Assembly: GCA_038045485.1 (NCBI GenBank)
Contig: JBBSYA010000052.1
Span: forward strand, 1 to 34,912
Length of the DNA: 34,912 bases
Origin: Nanobdellota archaeon
Lineage (GTDB): Archaea > Nanobdellota > Nanobdellia > Pacearchaeales > GW2011-AR1
Direction of reading: 5' to 3'
In this document: piece by piece, positions 1-34,912 of the stretch
Position numbering within the stretch: the first letter of the stretch is position 1
Layout: each line of letters opens with the position of its first letter
Translations under genes and position numbers: made by a program
Notes under the pieces: generated by a model
Databases searched by the model: none
What the model was told of the DNA's origin: nothing
What the model saw: the letters and a program-made list of their open reading frames with translations, nothing else

Positions 1-140
1 TTACAGAGTACCCTTAGAAAGATACAAAAGTAACATTAATGCGGTTTAGTAGAAAATATAGCCGACTATGAAACTATTAAATATTTAATGGGTGCGATTA
101 CACCTTACGCAGATAAAATATATCATTCATTCTCTATACT

Positions 141-148
141 TTTATAAA
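141..148 (+). promoter_or_regulatory. TATA-box-like element upstream of polB
   Basis: TTTATAAA ends 22 nt upstream of the ATG at 170. Related boxes (CTTTATAAAC at 7564; GAAACATTTAWATA at 8983, 27517, 33465; CTTATAAA at 14454) sit at similar distances from other start codons. This fits archaeal BRE/TATA promoters with short or no leaders. Confidence 0.5.
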
Positions 149-169
149 CATCTATAGTTTTCTATTTAT

Positions 170-2668
170 ATGAAGACTACTATCAGTTTTATCCCCATAG
201 ACTACGATTACTTTGACTTTGAAGGTAAGAACTATGTCAAAATAATCGGCAAAAATGAAGAGGGCAAAAAAATAGCTATAATTGACTATTTTGAACCCTA
301 TTTCTGGGCAGTATTTAATGACGAAGCTTCGGACAGAAAAATCAGCCAAATAGCCGAGCAGATAAAAGACATTAAAATCGAATCAGAATCCAGAACAAGC
401 AAAGTCGAAAAAGTAGAAATTCACAATAAGAAATATATAGGTACAGATGTTCGAGCAATAAAAATTTTTGTTACAAACTACAAAGACTGCCATCCTGTTG
501 CAGACCAATTAGATTTTCCAGAAATTATAGCAAGAAGAGAATATGATATTCCCCTAATAACTCGCTACATAACCGAAAAAAGCCTAATCCCCCTAACTTG
601 GAAAAAAGTTAATGGTGAAATCCTAAATAACAGCGAAGAATTCGGTGGAATAGATTCAGTATTAGAAGTTCATCAAACAATAAAAGTTGAAAAAATAGAG
701 GACATAGAAGAAAAAGAGCTAAAAAAACTGGAACAAAACTTTCAACCAAAAATTCTTGCATTTGATTTAGAATGCGATGAATTTGAAATAGGAAAAGGCG
801 AAATCTTGATGATTTCGCTCGCTGGGAAAAACTACAAAAAAGTTCTAACTTGGAAAAAATGCTCAACCTCTCAAGATTTTGTAGAATGTTTCAAGAATGA
901 AGAAGAAATGATTGAAGCATTCATAAAAGAAATTAATACTCAAAAACCAGATATTCTTACTGGTTATTTTAGTGATGGTTTTGATATGCCCTATCTTAAA
1001 GCACGAGCAGAACATCTTGGAATAAAATTAGCGTTAGGAATCGATGGAAGCAAACCAACATTCTCAAGAGGTAAAATAACTTCTTCAAGCATTTTTGGAA
1101 TAGTTCATGTAGATTTATTCAGATTCATAGATACAGTATTTTCGCAATATCTTCAATCAGAAACTCTTGGACTTAACGATGTTGCAACAGAGCTTCTTGG
1201 AGAAGGCAAAATAGATTTTGAATTCAAAAAAGCAAAACAATTCAAAGAACATGAATGGAAAGACTTCTTTGAGTATAATCTTCAGGATTCAGTTTTAACC
1301 TATAGACTTATGGAAAAACTCTGGATAGACCTATTAGAGCTTTCAAAGATTATACAAGAACCACCTTGGGACATAACCCGTTCCGGAATGTCTCAATTGG
1401 TTGAAGATTACATTCTTCACAATCTGAAGAACTTTAATGAAATAGCAGAACGAAGACCGCCACATGATGAAATTGAGGAAAGAAGAAATATGGGAAAATA
1501 TGAAGGTGCATTTGTTTTTCAGCCAAAACCGGGCTTATACGATAATGTTGTTATGTTTGATTTCACCTCAATGTACAGCAGCGTTATTGTAACCTATAAT
1601 CTATCAAAATCAACATTTTTAGGAGATATACAACTAAAGGGTCATGCAGAATTTAAAAATGCAATTGAGGCAGATTTGGGAGAAGTAGGAAAAGCGTACT
1701 TCTCTACCAAACCTGGATTTTTTTCAACAATGCTAAAAGAAATGGTTGAAAAAAGAAAAAAATACAAAGCAGAATACAAAAGAAATGAAAACAACCTTAC
1801 AAAAGCAAGAAGCAATTCTTACAAACTTTTAGCAAACGCAGCCTATGGCTATCAAGGATTTTTCGGGGCGAGATATTATTGCAGAGAAGCAGCAGCAGCA
1901 ACAGCAGCCCTAGCAAAAAAAGCAATTCTCACAACAATTGAAAAAATAAAAAAGGCAGGTTATGAAGTTATATATTCCGACACCGATAGTATTTGTCTAT
2001 TGCAAGATAAAAAATCAAAAAAAGATGTATTAAATGTATTAGAACAACTTAACAAAAATCTTCCGGGAATAATGGAATTAGAATTAGAAGATTTCTATAA
2101 AAGAGGAATTTGGGTTACTAAAAGAGACGGAGAATCTGGAGCAAAGAAAAAATATGCCCTAATCGATGAAAAAAATAAAATGAAAATTCGTGGTTTTGAA
2201 ACAGTTCGAAGAGATTGGTGCGACCTCGCTCGTGAACTCCAAAGCGAAGTTTTAGAAATTCTTCTCAAAGAAGGCAGTTCAGAAAAAGCCCTAGCCTTAG
2301 TCAAAAAAGCAATCAAAGATTTAAAAGAAAGAAAAATAATGCGCGAACAAGTAAGAGTTAGAACTCAACTAAAAAAACCACTATCAGAATATAAATCCAT
2401 AACTCCTCATGTTGTAGCTGCTCAAAAAATGAAAGAAAAAGGTATTCCTCTTGATATTGGAATGACATTAGAATATTTTATTGCAGAAACCCGCGAAAAA
2501 AAAGCCCTTGTCAGAGAAAAAGTTAAACTTATGGATGAAAAAGGAGAGTATAACATTAAGTATTATCTCGACCATCAAATTATTCCCGCAGTCGAAAACA
2601 TCTTTCAGGTTTTCGACATAAATATCAAAGAAGTCACAGAAGGAACTAAGCAGACGAAACTATTCTGA
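170..2668 (+). CDS. polB: Family B DNA polymerase (archaeal PolB)
   Basis: 832 aa. Exo motifs FDLECDE, GYFSDGFDMPYL and YNLQDSVLTY. Polymerase motif A DFTSMYSSVIV, motif B KLLANAAYGY, motif C YSDTDS. No intein-like insertion visible. Confidence 0.95.
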   Translation: MKTTISFIPIDYDYFDFEGKNYVKIIGKNEEGKKIAIIDYFEPYFWAVFNDEASDRKISQIAEQIKDIKIESESRTSKVEKVEIHNKKYIGTDVRAIKIFVTNYKDCHPVADQLDFPEIIARREYDIPLITRYITEKSLIPLTWKKVNGEILNNSEEFGGIDSVLEVHQTIKVEKIEDIEEKELKKLEQNFQPKILAFDLECDEFEIGKGEILMISLAGKNYKKVLTWKKCSTSQDFVECFKNEEEMIEAFIKEINTQKPDILTGYFSDGFDMPYLKARAEHLGIKLALGIDGSKPTFSRGKITSSSIFGIVHVDLFRFIDTVFSQYLQSETLGLNDVATELLGEGKIDFEFKKAKQFKEHEWKDFFEYNLQDSVLTYRLMEKLWIDLLELSKIIQEPPWDITRSGMSQLVEDYILHNLKNFNEIAERRPPHDEIEERRNMGKYEGAFVFQPKPGLYDNVVMFDFTSMYSSVIVTYNLSKSTFLGDIQLKGHAEFKNAIEADLGEVGKAYFSTKPGFFSTMLKEMVEKRKKYKAEYKRNENNLTKARSNSYKLLANAAYGYQGFFGARYYCREAAAATAALAKKAILTTIEKIKKAGYEVIYSDTDSICLLQDKKSKKDVLNVLEQLNKNLPGIMELELEDFYKRGIWVTKRDGESGAKKKYALIDEKNKMKIRGFETVRRDWCDLARELQSEVLEILLKEGSSEKALALVKKAIKDLKERKIMREQVRVRTQLKKPLSEYKSITPHVVAAQKMKEKGIPLDIGMTLEYFIAETREKKALVREKVKLMDEKGEYNIKYYLDHQIIPAVENIFQVFDINIKEVTEGTKQTKLF

Positions 2669-2704
2669 TATAAAAACAGGAAACATATTTTGCCTTTTTT
2701 TATG

Positions 2705-2739
2705 ATATAGAAAAAATAAATAACGAATTTTTTCTATAT
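2705..2739. terminator. Perfect 13-bp inverted repeat hairpin downstream of polB
   Basis: ATATAGAAAAAAT (2705-2717) and ATTTTTTCTATAT (2727-2739) are separated by 9 nt, 37 nt after the polB stop. The arms contain T/A runs. It could be a terminator or an operator for the next gene. Confidence 0.45.
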
Positions 2740-2775
2740 AAATCACTTTAAAAATACCCTTTTCTTCTTAGAGTT

Positions 2776-3810
2776 ATGGAACAAAAAACCCATATAAACC
2801 CCCATACAAGCAAACCATTCAAATTCCAGCCAAAGCCAGAATTTGAAGCCAGAATGAATTCTCTTCTAAAAGACGAAGCAGATAAAGAAGCCTACTGGAA
2901 AGTAATTCATGAACAACCCGTAAGCTCAATTAGATGCAACACTCTTAAAATTACTCCACAAGAACTTCTAAAAAAGTTTGAAGAAAAAAACTGGAAAATA
3001 AAAGTTCCTTTTAAACAACATCCTGAAATAATGATTATCGAATCAGATTTAAAACCAGGAGAGTTAGGCAGAAGTAAAGAACATCTCTTAGGATATTATT
3101 ATGTTCAAGAGATAAGTTCGATGCTTCCAATTTTAGCACTTAAGCCAACTAAAGAAGATTCATTTGTAGATTTATGCGCATCGCCAGGAAGTAAAACAAC
3201 ACAAGCAGCAGCAATGATGGAAAATAAAGGGAATATTATTGCAAATGATGATAATTTAGGAAGAATGATTATACTCGCTTCAAATTTGGAAAAATGTGGA
3301 GTATCTAATACTCTTGTAATGAGACACGGCGGAGTTCAATTATGTGAAAAATTAAGAAAATTAGATTTTCAGGTTGATAAAATTCTTGTTGATGCTCCTT
3401 GTTCTGGCGAAGGAACAATCCGTTCATCTCCAAAAACACTTTTAATGTGGAATGAAAAAATGATAAAAGTATTCTCAAGAATTCAAAAATCTCTTGCAAG
3501 CGCAGCAATAGAACTTTTAAAAGAAAACGGCGAGATGATTTATTCAACATGCACACATGCTCCAGAAGAAAACGAAGAAATCATTCAGCATCTTTTAGAT
3601 AATTATAATATAAAAATTGAAGATGTTAAAAAAGAACTTCCAGTTAAAGCCCGTGATGGCTTAACAAGTTGGAATGGCAAAGATTTCTCTCCAGAAATAA
3701 AAAAATGCGCGAGAATTTATCCTCAAGATAATAATACAGAAGGTTTCTTTGTTTGCAAAATTAAGAAGCTTCCAGTTAAAACCAAAGAAGGAGATGAAGA
3801 TGATAAATAA
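2776..3810 (+). CDS. NOL1/NOP2/Sun-family RNA cytosine-C5 methyltransferase (Trm4/RsmF-like)
   Basis: SAM motif DLCASPGSKT, catalytic motif IV DAPCSGEG and motif VI YSTCT. A TATA-like CTTTAAAAATA lies upstream. Confidence 0.85.
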   Translation: MEQKTHINPHTSKPFKFQPKPEFEARMNSLLKDEADKEAYWKVIHEQPVSSIRCNTLKITPQELLKKFEEKNWKIKVPFKQHPEIMIIESDLKPGELGRSKEHLLGYYYVQEISSMLPILALKPTKEDSFVDLCASPGSKTTQAAAMMENKGNIIANDDNLGRMIILASNLEKCGVSNTLVMRHGGVQLCEKLRKLDFQVDKILVDAPCSGEGTIRSSPKTLLMWNEKMIKVFSRIQKSLASAAIELLKENGEMIYSTCTHAPEENEEIIQHLLDNYNIKIEDVKKELPVKARDGLTSWNGKDFSPEIKKCARIYPQDNNTEGFFVCKIKKLPVKTKEGDEDDK

Positions 3811-3852
3811 AATTTGTGCTTCGCAATTATTACTGAACAAAACTAATGTAAT

Positions 3853-3887
3853 AATAACAAGTCGAATTCCGATTAGTGCATTATTAA
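3853..3887 (+). repeat. Intergenic repeat copy A (AATAACAA-GTCGAATT-N-TTAGTGCATTATTAA)
   Basis: 35-nt block shared with 4760-4794 and 6811-6847. It is flanked by CTTCGC (3819-3824) and GCGAAG (3914-3919), which could pair. Confidence 0.6.
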
Positions 3888-3956
3888 ATAAATTCAGTCA
3901 AATAACCGAGCAAGCGAAGGTTATTGAGCAGTCAACGAGAGGTTTTATCTAACAAA

Positions 3957-4430
3957 ATGGGACTCTCCTTCATATTCCGAAACGATAAAGAAAAACTAAT
4001 CAAGAGCCTTGGATACTATGGAATAATAAAACTTCCTTACCTATTAACTCGTTCAGGAAAAGAAAAAATTCGCGGTTATTCCGGAGGTCTTTCTGTTGAT
4101 GAAATAATAAAACTTAACAATGAAATAGGCATAGAACTTTTAGGACTATATTTATTTCATGACTATCACGATAATCTAAGATTTTCCTTTGACGCAATTT
4201 CAGCTCTAAAAGACCAGATAACTAAAAATATTCTTGAACTCGATGATAAACAAGCAGAAGAATTTCTAAAAGGCAGAGATATTAACTTAACTAAAGAAGA
4301 CCAAGAAAAATGGAAGAACGAAACAAAAGGATTCAAGGTAATGAGAAACAAAGGCGAATTTATTGGCACAGGAAAATTAATCGCAGACAGAATCGTTAAT
4401 TATATGCCAAAAGAAAGAAGATTGAGATAA
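3957..4430 (+). CDS. RsmF-type C-terminal PUA-like domain protein (tentative)
   Basis: The C-terminal KGFKVMRNKGEFIGTGKLIADRIVNYMPKERR resembles the G-x-G-K...N-Y-P-K..R end of RsmF-type PUA-like domains. I prefer the ATG at 3957 over the TTG at 3924 given in the ORF track. Confidence 0.45.
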   Translation: MGLSFIFRNDKEKLIKSLGYYGIIKLPYLLTRSGKEKIRGYSGGLSVDEIIKLNNEIGIELLGLYLFHDYHDNLRFSFDAISALKDQITKNILELDDKQAEEFLKGRDINLTKEDQEKWKNETKGFKVMRNKGEFIGTGKLIADRIVNYMPKERRLR

Positions 4431-4476
4431 AATCGACTATAATAAATCTTAAAAACCCAAAATTAATAGAAAAACA

Positions 4477-4674
4477 ATGGCAGAACAATATTCAAGATGG
4501 GAAAAATTTGTAGGGTGGTATAACCGAAGATGTTACATCGCTACAGGATTACCAAAGCCAACTGATCCAGAAGATGCAAGTGTAGAAAGTTTTGCGAGAG
4601 ATTATCATAATAAAAGACTTGAAGCTAGAGTAAGTCAAAGACATTCGCGATTAGGATTTCCAAAGGGTTGGTAA
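4477..4674 (+). CDS. Small hypothetical protein (65 aa)
   Basis: ATG preceded by AATCTTAAAAACCCAAAATT promoter-like box about 30 nt upstream. Weak similarity to the C-terminal part of the 4897 ORF. Confidence 0.4.
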   Translation: MAEQYSRWEKFVGWYNRRCYIATGLPKPTDPEDASVESFARDYHNKRLEARVSQRHSRLGFPKGW

Positions 4675-4759
4675 AACACCCCCTATTTTGACTCGCTTCG
4701 CTCGCTTTTTTCTAATTAGTGCTGCGCATAAATTTTCAATAAACTAAAAACTAACAATT

Positions 4760-4794
4760 AATAACAAATCGCTTCGAATTTAGTGCATTATTAA
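4760..4794 (+). repeat. Intergenic repeat copy B
   Basis: AATAACAAATCGCTTCGAATTTAGTGCATTATTAA. It is flanked by CTCGCTTT (4701-4708) and AAAGCGAG (4810-4817), which could form an 8-bp stem. A degenerate second TTAGTGC..CAT motif lies near 4725. Confidence 0.6.
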
Positions 4795-4896
4795 GAAGTT
4801 GGAAGCAAGAAAGCGAGAGGAGCTCTCTGCTAAGGAGATTAACCCCTATTAATCTTCTACAATAATCTTTAAAAACTTAAAATAATAAAAATTAAG

Positions 4897-5223
4897 ATGA
4901 ATTTACACACTATTTTTCAGAAAATCGGAGTAGCATATGTTCGTTACGCTGAATGGAGAATGAATAAAATTATAGGCGTTGAAACAGAAAAGCCAAAAAA
5001 TTCTTCTGCAGATTACTCTTGGAGCGATTGGTGGAATGCTGCAATTACTCTGCATAGAATGAATCCAGAAGAGAGAAACAAAAGATTCTATAATATGCCT
5101 ACCCCCGAACCCGACGCTTTTTTAGAACAACTTGCTGAAGAGGCTTATAATGCAAAAATACAGAAAAAAAGAAAATCCACTATTCCAGAGACAGTATTAA
5201 CCGAAAGAGACCCAAGATGGTAA
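4897..5223 (+). CDS. Small hypothetical protein (108 aa)
   Basis: ATG preceded by AATCTTTAAAAACTTAAAAT box, near-identical to the one upstream of 4477. No recognisable domain. Confidence 0.45.
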   Translation: MNLHTIFQKIGVAYVRYAEWRMNKIIGVETEKPKNSSADYSWSDWWNAAITLHRMNPEERNKRFYNMPTPEPDAFLEQLAEEAYNAKIQKKRKSTIPETVLTERDPRW

Positions 5224-5347
5224 TAGCTTAAAAACCCCAAATTCTACAATTAATTATAACTTAACACTATTTTCAAGCGAAGCGAAGAGAGATAGCTAAC
5301 TCTAGGGAAAAACTCGCGAAGAAAAACAGTTAGGTTTGTCTTACAAC

Positions 5348-6400
5348 ATGACAGAAAAAGATTACAGCGGAGCAACAACTTCAAAGATAGGCAAAAATGC
5401 CAAAGCAGGAAATGAACTTTCTAAACTAGTTTCTGCAATAAAAGGTGAAAAAAAGCATTCTGAAGCTAAAAAACAAGAAGATGAGAATTCCTCGGTTCTT
5501 TCTAAAGAAGATATTCAGAACTACAAAAAAGCAGGTGAAATAGCTAAAAAAGTAAAAGACTATGCAAAATCTATAGTTAAAAAAGATGAAAAACTTATTG
5601 ATATTGCTGAAAAAATAGAAGCAGAAATTCTAAAACTTGGCGGACAAATCGGTTTTCCAGTAAATCTAAGTATTGATGATGTTGCCGCGCACTATACTCC
5701 AACTCTTCGTGATGAAAAAAAAGCTGAAGGCTTGCTTAAGATAGATATTGGTGTTCATGTTAATGGTTGCATTTGTGATATTGCTTTTTCTATGGATTTA
5801 ACTGCCGAAAAAAAATATACAAAACTCATAGAAGCGAGTGAAGCTGCATTAAAATCTGCTCTCGAAGTTATCAAACAATCAAAAGCCAATACAACTTTAA
5901 GCCAGATAGGAAAAGCAATACAAAACTCAATCGAATCAAAAGATTTTTCTCCAATTGTAAACCTTTCAGGACACGGACTAGATGAATTTGATATTCACTC
6001 TGGATTGACTATTCCTAACTATGATACTAAAAGCGATAAACAACTTGGAGACGGCGCTTTTGCAGTAGAACCTTTTGCAACCATTAAAAGCGGAAGCGGA
6101 ATGATTTATGAAAGTTCGGGCAGCAATATTTATCATATCTTAAAATTCTCACAGCCAAGAGAACCCTTTGCAAGAGAAGTTCTTGAATACATTGCAGAAA
6201 ATAAAAAAACCCTCCCATTCTCTCAAAGAGAACTCGAGAAAAAATTCGGCAGTAAAGCGCTAATTGCAATAAGCCAACTAAAACGAGCAGGAATAATCAA
6301 CGAGTTCGCTCAATTAGTAGAAAAATCTCATTCTCCAGTTAGCCAGACTGAAACAAGTCTAATTGTTCATGACGGCAAGGTTGAGATTCTTGTTGACTAA
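5348..6400 (+). CDS. map: Methionine aminopeptidase, type 2 (archaeal/eukaryotic class) with Lys-rich N-terminal extension
   Basis: Pita-bread motifs AAHYTP, DIGVHVNGCICDIAFS, SGHGL, AVEPFAT and a C-terminal SQTETS(L)IV. The ATG at 5348 is preferred to the TTG at 5336. Confidence 0.85.
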   Translation: MTEKDYSGATTSKIGKNAKAGNELSKLVSAIKGEKKHSEAKKQEDENSSVLSKEDIQNYKKAGEIAKKVKDYAKSIVKKDEKLIDIAEKIEAEILKLGGQIGFPVNLSIDDVAAHYTPTLRDEKKAEGLLKIDIGVHVNGCICDIAFSMDLTAEKKYTKLIEASEAALKSALEVIKQSKANTTLSQIGKAIQNSIESKDFSPIVNLSGHGLDEFDIHSGLTIPNYDTKSDKQLGDGAFAVEPFATIKSGSGMIYESSGSNIYHILKFSQPREPFAREVLEYIAENKKTLPFSQRELEKKFGSKALIAISQLKRAGIINEFAQLVEKSHSPVSQTETSLIVHDGKVEILVD

Positions 6401-6728
6401 AATTTCTTCCAGAAATAAGAGTTTCCAATATTTCATTTAATCTTTCTCTGGGCATTTCAACTCGTTTCACAGCAAGCATTACTAATTGTGAATCAGTCAG
6501 TTTTGCAAAACTTAGTTCAGCATAAACTTTAGAAGCGCCATTAGTCAAGCAGTATCCTGACTTTCGTTTAACAACATTATAATCAGCAAAATCCGGATTG
6601 GTATTCAGAGCAAGATTAAAACCATCAATAAATTTTCTCTCGTTAAATATTTCATGAAAATTAAGAAGATATTCATGCCTTCTATGAGAAGTTCCCCTTT
6701 TCAACACCTCAAATCTCATGTAAAACAA
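6339..6728 (-). CDS. Hypothetical protein (129 aa)
   Basis: AGTTATAAAC TATA-like box lies about 25 nt upstream on the minus strand. No recognisable domain. The 3' end overlaps the map 3' end by 62 nt (convergent). Confidence 0.4.
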   Translation of the reverse strand: MFYMRFEVLKRGTSHRRHEYLLNFHEIFNERKFIDGFNLALNTNPDFADYNVVKRKSGYCLTNGASKVYAELSFAKLTDSQLVMLAVKRVEMPRERLNEILETLISGRNFSQQESQPCRHEQLDLFQSG

Positions 6729-6810
6729 ATAGAAGTTCAGTTTATAACTATTATTGAGATAAAAGGGGATAATACCTAGCTTATTGTAACCTAAACCAAA
6801 GACTGATGAT

Positions 6811-6847
6811 TAAACAAAAGTCGAATTGGTGTTTAATGCATTATTAA
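6811..6847 (+). repeat. Intergenic repeat copy D
   Basis: TAAACAAAAGTCGAATTGGTGTTTAATGCATTATTAA. It has the same plus-strand orientation as copies A and B although the flanking genes here are on the minus strand. Confidence 0.6.
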
Positions 6848-6868
6848 TAATCCGTAATAAACGAAGTC

Positions 6869-7543
6869 TTACTTAACAATCTTATTCCAAAGTTCTACAA
6901 TAAACAACTTAGGCCATCCCAGCCAAGGAATTTTAAATACTGCAGTTCCTAAAACTTTGCTTTCTTGAATATTTCTTTCATCGGCACCATAATTATTATT
7001 TCCAGGAATTAATTGTGCTTCATTATGATCTCCTTTTGTCTGAATAGGATTTAATGAAATAACTCTATGAATAATGGGATGCGCAGAACCTGCCTCAAAA
7101 ATTAGAACATCTCCAATCTTAATGGTTTTCTTTTTAACAATAATCATAATATCTCCTTTTCTAAAACCATTTTTAAAACTAAAACTCGAAAACTGCTCCT
7201 GCGTTATATTAGTATTCTGCTCATACCAGCTTCCACAAGTTTGCCAATATTCTTCAGCATTGAAGGATTTGCTGTCACTAAAAGTTTTGCCGCAAATACT
7301 TATTACACTAGTCATATCCTGTAGAGAATGATGATCCATGCTTGAACTCTCGACTATTGCTAAAGGCAAGGAAGTTCCAAAGATTAATCCAAGTCCTGGA
7401 AGAAAAATAAATTTAATAAAAACAAAAACTATCGCAAGAAAAACAATATAACTCAACCAAGAATCAGAATTCCATAACCATTTCCAGAAATTCTTAAGCT
7501 TTGTTTTAACGTCTATTTTATCTTTATCCTCAGCATATTCCAT
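6869..7543 (-). CDS. Signal peptidase I, archaeal/ER Sec11-type (S26B)
   Basis: An N-terminal TM helix is followed by IVESSSMDHH (Ser nucleophile box), IIHRV (His box) and TKGDHNE (GDN box). Start set to MEYAEDK at 7543, because the upstream 81 codons of the ORF-track call look non-coding. Confidence 0.8.
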   Translation of the reverse strand: MEYAEDKDKIDVKTKLKNFWKWLWNSDSWLSYIVFLAIVFVFIKFIFLPGLGLIFGTSLPLAIVESSSMDHHSLQDMTSVISICGKTFSDSKSFNAEEYWQTCGSWYEQNTNITQEQFSSFSFKNGFRKGDIMIIVKKKTIKIGDVLIFEAGSAHPIIHRVISLNPIQTKGDHNEAQLIPGNNNYGADERNIQESKVLGTAVFKIPWLGWPKLFIVELWNKIVK

Positions 7544-7596
7544 AATAATTTCAGTGAAATAATCTTTATAAACATGACTTTCTCTTTTAGATAAAC

Positions 7597-7794
7597 ATGG
7601 ATCCATTCGCAGAAAAAGAGTTGATAGATAATTTGAGAAGTATTGCAATTTCCTTAAGAAATATGGATAGAAAAATGGACGATATGACTCTGTCCTTAAG
7701 AGAATTAGCTGCCTCTGAAAATGATAAAGATGATATAGATAATTCTGTAGAAAAAGAAGAAATTTCTGATAACCAGCCTTGCACAAAATATTAA
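7597..7794 (+). CDS. Small acidic coiled-coil-like hypothetical protein (65 aa)
   Basis: CTTTATAAAC box at 7564-7573 ends 23 nt upstream of the ATG. No recognisable domain. Confidence 0.4.
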   Translation: MDPFAEKELIDNLRSIAISLRNMDRKMDDMTLSLRELAASENDKDDIDNSVEKEEISDNQPCTKY

Positions 7795-7798
7795 CCTA

Positions 7799-8827
7799 TT
7801 AATGTGCAACCATCATACTTGCACAAGATTTAAAATCAATTTCTATATTAGATAAATAAATTTCCTGAGCCAATACACAAAGATTATGGCACAATATTTT
7901 GCATAAAATTTCATTAGTCTGTGAAATAGGATCCTTAAACATAACCGAATCAGAGAATCTTTGTTTTATCATAAAGAATCCAGATTCCGCATTTGAACGA
8001 AGATGATATTTCTCCATGAATTCTTCCCGATTATTCTTAAAATATTTGTATATTCTATTCCAAGCTGGAGCTCCTCTTGATTTTCCAGTAGCATTTTTTT
8101 TAAATGGAATATAGGGAGTTATATTTAGATCGTCCGCAAATTGTAAATTCTCCCTTGATGAATAAGCTAAATCTGCCGAAATTTCTTCAACATTAAAATT
8201 ATCTGCCGCATGTTGTAGTAATTCAATAAATCTGGGGGAATCAGCAGCAGTTCCATCAGTAATTATAGCATTAGCTATTATGTTGCTATGAACTCCATAA
8301 ATACAATGTGCCTTTTTGTATTGCTGGTGCATAGAGAATTTTTGCCTTGCTGAAACCCATCTTTCCATGTATTTTCTTTCAGAAAAACCAGTCGAGTCTA
8401 TTGCGAATTTAGTTTCTAGTTGAGCTACAGGTAATGCCGAGAGTTCTATAAGAAATTTTAAGTGTTTAGTTACATTGTGATTATCAAAATAATTACAGAT
8501 AGAATTAAAATGAGGAACACTATTAATAAAATTCTTGTTTCTGCATAATTCTAAGTCTGAAATAAGTCTTCTGGCAGATAATCCTGAATAAACCTTAAAA
8601 CACATACAAAAGATCATATGATTTACTGGTTGAGGATGTCTACCCTTTCCCGCATAAGGATTTCCCTCAGTCATGCTTGCTAATTCTTTTAAAAGATTCA
8701 ATACTATAATTTTCTCTCTGGTTTGAGAATTATTGTACGCTCTCCAGTTAAACGGCTCTTCTGCTTCAAAATTAGCCCATTCATCCATTGTTTTCTGCGG
8801 TTCTGGTTCTTTGTCATATACTTTCAT
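7799..8827 (-). CDS. DDE transposase (IS4/IS5-superfamily-like, DDE_Tnp_1 type)
   Basis: Candidate catalytic triad contexts are FAIDSTGFS, ISADLAYSS and RSNAESGFFMIKQRF. The N-terminal W-x-AYNNSQTREK motif is typical of this transposase class. Terminal inverted repeats not resolved. Confidence 0.8.
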   Translation of the reverse strand: MKVYDKEPEPQKTMDEWANFEAEEPFNWRAYNNSQTREKIIVLNLLKELASMTEGNPYAGKGRHPQPVNHMIFCMCFKVYSGLSARRLISDLELCRNKNFINSVPHFNSICNYFDNHNVTKHLKFLIELSALPVAQLETKFAIDSTGFSERKYMERWVSARQKFSMHQQYKKAHCIYGVHSNIIANAIITDGTAADSPRFIELLQHAADNFNVEEISADLAYSSRENLQFADDLNITPYIPFKKNATGKSRGAPAWNRIYKYFKNNREEFMEKYHLRSNAESGFFMIKQRFSDSVMFKDPISQTNEILCKILCHNLCVLAQEIYLSNIEIDFKSCASMMVAH

Positions 8828-8910
8828 GTTTGTGTTTCCTTGAATTTAATTTTACTATAACTAGTAAGCAGCCCCATAAGTTTTCCCCATAAACTGCTTA
8901 TATGTATTTA

Positions 8911-9012
8911 TAGTCTATTAACTCATAGTTAAGCCCCTTTATAAACTTTATGGATTTATAGACTAAAAACTATTAGACTATGGAAACATTTATATATGTA
9001 AATATAGTCTAT
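8911..9012. promoter_or_regulatory. Four TAGWCTA quasi-palindromic sites around the promoter of the AbrB/wHTH/GmrSD operon
   Basis: TAGTCTAT at 8911, ATAGACTA at 8958, TTAGACTA at 8973 and TAGTCTAT at 9005. GAAACATTTATATA (8983-8996) lies between sites 3 and 4, 22 nt before the ATG at 9018. Confidence 0.5.
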
Positions 9013-9017
9013 ATATT

Positions 9018-9239
9018 ATGGTAAAAAGTGGTGGAATTCCAAGAGAAGTCTTGAACGATTTAGATATAACTAAAAGAAGAGAGATAAAACCTGAAGAGGT
9101 AACCGTAATAGTAGAAAGACATCAAATTAAAATTCCCCTGCCAAAAAATGTTAGAATTAAACTAAATCTAAAGAAAAATACAAAATGCATTGTATCTTAT
9201 GATGAAGAAAATAAAGAGGTAAATTGCAAGTTCAAATGA
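9018..9239 (+). CDS. AbrB/SpoVT-like small DNA-binding protein
   Basis: HQIKIPLPKNVRIKLNLKKNTKCIVSYDEE matches the swapped-hairpin (x)IPKxIRxxLxLxxGxxV pattern. Confidence 0.55.
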   Translation: MVKSGGIPREVLNDLDITKRREIKPEEVTVIVERHQIKIPLPKNVRIKLNLKKNTKCIVSYDEENKEVNCKFK

Positions 9240-9445
9240 AAGAAAAATTAAATCCAATAGAATCTAAAATTATAACTGTTCTAGTCCAGAATGGAGATTA
9301 TATGACTACCGCGCAAATAGCAAAAGAAGCAAAAATCTCCTGGAATACTGCTATTAATTATCTCACTGCCTTTCATAAAAAAGGATGGGTTGAGAAAGCA
9401 GGAGATACAGTTATCTCTTGGAGAGCTATTTTGGAGGGTGAATAA
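9236..9445 (+). CDS. Winged helix-turn-helix protein
   Basis: MTTAQIAKEAKISWNTAINYLTAFHKKGWVEK is a wHTH pattern. The ATG at 9236 overlaps the upstream stop (ATGA), suggesting translational coupling. The ORF-track start at 9224 is TTG. Confidence 0.55.
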   Translation: MKEKLNPIESKIITVLVQNGDYMTTAQIAKEAKISWNTAINYLTAFHKKGWVEKAGDTVISWRAILEGE

Positions 9446-9476
9446 GTTTTTATAGAAGCTTAAAGGTAAATAAAAC

Positions 9477-11183
9477 ATGGTAAAAGCAGATATAAAGATA
9501 AGAGAACTTGTTGACAAGGTACAAAGAGGAGAACTAAAGCTCCCAGAAATGCAGAGAAAATATGTTTGGCCTGCAACAAGAGTTAGAGATCTTCTTGATT
9601 CCCTTTATCGTAAATATCCCTCTGGAACAATTTTAGTTTGGGAAACAGATGAAGATATTACCGATAGAAATTTAGCTATAAAAGCTACCAAAAGTCCAAC
9701 AACTTCTCAGAAACTACTTTTATTAGACGGACAACAAAGAGTTACGTCTCTCTCTGCAATTTTGTCAGGAGAACCTATTCAGGTTAAAAATAAAGATAAA
9801 CCTATTGAGATTTTATTTAATTTAGAACATCCAGAAGGTCCACCTACAGAATTAATAGAAGTTGATGAAAAAGATGTTCCAGAAGATTTTGAAGAAAATG
9901 AAGATGAAGAATCTGCTAGAGTAGATATTCAACAAGAATTAAAAAAGAGAACTTTTGTAGTTTCTACTAAAATGCTTAAAAATAATCCCCTATGGGTATC
10001 AGTTTCTGATGTTTTCAAAAAAAGCGAGAGTCAAATATTAAAACCACTTGGAATAAATTCTGATGATTCTAAATGGGAAAAATATTCTAAGAGGTTACAA
10101 GAATTAAAGAAAATTGAAGAGTATGAATATGTTATGCAAATATTAGATAAAAAAATGTCTTATGAAGAAGTAACTGAAATTTTTGTTAGAGTAAACTCTT
10201 TGGGTATTAAATTAAGGGGTTCTGATTTGGCACTGGCACAAATAACATCTAGATGGAAAGGATTTATGGGGCAACTAGAAAATTTCTCTTCAGAATTTGA
10301 TAAGGATGATGGGGAATATTTATTAAATTCAGGTTTACTCGTTAAAACACTTGTTTCATTCGCAACACACCAAAGTAAGTTTAAAACAGTTGGTAAATTA
10401 TCTCTGAAACAATTAGAAAGTTCATGGGAATTAGCTAAGAATGGAATACGTTTTGCAGTCAATTTCATAAAAACTAATGCTCGAGTTGATAGACTGGATT
10501 ATCTTTCTTCCCCTTTCTTAATTATTCCGATAGCTGTTTATGCAATTAATAATAAAGAAAATTTATCTAATGAAAACGAAAAGCTTTTGTTAAAATGGCT
10601 ATTTTACGCTCATATGAGGGGGCATTATAGTTTGGGCTCATCTGAATCTATTCTTGATGCGGATTTGTCTAGCCTATTTAATAAAAATAATCTTGAATAC
10701 TTAAACAATATTTTGTTAAATCAGGTAAAGAGATTCGAAGTTATTTCTGATGATTTAAAAAATAGGGGAACTTCAGGCCCTTTCTTTTCTATGTTATATC
10801 TTATATTAAAAGAAGGCGGGGCTAAGGATTGGTTTACTGGACTCCCTCTGTCAAACAAACATATCGGAAAAAGCCACTCTTTACAGTATCATCATATTTT
10901 CCCGCAATCTCTTCTAAAAGAGAAAGGTTTTGATAGAAAAGAGATAAATGAAATAGCTAATATGGCATTCATAGGTGGGAAGACAAATCGTACGATTACA
11001 AATAAAGAGCCAAAAATATATTTTGAAGATATAATTCAAAAAAAAGGCGAAGGAGCGCTTACTTCTCAGCTTATAACAATGAATAAGGAGTATTGGGAAA
11101 TAAATAATTTTCTTATTTTCACACAAAAGAGAAGAGAATTGATTGCAGAAGAAATAAACAAATTTATGAAAAAACTTGAATAA
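9477..11183 (+). CDS. GmrSD-like DUF262 (ParB-like NTPase) + DUF1524 (His-Me finger nuclease) protein, putative type IV restriction enzyme
   Basis: N-terminal LPEMQRKYVW...LLDSLYRKYPSGTI...LLDGQQRVTSL is the DUF262 hallmark DGQQR. C-terminal LQYHHIFPQS...NEIANMAFIGGKTN is a DUF1524-type H...N...N pattern. Confidence 0.85.
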   Translation: MVKADIKIRELVDKVQRGELKLPEMQRKYVWPATRVRDLLDSLYRKYPSGTILVWETDEDITDRNLAIKATKSPTTSQKLLLLDGQQRVTSLSAILSGEPIQVKNKDKPIEILFNLEHPEGPPTELIEVDEKDVPEDFEENEDEESARVDIQQELKKRTFVVSTKMLKNNPLWVSVSDVFKKSESQILKPLGINSDDSKWEKYSKRLQELKKIEEYEYVMQILDKKMSYEEVTEIFVRVNSLGIKLRGSDLALAQITSRWKGFMGQLENFSSEFDKDDGEYLLNSGLLVKTLVSFATHQSKFKTVGKLSLKQLESSWELAKNGIRFAVNFIKTNARVDRLDYLSSPFLIIPIAVYAINNKENLSNENEKLLLKWLFYAHMRGHYSLGSSESILDADLSSLFNKNNLEYLNNILLNQVKRFEVISDDLKNRGTSGPFFSMLYLILKEGGAKDWFTGLPLSNKHIGKSHSLQYHHIFPQSLLKEKGFDRKEINEIANMAFIGGKTNRTITNKEPKIYFEDIIQKKGEGALTSQLITMNKEYWEINNFLIFTQKRRELIAEEINKFMKKLE

Positions 11184-11287
11184 AATGGAAAATCAAAATT
11201 ATAGTAAGCATAGTAATAGAAATTAATAAGATTATTAAACTATGAATTTGGTATAAATATTGTAGATAGTAAGGGGGGTTAAAAAAG

Positions 11288-13705
11288 ATGGCAAACGAAA
11301 GAAATACTGAAAATATAGTTAGAGATCATTTCAAGAAAGATCCATTATATAATATAATTAAGTTAGAAGAACAAAAATCTTCTAATAAAAAAATTGATGA
11401 AATTTTACAATATTCTTCTAAATCTGGTTCGGGAGTAGGAAAACCAGAATTTTTAATTACATTCCCTTCTGGTGATGCAGATTATATCATTGTAATAGAA
11501 TGTAAGGCAGATATAACTCTTCATAAAAGCAAAAAAGAGGACAATCCCAAGGATTATGCAGTTGATGGTGTTATTAAATATGCTAAAAAACTTGCTGAGA
11601 AATTTAATGTAATTGCTATTGCAGTAAGTGGAGAAACAGAAAAAGAAATGTTAGTATCTCATTTCCTTTTTAAAAAACAGACAAAAACTTATAGTGAACT
11701 AAAAGAGGGCAATATTCTTTGTTCAATTAACGACTATTTAAGAATATTCGGTAATAATAATTTTGCAGATAATTTAAAAAATATAGACATCATCCAGAAA
11801 GCAATTTATTTGAATGAACTATATCAATCTTATTCTGTAACAGAGAATACTCGATGTACGATGATTAGTGCAATTCTTGTATCATTACTTGATGATCCTT
11901 TTAGAAGTAGTTATAATAAATACAATTCCTCAGCTTCACTTGCTAAAGCAATACTTTCTGCAATTCAAAATGTCTTAGAAAAAAATAATGTGAAAGGCAA
12001 GGGAGAAATGCTTGGAGAATATAACAAAATATTAAATGAGCCTCTTTTTAAAGAAGAAAAAATAAAACATCGAGATGAAAAGGATTACCAATTATCCATA
12101 GAGATTAATAAGGGAATAATAGATTATATTCATGAAAATGTTTATCCACTGGTAGATATGGAACAAAGCGGATTTGATGTTCTTGGAAGATTCTATACTG
12201 AATTCATTAGATATGCGGGAAGTGAACAAAGTCAGGGATTAGTACTAACGCCGTCACACATAACGGATCTTTTTTGTGATTTAGCAAATATAAACGAAAA
12301 TAGTATATTATACGATCCTTGTTGTGGCACTGGTGGATTTTTAATTGCTGGAATGAAAAGGATGTTAAAACTAGCTGGAGATCGAGAAACTAAAATAAAA
12401 TCTATAAAATCAAAACAATTAATAGGCGTTGAATTACGCCCTTCCATGTTTACATATGCTTGTTCTAATATGATGATGAGAGGAGATGGGAAATCAAATA
12501 TTTATTGCGGAGATTGTTTTAGCCTAGAAAATTCAGTAATGAAAAATCATAAACCCAATATTGCTTTTTTAAATCCCCCTTATGATGTTGGAAATGCTGG
12601 GCAAATGAGATTTATAGAACATGCATTAAAAGTAGTTGAACCTCAAAATGGCATTGTAGTAGCAATTGTTCAGATGAGTTGTGCATTTAAAAATGAAAAA
12701 GAATTAATTGCAATTAAAAAAAGAATATTAGAAAAAAATAGATTAATTGCCTCCCTTTCAATGCCTGATGATTTATTTTATCCCATTGGGGTTATAACAA
12801 CCATTATGGTTTTTAAGGCTGGAGAAAAGAATGAAAAGAAAAAAACATGGTTTGGATATTTTAAAGATGATGGGTTTGAAAAAAGAAAGCACAGAGGGAG
12901 AATAGATGCTAGATCTAAATGGTTAGAAATAAAAGATAAATGGATAAGAGCATATAATAATCTTGATGAAGTTCCTGGCATTTCTATTAAAGCAGAAGTA
13001 ACGGAAGAAGAAGAATGGTGTGCAGAAGCTTATATGAAAACAGATTACTCTGTTCTTTCAGAAAAAAACTTTGAGAATAAAATGAGGGACTATGTAGCAT
13101 TTACTATAGAATCAAATACAAGTGCGAATACAAATTCCAAAATTGGAGAAAAAATAAAGAAAAAAAACATTTCTTTATCTGAAAGAAAATGGAAGTGGTT
13201 TAAATATGATTCTATTTTTGAAATAAAGCATGGATTTTATAATAGAAAACCAGATACAAATCCTAACGGAGAGATAATTTTTATAGGGGCTACTGAATTA
13301 AATAATGGAATAACTTCACATCATAAAATAGAAGATATAGAGGCAACGCCCAAAGCAGAAAATGCACCAAATGTGCCTCTTAAAGAAAAAATATTTGAAA
13401 AAAATAGTATTACTGTTTCAAATAATGGTTCTGTTGGATATGCTTTCTATCAACCAATAAATTTTACTTGTTCTCATGATGTAAATCCCCTATATTTAAA
13501 AGAAAAAGAGTTAAATAAATACATTGCAATGTTCTTATGTCCCTTGATAGAATTAGAACAGTATAGATGGGCATTTGGTAGAAAATGGAGACCAATAAGA
13601 ATGCCTCTATCTGAAATAAAATTACCTATAAATGAAAAAGGAAATCCTGATTGGAATTTTATGGAAAATTATATTAAATCTTTGCCTTATAGTTCAAACT
13701 TATAA
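11288..13705 (+). CDS. Single-polypeptide restriction-modification enzyme: PD-(D/E)xK nuclease + gamma-class N6-adenine methyltransferase + one HsdS-like TRD (Type IIG/IIB-like)
   Basis: N-terminal GDADYIIVIECKAD is a D...ExK motif. The methylase part has GLVLTPSHITDLF, motif I DPCCGTGGFL and motif IV FLNPPYD. The C-terminal roughly 190 aa look HsdS-like (WKWFKYDSIFEIKHG ... IRMPLSEIKLPINEKGNPDWNFMENYIKSL). A GGGGGT SD-like sequence precedes the ATG. Confidence 0.85.
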   Translation: MANERNTENIVRDHFKKDPLYNIIKLEEQKSSNKKIDEILQYSSKSGSGVGKPEFLITFPSGDADYIIVIECKADITLHKSKKEDNPKDYAVDGVIKYAKKLAEKFNVIAIAVSGETEKEMLVSHFLFKKQTKTYSELKEGNILCSINDYLRIFGNNNFADNLKNIDIIQKAIYLNELYQSYSVTENTRCTMISAILVSLLDDPFRSSYNKYNSSASLAKAILSAIQNVLEKNNVKGKGEMLGEYNKILNEPLFKEEKIKHRDEKDYQLSIEINKGIIDYIHENVYPLVDMEQSGFDVLGRFYTEFIRYAGSEQSQGLVLTPSHITDLFCDLANINENSILYDPCCGTGGFLIAGMKRMLKLAGDRETKIKSIKSKQLIGVELRPSMFTYACSNMMMRGDGKSNIYCGDCFSLENSVMKNHKPNIAFLNPPYDVGNAGQMRFIEHALKVVEPQNGIVVAIVQMSCAFKNEKELIAIKKRILEKNRLIASLSMPDDLFYPIGVITTIMVFKAGEKNEKKKTWFGYFKDDGFEKRKHRGRIDARSKWLEIKDKWIRAYNNLDEVPGISIKAEVTEEEEWCAEAYMKTDYSVLSEKNFENKMRDYVAFTIESNTSANTNSKIGEKIKKKNISLSERKWKWFKYDSIFEIKHGFYNRKPDTNPNGEIIFIGATELNNGITSHHKIEDIEATPKAENAPNVPLKEKIFEKNSITVSNNGSVGYAFYQPINFTCSHDVNPLYLKEKELNKYIAMFLCPLIELEQYRWAFGRKWRPIRMPLSEIKLPINEKGNPDWNFMENYIKSLPYSSNL

Positions 13706-14380
13706 CCTCGCAATCTTACCAGCATCAGTAAGTTCTATTCCTTTTTCTGTAGAAACTAAATCCATATCCTTTAGTTCGTCAATTGCTCGGTATAGCATTG
13801 CCGTAGATAAATCGATTTTAGCTGCTAAATCTCCAATAGATTCGTACTTCTTTTTTCCGACTTCTTCAAGAATTTTCTTTTGGCTTTCAGTTAAATGAAA
13901 ACTTAGTCTTGGAAGATAAACAATAGAACTTTTATCTTCTTCAGGATTGTAAGCAATCTTACTAACTCGTTCGTGCCTGGCGTAAGCTGCAAAAAGCAAT
14001 CCAATAGCCTTAGTTTTCCTTCCAGCAGTAATATTCACAAAAATATGATCTTCTTTCGGCTGTAAATCAATAACCTCTACAGCTTTTCGAGCCACTTCAA
14101 CTATATCATAAACATCAGTCTTCACAATTTTTATCTCTAGAACCTTCCCTAATGATTCCTGGATGAGTTTTACAGAAGCTTCCTGTTCTTTATCAGGATC
14201 CTTATCAATTAGAAGTATAAGTCTCTCAGGCCCGAGCCGTGTCGCAGCCAAAAGAACTGGTTCAGGATTATATAATGTCGCGATAAGCACCTTTTTTCCC
14301 ATGATTTCTTCGTTTGCCTGGTTTTCAGGCTTAATTTCCTCAATAATAAAGGGTTTTTCTTCGTTTATATAAGTTTCCAT
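13700..14380 (-). CDS. csa3: Csa3-like CARF + wHTH transcriptional regulator (cas_HTH type)
   Basis: The Rossmann-like N-domain has KKVLIATLYNPEPVLLAA and NITAGRKTKAIGLLFAAY, a CARF-type Thr/Gly loop. The C-terminal wHTH is LTESQKKILEEV...SIGDLAAKIDLSTAMLYRAIDELKDMDLV. Overall architecture is colinear with Sulfolobus Csa3 as I recall it. A TATA-like sequence on the minus strand (14402-14410) supports the 14380 start; an alternative ATG is at 14302. Confidence 0.65.
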   Translation of the reverse strand: METYINEEKPFIIEEIKPENQANEEIMGKKVLIATLYNPEPVLLAATRLGPERLILLIDKDPDKEQEASVKLIQESLGKVLEIKIVKTDVYDIVEVARKAVEVIDLQPKEDHIFVNITAGRKTKAIGLLFAAYARHERVSKIAYNPEEDKSSIVYLPRLSFHLTESQKKILEEVGKKKYESIGDLAAKIDLSTAMLYRAIDELKDMDLVSTEKGIELTDAGKIARL

Positions 14381-14401
14381 AGGAAATAGAAAGGTAACCT
14401 A

Positions 14402-14461
14402 TTTATATATCTTTCTACATAATAGTATATAATTGTATTAAACAATAGAAAAGCTTATAAA
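14402..14461. promoter_or_regulatory. Divergent promoter region between csa3-like gene and AAA+ ATPase operon
   Basis: TTTATATAT (14402-14410) lies 22 nt from the minus-strand ATG. CTTATAAA (14454-14461) lies 24 nt upstream of the plus-strand ATG at 14486. Short imperfect inverted repeats lie between them (CTTTCTA / TAGAAAAG). Confidence 0.5.
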
Positions 14462-14485
14462 CCAGAAAAAGAGTAATCCTATACA

Positions 14486-15970
14486 ATGGTTAATAATTTA
14501 CTTAAACAATTTATAAAAGAATCAAGTCTATCTGAAAATAATAAACTTTCTATTAAATTTCTAGTCGATTCCATAAATGGAGAAATAAATCAGTTTACAG
14601 ACAAGTCTTATCTTTTTGAAGGCAGCCCAGGTATAGGAAAAACTTATTTTGTAGAGAGTTTTCTTAAAATGTTAGATTTTCCTGTTTTATATCTTGGTCC
14701 TTTCAAATTAGAAGGAAAGAATATAAGAAAATTTGATAGTCTTAAACAAATAATGGAAGAAATCCATAGTTTAGAAAAAGGAATAATTTACTTAGATGAT
14801 ATACAAAATTCATTAGAATTCGAAAGAGACGGCATGGGCGATCCTCATTTAAATGATATTGAAGGTAAAAGATTCCTAAATTTATTAGAATTAGTCAAAA
14901 GAAGCAACAAAAAGTTATTTCTTATTATGACTGTTAATGACTCGAGTTTTATGGAAGATTCTTGGAAGGATAGAATAGAAACTTTTATAGATTTATTGGA
15001 GCCTTTTGAAAAAAGCAAAAAGATTTTTCTAAATAAAAAATATGGTAATTTAATAGGTAAAAATATAATCAATGAAATTGCCTCTAAATCAATTGGTTAT
15101 AATTTTAGAAATCTTGATGAAGTAATAAGAATGGCTTATCGTTTTGGTAATGGAATAATTAATCTCAAATCTACAAACAAAGCATTTTCTAGCTATACTC
15201 CTTCTGGGCTTGCAAACTATGATATTGAATTTAAATCAAATTTGAATTTTAACAATGTTTTCGGCCATAACAAAATAAAAAAGGAACTGAAAAAATTAGC
15301 ATTATATAAAAATAATAAAAATAAACTAGACAAATTACAAATAAAAAGAAATAATTTTTTCATATTCTCTGGAAATCATGGTATAGGAAAAACTCATATG
15401 GCGCGAGCATTAGCTGGTGAGTTAAAATTGCCTTTAATTAAAATTAGCGCGTGGGATATTCATTCACCCAGACATGGAATTACTAAAATAATGAACACAG
15501 CTAGCCGATACAAGAATTGCATTATTCTTATTGATGAGGCAGATAAATTACTAGGTCTACATGCTTATTCTATGGAAGAAGAAGGGGTTTTGCTTGGAGA
15601 AATGAATCGGCAAATAGATGATGCTGCCAGAGAAATTAAATCAATAATAATTCTTTCAGTTAATAATCTAACTAGACTTGGAAAAGCTATGAAAGATAGA
15701 TTTACTGTATTGGAGTTCAATAATCCGCCAATAGAAGACAGAAGAGAATTTGTAAATAATCTAATAAGCAAAAGTGGACTAAACCTTTCAGTAACTGCCG
15801 AAGATATTGCTCAAATGACAGATGGCAGAAATTATAGGGATATTCAAAGAATTTGGAATGATGTAGTCTTTTATTATTTAGAAAATAAAGAAATGGATAA
15901 GAATATTCTTACCGATTTAATTGTCCCCATCAATATTAATGAAAGGAGAGTTCATACTGGAATTGGATAA
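14486..15970 (+). CDS. Tandem classic-clade AAA+ ATPase (two ATPase modules, no recognisable N-terminal substrate domain)
   Basis: D1 has Walker A GSPGIGKT, Walker B IIYLDD (no Glu) and an SRH-like WKDRIETFIDLLEP. D2 has Walker A GNHGIGKT, Walker B ILIDEADKL, sensor-1 LSVNN and AMKDRFTVLEFNNPPIEDRREF. Confidence 0.85.
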   Translation: MVNNLLKQFIKESSLSENNKLSIKFLVDSINGEINQFTDKSYLFEGSPGIGKTYFVESFLKMLDFPVLYLGPFKLEGKNIRKFDSLKQIMEEIHSLEKGIIYLDDIQNSLEFERDGMGDPHLNDIEGKRFLNLLELVKRSNKKLFLIMTVNDSSFMEDSWKDRIETFIDLLEPFEKSKKIFLNKKYGNLIGKNIINEIASKSIGYNFRNLDEVIRMAYRFGNGIINLKSTNKAFSSYTPSGLANYDIEFKSNLNFNNVFGHNKIKKELKKLALYKNNKNKLDKLQIKRNNFFIFSGNHGIGKTHMARALAGELKLPLIKISAWDIHSPRHGITKIMNTASRYKNCIILIDEADKLLGLHAYSMEEEGVLLGEMNRQIDDAAREIKSIIILSVNNLTRLGKAMKDRFTVLEFNNPPIEDRREFVNNLISKSGLNLSVTAEDIAQMTDGRNYRDIQRIWNDVVFYYLENKEMDKNILTDLIVPININERRVHTGIG

Positions 15971-15971
15971 T

Positions 15972-16130
15972 ATGAATAAACAAGATAAAATTTGGGAATT
16001 ATATGAAAGAACGATGCAAGATATAGGAACATTGAAACATTTTTGTAAAGATAATCCTCGCGCATTAAAACAAATAACTTTTATTGATATAGATATAATT
16101 AATCTTAGAGAAAGAGGATTAAAAAAATGA
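15972..16130 (+). CDS. Tiny hypothetical protein (52 aa), operonic with the ATPase
   Basis: The ATG is 1 nt after the ATPase stop. The sequence looks helical. The ORF-track start at 15921 overlaps the ATPase, so the internal ATG is preferred. Confidence 0.35.
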   Translation: MNKQDKIWELYERTMQDIGTLKHFCKDNPRALKQITFIDIDIINLRERGLKK

Positions 16131-16378
16131 AAATACAGGATTTTTCAAGGCTAAAAAAAGGAGATGTAATCATAATTAGCTGGCTGGACCCTAAAAATTT
16201 AGAATTAGGAAATCTCGCCCCTACTTTAAATATAGGTTTTTATTATTCGCAGGATAAAAGAGAAATTTTAATAAGCAATATAATTAGTGGGAAAGGTAAA
16301 TCCTCAAAGTTTAATGTTACTATTATTCCTAAAAATTTAGTAACTAATCTCGAAGTGGTGAGGAGAAAAATAAAATGA
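16127..16378 (+). CDS. Small hypothetical protein (83 aa), operonic
   Basis: ATGA start/stop overlap with the preceding ORF. No recognisable domain. It is followed by a GC-rich hairpin. Confidence 0.4.
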   Translation: MKIQDFSRLKKGDVIIISWLDPKNLELGNLAPTLNIGFYYSQDKREILISNIISGKGKSSKFNVTIIPKNLVTNLEVVRRKIK

Positions 16379-16385
16379 ATAACCC

Positions 16386-16399
16386 CGCCCTAAAGGGCG
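16386..16399 (+). terminator. GC-rich hairpin after the ATPase operon
   Basis: CGCCC-TAAA-GGGCG lies 8 nt after the stop at 16378. It is conspicuous in an AT-rich background. Confidence 0.4.
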
Positions 16400-16549
16400 A
16401 GGTATCCGAATAACAAACAAAAAAATGCTAACACAAACAACAAACAAGCTAAGCAGAAAAAATCTTACTGATAAACTTAAATTAAACTCCGAGGAAGAAG
16501 GCAATTCCTCACTCTGTTTGAAAGCAGAGGTATCCTTGCCTTTGATGTA

Positions 16550-16732
16550 ATGAAATTTAGAAAAATAATCCAAGAGCAGAAACAGAAGATGAAAGCGGAA
16601 CGTAATAAAAGAATAATTGAAGAACACGAGAAAAATGTAAGCGAAGAAGAAATAGCTAAGATGCTTAATATCCATTATTCTACTGTTCATTTGATAATCA
16701 GAAATTTTAAGGAGAAGAATGAAAAAATTTAG
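16550..16732 (+). CDS. Small HTH protein (60 aa)
   Basis: SEEEIAKMLNIHYSTVHLIIRNF is a typical helix-turn-helix of the resolvase/transposase-N/sigma-r4 style, preceded by a Lys/Glu-rich helix. A further 59-codon ORF (16719-16898) overlaps its end. Confidence 0.4.
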   Translation: MKFRKIIQEQKQKMKAERNKRIIEEHEKNVSEEEIAKMLNIHYSTVHLIIRNFKEKNEKI

Positions 16733-17040
16733 ATTATCTTATGTTATTGAAAAGGGAATAGCATTAGAAGCTCAAAATGAAGACGATGCTTGCGAGAGAT
16801 TTTGGAATCTGCCTGAAGGGAAAGAAGCGGATAGAATTGAAGAGGTTGAAGAATTAAAAGAGTAGCATAAAGGCTACACGCCTACCCATCAAAAAATGAA
16901 AATAAACCACATATCTAAATTTTTTAGTCCAAATAAATCTGAGGGATTATTATTTTGATGACACAACAGGTTCAGACTGGCTTGGATATTTTTCTATTAA
17001 ATCTTCGATTGGTTCATAAGCGGTTTTAGAGCTATCGCCT

Positions 17041-17124
17041 GAAATAGGTGGGGATTCGAACCCCAGAAGGCACTAAGCCATTCGGTTGACAACCGAACCC
17101 GTTTGACCGCTTCGGTACCCTCAA
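17041..17124 (-). pseudogene. tRNA-like sequence: class-II-type body, GUC in the anticodon position, no pairable acceptor stem
   Basis: Read on the minus strand, the D arm is CCG-AAGCGGTCAAA-CGG. The anticodon arm is TTCGG-TTGTCAA-CCGAA. The long variable arm is T-GGC-TTAGT-GCC-TTC. The T arm is TGGGG-TTCGAAT-CCCCA. The 5' TTGAGGG and 3' CCTATTT cannot pair. Confidence 0.4.
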
Positions 17125-17210
17125 ATATTAGTTTGAGAATGATAATTATTCTATGATTTGGGACTTTAAAAATTATTATATTCTTAAAATAACAATCTTT
17201 TTAAACTAAG

Positions 17211-17254
17211 TGACATTAGTAATGACATTATAAATGACATTAAAGATGACACAA
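17211..17254 (+). repeat. Four direct TGACAYWA repeats with exact 12-bp phasing (iteron-like)
   Basis: TGACATTA occurs at 17211, 17223 and 17235, and TGACACAA at 17247. The array overlaps the first ATG of the 17234 ORF. Confidence 0.65.
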
Positions 17255-17446
17255 GCAAAATTGTATACTGAATCTGAATTAGGTTTTGAAAGAGTATTTG
17301 AAATAAGAATTAGGGATTTAAGGGAGAGAAAAGGAATAAAACAAAAGTCCTTTTCAGTATCCGTAAAGAAGGGGATCAAAGATACAGAATATCTTACCGC
17401 AGAAGAGATGAAAAATTTCCTTGAAAATAGGGTATCAACTAAATAA
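17246..17446 (+). CDS. Small hypothetical protein (66 aa)
   Basis: ORF with no recognisable domain. The second ATG (17246) is preferred because the first lies inside the repeat array, but the start is uncertain. Confidence 0.3.
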   Translation: MTQAKLYTESELGFERVFEIRIRDLRERKGIKQKSFSVSVKKGIKDTEYLTAEEMKNFLENRVSTK

Positions 17447-17483
17447 ATTTATAAATCGATTTAGGCTTAAATAAATAAGCCAA

Positions 17484-17981
17484 ATGGAAAAAATGATACC
17501 TTCAGTTTTTGGGAAAATATTAAATGGAAAATATACTCTAACTGGTGGATTTCAAATAATGAAAGTTTATTTAGATAAAAAAGAATATCCTTCATATGAT
17601 GAAGCCGAAGATTTGAGAGAACATCTAAATCTTGATGATCAGGGTTCGGTATGTGACTGCTTCTGTAAGATAAGAGCGACTAATCTGGGTGAAATTAATA
17701 TTCTTTTTGAAGATAAAAATTCAAATTCTGGTCATTCTAAAGATATGTTTAAGGCAATAAAACAACTAAATACGACCCATAAGGATTTAAAAACAAAAAA
17801 GAATGAGAACATAGATTTCGCCATAATTTGTAGGGTACCAGTAGAAACTTCTTTCAGGGCAAGATCTAAAGATAATTTCCCAGCAAAGGCATTATTTCCC
17901 GTTACTAATCCTAAAGAGCATATGACTTTAGATAGTAAAAATATTAAAGGATTTGGGGTTCCGCTATTATCACACCTTTAA
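17484..17981 (+). CDS. Hypothetical protein (165 aa), possible PD-(D/E)xK-like fold
   Basis: SVCDCFCKIRATNLGEINILFEDKNS gives a D-x19-E-D-K spacing reminiscent of Hjc/restriction-endonuclease cores. This is only a pattern match and no other motif supports it. Confidence 0.45.
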   Translation: MEKMIPSVFGKILNGKYTLTGGFQIMKVYLDKKEYPSYDEAEDLREHLNLDDQGSVCDCFCKIRATNLGEINILFEDKNSNSGHSKDMFKAIKQLNTTHKDLKTKKNENIDFAIICRVPVETSFRARSKDNFPAKALFPVTNPKEHMTLDSKNIKGFGVPLLSHL

Positions 17982-17982
17982 A

Positions 17983-18858
17983 ATGGCATTATTTTTGAGT
18001 ATAAAAAATAAAAATAAAGAAAATTACAATTTTGATAGATTTAAAACCGCAATCATGATATTCTCAGAAATTTTTAAGAATTTTGAGATAAGAGATACTT
18101 CATTTTTATTTTACAAATATGAGCCCTATAAGGAATTTAATGAAGAATTTAAAAGACTACCCTTTGATTTGGGCATATTAGAAACTTTTATCAGAGATAA
18201 ACTAAAGAATATAAAAGCTGATTCTACTTATTATGGTTTAGAATTAGAATCTGATATTTTCGTAGATAATAAAAAGTTCAAACTTCTATTTGAATTGATA
18301 CCAAATTATAAGCCGAAATCTTATGACTTAAAAATAGATATTCTAGGGAATGGTTATGCCGAAATATTAGAAGACTTGGATAATTATTATCCTGAATTTA
18401 GGAAAGTAATGTTAGAGAATATAAAAAATTATAATGAAAAATTGGACAAAGGAAAACTATCAGGATTACAAATAGAAAAAGCAATAATGAGTGAATACAA
18501 TCAAGAAGTTCATGATATTGATACTTGGAATATGTTTTATTCAAAAAATCCTTCCGATATTATTGTTCACATATCCTCTGAAGATAAAAAGATAAAAGAA
18601 AGATTGATTTATGGAAATAAAAATAAATTTGCCCAGAGATTAAATATGCTTCAGCCATATATAATTAAATTTGCAGAATACGCAAAAGAAGCTAATGTTG
18701 AAATATCTCAGGGAAGTATTGCTATTCTTCCAAAAAATAAGAAAGCTATGGGGGACTTCATGGGAAAATTAAGAAAAAAAATCAATTTAGCTGTAGAAAA
18801 AGCATATTTAAATAAAAGTGATTATGAGGAAAAATTATCTGAAGCTTTTTTAGATTAA
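17983..18858 (+). CDS. Hypothetical protein (291 aa), no recognisable domain
   Basis: The ATG is 1 nt after the stop of the upstream ORF, so the two are tightly coupled. The ORF-track start at 17953 is TTG. Confidence 0.5.
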   Translation: MALFLSIKNKNKENYNFDRFKTAIMIFSEIFKNFEIRDTSFLFYKYEPYKEFNEEFKRLPFDLGILETFIRDKLKNIKADSTYYGLELESDIFVDNKKFKLLFELIPNYKPKSYDLKIDILGNGYAEILEDLDNYYPEFRKVMLENIKNYNEKLDKGKLSGLQIEKAIMSEYNQEVHDIDTWNMFYSKNPSDIIVHISSEDKKIKERLIYGNKNKFAQRLNMLQPYIIKFAEYAKEANVEISQGSIAILPKNKKAMGDFMGKLRKKINLAVEKAYLNKSDYEEKLSEAFLD

Positions 18859-18863
18859 TTTAA

Positions 18864-20252
18864 TTATTTTATACAACCAAAACCTTCTCTTGAATGACAC
18901 TCTTCCTTTAAGGAGCATACTCCTGTTTTATTCATAAAGGGACAGGGTGGTAGAGACAAAATATCTTTTTCTCCTTTCTCCAATTTCACGATTATCTCTT
19001 TAGTTTTAGCTAAGATTTCATTTGTATTTTTATAAGTAATTTCAAATGCCTGAATAAAATTATTTTTCTTTGGAGAAATTATGAATATAATCCCTTTAGT
19101 TTTGCCGTAATTAGCTACCACTATTCCTAGTTCTGCGATATAATATTCATTAGGTCTTGTTTGAATATTATTACTCATATTTGCTTTTACTATATATGGT
19201 ATTATTTTAGAATCTTGATTACCCGAACTTTTAGTATTAGCCCACCTATAGCCAACATGAAGACGTGGTTCTAGACTAGATTTAAATAATTCTTTTCTTT
19301 CACCAAAAGATAATTTAATTGGAAGTTTTTTAACAAGTGCCCCTAGAAATGATTGAGATTCTTTTTTTTCTTGATCATTTTCTCCATCTTCTTTAAGATT
19401 GTACTTTCTTGGAGAAATTATATTCCAAGTAGAAAAGAAATTTTTTGAAGCATGATACTTTGTTTTTACTTCTAGTAATCTTTTAGTCATCTCTTCATCG
19501 TAGGTTAAATTAATAGCTTGTTGCAACTGTTCTGTAGAAAGAGGTTCCAATTTATCGCAATTGCAAAGATTAGCCTCAAAAAACTGGCATCCTTTTTCAT
19601 GATACCTGCATCTGCCAAGGGAAATCGGATTCTTAGTTTTGATAGCTTCATCTAAAGTTTTTATTCTTGTTTTTATCAGTGAATCTATTTTGCTGGGATC
19701 TTTTATTTCTATTTTAAATGCTTTAAATGGAAATGTTCCTGAATCTTTCATAAAAATTAAATAATTTATTTTATCGTGAGAAGGATGAATAGCGGAATAA
19801 AAGCAGACTTGTTCTACATCTTGAGGATATTTAGATATTACTTCTTCAGCCGTTTCAGGAATTTCATTTTTAGTTTTTAAATCAAATATAGAATCTCCTA
19901 TTCTACAATCAATTCTGCCTTTAACTCCAGGTAAATCAACCCAAGCCCCATCAATATTTCCCTCATTAACTACAAAATCTGGAAATGTTTCTAACCATTT
20001 TCCTGTGATTCCATGTAATGTAGTTCCCCAATTAAGTTTTTTTTGTATGACCATGGGTTTTTCTACTTTTTCACTGGTTCTAGCCCAATAGGTTTGAGCA
20101 GGGTTACACAATTCAGTAACAATATAGTAATCTGCAACATTAGGTTTCTTTTTAGTATCTTGTATCATCATTCTTAACATTGAAGATAAAGATTCATTAT
20201 AGGTAAATCCCCCAGACACACGTTCATTTACGAAATCAACCATATTTTCCAT
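18864..20252 (-). CDS. Cas4/RecB-like PD-(D/E)xK nuclease with Fe-S-type cysteine cluster plus uncharacterised C-terminal half carrying a second Cys cluster
   Basis: In order: TELCNPAQTYW (N-terminal Cys), NWGTTLHG, GRIDCRIGDSIFDLKTK (D...D-x-K), QVCFYSAI (QxxxY), then CRYHEKGCQFFEANLCNC. The C-terminal end has PPCPFMNKTGVCSLKEECHSREGFGC. Confidence 0.65.
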   Translation of the reverse strand: MENMVDFVNERVSGGFTYNESLSSMLRMMIQDTKKKPNVADYYIVTELCNPAQTYWARTSEKVEKPMVIQKKLNWGTTLHGITGKWLETFPDFVVNEGNIDGAWVDLPGVKGRIDCRIGDSIFDLKTKNEIPETAEEVISKYPQDVEQVCFYSAIHPSHDKINYLIFMKDSGTFPFKAFKIEIKDPSKIDSLIKTRIKTLDEAIKTKNPISLGRCRYHEKGCQFFEANLCNCDKLEPLSTEQLQQAINLTYDEEMTKRLLEVKTKYHASKNFFSTWNIISPRKYNLKEDGENDQEKKESQSFLGALVKKLPIKLSFGERKELFKSSLEPRLHVGYRWANTKSSGNQDSKIIPYIVKANMSNNIQTRPNEYYIAELGIVVANYGKTKGIIFIISPKKNNFIQAFEITYKNTNEILAKTKEIIVKLEKGEKDILSLPPCPFMNKTGVCSLKEECHSREGFGCIK

Positions 20253-20281
20253 GATAAAACTATATGCGACGGTTATTTAAA

Positions 20282-20302
20282 ATATACTCTTATAGAGTAT
20301 AT
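20282..20302. promoter_or_regulatory. 9-bp-arm inverted repeat in the divergent promoter region
   Basis: ATATACTCT-TAT-AGAGTATAT lies immediately next to TTATTTAAAA, 30 nt from the minus-strand ATG at 20252. Confidence 0.45.
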
Positions 20303-20361
20303 AACTGGAATTTACTTTATCCTGAAGATAAGTTTTTATATAAGTAACACTTATAGTTTTT

Positions 20362-20529
20362 ATGCCAAAGGTATTTTATCAATGTCAAAATATTGAGTGT
20401 AATTCAATATTTGAGATAGACTATGAAACTAGAGAACCATTTTGCTGCGTAAAATGTAATAAACAAGTCGATTATGGATTAATTATAAAATATCTTATTT
20501 TAAGAGCATTGAACGATAAATTTTCTTAA
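20362..20529 (+). CDS. Small zinc-ribbon protein (55 aa; below ORF-track cutoff)
   Basis: MPKVFYQCQNIECNSIFEIDYETREPFCCVKCNKQV has CxxxxC...CxxC spacing. Confidence 0.3.
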   Translation: MPKVFYQCQNIECNSIFEIDYETREPFCCVKCNKQVDYGLIIKYLILRALNDKFS

Positions 20530-20533
20530 TTAT

Positions 20534-20585
20534 ATTATTGTGCAGCCCCCTCCATTATTGTTCAGAATCAACTATATTGTGCAAG
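20534..20585 (+). repeat. Three direct ATTGTKCA-containing repeats spaced 19-20 bp
   Basis: ATTATTGTGCAG at 20534, ATTATTGTTCAG at 20554 and ATATTGTGCAAG at 20574, about two helical turns apart. Confidence 0.55.
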
Positions 20586-20687
20586 GCTCTGATAACCAAA
20601 ACATTTAAATAGTATACATCCTCTTGTGTATACATAATTGTATATACTAAATCGAAAGATGAACATATACAACACCTCTTTTTTCAT

Positions 20688-20709
20688 CTGGGGTATGCGC
20701 ATACCTCAG
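20688..20709. promoter_or_regulatory. 22-bp near-perfect palindrome upstream of the Zn-ribbon/AbrB gene
   Basis: CTGGGGTATGCGCATACCTCAG has a perfect 14-bp core GGTATGCGCATACC. It is followed by the TATA-like CTAAAATAAAAG and then the ATG at 20753. Confidence 0.5.
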
Positions 20710-20752
20710 TGATACTCTAAAATAAAAGAAAGAAAACAACACAAACAAAAAC

Positions 20753-21280
20753 ATGGATATATTCGACAATCAAATTTTATGCAAAAAATGCAACAAGATT
20801 ATGAAGCCAACACTGATTTCTAAAAATGGATTTAATCTTAGAACTATTCGATGTGAAAAATGCAACGAAATTATTGTTCATCCTGCAGATAAGGCAGAAT
20901 ATGACGAATTTATGAGACTGAAGAATAAAGAATTCGAAGTAAAGATGAGAATGGTTGGAAACAGCTATGCTATTTCTATTCCGCGAGAAATTGTTGATTT
21001 TATGCACGAACAAGAAAATATGATGGATAACATGGTTAAACTTTGTTTTGATAATGCGAATCGATTGAGTCTAATGTTCAATACTCCTGAAAATGCTGAA
21101 AACGAAAACTCCAATAGAAGAGTCGTTAGCTCTAAAGAAGTTAGAATTGTTAGAAATAACAAACCAGTAATGCATGTTAAACAAGTTTATGATTCTGCAA
21201 ATCCTCAAAACAATCGCACTATACGAATAATTAAAAACAAACAAAATGGAAAAGAACAAGAAGAAATGGAGGAAGATTAA
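20753..21280 (+). CDS. Zn-ribbon + AbrB/SpoVT-like domain protein with Asn/Glu-rich tail
   Basis: CKKCNK...CEKCNE is a four-Cys ribbon. VKMRMVGNSYAISIPREIVDFM is an AbrB-type strand-turn pattern. Confidence 0.6.
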   Translation: MDIFDNQILCKKCNKIMKPTLISKNGFNLRTIRCEKCNEIIVHPADKAEYDEFMRLKNKEFEVKMRMVGNSYAISIPREIVDFMHEQENMMDNMVKLCFDNANRLSLMFNTPENAENENSNRRVVSSKEVRIVRNNKPVMHVKQVYDSANPQNNRTIRIIKNKQNGKEQEEMEED

Positions 21281-21285
21281 CCAAC

Positions 21286-21459
21286 ATGATAGATTATAGA
21301 AGTTCAAAATCAGAATATGGGTGCGGAAGATGCACAACTTGTAATGACTGCGGATATTCTCAAAGACAGCAAAGTTATAGTTTAGGAAATACTAACTCAA
21401 ATCATCTTGGCAATTATTCAGGAAGTTCAAATAGTTATGATGCGGAGGGTAAACAATAA
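21286..21459 (+). CDS. Small Cys-rich then Ser/Asn/Gly-rich peptide (57 aa; below ORF-track cutoff)
   Basis: MIDYRSSKSEYGCGRCTTCNDCGYS carries a CxxCxxCxxC motif and is followed by a low-complexity tail. It starts 6 nt after the upstream stop. Coding status uncertain. Confidence 0.25.
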   Translation: MIDYRSSKSEYGCGRCTTCNDCGYSQRQQSYSLGNTNSNHLGNYSGSSNSYDAEGKQ

Positions 21460-21492
21460 AAAGAATAAACAATTAAAAAACTTAAATCTCCT

Positions 21493-21595
21493 CCAGAGAA
21501 TTTTTAATTCTCTGGCTCGTTCAGTTCTCACGAACTGAAGACTTAGGGTTCGAGGTGAAGAGTTTTTTAAATTCAGGAAATTAAGAATTTCCTGA
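21493..21595 (+). repeat. Three consecutive perfect stem-loops
   Basis: CCAGAGAATT-TTT-AATTCTCTGG (21493-21515), TTCAGTTC-TCAC-GAACTGAA (21520-21539) and TCAGGAAATT-AAG-AATTTCCTGA (21573-21595). The first and third share a GAAATT/AATTTC-type core. Confidence 0.6.
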
Positions 21596-21621
21596 CTGTT
21601 ATTTTTGTTTCACAAAAAAAC

Positions 21622-23943
21622 ATGGCTGAAAAAGAATTAGTTGCAAGATTAAGAGTACAAGAAGCACTGCAGGATGATGCCTATAAGGGAATTGCTAGAA
21701 TAGATGCTGAAACAATGAAAGATATTGGAGTTAAACGAGGAGATATTGTTTCGATTAAAGGCGGAAAAGAAACTGTTGCTATTGTTGACAGAGCTTATCC
21801 TGCTGATGTTGGCGAAGGAATAATTAGAATTGATGGAATCTTAAGAAGAAATGCAAAAACAGGAGTTGGTGAAACTGTTTCTGTTAAAAAAGCTGAAATT
21901 AAAGAAGCCAAAAAAGTTTTGATTGCACCGGCACAAAAAGGAATAATGGTTCAAGCTGATGCTGATACACTTCGTTCTGGTTTACTTGGAAGAGCAGTTG
22001 TTAAAGGTGATGTTTTAGTTCTTGGCGGAGTTCAAAGAAGAAGAGATGTTATGGAGGGGATGGATATGGATGAAATTTTTGGAGATTTAGATAAAATGTT
22101 TGGCGGAGCTTTAGGAAATATGGGTGGAATGGGTTTCGGTGGAATACAACAGATAAAATTTGTTGTTGCAAGTACTAGTCCAAATTCAGCAGTTGTTATT
22201 ACAGAAAATACAGAAGTTCAACTTTCAACTAAAGCTGTTGAAATCTCAGAAGATTCTGGAAAATCTTTAGAAGTAACCTATGAGGATATTGGCGGATTAA
22301 CAGAAGAAGTTAAAAAAATTAGAGAAATGGTCGAACTACCATTAAAACATCCTGAAATTTTTGAAAGACTTGGAGTAGAGCCTCCAAAAGGAGTTTTATT
22401 ACATGGTCCTCCTGGAACAGGTAAAACCTTATTAGCAAAAGCAGTTGCAGCTGAAACAGAAGCGAATTTTATTTTGTTAAACGGACCTGAAATTATGAGC
22501 AAATTTTATGGGGAATCAGAAAAGCGAGTAAGAGAAATTTTTGATGAGGCAGAAAAAAATGCTCCAAGTATTATCTTTATTGATGAAATTGATGCAATCG
22601 CGCCTAAACGAGAAGATGTTCAAGGTGAAGTAGAGCGAAGAGTTGTAAGCCAGTTGTTAACAATGATGGACGGATTAAAATCCCGAGGGAAAGTGGTTGT
22701 TATTGGAGCAACAAATCGTCCGAATTCTATTGATCCTGCATTAAGACGTCCTGGAAGATTTGATAGAGAAGTTGAAATTAGTGTTCCTGATAAAGCCGGA
22801 AGATTAGCAATATTAAAAATACATAGTAGAAACATGCCTCTTGAAAAAAGTGTAGATTTAGATAAACTCGCTTCTGTAACTCATGGATTTGTTGGTGCAG
22901 ATTTATCTTCCCTTGCAAAAGAAGCAGCAATGGTTGTTCTTAGAAGAGTTATTCCTAAAATTCCAACAAAAGAAGGCGAGCAAATTCCTGAAGAGGTATT
23001 AAAAGAACTTAGAATTACAGATAAAGAATTTGAAGAAGCATTAAAAGTTGTTCGTCCAAGCGCCATGAGAGAAGTTTTAGTTGAAACTCCGAATATAAAA
23101 TGGGAAGATGTTGGTGGTTTAGATAAAGTTAAACAAGAACTAAAAGAAGCTGTTGAGTGGCCATTAAAACATCCAGAATCTTTTAAGAGATTGGGAATAA
23201 GGCCTCCAAAGGGTTTGTTACTTTACGGACCACCAGGAACAGGTAAGACTCTATTAGCAAAAGCTGTAGCAAAAGAAAGCGAAGCTAATTTTATTCAAGT
23301 TAAAGGTCCAAGTCTATTAAGTATGTGGGTTGGAGAATCTGAAAAAGGCGTAAGAAAAATATTTGAAAGAGCAAGACAAGTAGCTCCTTGTATAATCTTT
23401 TTTGATGAAATCGATTCTCTTGCAGGAAGAAGAGGAATGGGTTCTGAAGGCGGAAGTAAAGTTGCAGATCATGTTTTAAATCAATTACTTGCTGAAATGG
23501 ATGGAATAGAAGAAAATTCAGATATAGTTATAATCGGAGCAACAAATCGTCCAGATATTTTAGATGCAGCAATACTCCGACCAGGAAGATTTGATAGAAT
23601 TTTGCTTGTCGGCCCAACAGACAAAAAAGGTAGATTAGAGATTCTTAAAATACACACTAAAAATATGCCCCTTGCGAAAGATGTAGATATTAATGAATTA
23701 GCAGAAAAAACTGATGGTTATGTAGGAAGCGATTTAGAAGCCCTATGTAGAGAAGCAGCAATGTTAGAATTAAGGAAGAATATTGAAGCTAAAATAGTTA
23801 CTGCTGAACATTTTGAACAAGCCCTAGCAAAAGTTAGACCAAGTGTAACAAAGCAAGATATAGAAAAATACAAAAAAGTAGAGGAAAATTATCTTAAATC
23901 TGCTAAAGCTGCACTCGAAAGCAATTTGGCCTATCTTGGTTAG
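21622..23943 (+). CDS. Cdc48/VCP/VAT-type AAA+ ATPase
   Basis: The N-domain has GDIVSIKG and IIRIDG. D1 has GPPGTGKT, IIFIDEID and GATNRPNSIDPALRRPGRFD. D2 has GPPGTGKT, IIFFDEID and GATNRPDILDAAILRPGRFD. Confidence 0.95.
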   Translation: MAEKELVARLRVQEALQDDAYKGIARIDAETMKDIGVKRGDIVSIKGGKETVAIVDRAYPADVGEGIIRIDGILRRNAKTGVGETVSVKKAEIKEAKKVLIAPAQKGIMVQADADTLRSGLLGRAVVKGDVLVLGGVQRRRDVMEGMDMDEIFGDLDKMFGGALGNMGGMGFGGIQQIKFVVASTSPNSAVVITENTEVQLSTKAVEISEDSGKSLEVTYEDIGGLTEEVKKIREMVELPLKHPEIFERLGVEPPKGVLLHGPPGTGKTLLAKAVAAETEANFILLNGPEIMSKFYGESEKRVREIFDEAEKNAPSIIFIDEIDAIAPKREDVQGEVERRVVSQLLTMMDGLKSRGKVVVIGATNRPNSIDPALRRPGRFDREVEISVPDKAGRLAILKIHSRNMPLEKSVDLDKLASVTHGFVGADLSSLAKEAAMVVLRRVIPKIPTKEGEQIPEEVLKELRITDKEFEEALKVVRPSAMREVLVETPNIKWEDVGGLDKVKQELKEAVEWPLKHPESFKRLGIRPPKGLLLYGPPGTGKTLLAKAVAKESEANFIQVKGPSLLSMWVGESEKGVRKIFERARQVAPCIIFFDEIDSLAGRRGMGSEGGSKVADHVLNQLLAEMDGIEENSDIVIIGATNRPDILDAAILRPGRFDRILLVGPTDKKGRLEILKIHTKNMPLAKDVDINELAEKTDGYVGSDLEALCREAAMLELRKNIEAKIVTAEHFEQALAKVRPSVTKQDIEKYKKVEENYLKSAKAALESNLAYLG

Positions 23944-23981
23944 CTAATAAGCTTTTTAAAGCGTCTTTAATCACAATTAAC

Positions 23982-24452
23982 ATGGAAAATAAAAATATCG
24001 GCTGGCTTATCGTTGGAATATCTGCGTTCATAGGCATAATTATCTCTATCTTTTATTTCGGAGTCAATAAAATAATCGGAGCAACCTGCAGCCATGGTCC
24101 TTCCTGCGGAATGTATGCTACCTTGAAAATACAAACTTGGATAAGCATTTCTATCGCATTAGTAGTATTACTTATAGGATTATTTTTTATATTTGCAAAA
24201 GAAAAAGAAAAAATTGTTACAAGAACAATAAAAGAGAAAAGAAAAGAAATTGATGTTAGCAAATTAGACAAAGATGAAAAAGAAGTTATCAAAATCCTTC
24301 AATCCGAAAACGGCGCAATATTCCAAAGCACGCTAATGGAAAAACTTAACATCGGAAAAGTTGGAATGACTCGATTAATAGACAAACTAGAAGCAAAACA
24401 AATTGTTGAAAGAAAGCGAAGAGGAATGAATAATATTGTGGTTCTGAAGTAA
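23982..24452 (+). CDS. Membrane-anchored wHTH regulator (2 TM + CSHGPSC loop + MarR-like wHTH)
   Basis: Two hydrophobic helices flank ATCSHGPSCGMY. The C-terminal EKEVIKILQSENGAIFQSTLMEKLNIGKVGMTRLIDKLEAKQIVER is a wHTH. Confidence 0.6.
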   Translation: MENKNIGWLIVGISAFIGIIISIFYFGVNKIIGATCSHGPSCGMYATLKIQTWISISIALVVLLIGLFFIFAKEKEKIVTRTIKEKRKEIDVSKLDKDEKEVIKILQSENGAIFQSTLMEKLNIGKVGMTRLIDKLEAKQIVERKRRGMNNIVVLK

Positions 24453-24471
24453 GTTCAGAGCATTTATCCTC

Positions 24472-24489
24472 GATGTAACTAGTTACATC
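24472..24489. promoter_or_regulatory. Perfect 18-bp palindrome upstream of the metal operon
   Basis: GATGTAACTAGTTACATC lies between CATTTATCC (TATA-like) and the ATG at 24525. Confidence 0.5.
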
Positions 24490-24524
24490 AAAGCCATTAT
24501 AATGGTGGTTTCTAATGATTTATT

Positions 24525-24716
24525 ATGAAAAATGGAAAAAAGAATGTTGCATCTTGTTTAATATGCGAACAAGAAATGGTAAGCGACATATTAGCTAAAA
24601 ACTATTGCAAACTTTGCGGAATGATAATAGAAAACAATGAAAGCAAATTTTGCTGTGATGATTGTGAAAATAAATTCAATAAAATAAATATAACAGAACT
24701 AAAAGATAAATTATGA
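24525..24716 (+). CDS. Cys-rich TRASH/YHS-like metal-binding protein
   Basis: An N-terminal CLICEQ is followed by YCKLCGMIIENNESKFCCDDCENKF, which resembles the CxxCG...FCSxxCxxxF pattern of TRASH domains. Confidence 0.45.
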   Translation: MKNGKKNVASCLICEQEMVSDILAKNYCKLCGMIIENNESKFCCDDCENKFNKINITELKDKL

Positions 24717-26191
24717 AAAAAACATTTATTATAAAAGGAATGCATTGTAACTCATGTGCTATCCTAACAGAAAAAGAGCTTAAGGATAAAGTAAACAATA
24801 TCTCTGTTAGTTACTCAAATGAAAAAGCAGAAATAGATTTTGATGAAAATAAAATAAATGAAAGCGAGATAATCGAAATTATCAAAAAACTCGGCTATCA
24901 TGCAACTCCCGAAAATGCAGAAAAAATTGAGAAAGAAAACAACAACTCAAAAAATCAATTTAGCAGCTTCGAAAAGATTTTATTTTGGTCTATAATTATT
25001 ATAATCCCTCTTTTATTATTATACAAATTTACTGGATTTAGCTTTTCTAATTTTAATCTTCCCGATATTCAAATTCCTGAACTTGGAGATAAAGCAAGTT
25101 TAGCTCTTTTATTTTTAGCAGGTATCTTAACTGGTTTCCATTGCGTATCTATGTGTGGTGGTTTTGTTGTTTCCTATACTGCTAAAAATGCGCTTAACGG
25201 ATATAAGGGATTCAAACAACATTTAGTTTATGGTGGCTCTAAAGTTTTATCTTATACTATTATAGGCGGAATATTCGGATTAATTGGCGGAATCTTTGCA
25301 TTTAGTATAAAACTTCGTGGAGTCATAGCCATCTTAGCAGGTTTATTTATGATATTTTATGCATTAAGCATGTTTGGTTTCAAATTCTTCAGAAAATTCC
25401 AATTAAATCCTAAATTTTTAACAAATGCTGCAACAAAAGCAAACAACAGTGCACACGGACATTTCAGAGCCCCATTTATTACTGGACTATTAAACGGATT
25501 ATTCCTAGCATGCGGACCTCTTCAGGCAATGTATCTTTATGCAATGGGAACGGGCAGCTTTTTATCAGGGGCAGCAAGTCTAGCCGTTTTTGGATTAGGA
25601 ACACTCCCAGTTATGCTGGGTTTTGGATTCATTGCCACAACAATAAGCCATAAAACTACTGGAAGAATACTAAAGATATCTGCAGTTATTGTACTGATAC
25701 TCGGATTAATAATGCTAAATAGAGGTTTATCGTTAACAGGTAGCAATTTTAGTTTTGATACTATTAAAACAAGTTTAGCTGGCGGAGCGATTATAGCTAA
25801 TGCTAATGGTGCAATAATTACTAATGGAGTTCAGGAAATAAATATGAATGTAGATGCTTCAGGGTATTCTCCAAACTCTTTTGTCCTTAAAAAAGGGGTT
25901 CCCGTAAAATGGAATGTAAATGTAGTACAATTAACTGGTTGTAATAACGAGTTAGTTATCGGGGAGTATAATATTGATAAAAGATTAAAATCGGGCTTAA
26001 ATGTAATTGAATTCACGCCAACAAAAACAGGAACAATAACCTTCACCTGCGGAATGGGCATGCTAAGAGGAAGTTTTATTGTTACGGAAGATGGAACAGC
26101 ATCACAATCTCAAGTTCAAGCAGCAACGCCTCCAAAAGGAAGTTCATGTAGCATGGGTGCAAATGGCGGAGGCTGCGGTTGCGGAGGATAA
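24713..26191 (+). CDS. HMA domain + DsbD_2/TauE-like polytopic membrane domain + cupredoxin_1-like domain fusion
   Basis: The N-terminal KGMHCNSCA is GMxCxxC. The membrane core has GFHCVSMCGGFV. The C-terminal part has YSPNSFVLKKGVPVKWNVN...LTGCNNELV...ITFTCGMGMLRGSFIV. The tail is CSMGANGGGCGCGG. ATGA overlap with the upstream gene. Confidence 0.8.
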   Translation: MKKTFIIKGMHCNSCAILTEKELKDKVNNISVSYSNEKAEIDFDENKINESEIIEIIKKLGYHATPENAEKIEKENNNSKNQFSSFEKILFWSIIIIIPLLLLYKFTGFSFSNFNLPDIQIPELGDKASLALLFLAGILTGFHCVSMCGGFVVSYTAKNALNGYKGFKQHLVYGGSKVLSYTIIGGIFGLIGGIFAFSIKLRGVIAILAGLFMIFYALSMFGFKFFRKFQLNPKFLTNAATKANNSAHGHFRAPFITGLLNGLFLACGPLQAMYLYAMGTGSFLSGAASLAVFGLGTLPVMLGFGFIATTISHKTTGRILKISAVIVLILGLIMLNRGLSLTGSNFSFDTIKTSLAGGAIIANANGAIITNGVQEINMNVDASGYSPNSFVLKKGVPVKWNVNVVQLTGCNNELVIGEYNIDKRLKSGLNVIEFTPTKTGTITFTCGMGMLRGSFIVTEDGTASQSQVQAATPPKGSSCSMGANGGGCGCGG

Positions 26192-26192
26192 T

Positions 26193-26504
26193 ATGAATAA
26201 ACCTTGGATAATAATTATAATCGTTGGAATCATATTAGTTGGCGGCTTTTTTGTAAATACAAATCTAACTGGAAACACTATAGATACTGAAAATCTTTCA
26301 ACAATTAAACTTCAAGTAGCCATTCCATGCGGCGGACATGCTTCGCTTATTAGAAATGAATTGTATAAAGTTAATGGAATAGAAAATATAGAATACACGC
26401 CAATAACTATGTTTTTAGTATATTACAATCCTGATAAGTTATCCGAACAAGACATTTTAGACTTAGATATTTTCAAAGAATATCCTGCTAAAAAAATTAA
26501 TTAA
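26193..26504 (+). CDS. TM-anchored HMA-like domain protein with CGGH in place of CxxC
   Basis: A TM helix is followed by LQVAIPCGGHASLIRNELYKVNGIENIEY, an HMA-like beta-alpha-beta pattern. The ATG at 26193 is preferred to the long overlapping ORF-track start at 26079. Confidence 0.45.
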   Translation: MNKPWIIIIIVGIILVGGFFVNTNLTGNTIDTENLSTIKLQVAIPCGGHASLIRNELYKVNGIENIEYTPITMFLVYYNPDKLSEQDILDLDIFKEYPAKKIN

Positions 26505-26623
26505 AATGAAAAGCTATAATCAATGCAGATGCGGAAATAGAAAAGTAGAATCAAGCAAACTCTGCGCTAGATGCCATAGAGGAAATAAAAATCATAGCAA
26601 AAGTGGCTGGTGGCGAAGATAAA

Positions 26624-26821
26624 ATGAAAAAAATATTTACAATAAAAGGCATGCACTGCGAAAGTTGCTCTAAACTTATAGAAAGCGAGCTTGAAGATAA
26701 TGGCATTTTCAGTAAAATAGATTTCAAATCAGGAAAAGCAGTAATTAATTTTGATGAGAAAAAGATTTCAGAAGATAAAATAAAAAGTTTGATTAAAAAT
26801 TTAAGTTATAATCTAGAATAA
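26624..26821 (+). CDS. copZ: CopZ-like HMA metallochaperone
   Basis: MKKIFTIKGMHCESCSKLIESEL carries GMxCxxC. The protein is 65 aa from the ATG at 26624; the ORF-track start at 26603 is GTG. Confidence 0.8.
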   Translation: MKKIFTIKGMHCESCSKLIESELEDNGIFSKIDFKSGKAVINFDEKKISEDKIKSLIKNLSYNLE

Positions 26822-26854
26822 AGCTCAATTAAACTAAAAGGAGGTAAAATAAAA

Positions 26855-27256
26855 ATGAAAAAAATATTAATAATCACAGGAATTGTTCTTTTATTGGCTT
26901 TTACTGGATTTTTTCTGTTTAATAGAAATCTTGCCGAAAATACCATAAACGGAGACTTCTCTAATGCGCCAGTTAAAGAATTTACAATGACATCTTTTTA
27001 TGATAATACCGGTATTTGGTTTTCGCTTAAAGAAATAAGCGTTAATGTAGGGGATCTTGTTAGGATTAAAGTAACAAATATTAAGGGAACACATGACTTT
27101 ACTCTTGATGAATATGGGATTAAAGAAATGACTCCTCTAAATGAGGAGATAATAGTTGAATTTATAGCAGATAAAGCTGGGTCTTTTGAATATTACTGCT
27201 CGGTTTCCGGACATAGACAAAAAGGACAATGGGGAACACTTAAAGTACTTGAATAA
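26855..27256 (+). CDS. Secreted/anchored cupredoxin (type-1 copper-like site with Gln at axial position)
   Basis: It has a signal/anchor helix. KGTHDF supplies a His ligand. YYCSVSGHRQKGQWG matches the C-x4-H-x4-Q spacing where Met is usual. A GGAGGT SD precedes the ATG. Confidence 0.65.
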   Translation: MKKILIITGIVLLLAFTGFFLFNRNLAENTINGDFSNAPVKEFTMTSFYDNTGIWFSLKEISVNVGDLVRIKVTNIKGTHDFTLDEYGIKEMTPLNEEIIVEFIADKAGSFEYYCSVSGHRQKGQWGTLKVLE

Positions 27257-27258
27257 AA

Positions 27259-27492
27259 ATGATAATCCTATTAGGACAAACTTTAATATATTGGAGCGGC
27301 ATCCTGGCGGCAATTTCTTTAATTTTTACTTTTTTAGGATGCTGCTGCAATACTCGATGGAATTTATGTAAGTATAAGTCTATTTCGTGGCTCACAAAGC
27401 ATCATAGGTTCTTTGTATATTCTGCGATAATTCTATCTTTAATGCACATATCGTTATCATTATTGGCTAAAAATTTTGGAATATATGTTTAA
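27259..27492 (+). CDS. Small membrane protein with CCC motif
   Basis: Two or three hydrophobic segments and FLGCCCNTRWNLC. It starts 2 nt after the upstream stop. Confidence 0.4.
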   Translation: MIILLGQTLIYWSGILAAISLIFTFLGCCCNTRWNLCKYKSISWLTKHHRFFVYSAIILSLMHISLSLLAKNFGIYV

Positions 27493-27531
27493 GCAAGAAG
27501 CATATTCTTTAGCATAGAAACATTTAAATAC

Positions 27532-27547
27532 TTGAGCAAATGCTCAA
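27532..27547. promoter_or_regulatory. Palindromic operator at the ArsR-family gene promoter
   Basis: TTGAGCA-AA-TGCTCAA lies immediately downstream of GAAACATTTAAATA (27517-27530). It overlaps the first in-frame ATG (27540). Confidence 0.55.
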
Positions 27548-27551
27548 CTAT

Positions 27552-27893
27552 ATGGAAAATATGAAAGAACAAAAAATAAATAAAAATGTTATGCAGTTTT
27601 TCTCAAGTTTAGCCGACGAGACAAGACTTAAAATTATACTGAGCATAGCAGAAAAACCAAGAACAGTAAACGATATTTATAGTTTCGTAGGCAAAGACAA
27701 GATGACACTTTCAGCAATATCTCACCAGCTTAAGACCCTTAGCGATACGGGGATTATATTCTCCATTAAAAAAGGAAAAGAAAAGTATTTTGAACTATCA
27801 GATAAATTTTGCTGGTGCGTTCTAAGAGATGCGTTCAGCCAATTTAACAGCAAACTTAAAATTAAATGCAAAAAGTGTGAAAATCACAAGTAG
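27552..27893 (+). CDS. ArsR/SmtB-family metalloregulator
   Basis: [50 protein letters not shown] is the ArsR wHTH pattern. The C-terminal cysteines are CWC and CKKCENH. The start could also be 27540 or 27561. Confidence 0.8.
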
Positions 27894-27898
27894 TTAAA

Positions 27899-30094
27899 AT
27901 GGCTAAAATCACACTAGACATCACGGGTATGCATTGTGCCAGTTGCGGAACTTTAATAAATAAAAAACTGGAAAAGGTTGAAGGTGTAAAATATTCTAAT
28001 GTTAATCTTACTACAGAAAAAGCCACAGTAGATTTTGATGAGAAAAAGACTTCTGAAGCCGAGATTATAAAAGCAATAAATAGTTTAGGCTATGTTGCAA
28101 GCATATCTACTGGAAATAACCCCGATAAAGAAACAAATAAAAGAAAAGCAGAAATTAAAAAGTTAAAATATCAGCTTATTTGGGGTTTAATTTTTTCTAT
28201 TCCTTCAGTTATAATCGGAATGATTTTAATGTGGTTTGGCATAGATGTTCCTTATAAGAATTATATTCTTCTTGGATTAGCAACACCAGTTCAGTTTGTA
28301 ATTGGTTGGGGAATTTATAAAAGTGCATTCGGAGCCCTAAGAAATAAATCCGCCAACATGGATACACTAATCGCAATAGGAACGAGTGCAGCATATTTTT
28401 TTAGTGTTTATGTAACTTTTTTTGAGCCCATGGGTGAACAATATTTCGAAGCAGCAGCAGTACTTATCACTTTTGTTATTTTAGGAAGATATTTAGAAGC
28501 AATAGCTAAAGGAAAAACAAGTGAAGCAATAAAAAAATTAATGAACCTTTCTCCAAAAATTGCAACAGTTATAAGAAATGGCAAAGAAATGAAAATTCCA
28601 GTAGACCAGGTTATTATGGGCGATATTGTTATTGTAAAACCTGGAGAAAAAGTTCCTGTAGATGGCACTATAATTGAAGGCGAAAGTTCAATTGATGAAT
28701 CTATGATTACTGGAGAAAGCATGCCTGTTGAAAAACATAAGGGAGATACTGTAATAGGCGCAACAATAAACAAGCAGGGAAGTTTTAAATTTAAGGCTAC
28801 AAAAGTTGGCGCAAATACTACTTTAGCACTAATCGTTAAACTAATTGAAGATGCTCAGGGTAAAAAAGCGCCAATACAAAGATTTGCAGACCAAATTTCA
28901 ACATATTTTGTTCCAATAGTAATAGTCATTGCATTAATTGCATTTTCTGTTTGGTTTTTTGCTGTAGGCCAAAGCTTTTCTTTCGCTTTAATAATTGCGG
29001 TTTCTGTTCTTGTTATTGCGTGTCCTTGTGCTCTCGGACTCGCTACTCCAACAGCAATAATGGTCGGAACTGGAAAAGGCGCAGAAAAAGGAATACTCAT
29101 TAAGGGCGGAGATGCATTAGAAACTGCCCATAAGCTTTTCGCCGTAGTCTTTGATAAAACAGGGACATTAACTCAAGGAAAACCTGATGTTACAGATATT
29201 GTTTCAACTAATTCTTCAATAAGCGAAGAAGAAATCCTTAAATTTGCAGCAAGCGTAGAGCAATACAGCGAACATCCTCTGGCTCAAGCTATTGTAAATA
29301 AATCTAAAGAAAAGAAGATAAAACTAGAAAATATAAAGAATTTCAGAGCAATTCCAGGTCATGGAGTTGAAGGGATGTTTGGAAAAAAGAAGATTGTTGT
29401 AGGCAAGCCAGAATATATCAGAAAAATAAAAAGCTTAGATAGTTTAAACGGTAAAATAAATGAATTAGAAGGTCAGGGAAAAACCGTAGTTATATTAATG
29501 TACAACAACAAAGTTTATGGATTAGTCGCAATAGCAGATACTATAAGAGAAGACTCTATTCTTGCAGTAAAACAGTTACAAAAGCAAAAAGTATTTGTTT
29601 ATATGATAACGGGTGATAATAAACGAACAGCCCATGCAATAGCAAAGCAGCTTGGAATAAATCATGTTATAGCTGAAGTTCTCCCGCAAGATAAAGCTGC
29701 AAAAGTAAAAGAGCTTCAAAAAAATGGCGCAAGAAAAGTCGCGATGGTTGGCGATGGAATTAATGATGCTCCTGCATTGGCTCAAGCAGATATTGGTATT
29801 GCAATAGGTTCTGGAACAGATGTAGCAATGGAAACAGGAAATATAGTTCTTATGAACAATAAAACAACTGATGTTGTTAGGGCGATTAACCTAAGCAAGA
29901 TGACAATCAAGAAAATTAAGCAAAATATGTTCTGGGCTTTATTCTACAATTCACTTGGTATTCCGATTGCAGCAGGCCTATTATATCCATTCACAGGATG
30001 GCTTTTATCACCAATAATCGCTGGTGGGGCTATGGCTCTTTCATCTGTAAGTGTTGTTCTTAATACACTTTTAATGAAAAAGAAGAAGTTTTAG
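27899..30094 (+). CDS. copA: Cu(I)/Ag(I)-type P1B ATPase (CPC class)
   Basis: N-terminal [17 protein letters not shown]6 [24 protein letters not shown] and [10 protein letters not shown]. Confidence 0.95.
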
Positions 30095-30095
30095 G

Positions 30096-30302
30096 ATGGA
30101 AAAACAAATAAATCATAATTCAATAAATACAAATCACGACATAATTATGTTTTTATGTTGTTTAATACCTCTGATTATTACGGGAATATTACTTTATCTC
30201 GGATTTAAGCAATATGCAATTTTATTAACAATGCTATTATGCCCCCTTTTGCATTATGTCCATAAACTTAAACAACACCATTTATGGTGTGGACGTAGAT
30301 GA
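30096..30302 (+). CDS. Small membrane protein (68 aa)
   Basis: Two hydrophobic helices and a His-rich end (LLHYVHKLKQHH). It starts 1 nt after the copA stop. Confidence 0.4.
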   Translation: MEKQINHNSINTNHDIIMFLCCLIPLIITGILLYLGFKQYAILLTMLLCPLLHYVHKLKQHHLWCGRR

Positions 30303-30337
30303 GGACTAGTTTAAGTTTTGGATCATCCTAAAAACAA

Positions 30338-30386
30338 GTGCCAATCAAACCCACACCTTTAGGTGTGGGTGGCACATTGTTTTTTT
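30338..30386 (+). terminator. Stem-loop plus T-run terminator after the copA operon
   Basis: The outer stem is GTGCCA/TGGCAC and the inner 9-bp stem is CCCACACCT-TT-AGGTGTGGG. The hairpin is followed by TGTTTTTTT. Confidence 0.6.
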
Positions 30387-30476
30387 GATTTTATGATGAA
30401 AAATGTGCATAAAAAAGAAGCAACCAAAGAGAATAAAAAGGTCAAATGCCATTAATAATCAATAAAAGAGGTAAAA

Positions 30477-30689
30477 ATGTTAGAAAAGATAAAAAAAGCA
30501 AAACCTTTCGAGCTTAGAATGTGGATGTGGGGGGGAATTGTTTTAGGTTTTGGATTGGGCATGCTCTTATCAGATTATAAAAATCAGCTAATGCTGCCGG
30601 CAATATTACTTGGAGTTATTATTCATGGGTGGGCGATGTATAAAATCTATTCAAGAAAACAAAAATATTGGATAGAAAGGAAACAATAA
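30477..30689 (+). CDS. Small membrane protein (70 aa)
   Basis: Two TM helices. An AGAGGT SD-like sequence lies upstream. Confidence 0.4.
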   Translation: MLEKIKKAKPFELRMWMWGGIVLGFGLGMLLSDYKNQLMLPAILLGVIIHGWAMYKIYSRKQKYWIERKQ

Positions 30690-30889
30690 TGAAACAAAAT
30701 TTAGGGAAATTAGATAGGATATTCAGATTTGCATTGGCTTTTTGGTGGCTAGGTCCTTGGGCTCCACAATTTAATTTTGCATGGTTAAATTGGATTATCA
30801 TTATTATTGGCTGGATTGCCTTATTGGAAAGTTTTACTGGCTGGTGCGGGCTTCACATTTTATTAGGAATACATAATAAAAATCAGTAA
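30689..30889 (+). CDS. DUF2892/YgaP-like small membrane protein
   Basis: GKLDRIFRFALAF...LLESFTGWCGLHILLGI matches the R..R...G...G-x-C-x-L/Y..LG pattern. The ATG at 30689 overlaps the upstream stop (TAATG); the ORF-track start at 30668 is TTG. Confidence 0.55.
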   Translation: MKQNLGKLDRIFRFALAFWWLGPWAPQFNFAWLNWIIIIIGWIALLESFTGWCGLHILLGIHNKNQ

Positions 30890-30909
30890 ATTCAAAAAGG
30901 AGGTTAAAA

Positions 30910-31143
30910 ATGAAAACAAAAATTTTATTAATCGCATTAATAGGACTTTTATTTACTATAAACTTAGCATCTGCCGCAATAAGTGATAACTATAGCTGCC
31001 CAATGGGCGGAATGATGTATGGCGCATTCGGTGGCTATGGAACCGGAATGATGTTTTTTAGCTGGATAATATATGTTCTCGTAATTATTCTTATTATTGC
31101 CGCAATATACTGGCTTGTAAAATCTGCAAATCATAAAAGATAA
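30910..31143 (+). CDS. Small secreted/anchored Met/Gly-rich protein
   Basis: A signal peptide is followed by CPMGGMMYGAFGGYGTGMMF and a C-terminal TM helix. A GGAGGT SD precedes the ATG. Confidence 0.45.
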   Translation: MKTKILLIALIGLLFTINLASAAISDNYSCPMGGMMYGAFGGYGTGMMFFSWIIYVLVIILIIAAIYWLVKSANHKR

Positions 31144-31145
31144 AA

Positions 31146-33275
31146 ATGAAGATAGGGCATGAACACGAAAGCTCGAATAACTTTAGTTATACTTGCCCCA
31201 TGCATTCTTCAATAATAAAAAATAAACCGGGAATTTGCCCAATTTGTGGAATGAATCTTATTCCTATTAAGAACAAAAATACAGAACATTTTAAACATGA
31301 AAGCCTTAATTTCGACAAACACGAAGGTCACACAACTGAAATGTTTGTCAAAAGATTCTGGATAAGTTTAATATTAACTCTTCCAGTTGTATTTTATTCT
31401 GAACTTTTTCAAAAATTATTTGGGATTAAAACTCCTTTCTTAGGATTTGATTATGTTGTTCTTATCTTAAGTTCAATTGTTTTTTTCTATGGTGGCTGGA
31501 TTTTTATTATTGGTGCTTATAGGGAAATAAGAGCCAAAATGATTGGCATGATGACTCTAATCGGTTTAGCTATTTCTGTTGCTTATATCTACAGCGTTAC
31601 TTCACTTTTCTTTTTTAAAGCAGGTAATTTATTTTGGGAACTTACAACACTTATAACAATCATGCTTCTCGGGCATTGGATAGAAATGAAAGCAGTTAGC
31701 GGAGCGCAATCTGCATTAAAAGAACTTGCAAAACTTCTTCCAGATAAAGCTGAAGTAATAAGAGCAAAAAAAATGCTGGTTATTCCTCTAAATGAATTAA
31801 AAATAGGAGATATAGTTTTTGTAAGACCGGGTGGAAAGATTCCTGCTGATGGGATCGTTATTGAAGGAAAATCCGATATTGATGAATCGATTATTACTGG
31901 TGAATCAAAACCAGTTAAAAAAATTATAGGTTCTATGGTAATTGCTGGCTCAATTAATGAAGATGGAAGTTTAAAAATAAGAATAACAAAAATAGGAGAA
32001 AAAACATTTCTTGCTGGAATAATGAAATTAGTTGCAGAAGCTCAATCATCAAAATCAAAAATGCAGCTTCTTGCAGATAAAGTTGCGGGATATTTAACCT
32101 TCATTGCTATTGGTACAGGTAGTTTAACATTTGCACTTTGGCTTATTGCAAAAGCTACTCCAATTTTTGCTTTAGAAAGATTAGTAAGTGTCTTAGTAAT
32201 AGCTTGTCCGCACGCATTAGGCTTAGCGATTCCGTTAGTCGCCGCAATATCTACTGCTTTAGCTGCTAGAAATGGTTTGCTTGTAAAACAAAGAATTGCT
32301 TTAGAATCTGCAAGAAAAGTTGATATTGTATTATTTGATAAAACAGGAACTCTAACAAAAGGAGAATATGGGGTAACTGAAGTTATAACTAATCCAAAAT
32401 TTAAAGTAAGTGAAAAAAATTTACTTCAGTTTGCAGCTTCTGTTAATAGTCACTCAGAACATTTTGTTGCAAAAGCCCTAGTTAAGGAAGCCCAAAAAAG
32501 AAAGATTAAAATTCTCAAAACAGAGGACTTCAAGCGCATAGCTGGAAAAGGAGTAACTGCAAAAATTGGAAAAAATAAAATCTTAATTGGTGGAGAAGCC
32601 ATACTCGGAAATTTAAAAATTAATGATGAATTTAAGAATAAAATTTCTCAATTTTCTAAAAGTGGTAAAACAATAATTTTTATCATCATAAATAATAATC
32701 TTATAGGCATCATTATTCTTGCAGATATTATAAGAGAAGAATCAAGAGCAGCTATTTCAGAGCTTAAAAAAATGAATATAAAATCTGCGATGATTACTGG
32801 AGATTCAGAAGGTGTTGCAAAATGGGTTGCCAATGAATTAGGAATAGATGAATACTTTGCAAAAATTCTGCCTGATGAAAAGTCAAAAAAAGTAAAACTC
32901 CTACAATCAAGAGGCATGAGAGTAGCAATGGTAGGAGATGGTATTAATGACGCCCCCGCGCTTGCTCAAGCAGATGTGGGCATAGCCATAGGGGCGGGTA
33001 CTAATGTTGCAATAGAAAGTGCTGGAATAATCCTTATAAGAAATAATCCTCAGGATATTGTAAAAATAATAAAATTATCGCAAGCAACCTATGGCAAAAT
33101 GAAGCAAAATTTATGGTGGGCAACTGGATATAATATTGCAGCTATTCCTTTAGCAGCCGGAGTTCTTTACTCCCAAGGTATTCTTCTGCAACCCGCCTTG
33201 GCTGCGGTGTTGATGTCTGCTTCAACAGTTATTGTTGCCGTTAATGCCTTACTGTTGAAAAGATTCAAATTTTAG
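31146..33275 (+). CDS. copB: P1B ATPase of the CPH (CopB-like) class with N-terminal CPxH...CPxCGM metal-binding domain
   Basis: YTCPMHSSIIKNKPGICPICGMNL, TGES, TM6 ACPHALGLAIP, DKTGTLT, SEHFVA and [10 protein letters not shown]. Confidence 0.9.
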   Translation: MKIGHEHESSNNFSYTCPMHSSIIKNKPGICPICGMNLIPIKNKNTEHFKHESLNFDKHEGHTTEMFVKRFWISLILTLPVVFYSELFQKLFGIKTPFLGFDYVVLILSSIVFFYGGWIFIIGAYREIRAKMIGMMTLIGLAISVAYIYSVTSLFFFKAGNLFWELTTLITIMLLGHWIEMKAVSGAQSALKELAKLLPDKAEVIRAKKMLVIPLNELKIGDIVFVRPGGKIPADGIVIEGKSDIDESIITGESKPVKKIIGSMVIAGSINEDGSLKIRITKIGEKTFLAGIMKLVAEAQSSKSKMQLLADKVAGYLTFIAIGTGSLTFALWLIAKATPIFALERLVSVLVIACPHALGLAIPLVAAISTALAARNGLLVKQRIALESARKVDIVLFDKTGTLTKGEYGVTEVITNPKFKVSEKNLLQFAASVNSHSEHFVAKALVKEAQKRKIKILKTEDFKRIAGKGVTAKIGKNKILIGGEAILGNLKINDEFKNKISQFSKSGKTIIFIIINNNLIGIIILADIIREESRAAISELKKMNIKSAMITGDSEGVAKWVANELGIDEYFAKILPDEKSKKVKLLQSRGMRVAMVGDGINDAPALAQADVGIAIGAGTNVAIESAGIILIRNNPQDIVKIIKLSQATYGKMKQNLWWATGYNIAAIPLAAGVLYSQGILLQPALAAVLMSASTVIVAVNALLLKRFKF

Positions 33276-33500
33276 ATACCCTATTAATGCAAATCTTCTA
33301 AAAAACAAGAGAGCAAAACTACCCAACCCTAACTTCTACAGAATTGCCAGTTAAATTACTACTTAAAATTTTTTAAACAATCTAAAAATAATAGTAACTT
33401 TGAAAAATTAGGTTTGGTAATTGATAAATTTCGCTCGGGGGTTAATTACTCTATCAAACTACGAGAAACATTTATATACCATCCAATAAACTAAGTTAAT

Positions 33501-33809
33501 ATGGAATTTTGCCCTAAGTGTGGAAGTGTTCTTGTTGAAAAAAGAAAAAAGTTTGGTTGTGTTAACTGCAATTATTCTGCTAAAGGAAAAGTTAAGATAG
33601 AAAGCACCGAACAGCTTATTGAACAAAAGAAAACTGCAGTTGTAAAAGAAAAAGATGCTAATGTTATGCCAACAGTTCCAGCTAATTGTTCAAAATGCGG
33701 ACACAAAGAAGCTTATTTTTGGACTGCACAAACAAGAGCAGCAGATGAAGCTGAAACCAAATTCTTCAAATGCACAAAGTGCAAACATACTTGGCGAGAG
33801 TATAGATAG
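33501..33809 (+). CDS. tfs: Transcription factor S (TFS / RpoM-like)
   Basis: The N-terminal ribbon is CPKCGS...CVNC. The C-terminal TFIIS-type ribbon is CSKCGHKEAYFWTAQTRAADEAETKFFKCTKCKHTW, with an acidic DE loop. GAAACATTTATATA lies 23 nt upstream. Confidence 0.9.
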   Translation: MEFCPKCGSVLVEKRKKFGCVNCNYSAKGKVKIESTEQLIEQKKTAVVKEKDANVMPTVPANCSKCGHKEAYFWTAQTRAADEAETKFFKCTKCKHTWREYR

Positions 33810-33857
33810 TGTATGCTTGAAAGTAGAGTTTAAATAATAAAATTTCTTAATAAATCC

Positions 33858-34505
33858 ATGACAATTAAAGAAGAATTTTTTAAAGAATTAAGAGAAAAAA
33901 TAAAATCTAATTTTGAAGAAGGTGGAAGTCATGCATTTGACCATACCGAAAGAGTCTATAATCTAGCATTAAAAATGGGGGAAAAAGAAAGAGCGGATTT
34001 AGAAGTTATAGGCGCCGCCGCTCTTCTTCATGATATAGCCAGATTAAAAGAAGATAACGGGGAGGTGAAATGCCATGCCGAGCAAGGTAGTGAAATTGCG
34101 CAGAAAATACTTGAAGAAATGAACTTTCCAAAAGAGAAAATCAATAATGTAGTCCATTCAATTAAAGTTCATAGACACAGCAAAGGACTAACCGCAGAAA
34201 CAATAGAAGCAAAAATAATTCAAGATGCGGACAGACTTGATGCATTAGGAGCAATTACTATTGGTCGAATGTTTTCTACGGGTGGAAAAACAGATCGCCC
34301 CCTATACAATCCAGAAGTCCCATTCGGAAAAGTTCATCCGGGATATTATTCTGAATCTACAATACATGGTTTTTATGCAAAAATACTAAAAATTACTCCT
34401 GAAAAATTTAATACTGGACTTGCTAAGAAACTTGCCCGAGGCAGATACAAATTTGTTGAGAGATTTCTTAAACAATTCTTTAAAGAATGGAAAGGAGAAT
34501 TATAA
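33858..34505 (+). CDS. HD-domain metal-dependent phosphohydrolase
   Basis: HAFDHTERV, AALLHDIAR and QDADRLDALGA. Confidence 0.85.
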   Translation: MTIKEEFFKELREKIKSNFEEGGSHAFDHTERVYNLALKMGEKERADLEVIGAAALLHDIARLKEDNGEVKCHAEQGSEIAQKILEEMNFPKEKINNVVHSIKVHRHSKGLTAETIEAKIIQDADRLDALGAITIGRMFSTGGKTDRPLYNPEVPFGKVHPGYYSESTIHGFYAKILKITPEKFNTGLAKKLARGRYKFVERFLKQFFKEWKGEL

Positions 34506-34586
34506 TCTAAGCAGACTCAGCCCACATCTGGCGAGAACATCGGTAGACAACAATAATTCTTATAAATACTCAAAAATTGTTAAAAT

Positions 34587-34793
34587 ATGGATATTTTTAA
34601 TAACCTTGAACCCCGAGAAAGTCCTTCGGGCTTGCATCGAAGACTTGGAATAATGTTCACAGTAAAAACTTTAGTAGGATTTAGCTACGAATTTCTTTTA
34701 AAACCAATTGGAGAAGCTGCTGCATGTTTATATCACAGCGCAGTAAATAAAATAGTTCCGCCAGTAAATCCCAACGACTACGGCAAAAGTTAA
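34587..34793 (+). CDS. Small hypothetical protein (68 aa)
   Basis: ORF only; no recognisable domain or clear promoter. Confidence 0.25.
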   Translation: MDIFNNLEPRESPSGLHRRLGIMFTVKTLVGFSYEFLLKPIGEAAACLYHSAVNKIVPPVNPNDYGKS

Positions 34794-34835
34794 ATCAATA
34801 ACTTTAAAATACTACTTTTTCTCTATAAAGTATAA

Positions 34836-34910
34836 GGCCCGTTAGCTCAGTCCGGTTAGAGTACCACACTCTTAATGTGGGTGCCAAGGGTTCAAATCCC
34901 TTACGGGCCA
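34836..34910 (+). tRNA. tRNA-Lys (anticodon CUU)
   Basis: Full cloverleaf. Acceptor is GGCCCGT/ACGGGCC and the D arm is GCTC-AGTCCGGTTA-GAGT. The anticodon arm is CCACA-CTCTTAA-TGTGG and the variable loop is GTGCC. The T arm is AAGGG-TTCAAAT-CCCTT with discriminator A. No encoded CCA. A TATA-like TTTAAAAT lies about 30 nt upstream. Confidence 0.95.
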
Positions 34911-34912
34911 TT

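What the first reader, a model, noticed from the sequence alone, without database searches (positions are those of the whole stretch)
7597..20752. About 13-kb accessory defence-type island between signal peptidase and Cdc48 neighbourhoods
Between housekeeping genes lies a block of: a transposase; AbrB+wHTH+GmrSD-like; a Type IIG-like R-M-S fusion; a Csa3-like regulator with a tandem AAA+ ATPase operon; a small HTH gene; a degenerate tRNA-like sequence; phased iterons; two unknown proteins; a Cas4-like nuclease; and a 500-bp repeat-rich spacer. Clustering of known restriction-type genes with uncharacterised ATPase and nuclease genes is the classic guilt-by-association signature of defence islands. 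The tRNA-like fragment and the iterons point to past integration of a plasmid or virus.
Basis: partly seen in the sequence, partly recalled or inferred. Interest (0 to 1): 0.6.

Follow-up and report, generated by a model that had tools for sequence, protein, structure and literature searches.

The report
Defence-gene island is one giant transposon
The 13-kb block is a real accessory island of anti-virus genes in a tiny groundwater (DPANN) archaeon. It was not left by a virus or plasmid: it is a single 12.8-kb jumping gene with its own IS5/IS903-type transposase, inverted ends and a 9-bp target duplication.

Summary
In at least 20 of 40 related genomes across the order, the two flanking genes are adjacent, divergent neighbours. 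These are the signal peptidase (with a small ORF, 7597-7794) and the Zn-ribbon/AbrB gene at 20753. A congener holds only about 345 bp there. The island has the lowest GC of 230 matched genome windows.

The true limits are 7775-20588 (12,814 bp). 17-bp terminal inverted repeats (15/17 matching) are each abutted by the 9-bp direct repeat CTGATAACC. An intact IS5-family DDE transposase lies 8 bp inside the left end, and there is no third end near it.

A metagenome contig carries a sister element in unrelated flanks, with a different Type IIG enzyme:
- transposase 90% aa identity
- Csa3 99% aa identity
- AAA ATPase 96% aa identity

Cargo:
- GmrSD
- Type IIG R-M
- a conserved Csa3/Cdc48-like tandem-AAA pair
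- a Cas4-fold nuclease
- a putative small PD-(D/E)xK protein
- a dead tRNA-Leu derivative

The AbrB-like and wHTH genes belong to the transposon backbone, not to GmrSD.

No integrase or att repeat was found. This scan has noted IS903-like cargo transposons before in other DPANN genomes. I found no published description in the paper library I could search.

The parts
7597..7794 (+). Core small ORF (65 aa) and site of insertion. It is not part of the island. Its last six codons (QPCTKY*) are supplied by the left transposon end.
   Evidence: 63% aa identity over its full length to G001, and partial identity to G003. Removing the element and one repeat copy restores a 62-aa ORF ending ...EEISDNQNI*. 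G001 ends ...TEETAQI*.
7766..7774 (.). Left copy of the 9-bp target-site duplication, CTGATAACC.
   Evidence: There are only two copies in the window, against 0.18 expected. G001 has the single sequence ATTCTTGATTACCAAAAC at the homologous spot.
7775..7791 (+). Left terminal inverted repeat, AGCCTTGCACAAAATAT. A second TTGCACAA copy lies at 7819.
   Evidence: The same end, ATATTTTGTGCAAGGC, follows the transposase stop in L065 and L066.
7799..8827 (-). IS5-family DDE transposase, 342 aa, apparently intact.
   Evidence: Pfam DDE_Tnp_1 2e-16. NCBIfam transpos_IS5_2 9e-34, below its curated cut-off. D144, D219, E281 and the Y/R/E/K signature residues are invariant across 6 homologues. It occurs as a single copy in the genome.
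8911..9011 (.). Divergent promoter region between the transposase and the AbrB-like gene. It holds four TAGWCTA quasi-palindromes, which I read as a putative operator array.
   Evidence: Four of the 7 window matches fall within 100 bp. L065 has two exact TAGTACTA copies (0.27 expected by chance) in the equivalent region.
9018..9445 (+). AbrB-like (73 aa) and wHTH (73 aa) genes with overlapping ends. Together they form the transposon backbone regulator pair.
   Evidence: Pfam MazE/AbrB weak, HTH_24 8.7e-6. A small-ORF plus wHTH pair lies divergent from the transposase in L065, L068 and L072 as well.
9477..11183 (+). GmrSD-type (DUF262 plus DUF1524) type IV restriction enzyme; cargo.
   Evidence: Only distant homologues were found, in 2 of 40 relatives.
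11288..13705 (+). Type IIG restriction-methylase with a fused specificity domain; cargo.
   Evidence: PADLOC REase_MTase_IIG 9e-101, with Pfam N6_Mtase and Methylase_S. The sister element L065 has a different IIG enzyme (Eco57I/TaqI_C) in its place.
13700..14380 (-). Csa3-type CARF-wHTH regulator, with no CRISPR-Cas detected in the genome.
   Evidence: TIGR01884 77 bits (cut-off 60); PADLOC CARF3 1e-69. No cas1, cas10 or repeat array was found in the 76%-complete genome.
14486..15970 (+). Tandem (D1-D2) AAA+ ATPase, Cdc48/p97-like but without an N domain, divergently paired with Csa3.
   Evidence: Both Walker A and Walker B motifs are invariant. AF2 pLDDT is 84.5, and the best PDB folds are Cdc48, Rix7 and p97 with TMq about 0.6. 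The Csa3/AAA pair recurs in L047, L048, L050, L063 and L065.
15921..16865 (+). Small ORFs: o69, o83 (16127-16378), a 60-aa HTH protein (16550-16732) and o48 (16719-16865).
   Evidence: o83 (56%) and o48 (67%) have homologues in L065, placed next to its transposase. The HTH protein gives weak PHROG and Pfam HTH matches.
17041..17123 (-). Dead derivative of tRNA-Leu.
   Evidence: The D arm matches the host tRNA-Leu(CAA) on contig C24 at 22 of 22 bases, and the variable arm is identical. The anticodon arm is replaced (GUC) and the acceptor strands cannot pair. No closer copy was found in 40 relatives.
17211..17254 (+). Four TGACAYWA repeats at 12-bp spacing, overlapping the start of the 70-aa ORF at 17234-17446.
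   Evidence: Five of the 6 window matches lie within 300 bp. Their function was not tested.
17484..17981 (+). 165-aa protein with a D...ExK motif; putative small PD-(D/E)xK nuclease.
   Evidence: 31 representative proteins match at E<=1e-3. D31, D58, E76 and Q94 are invariant and K78 nearly so. There is no sequence match in Pfam or PDB, so this reading rests on the motif only.
17983..18858 (+). 291-aa (301-aa from the upstream TTG) protein with no detectable relatives.
   Evidence: Only itself was found among 5.8 billion clustered proteins. No family hits.
18864..20252 (-). Two-domain Cas4-family nuclease without any CRISPR association.
   Evidence: PHROG 1706 7.6e-9 over aa 30-271. Invariant residues: D115, K126, Q148, Y152 and two four-Cys clusters; E124 is nearly invariant. 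AF2 pLDDT is 82, and the best PDB fold is 4IC1, the SSO0001 Cas4 (probability 1.0, TMt 0.61). Homologues sit among R-M, T4SS-like and integrase genes.
20362..20529 (+). 55-aa Zn-ribbon ORF.
   Evidence: It carries two CxxC pairs and is called as a gene on replicate contigs.
20537..20588 (-). Right terminal inverted repeat (20572-20588, AGCCTTGCACAATATAG on the minus strand), preceded by two subterminal ATTGTKCA repeats (20537 and 20557).
20589..20597 (.). Right copy of the 9-bp target-site duplication, CTGATAACC.
   Evidence: It is followed at once by AAAACATTTAAATA (20598-20611), which matches the local promoter consensus. Genome-wide, the TATA box peaks at -29 from the start codon.

Best explanation
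The island is one cargo-carrying DDE transposon of 12,814 bp (7775-20588) from an IS5/IS903-like family.

How it arrived. Its transposase (7799-8827) recognises the two inverted ends and their subterminal TTGCACAA repeats. It inserted the whole unit by staggered 9-bp cuts into CTGATAACC. That target lies in the last codons of a small core ORF, at the upstream edge of the neighbouring gene's promoter.

Backbone. The element consists of the transposase, a divergent AbrB-like/wHTH regulator pair with an operator array between them, and variable cargo.

Cargo. Here the cargo is a stack of nucleic-acid-directed defence genes:
- GmrSD, which cuts modified DNA.
- A Type IIG R-M enzyme, which cuts unmodified DNA and methylates the host's own DNA.
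- A Csa3 ligand-sensing regulator paired with a Cdc48-like tandem AAA+ motor.
- A Cas4-fold nuclease.
- A putative small PD-(D/E)xK nuclease.

Shown here: the element is accessory, it has transposon-type ends and a target duplication, the transposase signature residues are intact, a sister element exists elsewhere, and the domain and fold assignments hold.

Inferred: the element moved with its cargo as one unit, the AbrB/wHTH pair regulates transposition or the cargo, and each cargo gene has the stated defence activity.
For: (1) Empty site in relatives.
- The flanking genes are adjacent and divergent in at least 20 relatives across the order.
- The congener G001 has about 345 bp where the window has 12.8 kb.

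(2) Transposon ends.
- The 17-bp inverted repeat matches at 15 of 17 positions, and these are the only two matches in the window.
- Each end is abutted on the outside by CTGATAACC, which has only two copies in the window.
- Of 10,437 pairs of 9-bp direct repeats 0.7-20 kb apart, no other pair has more than 12 of 17 inner inverted identity.
- The structure appeared 0 times in 200 shuffles.
- All three TTGYRCAA sites in the window lie at the two ends.

(3) The transposase.
- It lies 8 bp inside the left end.
- Its DDE and YREK residues are conserved.
- No partner end lies near its start.

(4) Family pattern.
- In L065, L068 and L072 no partner end was found within the available more than 10 kb, 4.6 kb and 3.5 kb upstream of the transposase.
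- L067 is a 2.5-kb element with both ends and a 1.5-kb passenger.

(5) Sister element L065.
- Nucleotide identity to the window: 84% over the transposase and end, 94% over Csa3-AAA, 73% over AbrB-wHTH.
- It also carries o83 and o48 homologues and a different Type IIG enzyme.
- Its flanks have no nucleotide similarity to this genome.

(6) Composition. Island GC is the lowest of 230 matched windows.
Against: - Only one full element with both ends and a large cargo was seen. The distal end of L065 lies outside the DNA I could hold.
- Relative to G001 and G003 the site also differs by small, lineage-specific ORFs (79 aa; 258 aa plus 77 aa). No strictly isogenic empty site was seen.
- Module identities to L065 are uneven (68-94%). 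The cargo has therefore been reshuffled by recombination and need not all have arrived in the one transposition event.
- Only one copy exists in this 76%-complete genome.
- The NCBIfam IS5 model matches below its curated cut-off.
- IS903-group membership rests on the 9-bp duplication, which I recall from ISfinder and did not test here.
Confidence: 0.78

Rival explanations
1. A plain IS inserted at CTGATAACC. The 11.7 kb of cargo later accumulated inside it, between the transposase gene and its distal end, by unrelated insertions or recombination. On this reading the island grew in place and never moved as a unit.
For: - The target duplication is equally compatible with this order of events.
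- Module identities to L065 are uneven, and o83/o48 sit at different places in the two elements.
- The internal tRNA-Leu relic and the iteron-like repeats look like debris from another element.
Against: - L065 shares the transposase, the AbrB/wHTH pair, the Csa3/AAA pair and o83/o48 in unrelated flanks.
- None of the relatives with upstream sequence has a proximal partner end.
- L067 shows both ends around a passenger gene.
Confidence: 0.14
2. This is the first reader's reading: the island is the decayed remnant of an integrated plasmid or virus that entered at a tRNA-type attachment site, and the IS is a later hitch-hiker at its edge.
For: - A tRNA-Leu-derived sequence is present.
- Four phased TGACAYWA repeats are present.
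- Cas4-family genes are common on archaeal mobile elements (PMC5704561). Homologues of the 462-aa protein lie near integrases and T4SS-like genes.
Against: - No integrase, replication or structural gene was matched in the island ORFs scanned.
- No repeat of the tRNA-like sequence was found elsewhere in the window or at the edges.
- The relic is internal.
- The edges are an inverted repeat plus a 9-bp duplication, not att direct repeats.
Confidence: 0.06
3. The block is part of the core genome of this lineage, or is a mis-assembly joining unrelated DNA.
For: It has only been seen in one population.
Against: - The flanks are adjacent in relatives.
- The same arrangement was assembled independently in replicate samples, as contigs of 35,952, 21,186 and 1,213 bp.
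- The junction sequences form a coherent inverted-repeat and duplication structure.
Confidence: 0.02

Closest known systems
IS903 / IS5-family insertion sequences
   Same: - A single DDE_Tnp_1 transposase with the DDE triad and YREK signature.
- Short terminal inverted repeats.
- A 9-bp target-site duplication. That this size is typical of the IS903 group is from my own knowledge of ISfinder.
   Different: - The element is 12.8 kb with about 17 passenger ORFs, instead of about 1.05 kb with one gene.
- It is archaeal (DPANN).
- It has a divergent AbrB-like/wHTH regulator pair next to the transposase.
- It has subterminal repeats at both ends.
- The NCBIfam IS5 model is matched only below its curated cut-off (117 against 140 bits).
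Tn7-like transposons with defence cargo (Benler et al. 2021, PMC8649781)
   Same: A transposon whose variable cargo is dominated by defence systems. The backbone is conserved while the cargo is swapped between copies.
   Different: - No TnsA/B/C/D-type genes were seen in the Pfam scans.
- There is a single IS5-type DDE enzyme.
- The target duplication is 9 bp, not 5 bp (Tn7's 5-bp duplication is from my own knowledge).
- No dedicated attachment-site protein was identified.
Defence islands (Makarova et al. 2011, as cited in PMC12988326)
   Same: Restriction-type genes cluster with uncharacterised ATPases and nucleases next to a mobile-element gene, and the block is variable between relatives.
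   Different: Here the whole island has defined transposon ends, so it is itself the mobile element. It is not a chromosomal hot spot that collects genes.
Archaeal IS-like transposons as surveyed in Thaumarchaeota (PMC6563490)
   Same: DDE transposons related to bacterial IS families.
   Different: That survey describes them as typically 1-2 genes. This element carries about 17 ORFs.
Csa3 regulators of CRISPR-Cas; Cas4 (SSO0001, PDB 4IC1); Cdc48/p97
   Same: - Csa3: CARF plus wHTH architecture.
- Cas4: RecB-type motifs with a four-Cys cluster, and best fold match to 4IC1.
- Cdc48: tandem D1-D2 AAA+ fold.
   Different: - No CRISPR-Cas was detected in the genome.
- The Cas4-like protein has an extra C-terminal domain with a second four-Cys cluster.
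- The AAA protein lacks the Cdc48 N domain. It is an accessory gene that evolves much faster than its Csa3 partner (about 40-47% against 80-85% aa identity in most pairs).

Membership tests
Defence island / accessory genomic island | Absent from the same site in relatives, whose flanks are contiguous. | tested here: met
   The flanks are adjacent in at least 20 relatives. G001 holds about 345 bp in place of 12.8 kb.
Defence island / accessory genomic island | Two or more recognised defence genes are clustered. | tested here: met
   GmrSD (both Pfam domains above their cut-offs) and a Type IIG R-M enzyme (PADLOC 9e-101).
Defence island / accessory genomic island | Composition deviates from the host genome. 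| tested here: met
   GC is the lowest of 230 matched windows, and tetranucleotide distance is at the 98th percentile.
IS5 family (IS903 group) transposable element | DDE transposase of the DDE_Tnp_1 type with the YREK signature. | tested here: met
   Pfam 2e-16. D144, D219, E281, Y274, R277 and K288 are invariant.
IS5 family (IS903 group) transposable element | Matches the curated IS5 equivalog model above its cut-off. | tested here: not met
   NF033579 scores 117.3 bits against a cut-off of 140. It is a divergent member at best.
IS5 family (IS903 group) transposable element | Terminal inverted repeats with a 9-bp target-site duplication. | tested here: met
IS5 family (IS903 group) transposable element | Compact element of about 1-1.5 kb with no passenger genes. 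| tested here: not met
   The element is 12,814 bp with 11.7 kb of passengers. No proximal partner end was found.
Integrative element (tyrosine or serine recombinase, tRNA att site) | An integrase gene lies within the element. | tested here: not met
   No integrase or recombinase family was matched by the island ORFs scanned.
Integrative element (tyrosine or serine recombinase, tRNA att site) | Direct repeats derived from a tRNA lie at both edges. | tested here: not met
   The tRNA-Leu-like sequence is internal. It has no second copy in the window or genome apart from true tRNA-Leu genes.
GmrSD type IV restriction | An N-terminal DUF262 domain and a C-terminal DUF1524 domain in one protein. 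| tested here: met
   107.3 and 23.6 bits, both at or above the gathering cut-offs.
GmrSD type IV restriction | Cleaves modified DNA. | not testable with these tools
   This needs biochemistry.
Csa3 (CRISPR-associated CARF-wHTH regulator) | A CARF domain plus a wHTH domain, above the family cut-off. | tested here: met
   TIGR01884 77.2 bits against a 60.2 cut-off. PADLOC CARF3 1e-69.
Csa3 (CRISPR-associated CARF-wHTH regulator) | Encoded with a CRISPR-Cas system, or in a genome with a cyclic-oligoadenylate source. | tested here: not met
   No repeat array was found, no cas1, and no cas10 above cut-off, in a 76%-complete genome. Absence is not proven.
Cas4 family nuclease | RecB-type D / ExK / QxxxY motifs plus a four-Cys cluster, and the Cas4 fold. 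| tested here: met
   Alignment invariants. PHROG 1706 7.6e-9. Best fold match 4IC1, probability 1.0. There was no Pfam hit at E<=0.01.
Cdc48/p97-type (type II) AAA+ ATPase | Tandem D1-D2 AAA domains with an N-terminal substrate or adaptor domain. | tested here: inconclusive
   The tandem AAA fold matches Cdc48, Rix7 and p97 with TMq about 0.6. The N domain is absent. TIGR01243 scores 34 bits against a cut-off of 803.

The most novel reading that the evidence does not exclude
DPANN archaea, which have tiny genomes and mostly lack CRISPR, may receive much of their immunity as ready-made packages on a family of self-regulated IS903-like transposons. These elements would consist of a transposase, an AbrB/wHTH pair and swappable cargo, and would insert at promoter edges. 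One recurrent passenger is the pair of an orphan Csa3 sensor and a fast-evolving Cdc48-like double-ring unfoldase. That pair would be a new ligand-controlled defence system acting on proteins rather than nucleic acids.
Probability: 0.25. Interest if true: 0.8.

Novelty: new variant of a known kind. Interest (0 to 1): 0.6.

Why it matters
This result turns a loose 'guilt-by-association island' into a defined mobile unit with exact ends. That explains how a 0.7-Mb symbiotic archaeon can gain or lose a whole defence repertoire in a single step.

Multi-gene DDE transposons are barely described in archaea. The Thaumarchaeota survey (PMC6563490) describes archaeal IS-like elements as typically 1-2 genes. 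Defence cargo on transposons is best known from bacterial Tn7 (PMC8649781).

Defined ends also give a practical handle. Everything between the inverted repeats of related elements is a candidate for defence or counter-defence function. That includes the conserved Csa3/tandem-AAA pair and the two-domain Cas4-like nuclease.

Tried and rejected
- A default inverted-repeat scan of 7600-9100 found no IS ends around the transposase alone. The ends only appeared when I read both island borders side by side.
- No CRISPR array, cas1 or cas10 was found in the genome.
- Profile searches of the 462-aa and 165-aa families against PDB sequences found nothing. Only fold comparison placed the former.
- The 291-aa protein has no relatives.
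- The tRNA-like sequence has no closer relative than ordinary tRNA-Leu genes in 40 genomes. I looked by eye for a downstream complement to its 5' acceptor strand. I found only a 9-nt near-match about 95 nt away and dropped it as unconvincing.
- Contigs carrying the exact ORF175 or AAA proteins were all the same population with the same arrangement.
- Extra DNA at the same site in G023 (VKOR, MFS, NUDIX, TrmB) and an inversion in G021 are unrelated to this element.
- A search for the end motif in the other loci that hold Csa3/AAA pairs found none. That pair therefore also travels outside this transposon family.


Full report
**Context**

The window is a whole 34.9-kb contig of a 0.72-Mb, 61-contig, 76%-complete genome with 32.4% GC. 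Homologues of its proteins are labelled Nanoarchaeota or other DPANN archaea. Replicate contigs come from 0.1-µm groundwater filtrates named 'Hain_H43'.

**Check of the observation**

Family searches gave the following.
- IS5-family DDE transposase, 7799-8827(-).
- AbrB-like and wHTH mini-genes, 9018-9445.
- GmrSD, 9477-11183.
- A Type IIG restriction-methylase with a fused specificity domain, 11288-13705.
- A Csa3-type CARF-wHTH protein, 13700-14380(-).
- A protein with two P-loop domains, 14486-15970.
- Three proteins with no family match, 17484-20252.

ARAGORN and Rfam both call a tRNA-like sequence at 17041-17123(-). Housekeeping genes flank the block. Upstream are PolB, an RsmB-like gene, an M24 peptidase and the signal peptidase. 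Downstream are Cdc48 and then a metal-resistance cluster.

**Is it accessory?**

Yes, by three tests.
- *Synteny.* I searched 40 relatives (5 congeners, 19 from the same family, 16 from the same order) with the two flanking proteins. The signal peptidase and the 175-aa Zn-ribbon/AbrB protein are adjacent, divergent neighbours in at least 20 of them. The gaps are mostly 70-1,600 bp.
- *Empty site.* The congener G001 has only about 345 bp where the window has 12.8 kb. Two genomes with larger gaps hold unrelated genes or an inversion.
- *Composition and distribution.* Island GC is 29.8%, the lowest of 230 matched 12.8-kb windows of the genome (mean 32.5, sd 0.8). Tetranucleotide distance is at the 98th percentile. 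Island genes are patchy among the 40 relatives: Csa3 in 5, GmrSD in 2 (distant), the transposase in 2 (distant).

**Exact limits and mechanism**

I read the two borders side by side.
- The left border reads TT[CTGATAACC][AGCCTTGCACAAAATAT]TAACC...
- The right border reads ...[CTATATTGTGCAAGGCT][CTGATAACC]AAAACATTTAAATA.

These are a 17-bp terminal inverted repeat (15/17 matching) at 7775-7791 and 20572-20588. Each repeat is abutted on the outside by the same 9-bp direct repeat.

Statistical support:
- Both motifs occur only at these places in the window.
- Among 10,437 pairs of 9-bp direct repeats 0.7-20 kb apart, no other pair has more than 12 of 17 inner inverted identity.
- The structure never arose in 200 shuffles.
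- All three TTGYRCAA sites in the window lie at the two ends. The right end also has three phased ATTGTKCA copies.

The transposase stop codon is 8 bp inside the left end. Its DDE triad and Y/R/E/K signature are invariant among six homologues. No third end lies near the transposase start.

Deleting the element and one repeat copy restores a 62-aa small ORF ending ...EEISDNQNI*, which resembles G001's ...TEETAQI*. G001 carries ATTCTTGATTACCAAAAC at the homologous target.

The duplicated target directly abuts AAAACATTTAAATA. This box matches the local promoter consensus. Genome-wide, TTTA[AT]ATA peaks sharply 29 nt before start codons. The box and the 140-nt leader behind it are conserved in G001.

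I conclude that the island is one transposon-type insertion of 12,814 bp.

**Did the cargo travel with the transposase?**

Relatives of the transposase in metagenomes and genomes argue that it did.
- *L065* (transposase 90% aa identical) has the same end right after the transposase stop and no partner end in more than 10 kb upstream.
  - That stretch holds o48 and o83 homologues and two AbrB-like/wHTH pairs.
  - It also holds Hjc-like and RNase H-like genes and a different Type IIG enzyme (Eco57I/TaqI_C).
  - Its Csa3 is 99% and its AAA protein 96% aa identical to the window's.
  - The DNA beyond its end has no nucleotide similarity to this genome.
- *L068 and L072* (39% and 36% identity) end in TGTGCAACGC. 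They lack a partner end in the 4.6 and 3.5 kb available upstream. Both have a small-ORF plus wHTH pair divergent from the transposase.
- *L067* is a 2.5-kb contig with both ends around a 204-aa passenger and the transposase.

Cargo between the transposase 5' side and the distal end therefore appears to be the norm for this group. The AbrB-like/wHTH pair belongs to its backbone. It comes with operator-like palindromes in the divergent promoter: TAGWCTA four times here and two exact TAGTACTA copies in L065.

Uneven module identities (68-94% nt) show that cargo is also exchanged by recombination between elements.

**The cargo**
- *GmrSD and the Type IIG enzyme* are recognised single-gene restriction systems.
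- *The Csa3/AAA pair* is a conserved divergent module.
  - It recurs in L047, L048 and L050, on G001 contig C4 (in another context) and in L065. L049 has the AAA gene without a recognisable Csa3.
  - GmrSD lies nearby in three of the four metagenome contexts.
  - Csa3 is 80-85% identical where the AAA partner is only 40-43% (L047, L048, G001). In G001, nucleotide similarity stops about 165 bp into the AAA gene.
  - The AAA protein has two intact Walker A/B sets. Its confident model (pLDDT 84.5) is most like Cdc48, Rix7 and p97 D1-D2 without the N domain.
  - The genome shows no CRISPR array, cas1 or cas10. It is 76% complete, so absence is not proven.
- *The 462-aa protein* belongs to a family of about 30 DPANN proteins.
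  - It has RecB-type motifs and two four-Cys clusters.
  - It matches a phage Cas4-like family.
  - Its model (pLDDT 82) is closest to the Sulfolobus Cas4 SSO0001.
  - Its homologues sit among R-M, T4SS-like and integrase genes, without conserved neighbours.
- *The 165-aa protein* has an invariant D...ExK...Q pattern. This suggests a small PD-(D/E)xK nuclease, on motif evidence only.
- *The 291-aa protein* is an orphan.

**The tRNA-like sequence and the 'iterons'**

The sequence derives from tRNA-Leu.
- Its D arm matches the host tRNA-Leu(CAA) at 22 of 22 bases, and the variable arm is identical.
- The anticodon arm is replaced (GUC) and the T stem carries compensatory changes.
- The acceptor strands cannot pair.
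- The host has a normal tRNA-Asp elsewhere.

The sequence is internal to the transposon and has no second copy. It is best read as debris captured with the cargo.

The four phased TGACAYWA repeats are real. They overlap the start of a 70-aa ORF. Their role (operator or origin) is untested.

**Comparison and novelty**

The element works like an IS903-type cut-and-paste element with a 9-bp duplication. That this duplication size typifies the IS903 group is from my own knowledge. It fails the 'compact, cargo-free' feature and the curated IS5 cut-off. As a defence-cargo vehicle it resembles Tn7-like elements (PMC8649781), but it has none of their genes. A survey of archaeal mobile elements describes IS-like transposons as typically 1-2 genes (PMC6563490). 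My literature searches found no description of this family.

After I had found the ends, a look-up of this scan's own notes showed that several IS903-like cargo transposons of 3-9 kb had already been reported in other DPANN genomes. Some of those notes claim insertion at promoter edges. These are unchecked AI notes, not independent evidence. The one site tested here agrees with them. This element is larger than any of those noted and adds the Csa3/AAA pair to the known cargo.

**Verdict**

The 'defence island' reading is supported, the 'integrated plasmid or virus' origin is not. It is a new variant of a known kind, of moderate to high interest.

Noticed in passing
window 20598-20752: A consensus promoter box, AAAACATTTAAATA, lies 142 nt before the next start codon. 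It is followed by two palindromes (GTATACA-N8-TGTATAC and GGGTATGCGCATACC). The stretch is 82% conserved in the congener G001. It may be a structured leader or a small RNA upstream of the Zn-ribbon/AbrB gene.
   Followed up: partly
window 13700-14651, against L063 (G001:C4) 10079-11028: Nucleotide similarity covers Csa3, the shared promoter and only the first ~165 bp of the AAA gene, then collapses (Csa3 83% aa, AAA 40% aa). The regulator is conserved while the ATPase is replaced or evolves fast.
   Followed up: partly
G001:C63 (L026) and G003:C5 (L027), between the small ORF and the ORF175 promoter: The same intergenic spot holds unrelated small genes in the two congeners: a 79-aa ORF in G001, and 258-aa plus 77-aa ORFs in G003. 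The spot is a local hot spot of gene turnover even without the transposon.
   Followed up: partly
window 21542-21607, against L026 2153-2218: A 66-bp segment upstream of Cdc48 is 88% identical to a segment in G001 that lies between the small ORF and the conserved part of the signal peptidase gene. It may be a small dispersed repeat.
   Followed up: no
window 6869-7786 (-): The 305-aa signal peptidase ORF is probably over-extended. Relatives match only from about residue 88, and the first ~65 codons overlap the conserved plus-strand small ORF at 7597-7794.
   Followed up: partly
window 24713-33275; L027 398-517 and 2157-2460: This stretch is a metal-resistance cluster: a DsbD/HMA/cupredoxin protein, an ArsR regulator and two P-type ATPases. 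In G003 the segment homologous to window 33.5-34.9 kb (including tRNA-Lys) lies next to the signal peptidase instead. The region is therefore rearranged or variable between congeners.
   Followed up: no
window 16379-16550: A non-coding stretch between o83 and the HTH gene has two short hairpins. Each ends in GAGGTATCC (CCCCGCCCTAAAGGGCGAGGTATCC and ...GCAGAGGTATCC).
   Followed up: no
L065 9300-9930: The sister element has a second AbrB-like/wHTH pair directly upstream of its transposase. Its palindrome (TAGTACTA) differs from the window's (TAGWCTA), as if regulator and operator specificities co-vary.
   Followed up: partly
genome G000, contig C34 7936-8024: ARAGORN reports an 89-nt tRNA of undetermined identity with a two-base 'anticodon'. 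It may be an intron-containing tRNA.
   Followed up: no

Follow-up and report, generated by a model that had tools for sequence, protein, structure and literature searches.

A CARF-wHTH regulator and a divergently transcribed tandem AAA ATPase lie side by side in a 34,912-nucleotide stretch of DNA (the window) from a tiny symbiotic (DPANN) archaeon. The pair looks like an undescribed inducible module, because it recurs in many related genomes, in anti-virus islands mostly without CRISPR. The pair is probably a transcriptional switch with the operon that it controls, a unit found repeatedly in variable genome regions rich in defence genes, in DPANN archaea that are poor in CRISPR. A sequence-only reading had described a CARF-regulated ATPase operon in a defence island: the protein identities, their linkage and the genomic context stand, but the two micro-ORFs as core components do not. 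The coordinates that it gave for the four ORFs are all correct. The features are the following:

13700-14380 (-): CARF-wHTH gene, 226 aa, Csa3-family transcription factor; CARF domain ~residues 28-160, wHTH ~163-226
14402-14411 (-): predicted CARF-promoter TATA box (minus-strand sequence GATATATAAA), conserved across loci
14413-14430: operator-like palindrome O2, TTCTAC ATAATA GTATAT, one mismatch to consensus
14433-14450: operator-like palindrome O1, TTGTAT TAAACA ATAGAA, starting 20 bp after O2
14447-14461 (+): predicted ATPase-promoter BRE/TATA, AGAAAAGC TTATAAA
14486-15970 (+): N-domain-less tandem classic AAA ATPase gene, 494 aa; D1 ~14597-15205, D2 ~15233-15895
15972-16130 (+): ORF3, 52 aa, small cargo gene
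16127-16378 (+): ORF4, 83 aa, small cargo gene
16380-16548: strain-specific insert of 169 bp carrying a GC hairpin (16382-16403)
16550-16732 (+): small HTH protein, 60 aa (HTH_SB/HTH_23), whose gene comes next in this operon in strain L080
16719-16865 (+): cargo ORF, 48 aa
21622-23943: canonical Cdc48, a second, separate gene

The regulator

The product of the 13700-14380 gene is a genuine Csa3-family CARF-wHTH protein, as had been proposed. It scores 77.2 bits against the NCBIfam Csa3 profile TIGR01884 (cut-off 60.2), matches the PADLOC CARF3 profile over its full length (1.1e-69), and has Pfam matches to HFX_2341_N, CARF_Card1 and HTH_24. The top PDB matches of its AlphaFold model (pLDDT 82) are Csa3 structures from S. 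solfataricus, 2WTE being the best, then 6WXQ and 6W11, followed by other CARF proteins. Translation may start at M27 (position 14302), since residues 1-25 are predicted to be disordered and a stop codon breaks this extension in some orthologues. From M27 to the end, comparison with strain L080 reveals 35 synonymous and no non-synonymous differences, i.e. extreme purifying selection.

In the CARF pocket, the family-invariant segment I-T-A-G120-R-K122, in the β4-α4 loop, is the counterpart of Csa3 motif 2 (L-x2-G-h-R), the binder of cA4 phosphates, and is kept; Csa3 motif 1 (T-h-G-F-N/D-E), however, is replaced by T-L-Y-N-P-E. In view of this replacement, the ligand may be other than cA4.

The divergent control region

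The 105-bp intergenic region (14381-14485) exhibits TATA-like boxes on both strands, in agreement with the divergent promoters described earlier. The CARF TATA box precedes the ATG (14380) by 21 nt, a spacing that fits a leaderless transcript, while 24 nt separate the ATPase TATA box from the ATG at 14486, a geometry similar to that of most loci in which the ATPase is directly adjacent. Two 18-bp palindromes of consensus TTCTAY-N6-RTAGAA, 20 bp apart, fill the 43-bp interval that separates these boxes. The position of O2 is kept in orthologous loci, and the outer half-site of O1 borders on the ATPase BRE/TATA; likewise, most loci with a directly adjacent ATPase have an outer half-site immediately before its TATA box.

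The palindromes track the CARF gene. The expression TTCTA[CT]N4-8[AG]TAGAA has 21 matches in 702 kb (loci ±7 kb), 20 of them at most 218 nt upstream of a CARF gene. The best palindrome reaches at least 10/12 in 44/64 loci, against 6.7% of shuffles, and a second one is present 19-20 bp away in 23 of the 64. It was not found in the CARF-less ATPase loci L007 and L086, both of which carry a TM-wHTH protein instead. With two mismatches allowed, the pattern is not specific in this AT-rich window (71 matches, 51.5 expected). Part of the palindrome conservation may be plain promoter conservation, because the outer half-sites coincide with BRE positions.

The tandem AAA ATPase

The assignment as a tandem classic AAA protein devoid of an N-domain is confirmed: Pfam AAA matches two stretches, no CDC48_N domain is found, and the model (pLDDT 84.5) superposes on the D1-D2 of Cdc48/p97/Rix7/NVL over ~510-550 aligned columns. 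D1 harbors the Walker A motif GSPGIGKT and a DD Walker B; D2 harbors GNHGIGKT, ILIDE, N393 and R405. Invariant in the family are GxPGIGKT and the DD Walker B in D1, and GxxGxGKT, hhhhDE, sensor-1 N393 and R405 in D2. The D2 Walker B had been called DEAD-type; its hhhhDE is indeed conserved, but the A-D that follows is not. Pore loop 1 of D2 also varies within the family, and reads P-R-H-G here, with no aromatic residue. HbYX-like tails (M-F-G, I-Y-G and similar) terminate 19/33 family members; the present ATPase ends with G-I-G, not an HbYX motif, and its C-terminal tail (482-494) is predicted to be flexible. The family is rare, with ~50 clusters at 50% identity among 1.84 billion representatives. 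PADLOC gives no system for this protein beyond generic AAA similarity.

Small cargo genes and module boundaries

The ATPase and the cargo downstream of it are fast-evolving. ORF3 starts at an ATG inside a TTG-initiated ORF (15921); 1 nt separates it from the stop codon of the ATPase gene, and ORF4 overlaps ORF3 by ATGA. Both micro-ORFs are genuine genes. They are not conserved partners of the module, however, but members of a set of small cargo genes that is reshuffled behind the ATPase. ORF3 is present in strain L080, and the ATPase operon of locus L009 carries a homologue; the constraint on ORF3 is weak (6 synonymous versus 7 non-synonymous changes relative to L080), and it has no family match in Pfam, PADLOC, NCBIfam or PHROGs. 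ORF4 shows 8 synonymous and 2 non-synonymous changes relative to L080, has a paralogue elsewhere in that strain and gives no family match. The GC hairpin noted after these ORFs exists, but it sits in the 169-bp insert, which is missing from the 94%-identical strain and is no conserved part of the module.

Between 94%-identical strains the module (13699-16989) is kept while its flanks differ, and DNA homology to strain L080 stops at 16989. A tRNA gene is located ~50 bp past the end of the DNA common to both strains.

Such a discrete 3.3-kb unit, with its divergent promoters and tandem operator-like palindromes, could be viewed as the switch of a mobile element or provirus. The CARF-wHTH protein would be the repressor of an integrated element, in a divergent switch of the CI/Cro type, and the ATPase and small overlapping ORFs its early operon. 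This idea agrees with the tRNA gene and with what follows the ATPase, long strings of small overlapping ORFs and cargo of the MCM_OB, GIY-YIG, Zn-ribbon and Fic-like kinds. However, no integrase, capsid, terminase or replication hallmark was found in the module, the tRNA has no att-type repeat, and nine related loci have no tRNA. Furthermore, the ATPase has no match in IMG/VR or GenBank phages, the CARF protein has a single one in 2.9 million viral contigs (a giant-virus bin), and PHROGs returns generic AAA matches only. A mobile-element origin is thus distinctly improbable.

Linkage across genomes

The proposed link between regulator and ATPase is borne out by the neighborhood survey: a CARF gene is located divergently upstream in 11/14 ATPase-anchored loci, and the pairing is not due to chance. 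It holds across genomes at 28-47% ATPase identity; in the same loci, CARF identity is 56-83% versus 28-44% for the ATPase. Conversely, among CARF-anchored GTDB DPANN loci, the tandem AAA is upstream in ~18/62 and a single-AAA relative in ~7 more (~25/62 in total). The ATPase is one frequent target (~30-40% of CARF loci) and not the only partner of the regulator, since the CARF family, with >1,000 clusters, greatly exceeds that of the ATPase (~50 clusters).

A regulator conserved to this degree could also have a core role outside defence. In a housekeeping stress/proteostasis pair, a core regulator of Woesearchaeales-type DPANN would sense an endogenous nucleotide or metabolite, the ATPase would be an inducible chaperone or proteasome activator, and the defence neighbors would reflect a recombination hot spot. 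This explanation is unlikely. It accommodates the abundance of the CARF family (1,091 clusters or more, with identities of 71% or higher throughout the top 120), the lack of non-synonymous differences in the regulator, the absence of CRISPR from most CARF loci, the Cdc48/p97 likeness of the ATPase and the HbYX-like tails of its family. It sits poorly with the rarity and fast evolution of that family, which are not those of a core chaperone, and with the canonical Cdc48 that the window already has at 21622-23943, as the sequence-only reading had seen. Genes on both flanks turn over between near-identical strains, genomes with two CARF copies (L017/L051, L042/L073) have the ATPase beside only one, and defence-type genes overwhelmingly dominate the neighborhoods.

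Defence-island setting and CRISPR

The defence-island setting is well founded: GmrSD and a Type IIG restriction-modification enzyme are neighbors in the window, and PADLOC identifies PDC-S13 (6e-116), PDC-S05 (3e-125), PDC-S02 (9e-131), GajB-like and Cas4-like proteins as recurrent neighbors in related loci. As anticipated, no named defence system in PADLOC or PHROGs fits the combination. The window also contains no CRISPR array, and no cas or cyclase genes (cOA synthase, CD-NTase) occur among its ORFs scanned, as the initial description had it. The term "orphan" is valid for the regulator in this window but not for all its orthologues: three loci (L034, L035, L040) have the CARF gene beside Cas6 and cas-like genes of type I-B, a scan of L034 yielding Cas7/Csh2, Cas5b and a Cas3 HD.

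These three loci, together with the retained motif 2 of the cA4 pocket, might suggest the remnant of a CRISPR regulon: an ordinary Csa3 regulating cas/CRISPR loci elsewhere through type III cA4, with the ATPase as an unrelated neighbor or a CRISPR accessory gene. We consider this very improbable. The palindrome is essentially limited to the region upstream of CARF and overlaps the ATPase promoter, the 11/14 linkage is far beyond chance, neither array nor cas genes were found in 35 kb, and CRISPR-Cas is under-represented in DPANN archaea (PMC12988326).

Proposed mode of action

In the favored explanation, a switch with its target operon, the regulator, probably dimeric, would bind both 18-bp palindromes, whose outer half-sites overlap both BREs. 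It would thereby act jointly on the divergent operon and on the promoter of its own gene, most likely through repression. Binding of a nucleotide-type ligand by the CARF pocket, which is conserved, would reposition the wHTH domains and so release or activate transcription. The operon would deliver the N-domain-less Cdc48/p97-like ATPase first, then the fast-turning-over small cargo genes. Of the two ATPase rings, D1 likely serves assembly by binding ATP, with D2 as the working motor; the output would be the remodeling or unfolding of proteins, putatively in an antiviral role. The ATPase may dock on a peptidase, e.g. the 20S proteasome, by the HbYX-like C-terminal tail that most family members have. 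The labels "effector" and "cOA-controlled" are to be taken as putative.

Comparison with known systems

Csa3a/Csa3b of Sulfolobales (2WTE, 6W11, 6WXQ) are the best structural match of the regulator and share its two-domain architecture and the motif 2 glycine with the basic floor loop. Sulfolobales Csa3a has an 18-bp palindrome close to BRE/TATA (PMC8699464), an operator arrangement resembling that of the operator-like palindromes here, and a few orthologues of the present regulator also adjoin type I cas genes. In contrast, sequence identity with the solved Csa3 structures is only 15-16%, motif 1 is altered, the relatives of the regulator are mostly outside CRISPR loci, in CRISPR-poor DPANN, and the usual divergent target is predicted to be an AAA ATPase operon, not cas/adaptation genes.

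The ATPase resembles the type II classic AAA unfoldases Cdc48/VAT/p97, Rix7, NVL and AFG2 in its D1-D2 tandem fold. Its D2 profile matches VAT/Cdc48/p97 at ~1e-44, and the Walker A/B motifs, sensor 1 and arginine finger are conserved in its family too. It differs from them by the lack of the N-terminal double-psi-barrel substrate/adaptor domain, by the DD Walker B of D1, by the non-conserved pore-loop aromatic residue, and by belonging to a small, fast-evolving family of defence islands. Classic-type AAA remodelers are also used by the defence systems IetAS (ATPase IetA and protease IetS) and CBASS TRIP13-HORMA. The match of the ATPase to IetA (2e-17) and TRIP13 (1e-11) profiles is weak and covers D2 only; subtilase, HORMA or CD-NTase partners were found neither in the window nor in related loci. 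Against the NCBIfam IteA profile, the ATPase scores 46 bits for a cut-off of 510.

BrxR/CapW-type WYL-wHTH proteins are conserved, ligand-sensing regulators of bacterial defence islands, located upstream of diverse, interchangeable defence cargo and binding inverted repeats in their own promoter. The present module may be likened to them in its working mode, although the CARF-wHTH protein does not belong to that family: its sensor is a CARF and not a WYL domain, and its host is an archaeon with BRE/TATA promoters.

Finally, RtcR and related CARF-AAA+-HTH fusions, as well as Methanosarcina mazei MM_0565, provide precedents for CARF domains acting outside CRISPR loci and for their combination with AAA+ modules (PMC4012209, PMC7465815). 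In RtcR, the AAA+ module is an NtrC-type sigma-54 activator fused to CARF, whereas the present two-ring, Cdc48-like AAA protein stands apart from the CARF protein and is putatively under transcriptional control.

Linkage of the regulator and the ATPase

The divergent pair formed by the CARF-wHTH gene (13700-14380, - strand) and the tandem AAA ATPase gene (14486-15970, + strand), which a sequence-only reading had proposed as a unit, is real and recurs in other genomes. All the elements listed in that reading were found at the positions it gave. A set of 14 loci anchored on the ATPase, and hence unbiased for CARF, comprises family members P0001, P0003, P0004, P0008, P0011, P0012, P0015, P0016 and P0017 together with five metagenome loci. 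In 11 of the 14, the ATPase is preceded by a divergent CARF-wHTH gene, which is its direct neighbor or is separated from it by a single small gene; the pairing persists at ATPase identities down to ~31%. Viewed from the regulator, in a CARF-anchored set of GTDB species representatives (69 loci, 62 usable), a tandem AAA is found upstream of CARF in ~18 of the 62 usable loci, and a related protein with a single AAA module, accompanied in most cases by a 178-aa partner, in ~7 further ones. The tandem AAA family counts only ~50 full-length clusters at 50% identity in an exhaustive HMMER search of 1.84 billion representatives; clustering at 90% identity splits the CARF subfamily into at least 1,091 clusters, and none of the best 120 falls below 71% identity with the query. 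Together, linkage counts and family sizes indicate that the ATPase is nearly always accompanied by the regulator, and that the regulator also serves other cargo. The related loci originate almost entirely from MAGs labelled Woese-, Pace-, Nano- and Micrarchaeota, i.e. DPANN archaea. Two GTDB genomes harbor two CARF copies each (loci L017/L051 and L042/L073), one copy only being paired with a tandem AAA.

The regulator belongs to the Csa3 family

Judged from its sequence and predicted structure, the 226-aa protein is a genuine CARF-wHTH member of the Csa3 family. It matches the PADLOC CARF3 profile over its full length (1.1e-69) and NCBIfam TIGR01884 with 77.2 bits, for a cut-off of 60.2, while Pfam identifies a CARF domain (CARF_Card1 and HFX_2341_N) and an HTH_24 domain at residues 164-209. 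A direct sequence search of the PDB (phmmer) returned no match, and a profile search with the protein family gave a single weak match to Can2; in the absence of a direct match, the assignment was settled through structure prediction and Foldseek. The best PDB matches of the AlphaFold model (pLDDT 82.4) are S. solfataricus Csa3 structures, apo and cA4-bound, followed by Can2, Crn1, Csm6, Cam1 and Cad1; the alignment to 2WTE spans 208 columns.

Pocket motif 2 (β4-α4 loop), defined as L-x2-G-h-R (PMC8699464), is present as I117-T-A-G120-R121-K122 with a shifted basic residue (K at +2), and N116, T118, G120, R121 and K122 are invariant among 26 homologues. The motif 1 region (β1-α1 loop), T35-L-Y-N-P-E40...R48, was compared by eye with the Csa3 motif T-h-G-F-(N/D)-E-x4-R (PMC8699464): T, h and E are retained and G-F is replaced. 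Profiles, structure search and the preserved motif 2 floor all bear out the Csa3-like assignment first made from the sequence.

In the model, the CARF ORF begins with 25 disordered residues, an N-terminal extension that is interrupted in some orthologues. Its first seven codons (14360-14380, M-E-T-Y-I-N-E, ATGGAAACTTATATAAACGAA) are conserved across species at the DNA level and resemble BRE/TATA; the frame from this ATG is open in most loci and interrupted in two (L001 and L014). The conserved ATGGAAAnnTATATAAA was considered as a second promoter, an idea that was dropped since the frame from its ATG stays open in most loci; for the same reason it may simply encode an M-E-x-Y-I-N/K N-terminus. 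The seven-codon stretch as a whole may encode the N-terminus, act as a second promoter, or do both.

The ATPase has two AAA rings and no N-domain

The 494-aa protein consists of two tandem classic AAA modules according to Pfam, the family alignment and the model. Just ~37 residues, folded as two helices, precede D1, leaving the ATPase without a Cdc48 N-domain, as had been noticed earlier; neither Pfam nor the model reveals a CDC48_N or CDC48_2 adaptor- or substrate-binding domain. The canonical Cdc48 of the window (21622-23943) possesses both. In the family alignment, both Walker A motifs are invariant, Walker B of D1 reads DD instead of DE, and D2 harbors D350/E351, N393 and R405; the conserved elements include sensor 1 and an arginine finger. 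The D2 “DEAD” motif of the sequence-only reading does exist as a Walker B, but signifies nothing beyond it. The family profile matches D2 of VAT/Cdc48/p97 at ~1e-44, and the model (pLDDT 84.5) superposes on the D1-D2 of Cdc48, p97, Rix7, NVL and AFG2 over ~510-550 columns with a TM of ~0.6.

The D2 motor ring of the window protein lacks an aromatic-hydrophobic-Gly pore loop 1: the segment is P-R-H-G here, and the region is gapped and variable among the 33 family members aligned. HbYX is the pattern through which PAN and Cdc48 attach to the 20S proteasome. In 19 of the 33 members, a flexible tail ends in the HbYX-like hydrophobic-(F/Y)-x, the ATPase of the window and its closest relatives ending in G-I-G instead. 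The window protein is 100% identical to that of a MAG labelled “Nanoarchaeota archaeon”.

A conserved control region with tandem palindromes

The DNA upstream of the CARF gene can be aligned between species whose ATPases are only 30-45% identical. This conserved control region, a new observation, is formed by divergent BRE/TATA elements with two 18-bp palindromes between them (consensus TTCTAY-N6-RTAGAA).

Elements of the control region in the window
14402-14411, CARF TATA box (from the sequence)
14413-14430, O2 palindrome (sequence match to the consensus)
14433-14450, O1 palindrome (sequence match to the consensus)
14455-14461, ATPase TATA box (from the sequence)

O1 and O2 fill the 43 bp separating the two TATA boxes, and the outer half-sites of palindromes of this type overlap the BRE positions, so that part of their conservation may stem from the promoters themselves. 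The ATPase TATA box is 24 nt away from the ATG, a spacing that suggests a leaderless ATPase mRNA. The order palindrome, TATA, ~20-30 nt, ATG is common to most loci with a directly adjacent ATPase.

The significance of the palindromes comes from the comparison between loci only. The operator pattern with 2 mismatches is not significant inside the AT-rich window alone. The strict pattern has 21 matches in 702 kb of loci, 20 of them within 218 nt upstream of CARF. The best palindrome score is at least 10/12 in 44 of 64 loci, versus 6.7% of shuffles, and a second palindrome is located 19-20 bp away (~two helical turns) in 23 of the 64. The palindrome is found in ATPase loci with CARF (L078, L079, L080, L084) and in none of those without it (L007, L086); since it tracks CARF presence, it belongs to the regulator. 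L007 and L086 are the exceptions to CARF linkage that have enough upstream sequence. A transmembrane + wHTH protein is encoded where CARF would be (L007, 4621-5133; L086, 2440-3105), so that the sensor has apparently been swapped and the regulator-plus-ATPase logic retained. Elsewhere in the window, a 12-nt tandem repeat, TGACATTAGAAA (17211-17251, 3.4 copies), located between the tRNA and the next ORFs, includes a TAGAAA half-site or BRE-like word.

Proposed switch mechanism

A Csa3-type regulator, a Cdc48-like two-ring ATPase, a conserved divergent layout and co-conserved tandem palindromes bridging both core promoters form the basis of a switch model. A regulator dimer bound to each palindrome would block TFB/TBP at both promoters, resulting in auto-repression and in repression of the ATPase operon. 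The twofold CARF pocket, whose Gly/basic floor motif I-T-A-G-R-K is invariant, would take up a nucleotide ligand that shifts the wHTH domains and switches the operon on, by analogy with Csa3a, in which cA4 shifts these domains (PMC8699464). Given the altered motif 1, the ligand may be other than cA4. The ATPase would probably hexamerise via its hydrolysis-poor D1 (Walker B DD) and work via D2, the variable pore loop of which argues against a generic threading unfoldase, or else reflects rapid target-driven change.

Genomic setting

Neighbors of the CARF-ATPase module in the window (G+C ~31%)
One flank, shared with the next two entries: housekeeping genes PolB, RsmB and M24 peptidase, and an IS4-type transposase
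9477-11183, GmrSD type IV restriction enzyme
11288-13705, + strand, Type IIG restriction-modification enzyme
Other flank: tRNA, unannotated ORFs, canonical Cdc48 (21622-23943) and copper ATPases

Among the genes no more than 7 kb from CARF, a UvrD-PD-(D/E)XK helicase-nuclease (~880 aa, GajB-like in PADLOC) recurs in 17 loci and a Cas4-like nuclease (~393 aa) in 10, in addition to Schlafen/AlbA_2 proteins, GmrSD, methyltransferases and DndB. Bro-N and ORF6N proteins near CARF match the PADLOC candidates PDC-S13 (6e-116, 1e-114) and PDC-S05 (3e-125), and a DUF1016-like protein matches PDC-S02 (9e-131). The recurrent neighbors being defence-type genes, the setting is a defence island, as had been claimed, and not a proteasome or ribosome-biogenesis operon. 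The helicase-nuclease and the Cas4-like nuclease recur on the CARF-downstream side (GTDB loci L009-L077) and may serve as a second anchor point for the variable region. According to a 2026 survey, CRISPR-Cas and restriction-modification are under-represented in DPANN archaea, in which several PDCs are enriched (PMC12988326).

The window contains no CRISPR array or cas genes, and its 35 kb no Cas10 or other cOA synthase. In three of ~62 loci (L034, L035, L040), the orthologous CARF adjoins Cas6 and further cas-like genes, which in the scanned locus L034 match Cas7/Csh2, Cas5b and Cas3-HD (type I-B-like). These cas-adjacent orthologues confirm the Csa3 ancestry of the CARF family. A CRISPR-regulon remnant explains the observations less well than the switch model. 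The same holds for a switch belonging to a mobile element. A viral origin was rejected: IMG/VR gives 0 matches to the ATPase profile and 1 to the CARF protein, GenBank phages 0 to the ATPase, and PHROGs generic AAA only. A tRNA-integrated element was also rejected, att-type repeats of the tRNA-Asp in the window being chance short matches only and nine related loci containing no tRNAs.

Three further features of the tRNA-bearing flank can be mentioned. The tRNA (17041-17123, - strand) was called as Asp(GTC), but its length of 83 nt, its long variable arm and an Rfam score of only 35.6 bits are unusual for tRNA-Asp. A 462-aa protein (18864-20252, - strand) matches PHROG 1706 (“CRISPR/Cas system associated”, 7.6e-9) and neither Pfam nor PADLOC; a D...DxK motif resembling PD-(D/E)XK, along with two cysteine clusters of the C-terminal type, makes it look like a duplicated Cas4-like nuclease. 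A 117-aa wHTH protein (27540-27893, + strand), encoded upstream of a copper P-type ATPase, matches Csa3 wHTH-only profiles (7e-11) and is probably an ArsR-type metal regulator unrelated to the module.

Strain comparison and small cargo genes

The DNA common to the window and to L080, a strain with 94% DNA identity, extends exactly from the CARF stop (13699) to 16989, just before the tRNA. Beyond it the flanks differ: the Type IIG enzyme on one side is not the same, and the other side carries a tRNA in the window versus a Dcm/HATPase pair in L080. The Type IIG gene (11288-13705, + strand) and the CARF gene of the window converge, with a 6-nt overlap at 13700-13705; in L080, CARF is followed by another Type IIG gene, which is encoded on the CARF strand. 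Between the two strains, the CARF coding region from M27 displays 35 synonymous and 0 non-synonymous changes, ORF4 8 versus 2 and ORF3 6 versus 7, and the ATPase proteins are 95% identical. Across species, CARF identity is 56-83% where that of the ATPase drops to 28-44%. A housekeeping stress pair keeps real weight as an explanation because the regulator is so extraordinarily conserved. Yet this reading, like the mobile-element switch and the CRISPR-regulon remnant, fits more poorly than the switch model with the ATPase-CARF linkage, the operator placement, the defence-island turnover and the absence from viral collections.

ORF3 (15972-16130, + strand, 52 aa) and ORF4 (16127-16378, + strand, 83 aa) have no Pfam, NCBIfam, PADLOC or PHROG match and are not homologous to the small ORFs of loci L001 or L004. 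A homologue of ORF3 is found in the L009 operon, and a paralogue of ORF4 elsewhere in L080. Downstream of the ATPase, other loci carry varied small overlapping ORFs (Zn-ribbon, TM, MCM_OB, macro, GIY-YIG, HD, HAD), several families of which recur at different positions between loci, and L080 has two extra ORFs inserted, one Fic-like. This distribution of homologues and shuffled ORFs indicates that the two micro-ORFs, put forward as coupled parts of the module, are real genes but interchangeable cargo, not core subunits. A second cassette of L080 (15864-17830; 430 aa, then 82, 79 and 46 aa) contains paralogues of ORF4 and of the 48-aa ORF of the window (16719-16865, + strand), so the small genes travel as cassettes. 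The GC hairpin reported after the micro-ORFs is present, but sits in a strain-specific insert: a 169-bp segment (16380-16548) that is missing from L080. The segment contains GAGGTATCC twice, at 16399 and 16528, possibly the trace left by a small insertion.

Significance and comparison with known systems

Of the receptors for cyclic-oligoadenylate immune signals, CARF domains are the best known. Many CARF genes lie outside CRISPR loci, and to our knowledge nobody knows the ligands and targets of these. Defence is also poorly understood in DPANN archaea, which look defence-poor by current tools, a gap that a widespread uncharacterised module would help to close. A large, almost invariant Csa3 subfamily is found here in CRISPR-poor DPANN archaea; as its candidate operator and recurrent target operon are defined, the question of CARF sensing and control becomes directly testable. 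No description of a Csa3-controlled Cdc48-like ATPase operon or of a DPANN Csa3 subfamily was found in the searchable literature, a scope that excludes the 2020 CARF census (NAR), and no publication connecting Csa3 with Woese-, Pace-, Nano- or Micrarchaeota came up in full-text searches.

A more ambitious scenario, which we consider improbable, is that a Csa3-type CARF has been reused in CRISPR-depleted DPANN archaea to command interchangeable defence cassettes as their master switch and to anchor them in the genome. The commonest output of these cassettes would be a Cdc48-like unfoldase that lacks the N-domain and carries an HbYX tail; on a nucleotide alarm, it would deliver viral (or self) proteins to the 20S proteasome, amounting to a transcriptionally gated proteolytic immune or abortive response. 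The alarm may be other than cOA, and could even be emitted by the host cell to which these symbionts attach. Were this proteasome feeding true, the fast evolution of the ATPase and of its pore loop would reflect an arms race with viral targets.

Membership of two known systems was rejected. For IetAS, the NCBIfam IteA score is 46 bits for a cut-off of 510, and no IetS-type protease gene occurs in the window or related loci; for CBASS type III (TRIP13-HORMA-CD-NTase), the TRIP13 match to D2 is weak, and no scanned ORF is a HORMA or CD-NTase. The ATPase resembles Cdc48/p97 in fold, tandem classic AAA motifs and way of working, but is not classed as Cdc48 since the N-domain and canonical pore loop are missing. 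All the sequence and fold tests run place the CARF protein in the Csa3/CARF3 family, adjacency to CRISPR alone being absent. Its motif 1 differs from that of the cA4-binding Csa3a. Its control region resembles that of Csa3a of Sulfolobales, in which an 18-bp palindrome also lies beside BRE/TATA (PMC8699464). The module suggests a BrxR-like “island regulator” logic in archaea, and points to a new class of CARF output, in which a Cdc48-like remodeler of proteins takes the place of a nuclease, protease, deaminase or pore.

Follow-up and report, generated by a model that had tools for sequence, protein, structure and literature searches.

Cas4 nucleases, such as SSO0001 (PDB 4IC1; PF01930/COG1468), have a PD-(D/E)xK/RecB fold and carry their motifs in the order H/Q, D, (D/E)xK, QxxxY and cysteine cluster. 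In the CAS-Cas4 adaptation module, the gene lies beside cas1/cas2 or a CRISPR array. Solo-Cas4 proteins, by contrast, occur outside CRISPR systems in DPANN archaea and in Methanosarcina mazei (PMC5704561, PMC12501428). In the small-genome DPANN archaea, these genes often lie beside restriction-modification genes, an association noted in 2017 together with the proposal of an uncharacterised defence pathway (PMC5704561). For their defence, DPANN archaea seem to prefer compact systems (PMC12988326); few defence systems have been recognised in them, and the role of their solo Cas4-like nucleases has been a question since 2017 (PMC5704561). A precedent for a Cas4-family nuclease in non-CRISPR immunity is the Argonaute-associated ACE1, which has a fixed pAgo partner (PDB 9IAC; PMC12094033). 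Lambda exonuclease, RecE, LHK-Exo, MGME1 and the nuclease domains of AddB-AdnAB are metal-dependent nucleases that process DNA ends. Among small restriction-endonuclease-like proteins, XisH is encoded as a two-gene pair with XisI.

Here, we analysed a 34,912-nt stretch of DNA from a Nanobdellota archaeon (the window), in which a first-pass annotation had described a module of three genes: two ORFs of unknown function, ORF1 and ORF2, converging on a Cas4-like nuclease of 462 aa. The locus yields two testable candidates, a nuclease-plus-partner operon and a duplicated Cas4 derivative. The two families are uncharacterised.

Three genes in a defence island

A reading of the window sequence showed the three predicted ORFs with the sizes and spacing first described (Table 1). 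ORF1 and ORF2 are 1 nt apart, and 5 nt (positions 18859-18863) separate the convergent stop codons of ORF2 and the 462-aa gene. The ATG of ORF2 at 17983 was confirmed by the MALYIKF-like start common to all members of its family; the 267-aa NCBI call for this gene is therefore too short. The defence-island setting also proved correct: between housekeeping genes, the island encodes a DDE transposase, GmrSD, a type IIG restriction-modification enzyme, a CARF-wHTH protein and an IetA-like AAA+ ATPase. As had been stated, the window contains no cas1, cas2 or AddAB genes. It also contains no CRISPR-like repeat, and neither cas1/cas2 nor a CRISPR array was present among the called or top-matched neighbours at related Cas4-like loci. 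No family in the PADLOC-DB v2 system models matched ORF1, ORF2 or the 462-aa protein (E ≤ 0.1).

Table 1. Positions in the window of the genes and of their predicted features
Feature	Position	Strand	Description or basis
Small ORF (ORF70)	17234-17446	+	70 aa; directly upstream of ORF1
Imperfect palindrome CTAAATAAATTTATAAATCGATTTAG with TTTATAAA box	17439-17464		20-45 nt upstream of the ORF1 ATG
ORF1	17484-17981	+	165 aa
ORF1 putative catalytic segment, D58…E76-x-K78…Q94	17655-17765	+	Family conservation and AF2 model
ORF2	17983-18858	+	291 aa counted from ATG
Cas4-like protein	18864-20252	-	462 aa
C-terminal half, aa 246-462	18867-19517	-	Predicted degenerate duplicate of the Cas4-like domain
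Second Cys cluster, C437-x8-C446-x5-C452-x7-C460	18873-18944	-	End of the C-terminal half
N-terminal Cas4-like PD-(D/E)xK domain (predicted), aa 1-245	19518-20252	-	PHROG, AF2, Foldseek, motif invariance
First Cys cluster CRYHEKGCQFFEANLCNC, C215-x6-C222-x7-C230-x-C232	19557-19610	-	After the nuclease core
Predicted catalytic core, D115…D124-x-K126…Q148xxxY152	19797-19910	-	Motif conservation

A predicted tandem Cas4-like nuclease

The N-terminal half of the 462-aa protein contains, in order, C49, G76..H80, G112-R-I-D115, D124-L-K126-T-K128 and Q148..Y152, followed by the first cysteine cluster. This is the motif order of Cas4, and the Cas4/RecB motif set that had been recognised in the single sequence is conserved beyond chance. 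In 29 homologues of 39-67% identity, D115, K126, D145, E147, Q148, Y152, C215, C222, C230 and C232 are invariant, as are R216 and Y217; position 124 is Asp in the query versus Glu in the family. In a wider alignment of 17 representatives (24-61% identity), the distant relatives, down to 24-26% identity, keep the invariant residues save for one Gln at position 232. The N-terminal cysteine, which the first-pass annotation had counted among the Cas4 features, fared less well: C49 is present in the query but is Cys in only 13 of the 29 homologues. The cluster itself exists, but the checked translation gives Cx6Cx7CxC and not the reported CX7CX8CXC.

The arrangement of these cysteines sets the family apart from Cas4. 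Canonical Cas4 cysteines are spaced C…CX2CX5C, and the iron staple is made of one N-terminal and three C-terminal residues. By contrast, all four cysteines of the 462-aa family follow the nuclease core. Their sequence is compatible with either Fe-S or Zn as the ligand. In type, the cysteine clusters of the protein resemble those of AddB and Cas4, not lambda exonuclease.

Profile and structure comparisons were consistent with the motifs. The family phrog_1706, annotated as 'CRISPR/Cas system associated', matched residues 30-271 (E 7.6e-9). Pfam, NCBIfam and PADLOC gave no match for the query at E ≤ 0.1, and none of the 29 members matched the Cas4 or PDDEXK Pfam families (PF01930, PF12705). We predicted structures and searched them with Foldseek, as the first-pass annotation had suggested for all three proteins. 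The AF2 model of the 462-aa protein (pLDDT 86.3, pTM 0.81) had Cas4 SSO0001 (4ic1) as its top match in the PDB, with an E-value of 2.3e-4, a probability of 1.0 and a TM to target of 0.55-0.59; this fold match is moderate and concerns the N-terminal half only. Further top matches of this half were LHK-Exo, MGME1, RecE and lambda exonuclease, and its structural neighbours also include AddB-AdnAB nuclease domains. ACE1 (9IAC) was a weak match (E 0.047). The 462-aa protein has no detectable sequence similarity to the lambda exonuclease-type group and no evident ring-forming or helicase partner. Together, the profile match, the residue invariance and the fold support the earlier prediction of a non-CRISPR Cas4-like PD-(D/E)xK nuclease with a cysteine cluster in a defence island.

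Compared with Cas4, the protein is doubled in size, which is best explained by a tandem, inactivated second copy. In hhalign comparisons, the N-terminal and C-terminal halves aligned in register over 182-187 columns with scores of 31-33 (P 5e-4 to 9e-4), and seven controls with reversed or unrelated families scored 11-23. In the AF2 model, secondary-structure elements follow one another in the same order in both halves, and the C-terminal half is without the catalytic Asp and Glu. According to these alignments and the model, the C-terminal half is predicted to be a degenerate tandem duplicate of the N-terminal half. It carries a cysteine cluster of its own, in which C437, C446 and C452 are kept in 17 of 17 aligned representatives, distant relatives included. 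C460 is absent in some distant relatives, in which the second cluster consists of three cysteines. The first-pass annotation did not describe this second cluster.

We propose that the 462-aa protein is a stand-alone nuclease derived by tandem duplication of a Cas4-like domain. The N-terminal copy retains the D…(D/E)xK…QxxxY active site. The C-terminal copy, its active site lost, would probably serve the protein as an internal pseudo-dimer partner or as a clamp on DNA, and each copy would be stapled by its own cysteine cluster, Fe-S or Zn. Like Cas4, lambda exonuclease and AddB, such a protein would most likely degrade or resect DNA ends, acting either alone or after a restriction system, of whatever kind, has cut the invader. 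A Cas4 derivative that is duplicated, with one copy inactivated and the cluster-binding cysteines moved, bears on the evolution of Fe-S 'staple' nucleases.

Distribution and neighbours of the 462-aa family

The family has a patchy distribution: a pattern scan found it in 16 of 185,579 species genomes, and 5.8 billion proteins contained 29 clusters. The hosts are DPANN archaea, Methanoregula and Thermoplasmata. Like the solo-Cas4 proteins of DPANN archaea, the family is non-CRISPR and is often found by restriction-modification genes, DNA methyltransferases lying within 6 kb at 8 of 21 Cas4-like loci. Unlike ACE1, it has no fixed neighbour. The variable neighbours are defence or repair genes and comprise Eco57I/type IIG enzymes, N6_N4 methyltransferases, ResIII/DEAD helicases, AAA_13, SLFN, TIR/SEFIR, UvrD/AddB and Lhr.

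Some of these loci suit repair as well as defence. An Lhr-type helicase is syntenic with the gene in two Thermoplasmata, one of which, Oxyplasma meridianum, is in culture, and UvrA, UvrD and AddB-like genes adjoin it at three loci. The protein could thus be an archaeal end-processing nuclease of DNA repair and not an immune gene. The structural relatives of its N-terminal domain include repair and recombination exonucleases, and solo-cas4 genes have evolved mostly vertically (PMC5704561). However, a repair role agrees poorly with so patchy a spread and with the frequent restriction-modification, TIR, SLFN, AAA_13 and integrase neighbours. We regard it as a serious contender, albeit on balance an unlikely one.

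We also considered whether all three genes of the window are remnants of virus or plasmid replication or recombination genes that integrated at the tRNA-Asp gene 360 nt upstream of ORF1. The profile nearest to the Cas4-like protein, phrog_1706, is that of a phage family, and integrases lie near the Cas4-like gene at two related loci. Nevertheless, a scan of ORFs inside and next to the island found no integrase, and no att-like repeat of the tRNA-Asp was present. Mainly viral occurrence, which according to the first-pass annotation would speak against a defence module, was not observed: IMG/VR, the INPHARED phages and, for ORF2, the PLSDB plasmids contained no homologues. The chance that the genes are such remnants appears very slim.

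ORF1 and ORF2 constitute a conserved operon

A word-indexed protein search returned only self-matches for ORF1 and ORF2. Exhaustive phmmer searches with the concatenated pair as query yielded approximately 50 homologues, and the two families are matched in size, with 26 members for ORF1 and 25 for ORF2; the metagenome scan for ORF1 homologues used a subset of the closer ORF1 sequences. In all ten non-redundant loci that could be checked (the window, L026/27, L028, L029, L030, L031, L032, L034, L035 and L036), the ORF2 homologue comes after the ORF1 homologue, at a distance of no more than about 3 nt. Nine of them, the window included, have junctions of between 1 nt of overlap and 3 nt of gap. 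The tenth, L036, has overlapping gene calls, and even the likely start of its ORF2 homologue (6034) falls within the ORF1 homologue. ORF1 and ORF2 are thus a conserved operon, and the tight linkage first seen in the window extends to the family. The operon is strictly conserved and lies outside the models of Pfam, NCBIfam, PHROGs and PADLOC.

ORF1 is probably a PD-(D/E)xK nuclease, because it combines the invariant D58…E76-x-K78…Q94 signature with a predicted α-β-β-β-α-β topology. All 26 members have D31, D58, E76 and Q94, and at least 90% of them have K78. The D-x19-EDK pattern that had been noted as weak therefore exists but reads D58-x17-E76-D-K78, and its invariant D58 and E76 show that it is not weak. 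In the AF2 model (mean pLDDT 90.9), helix 7-17 is followed by strands 23-30, 59-65 and 69-77, helix 88-106 and strand 112-116; D58 opens strand 2, and E76 and K78 close strand 3. This predicted order fits a PD-(D/E)xK core with a D…(D/E)xK signature. The best Foldseek matches were XisH-family entries, which we take to have an endonuclease-like fold. Such proteins (PDB 2OKF, 2INB) are similar to ORF1 in size and D…ExK signature, but the fold resemblance is weak and not significant (TM to target 0.40, E 0.26-0.58). ORF1 had no match in Pfam, PADLOC, PHROGs, NCBIfam or PDB sequences. In hhalign comparisons, neither ORF1 nor ORF2 showed a significant relationship to the Cas4-like domains.

The ORF2 model is confident and describes an α/β protein. 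Foldseek found nothing at E ≤ 0.001 in the PDB or BFVD, and ORF2 had no Pfam or PDB sequence match; PDB sequence and profile searches with the ORF1, ORF2 and Cas4-like families likewise gave nothing significant. ORF2 does not correspond to XisI in size, and no relation in sequence emerged. A linker-free fusion of ORF1 and ORF2, built with unpaired alignment rows, reached a pTM of 0.63 with uncertain relative placement of the domains and no usable co-evolution or interface signal. Insignificant matches of this model to kinesin and Rad50 in the PDB and BFVD were discounted, as no Walker A (P-loop) motif was seen in ORF2.

Two probable cassettes side by side

The convergent orientation of ORF2 and the Cas4-like gene excludes a single operon of all three genes. 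Moreover, the co-occurrence survey showed no conserved linkage between the Cas4-like gene and ORF1-ORF2, contrary to the three-gene module first described. Homologues of ORF1 or ORF2 were found at none of 20 other non-redundant Cas4-like loci. Conversely, the 462-aa family was missing at the ORF1-ORF2 loci, among which L029 and L036 and, in part, L026, L030 and L032 are informative, most ORF1-ORF2 contigs being short. L029 encodes a DUF2779 protein of 495 aa with a Cas4-like N-terminus, convergent and two genes downstream of the pair. It was rejected as a member of the 462-aa family, with no detectable kinship (hhalign E 0.37), but could hint at a loose functional theme. One defence system in which ORF1, ORF2 and the Cas4-like nuclease act together would account for the 5 nt between stop codons and for the shared island; set against the missing linkage, we consider it highly improbable. 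The window probably holds two independent cassettes side by side in a DPANN defence island, the operon and the Cas4-like gene being chance neighbours. As a caution, that convergent genes lie close together in a defence island is no evidence of a functional module.

Possible roles of the ORF1-ORF2 operon

The contexts of the operon are defence-like in the window, L029 and L026. L029 has a C5 DNA methylase 104 nt upstream of the pair on the same strand and also encodes HsdM, and in L026 the pair is accompanied by a PLD nuclease, an SF1 helicase and an Endonuc_Holl protein. A small ORF precedes the ORF1 homologue at six loci.

We propose that ORF1 is a small, Mg2+-dependent PD-(D/E)xK endonuclease that would cut DNA. 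ORF2 would be synthesised in step with ORF1, since 1 nt separates its start codon from the ORF1 stop codon, and we infer that the two most likely form a complex. In it, ORF2 may be the target-recognition or licensing subunit for ORF1; this role is a guess, because no domain for DNA binding or sensing is recognisable in ORF2. With ORF70 as its transcriptional controller, the operon would be a compact two-component module, either anti-invader (restriction-like) or of the addiction type.

A restriction endonuclease, be it a two-subunit type II enzyme with its methyltransferase elsewhere or a methylation-dependent type IV enzyme, would explain the PD-(D/E)xK signature of ORF1 and the C5 cytosine methylase of L029. 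It would also agree with the type IIG enzyme 4 kb from the pair in the window and with the small upstream ORF, placed as are the controller proteins of restriction-modification operons. However, a methyltransferase is adjacent in L029 only, one of about six loci with readable upstream sequence, and none adjoins the pair in the window. In addition, no REBASE-like or PADLOC restriction-modification model matches ORF1 or ORF2. We consider this identity unlikely.

The tight, translationally coupled operon with its small upstream ORF would also suit a mobile-element cassette of the toxin-antitoxin or addiction type. ORF1 would then be the toxin, neutralised by ORF2, ORF70 or both, and the operon would not be dedicated to antiviral defence. 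An integrase-core transposase adjoins the pair in L028. In L036, the pair is embedded in a series of co-directional ORFs that resist annotation, and this series could belong to a virus or plasmid; two of these neighbours had no match among PDB sequences. The pair in the window has a G+C content of 27% versus 32% for the window. Yet ORF2 greatly exceeds the usual size of an antitoxin and comes after the putative toxin in the operon, and no toxin-antitoxin family model matches any of the genes. An addiction cassette is, in our estimation, improbable.

For the two cassettes of the window together, a tentative reading is that ORF70-ORF1-ORF2 is an undescribed, self-contained immune system, apparently of small-genome, DPANN-like archaea, in which ORF2 would sense invader DNA or a virus cue and license ORF1, and that, independently, archaea have in the tandem Cas4-like protein a new defence nuclease encoded by a single gene. 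We regard this combination as possible rather than probable.

The region upstream of ORF1

The imperfect palindrome upstream of ORF1 is a candidate archaeal promoter or operator. Its surroundings are AT-rich, and it could have arisen by chance. ORF70 may regulate the operon, possibly by binding DNA. L030 has a homologue with 54% identity at the corresponding place ahead of its ORF1 homologue, and at four further loci this place is taken by small ORFs of 64-69 aa with other types of sequence. None of the small upstream ORFs had a Pfam match; by its sequence, one type gives the impression of a ribbon-helix-helix protein.

Gene layout and island setting

ORF1 and ORF2 were separated by 1 nt, and 5 nt lay between the ORF2 stop codon and that of the convergent gene for a 462-aa Cas4-like protein (table). 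The first-pass annotation had placed the three ORFs here, with the third convergent, and had given both spacings as we measured them. Three NCBI proteins from a Nanoarchaeota MAG (AABX17_03905, _03910 and _03915) matched the window at 100% identity. As had also been proposed, the genes lie in a defence island. This island contains a DDE transposase, GmrSD, a type IIG restriction-modification enzyme, a CARF-wHTH protein and an IetA-like double AAA+ ATPase, and is bordered by housekeeping genes: PolB, RsmB and an M24 peptidase on the left, and Cdc48 and heavy-metal ATPases on the right. No cas1, cas2, AddAB or CRISPR-like repeat was found within the window, in agreement with the earlier statement that cas1/cas2 and AddAB partners are absent.

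Several other features of the island were recorded. The CARF-wHTH gene was divergent from the ATPase gene; cas genes and CRISPR arrays were absent from the window, as was any obvious IetS-like protease partner. A tRNA-Asp located mid-island is probably intron-bearing or atypical; its Rfam score was 35.6 bits, with model positions 6-65 covered. The window contained no att-like repeat of this tRNA, and no integrase was detected among the ORFs scanned. Two small Zn-ribbon-type ORFs were divergent from the Cas4-like gene.

Coordinates of the features discussed. L001-L025 are retrieved loci with the 462-aa family; L026-L036 are loci with ORF1-ORF2 homologues.
Locus	Feature	Position (nt)	Strand	Remarks
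Window	Type IIG gene	11288-13705	+	
Window	CARF-wHTH gene	13700-14380	-	Csa3/CasR-like
Window	Double AAA+ ATPase gene	14486-15970	+	IetA-like; similarity to nSTAND3
Window	tRNA-Asp	17041-17123	-	ARAGORN, 83 nt
Window	ORF70	17234-17446	+	70 aa; 54% identical to L030 counterpart
Window	ORF1	17484-17981	+	165 aa
Window	ORF2	17983-18858	+	291 aa counted from ATG
Window	Cas4-like gene	18864-20252	-	462 aa; convergent to ORF1/ORF2
Window	Zn-ribbon-type ORF	20362-20529	+	55 aa, CxxC…CxxC
Window	Zn-ribbon-type ORF	20753-21280	+	175 aa, CxxC…CxxC at N-terminus; weak SpoVT/AbrB (MazE-like) match
L007, L009	Type IIG or N6_Mtase gene	L007:3358-5751; L009:3428-5914		Homologue of window 11288-13705; immediately 5' of Cas4-like gene, co-directional
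L001, L011	Eco57I-type enzyme			Near Cas4-like gene
L001/L010	TraC-like ATPase, TrbC/T4SS-pilin-like genes, tyrosine integrase	1-3917; 11312-12526		Nanoarchaeota MAG
L003	UvrA			Near Cas4-like gene
L005	nSTAND3, AddAB-like genes			Near Cas4-like gene
L006	N6_N4 methylase, ResIII/DEAD helicase			Near Cas4-like gene
L013	TerB_N, AAA_13, UvrD			Near Cas4-like gene
L014	TIR/SEFIR-TPR, SLFN_AlbA_2			Near Cas4-like gene
L018	N6_N4 methylase			Near Cas4-like gene
L024, L025	Region with neighbour run common to both	L024:584-5937; L025:7929-13469		Thermoplasmata; most likely includes Lhr-type helicase (locus assignment inferred, pooled scan)
L029	C5 cytosine methylase	4980-5885		106-kb contig; directly 5' of ORF1-ORF2 pair
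L029	DUF2779 protein	8464-9951	-	495 aa; two genes 3' of pair, convergent
L029	HsdM	10044-11528		Close to pair
L036	Region with most divergent ORF1-ORF2 pair	1-12951		47-kb contig

Linkage of the Cas4-like gene

The first-pass annotation joined ORF1, ORF2 and the Cas4-like nuclease in a three-gene module, to be abandoned if the genes lacked conserved linkage or if homologues occurred mainly in viral genomes. Linkage was assessed in 21 non-redundant loci, the window included. In none of the 20 others was an ORF1 or ORF2 homologue beside the Cas4-like gene. Because conserved linkage is absent, the module fails. We read the interval as two independent cassettes, A (ORF70-ORF1-ORF2) and B (the 462-aa gene), and the 5-nt convergent spacing as tight packing in a small genome, not co-function. 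A viral origin was not indicated. Searches detected no homologue of the 462-aa protein in IMG/VR or INPHARED phages, none of the ORF1-ORF2 pair in IMG/VR, and none of ORF2 in INPHARED phages or PLSDB plasmids.

A DNA methyltransferase was encoded at most about 6 kb from the Cas4-like gene in 8 of the 21 loci. In L001 and L006, tyrosine integrases flanked the gene; T4SS-like genes did so too in one case. The picture is of a stand-alone gene travelling within defence and repair neighbourhoods whose members vary around a common theme. This is consistent with the remark that solo-Cas4 genes of DPANN archaea adjoin restriction-modification systems and may serve uncharacterised defence pathways (PMC5704561).

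Three of these neighbourhoods merit description. In L007 and L009, which are related metagenomic contigs, the type IIG homologue directly precedes the Cas4-like gene; within the window, their counterparts lie 5 kb apart on opposite strands, and the intervening DNA holds the CARF and AAA+ genes, the tRNA and the ORF1-ORF2 cassette. The adjacency in the former versus the separation in the latter suggests that insertions or an inversion split an ancestral pair in the window. In L001/L010, the conjugation-type genes and integrase flank the Cas4-like gene and the Eco57I-type enzyme, and the region resembles an integrative element of conjugative type within a DPANN genome. Finally, in L024 and L025 (Oxyplasma meridianum M1), downstream of the Cas4-like homologue come a conserved 437-aa gene and then a 907-924-aa protein, most likely an Lhr-type helicase according to a pooled Pfam scan (DEAD_assoc and WH_Lhr, two members). 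The arrangement hints at a repair setting for the Thermoplasmata homologue. As strain M1 is cultured, genetics on this homologue might be feasible there.

The 462-aa protein

No Pfam, NCBIfam or PADLOC model and no PDB sequence matched the 462-aa protein; its residues 30-271 matched phrog_1706 ('CRISPR/Cas system associated'; E 7.6e-9). A word-indexed search yielded 29 homologue clusters, full-length at 441-484 aa and with 39-67% identity; where a source was named, it was Nanoarchaeota, Aenigmarchaeota or, once, Parcubacteria. When 185,579 species genomes were scanned, the 16 loci returned extended the family to Methanoregula, Hydrothermarchaeales, Thermoplasmata (including O. meridianum M1) and a few bacterial MAGs. 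The alignment had as invariants D115, K126, D145, E147, Q148, Y152, C215-R-Y217, C222, C230 and C232, which were kept at 24-26% identity with the sole exception of one Gln at position 232. Residue 124 is Asp in the window's protein versus Glu in the family.

The AlphaFold2 model was confident (pLDDT 86.3, pTM 0.81). Its top PDB match was Cas4 SSO0001 (4ic1; E 2.3e-4, TM to target 0.55-0.59), followed by LHK-Exo, MGME1, RecE and lambda exonuclease. These matches bear out the earlier assignment of the N-half (residues 1-245) as Cas4/RecB-like. The cysteines had been described differently from what we found. Of 29 homologues, only 13 carry Cys at the position of C49, the supposed N-terminal Cys, which thus cannot be a family-wide ligand. 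Unlike in canonical Cas4, all four invariant Cys are C-terminal to the core, and their spacing is Cx6Cx7CxC rather than CX7CX8CXC.

A further difference from canonical Cas4 is an internal duplication: residues 246-462 repeat residues 1-245 in degenerate form. When the halves were aligned profile to profile, the score was 31-33 (P 5e-4 to 9e-4, 182-187 columns in register) versus 11-23 in seven control comparisons, and the order of secondary-structure elements recurs in both halves of the model. The C-half lacks the catalytic Asp and Glu and ends in a Cys cluster of its own, C437-x8-C446-x5-C452-x7-C460. Solo Cas4 genes outside CRISPR systems are a known class in DPANN archaea; with its internal duplication, relocated Cys cluster and lack of a Pfam match, the 462-aa family is a divergent variant of it. 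Cassette B would encode a solitary tandem Cas4-like nuclease with one active and one inactive copy, each with a Cys cluster, that may process DNA ends alone or following cuts by other restriction systems. The functions proposed for both cassettes are inferred.

The ORF1-ORF2 pair

Word-indexed searches with ORF1 and ORF2 returned only self-hits, but the ORFan label that this would imply is wrong: exhaustive phmmer with the concatenated pair against 1.84 billion representatives found about 50 homologues, comprising 26 ORF1-type proteins (about 155-165 aa) and 25 ORF2-type proteins (about 290 aa). At every locus with retrievable DNA (L026/27, L028, L029, L030, L031, L032, L034, L035 and L036), an ORF1 homologue was followed by an ORF2 homologue, at 25% to 51% identity. 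The two overlapped by 1 nt at one extreme and were 3 nt apart at the other, except in L036, where the likely start of the ORF2 homologue is inside the ORF1 homologue. N-terminally complete ORF2 homologues open with a MALYIKF-like sequence. This confirms the ATG at 17983, 1 nt past the ORF1 stop, as the start, and the 267-aa NCBI call (AABX17_03910) begins 24 codons too late. None of the Pfam, NCBIfam, PHROGs or PADLOC models matched the pair.

Four residues of the ORF1 family (D31, D58, E76, Q94) are invariant, and K78 is conserved in at least 90% of members. A fused ORF1+ORF2 AF2 model (mean pLDDT 90.9, pTM 0.63) predicts for ORF1 an α-β-β-β-α-β unit with D58 at the start of strand 2 and E76-x-K78 at the end of strand 3. 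As modelled, this placement is the PD-(D/E)xK arrangement; together with the conservation of D58, E76 and K78, it indicates that ORF1 is probably a nuclease. The first-pass annotation had noted a 'weak' nuclease-like pattern here. The pattern is real, and it is the defining signature of the family rather than weak. ORF1 had no Pfam or PDB sequence match, and its closest fold matches were XisH-family entries (E 0.26-0.58). ORF2 was modelled confidently; its model had no match at E ≤ 0.001 in PDB or BFVD, and its sequence had no Pfam or PDB relative.

A small ORF of 64-79 aa precedes ORF1 on the same strand in the window and at L030, L032, L033, L034 and L036. Those of the last four loci are of differing sequence types, and none of the small ORFs had a Pfam match. 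We read cassette A as an ORF70-ORF1-ORF2 operon for a predicted PD-(D/E)xK nuclease and its obligate partner, with the two translationally coupled. It may constitute a two-component restriction-like or addiction module in which ORF2 would serve recognition or licensing and ORF1 cleavage.

Several contigs with the pair are short, so information on its wider context is limited there. Its neighbours included a PLD nuclease, an SF1 helicase and an Endonuc_Holl protein in L026, a transposase in L028, and a C5 DNA methylase, HsdM and a DUF2779 protein in L029. A TraG/HerA-like ATPase also adjoins the pair in L029. The DUF2779 protein has a Cas4-like N-terminus (CPKH…, DIIEVKAS); considered as a member of the 462-aa family, it had no detectable relationship to it. 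The L036 pair lies in a long co-directional run of ORFs with almost no Pfam matches, one of which has a DPPY motif, and this contig may belong to an archaeal virus or plasmid that has gone unrecognised.
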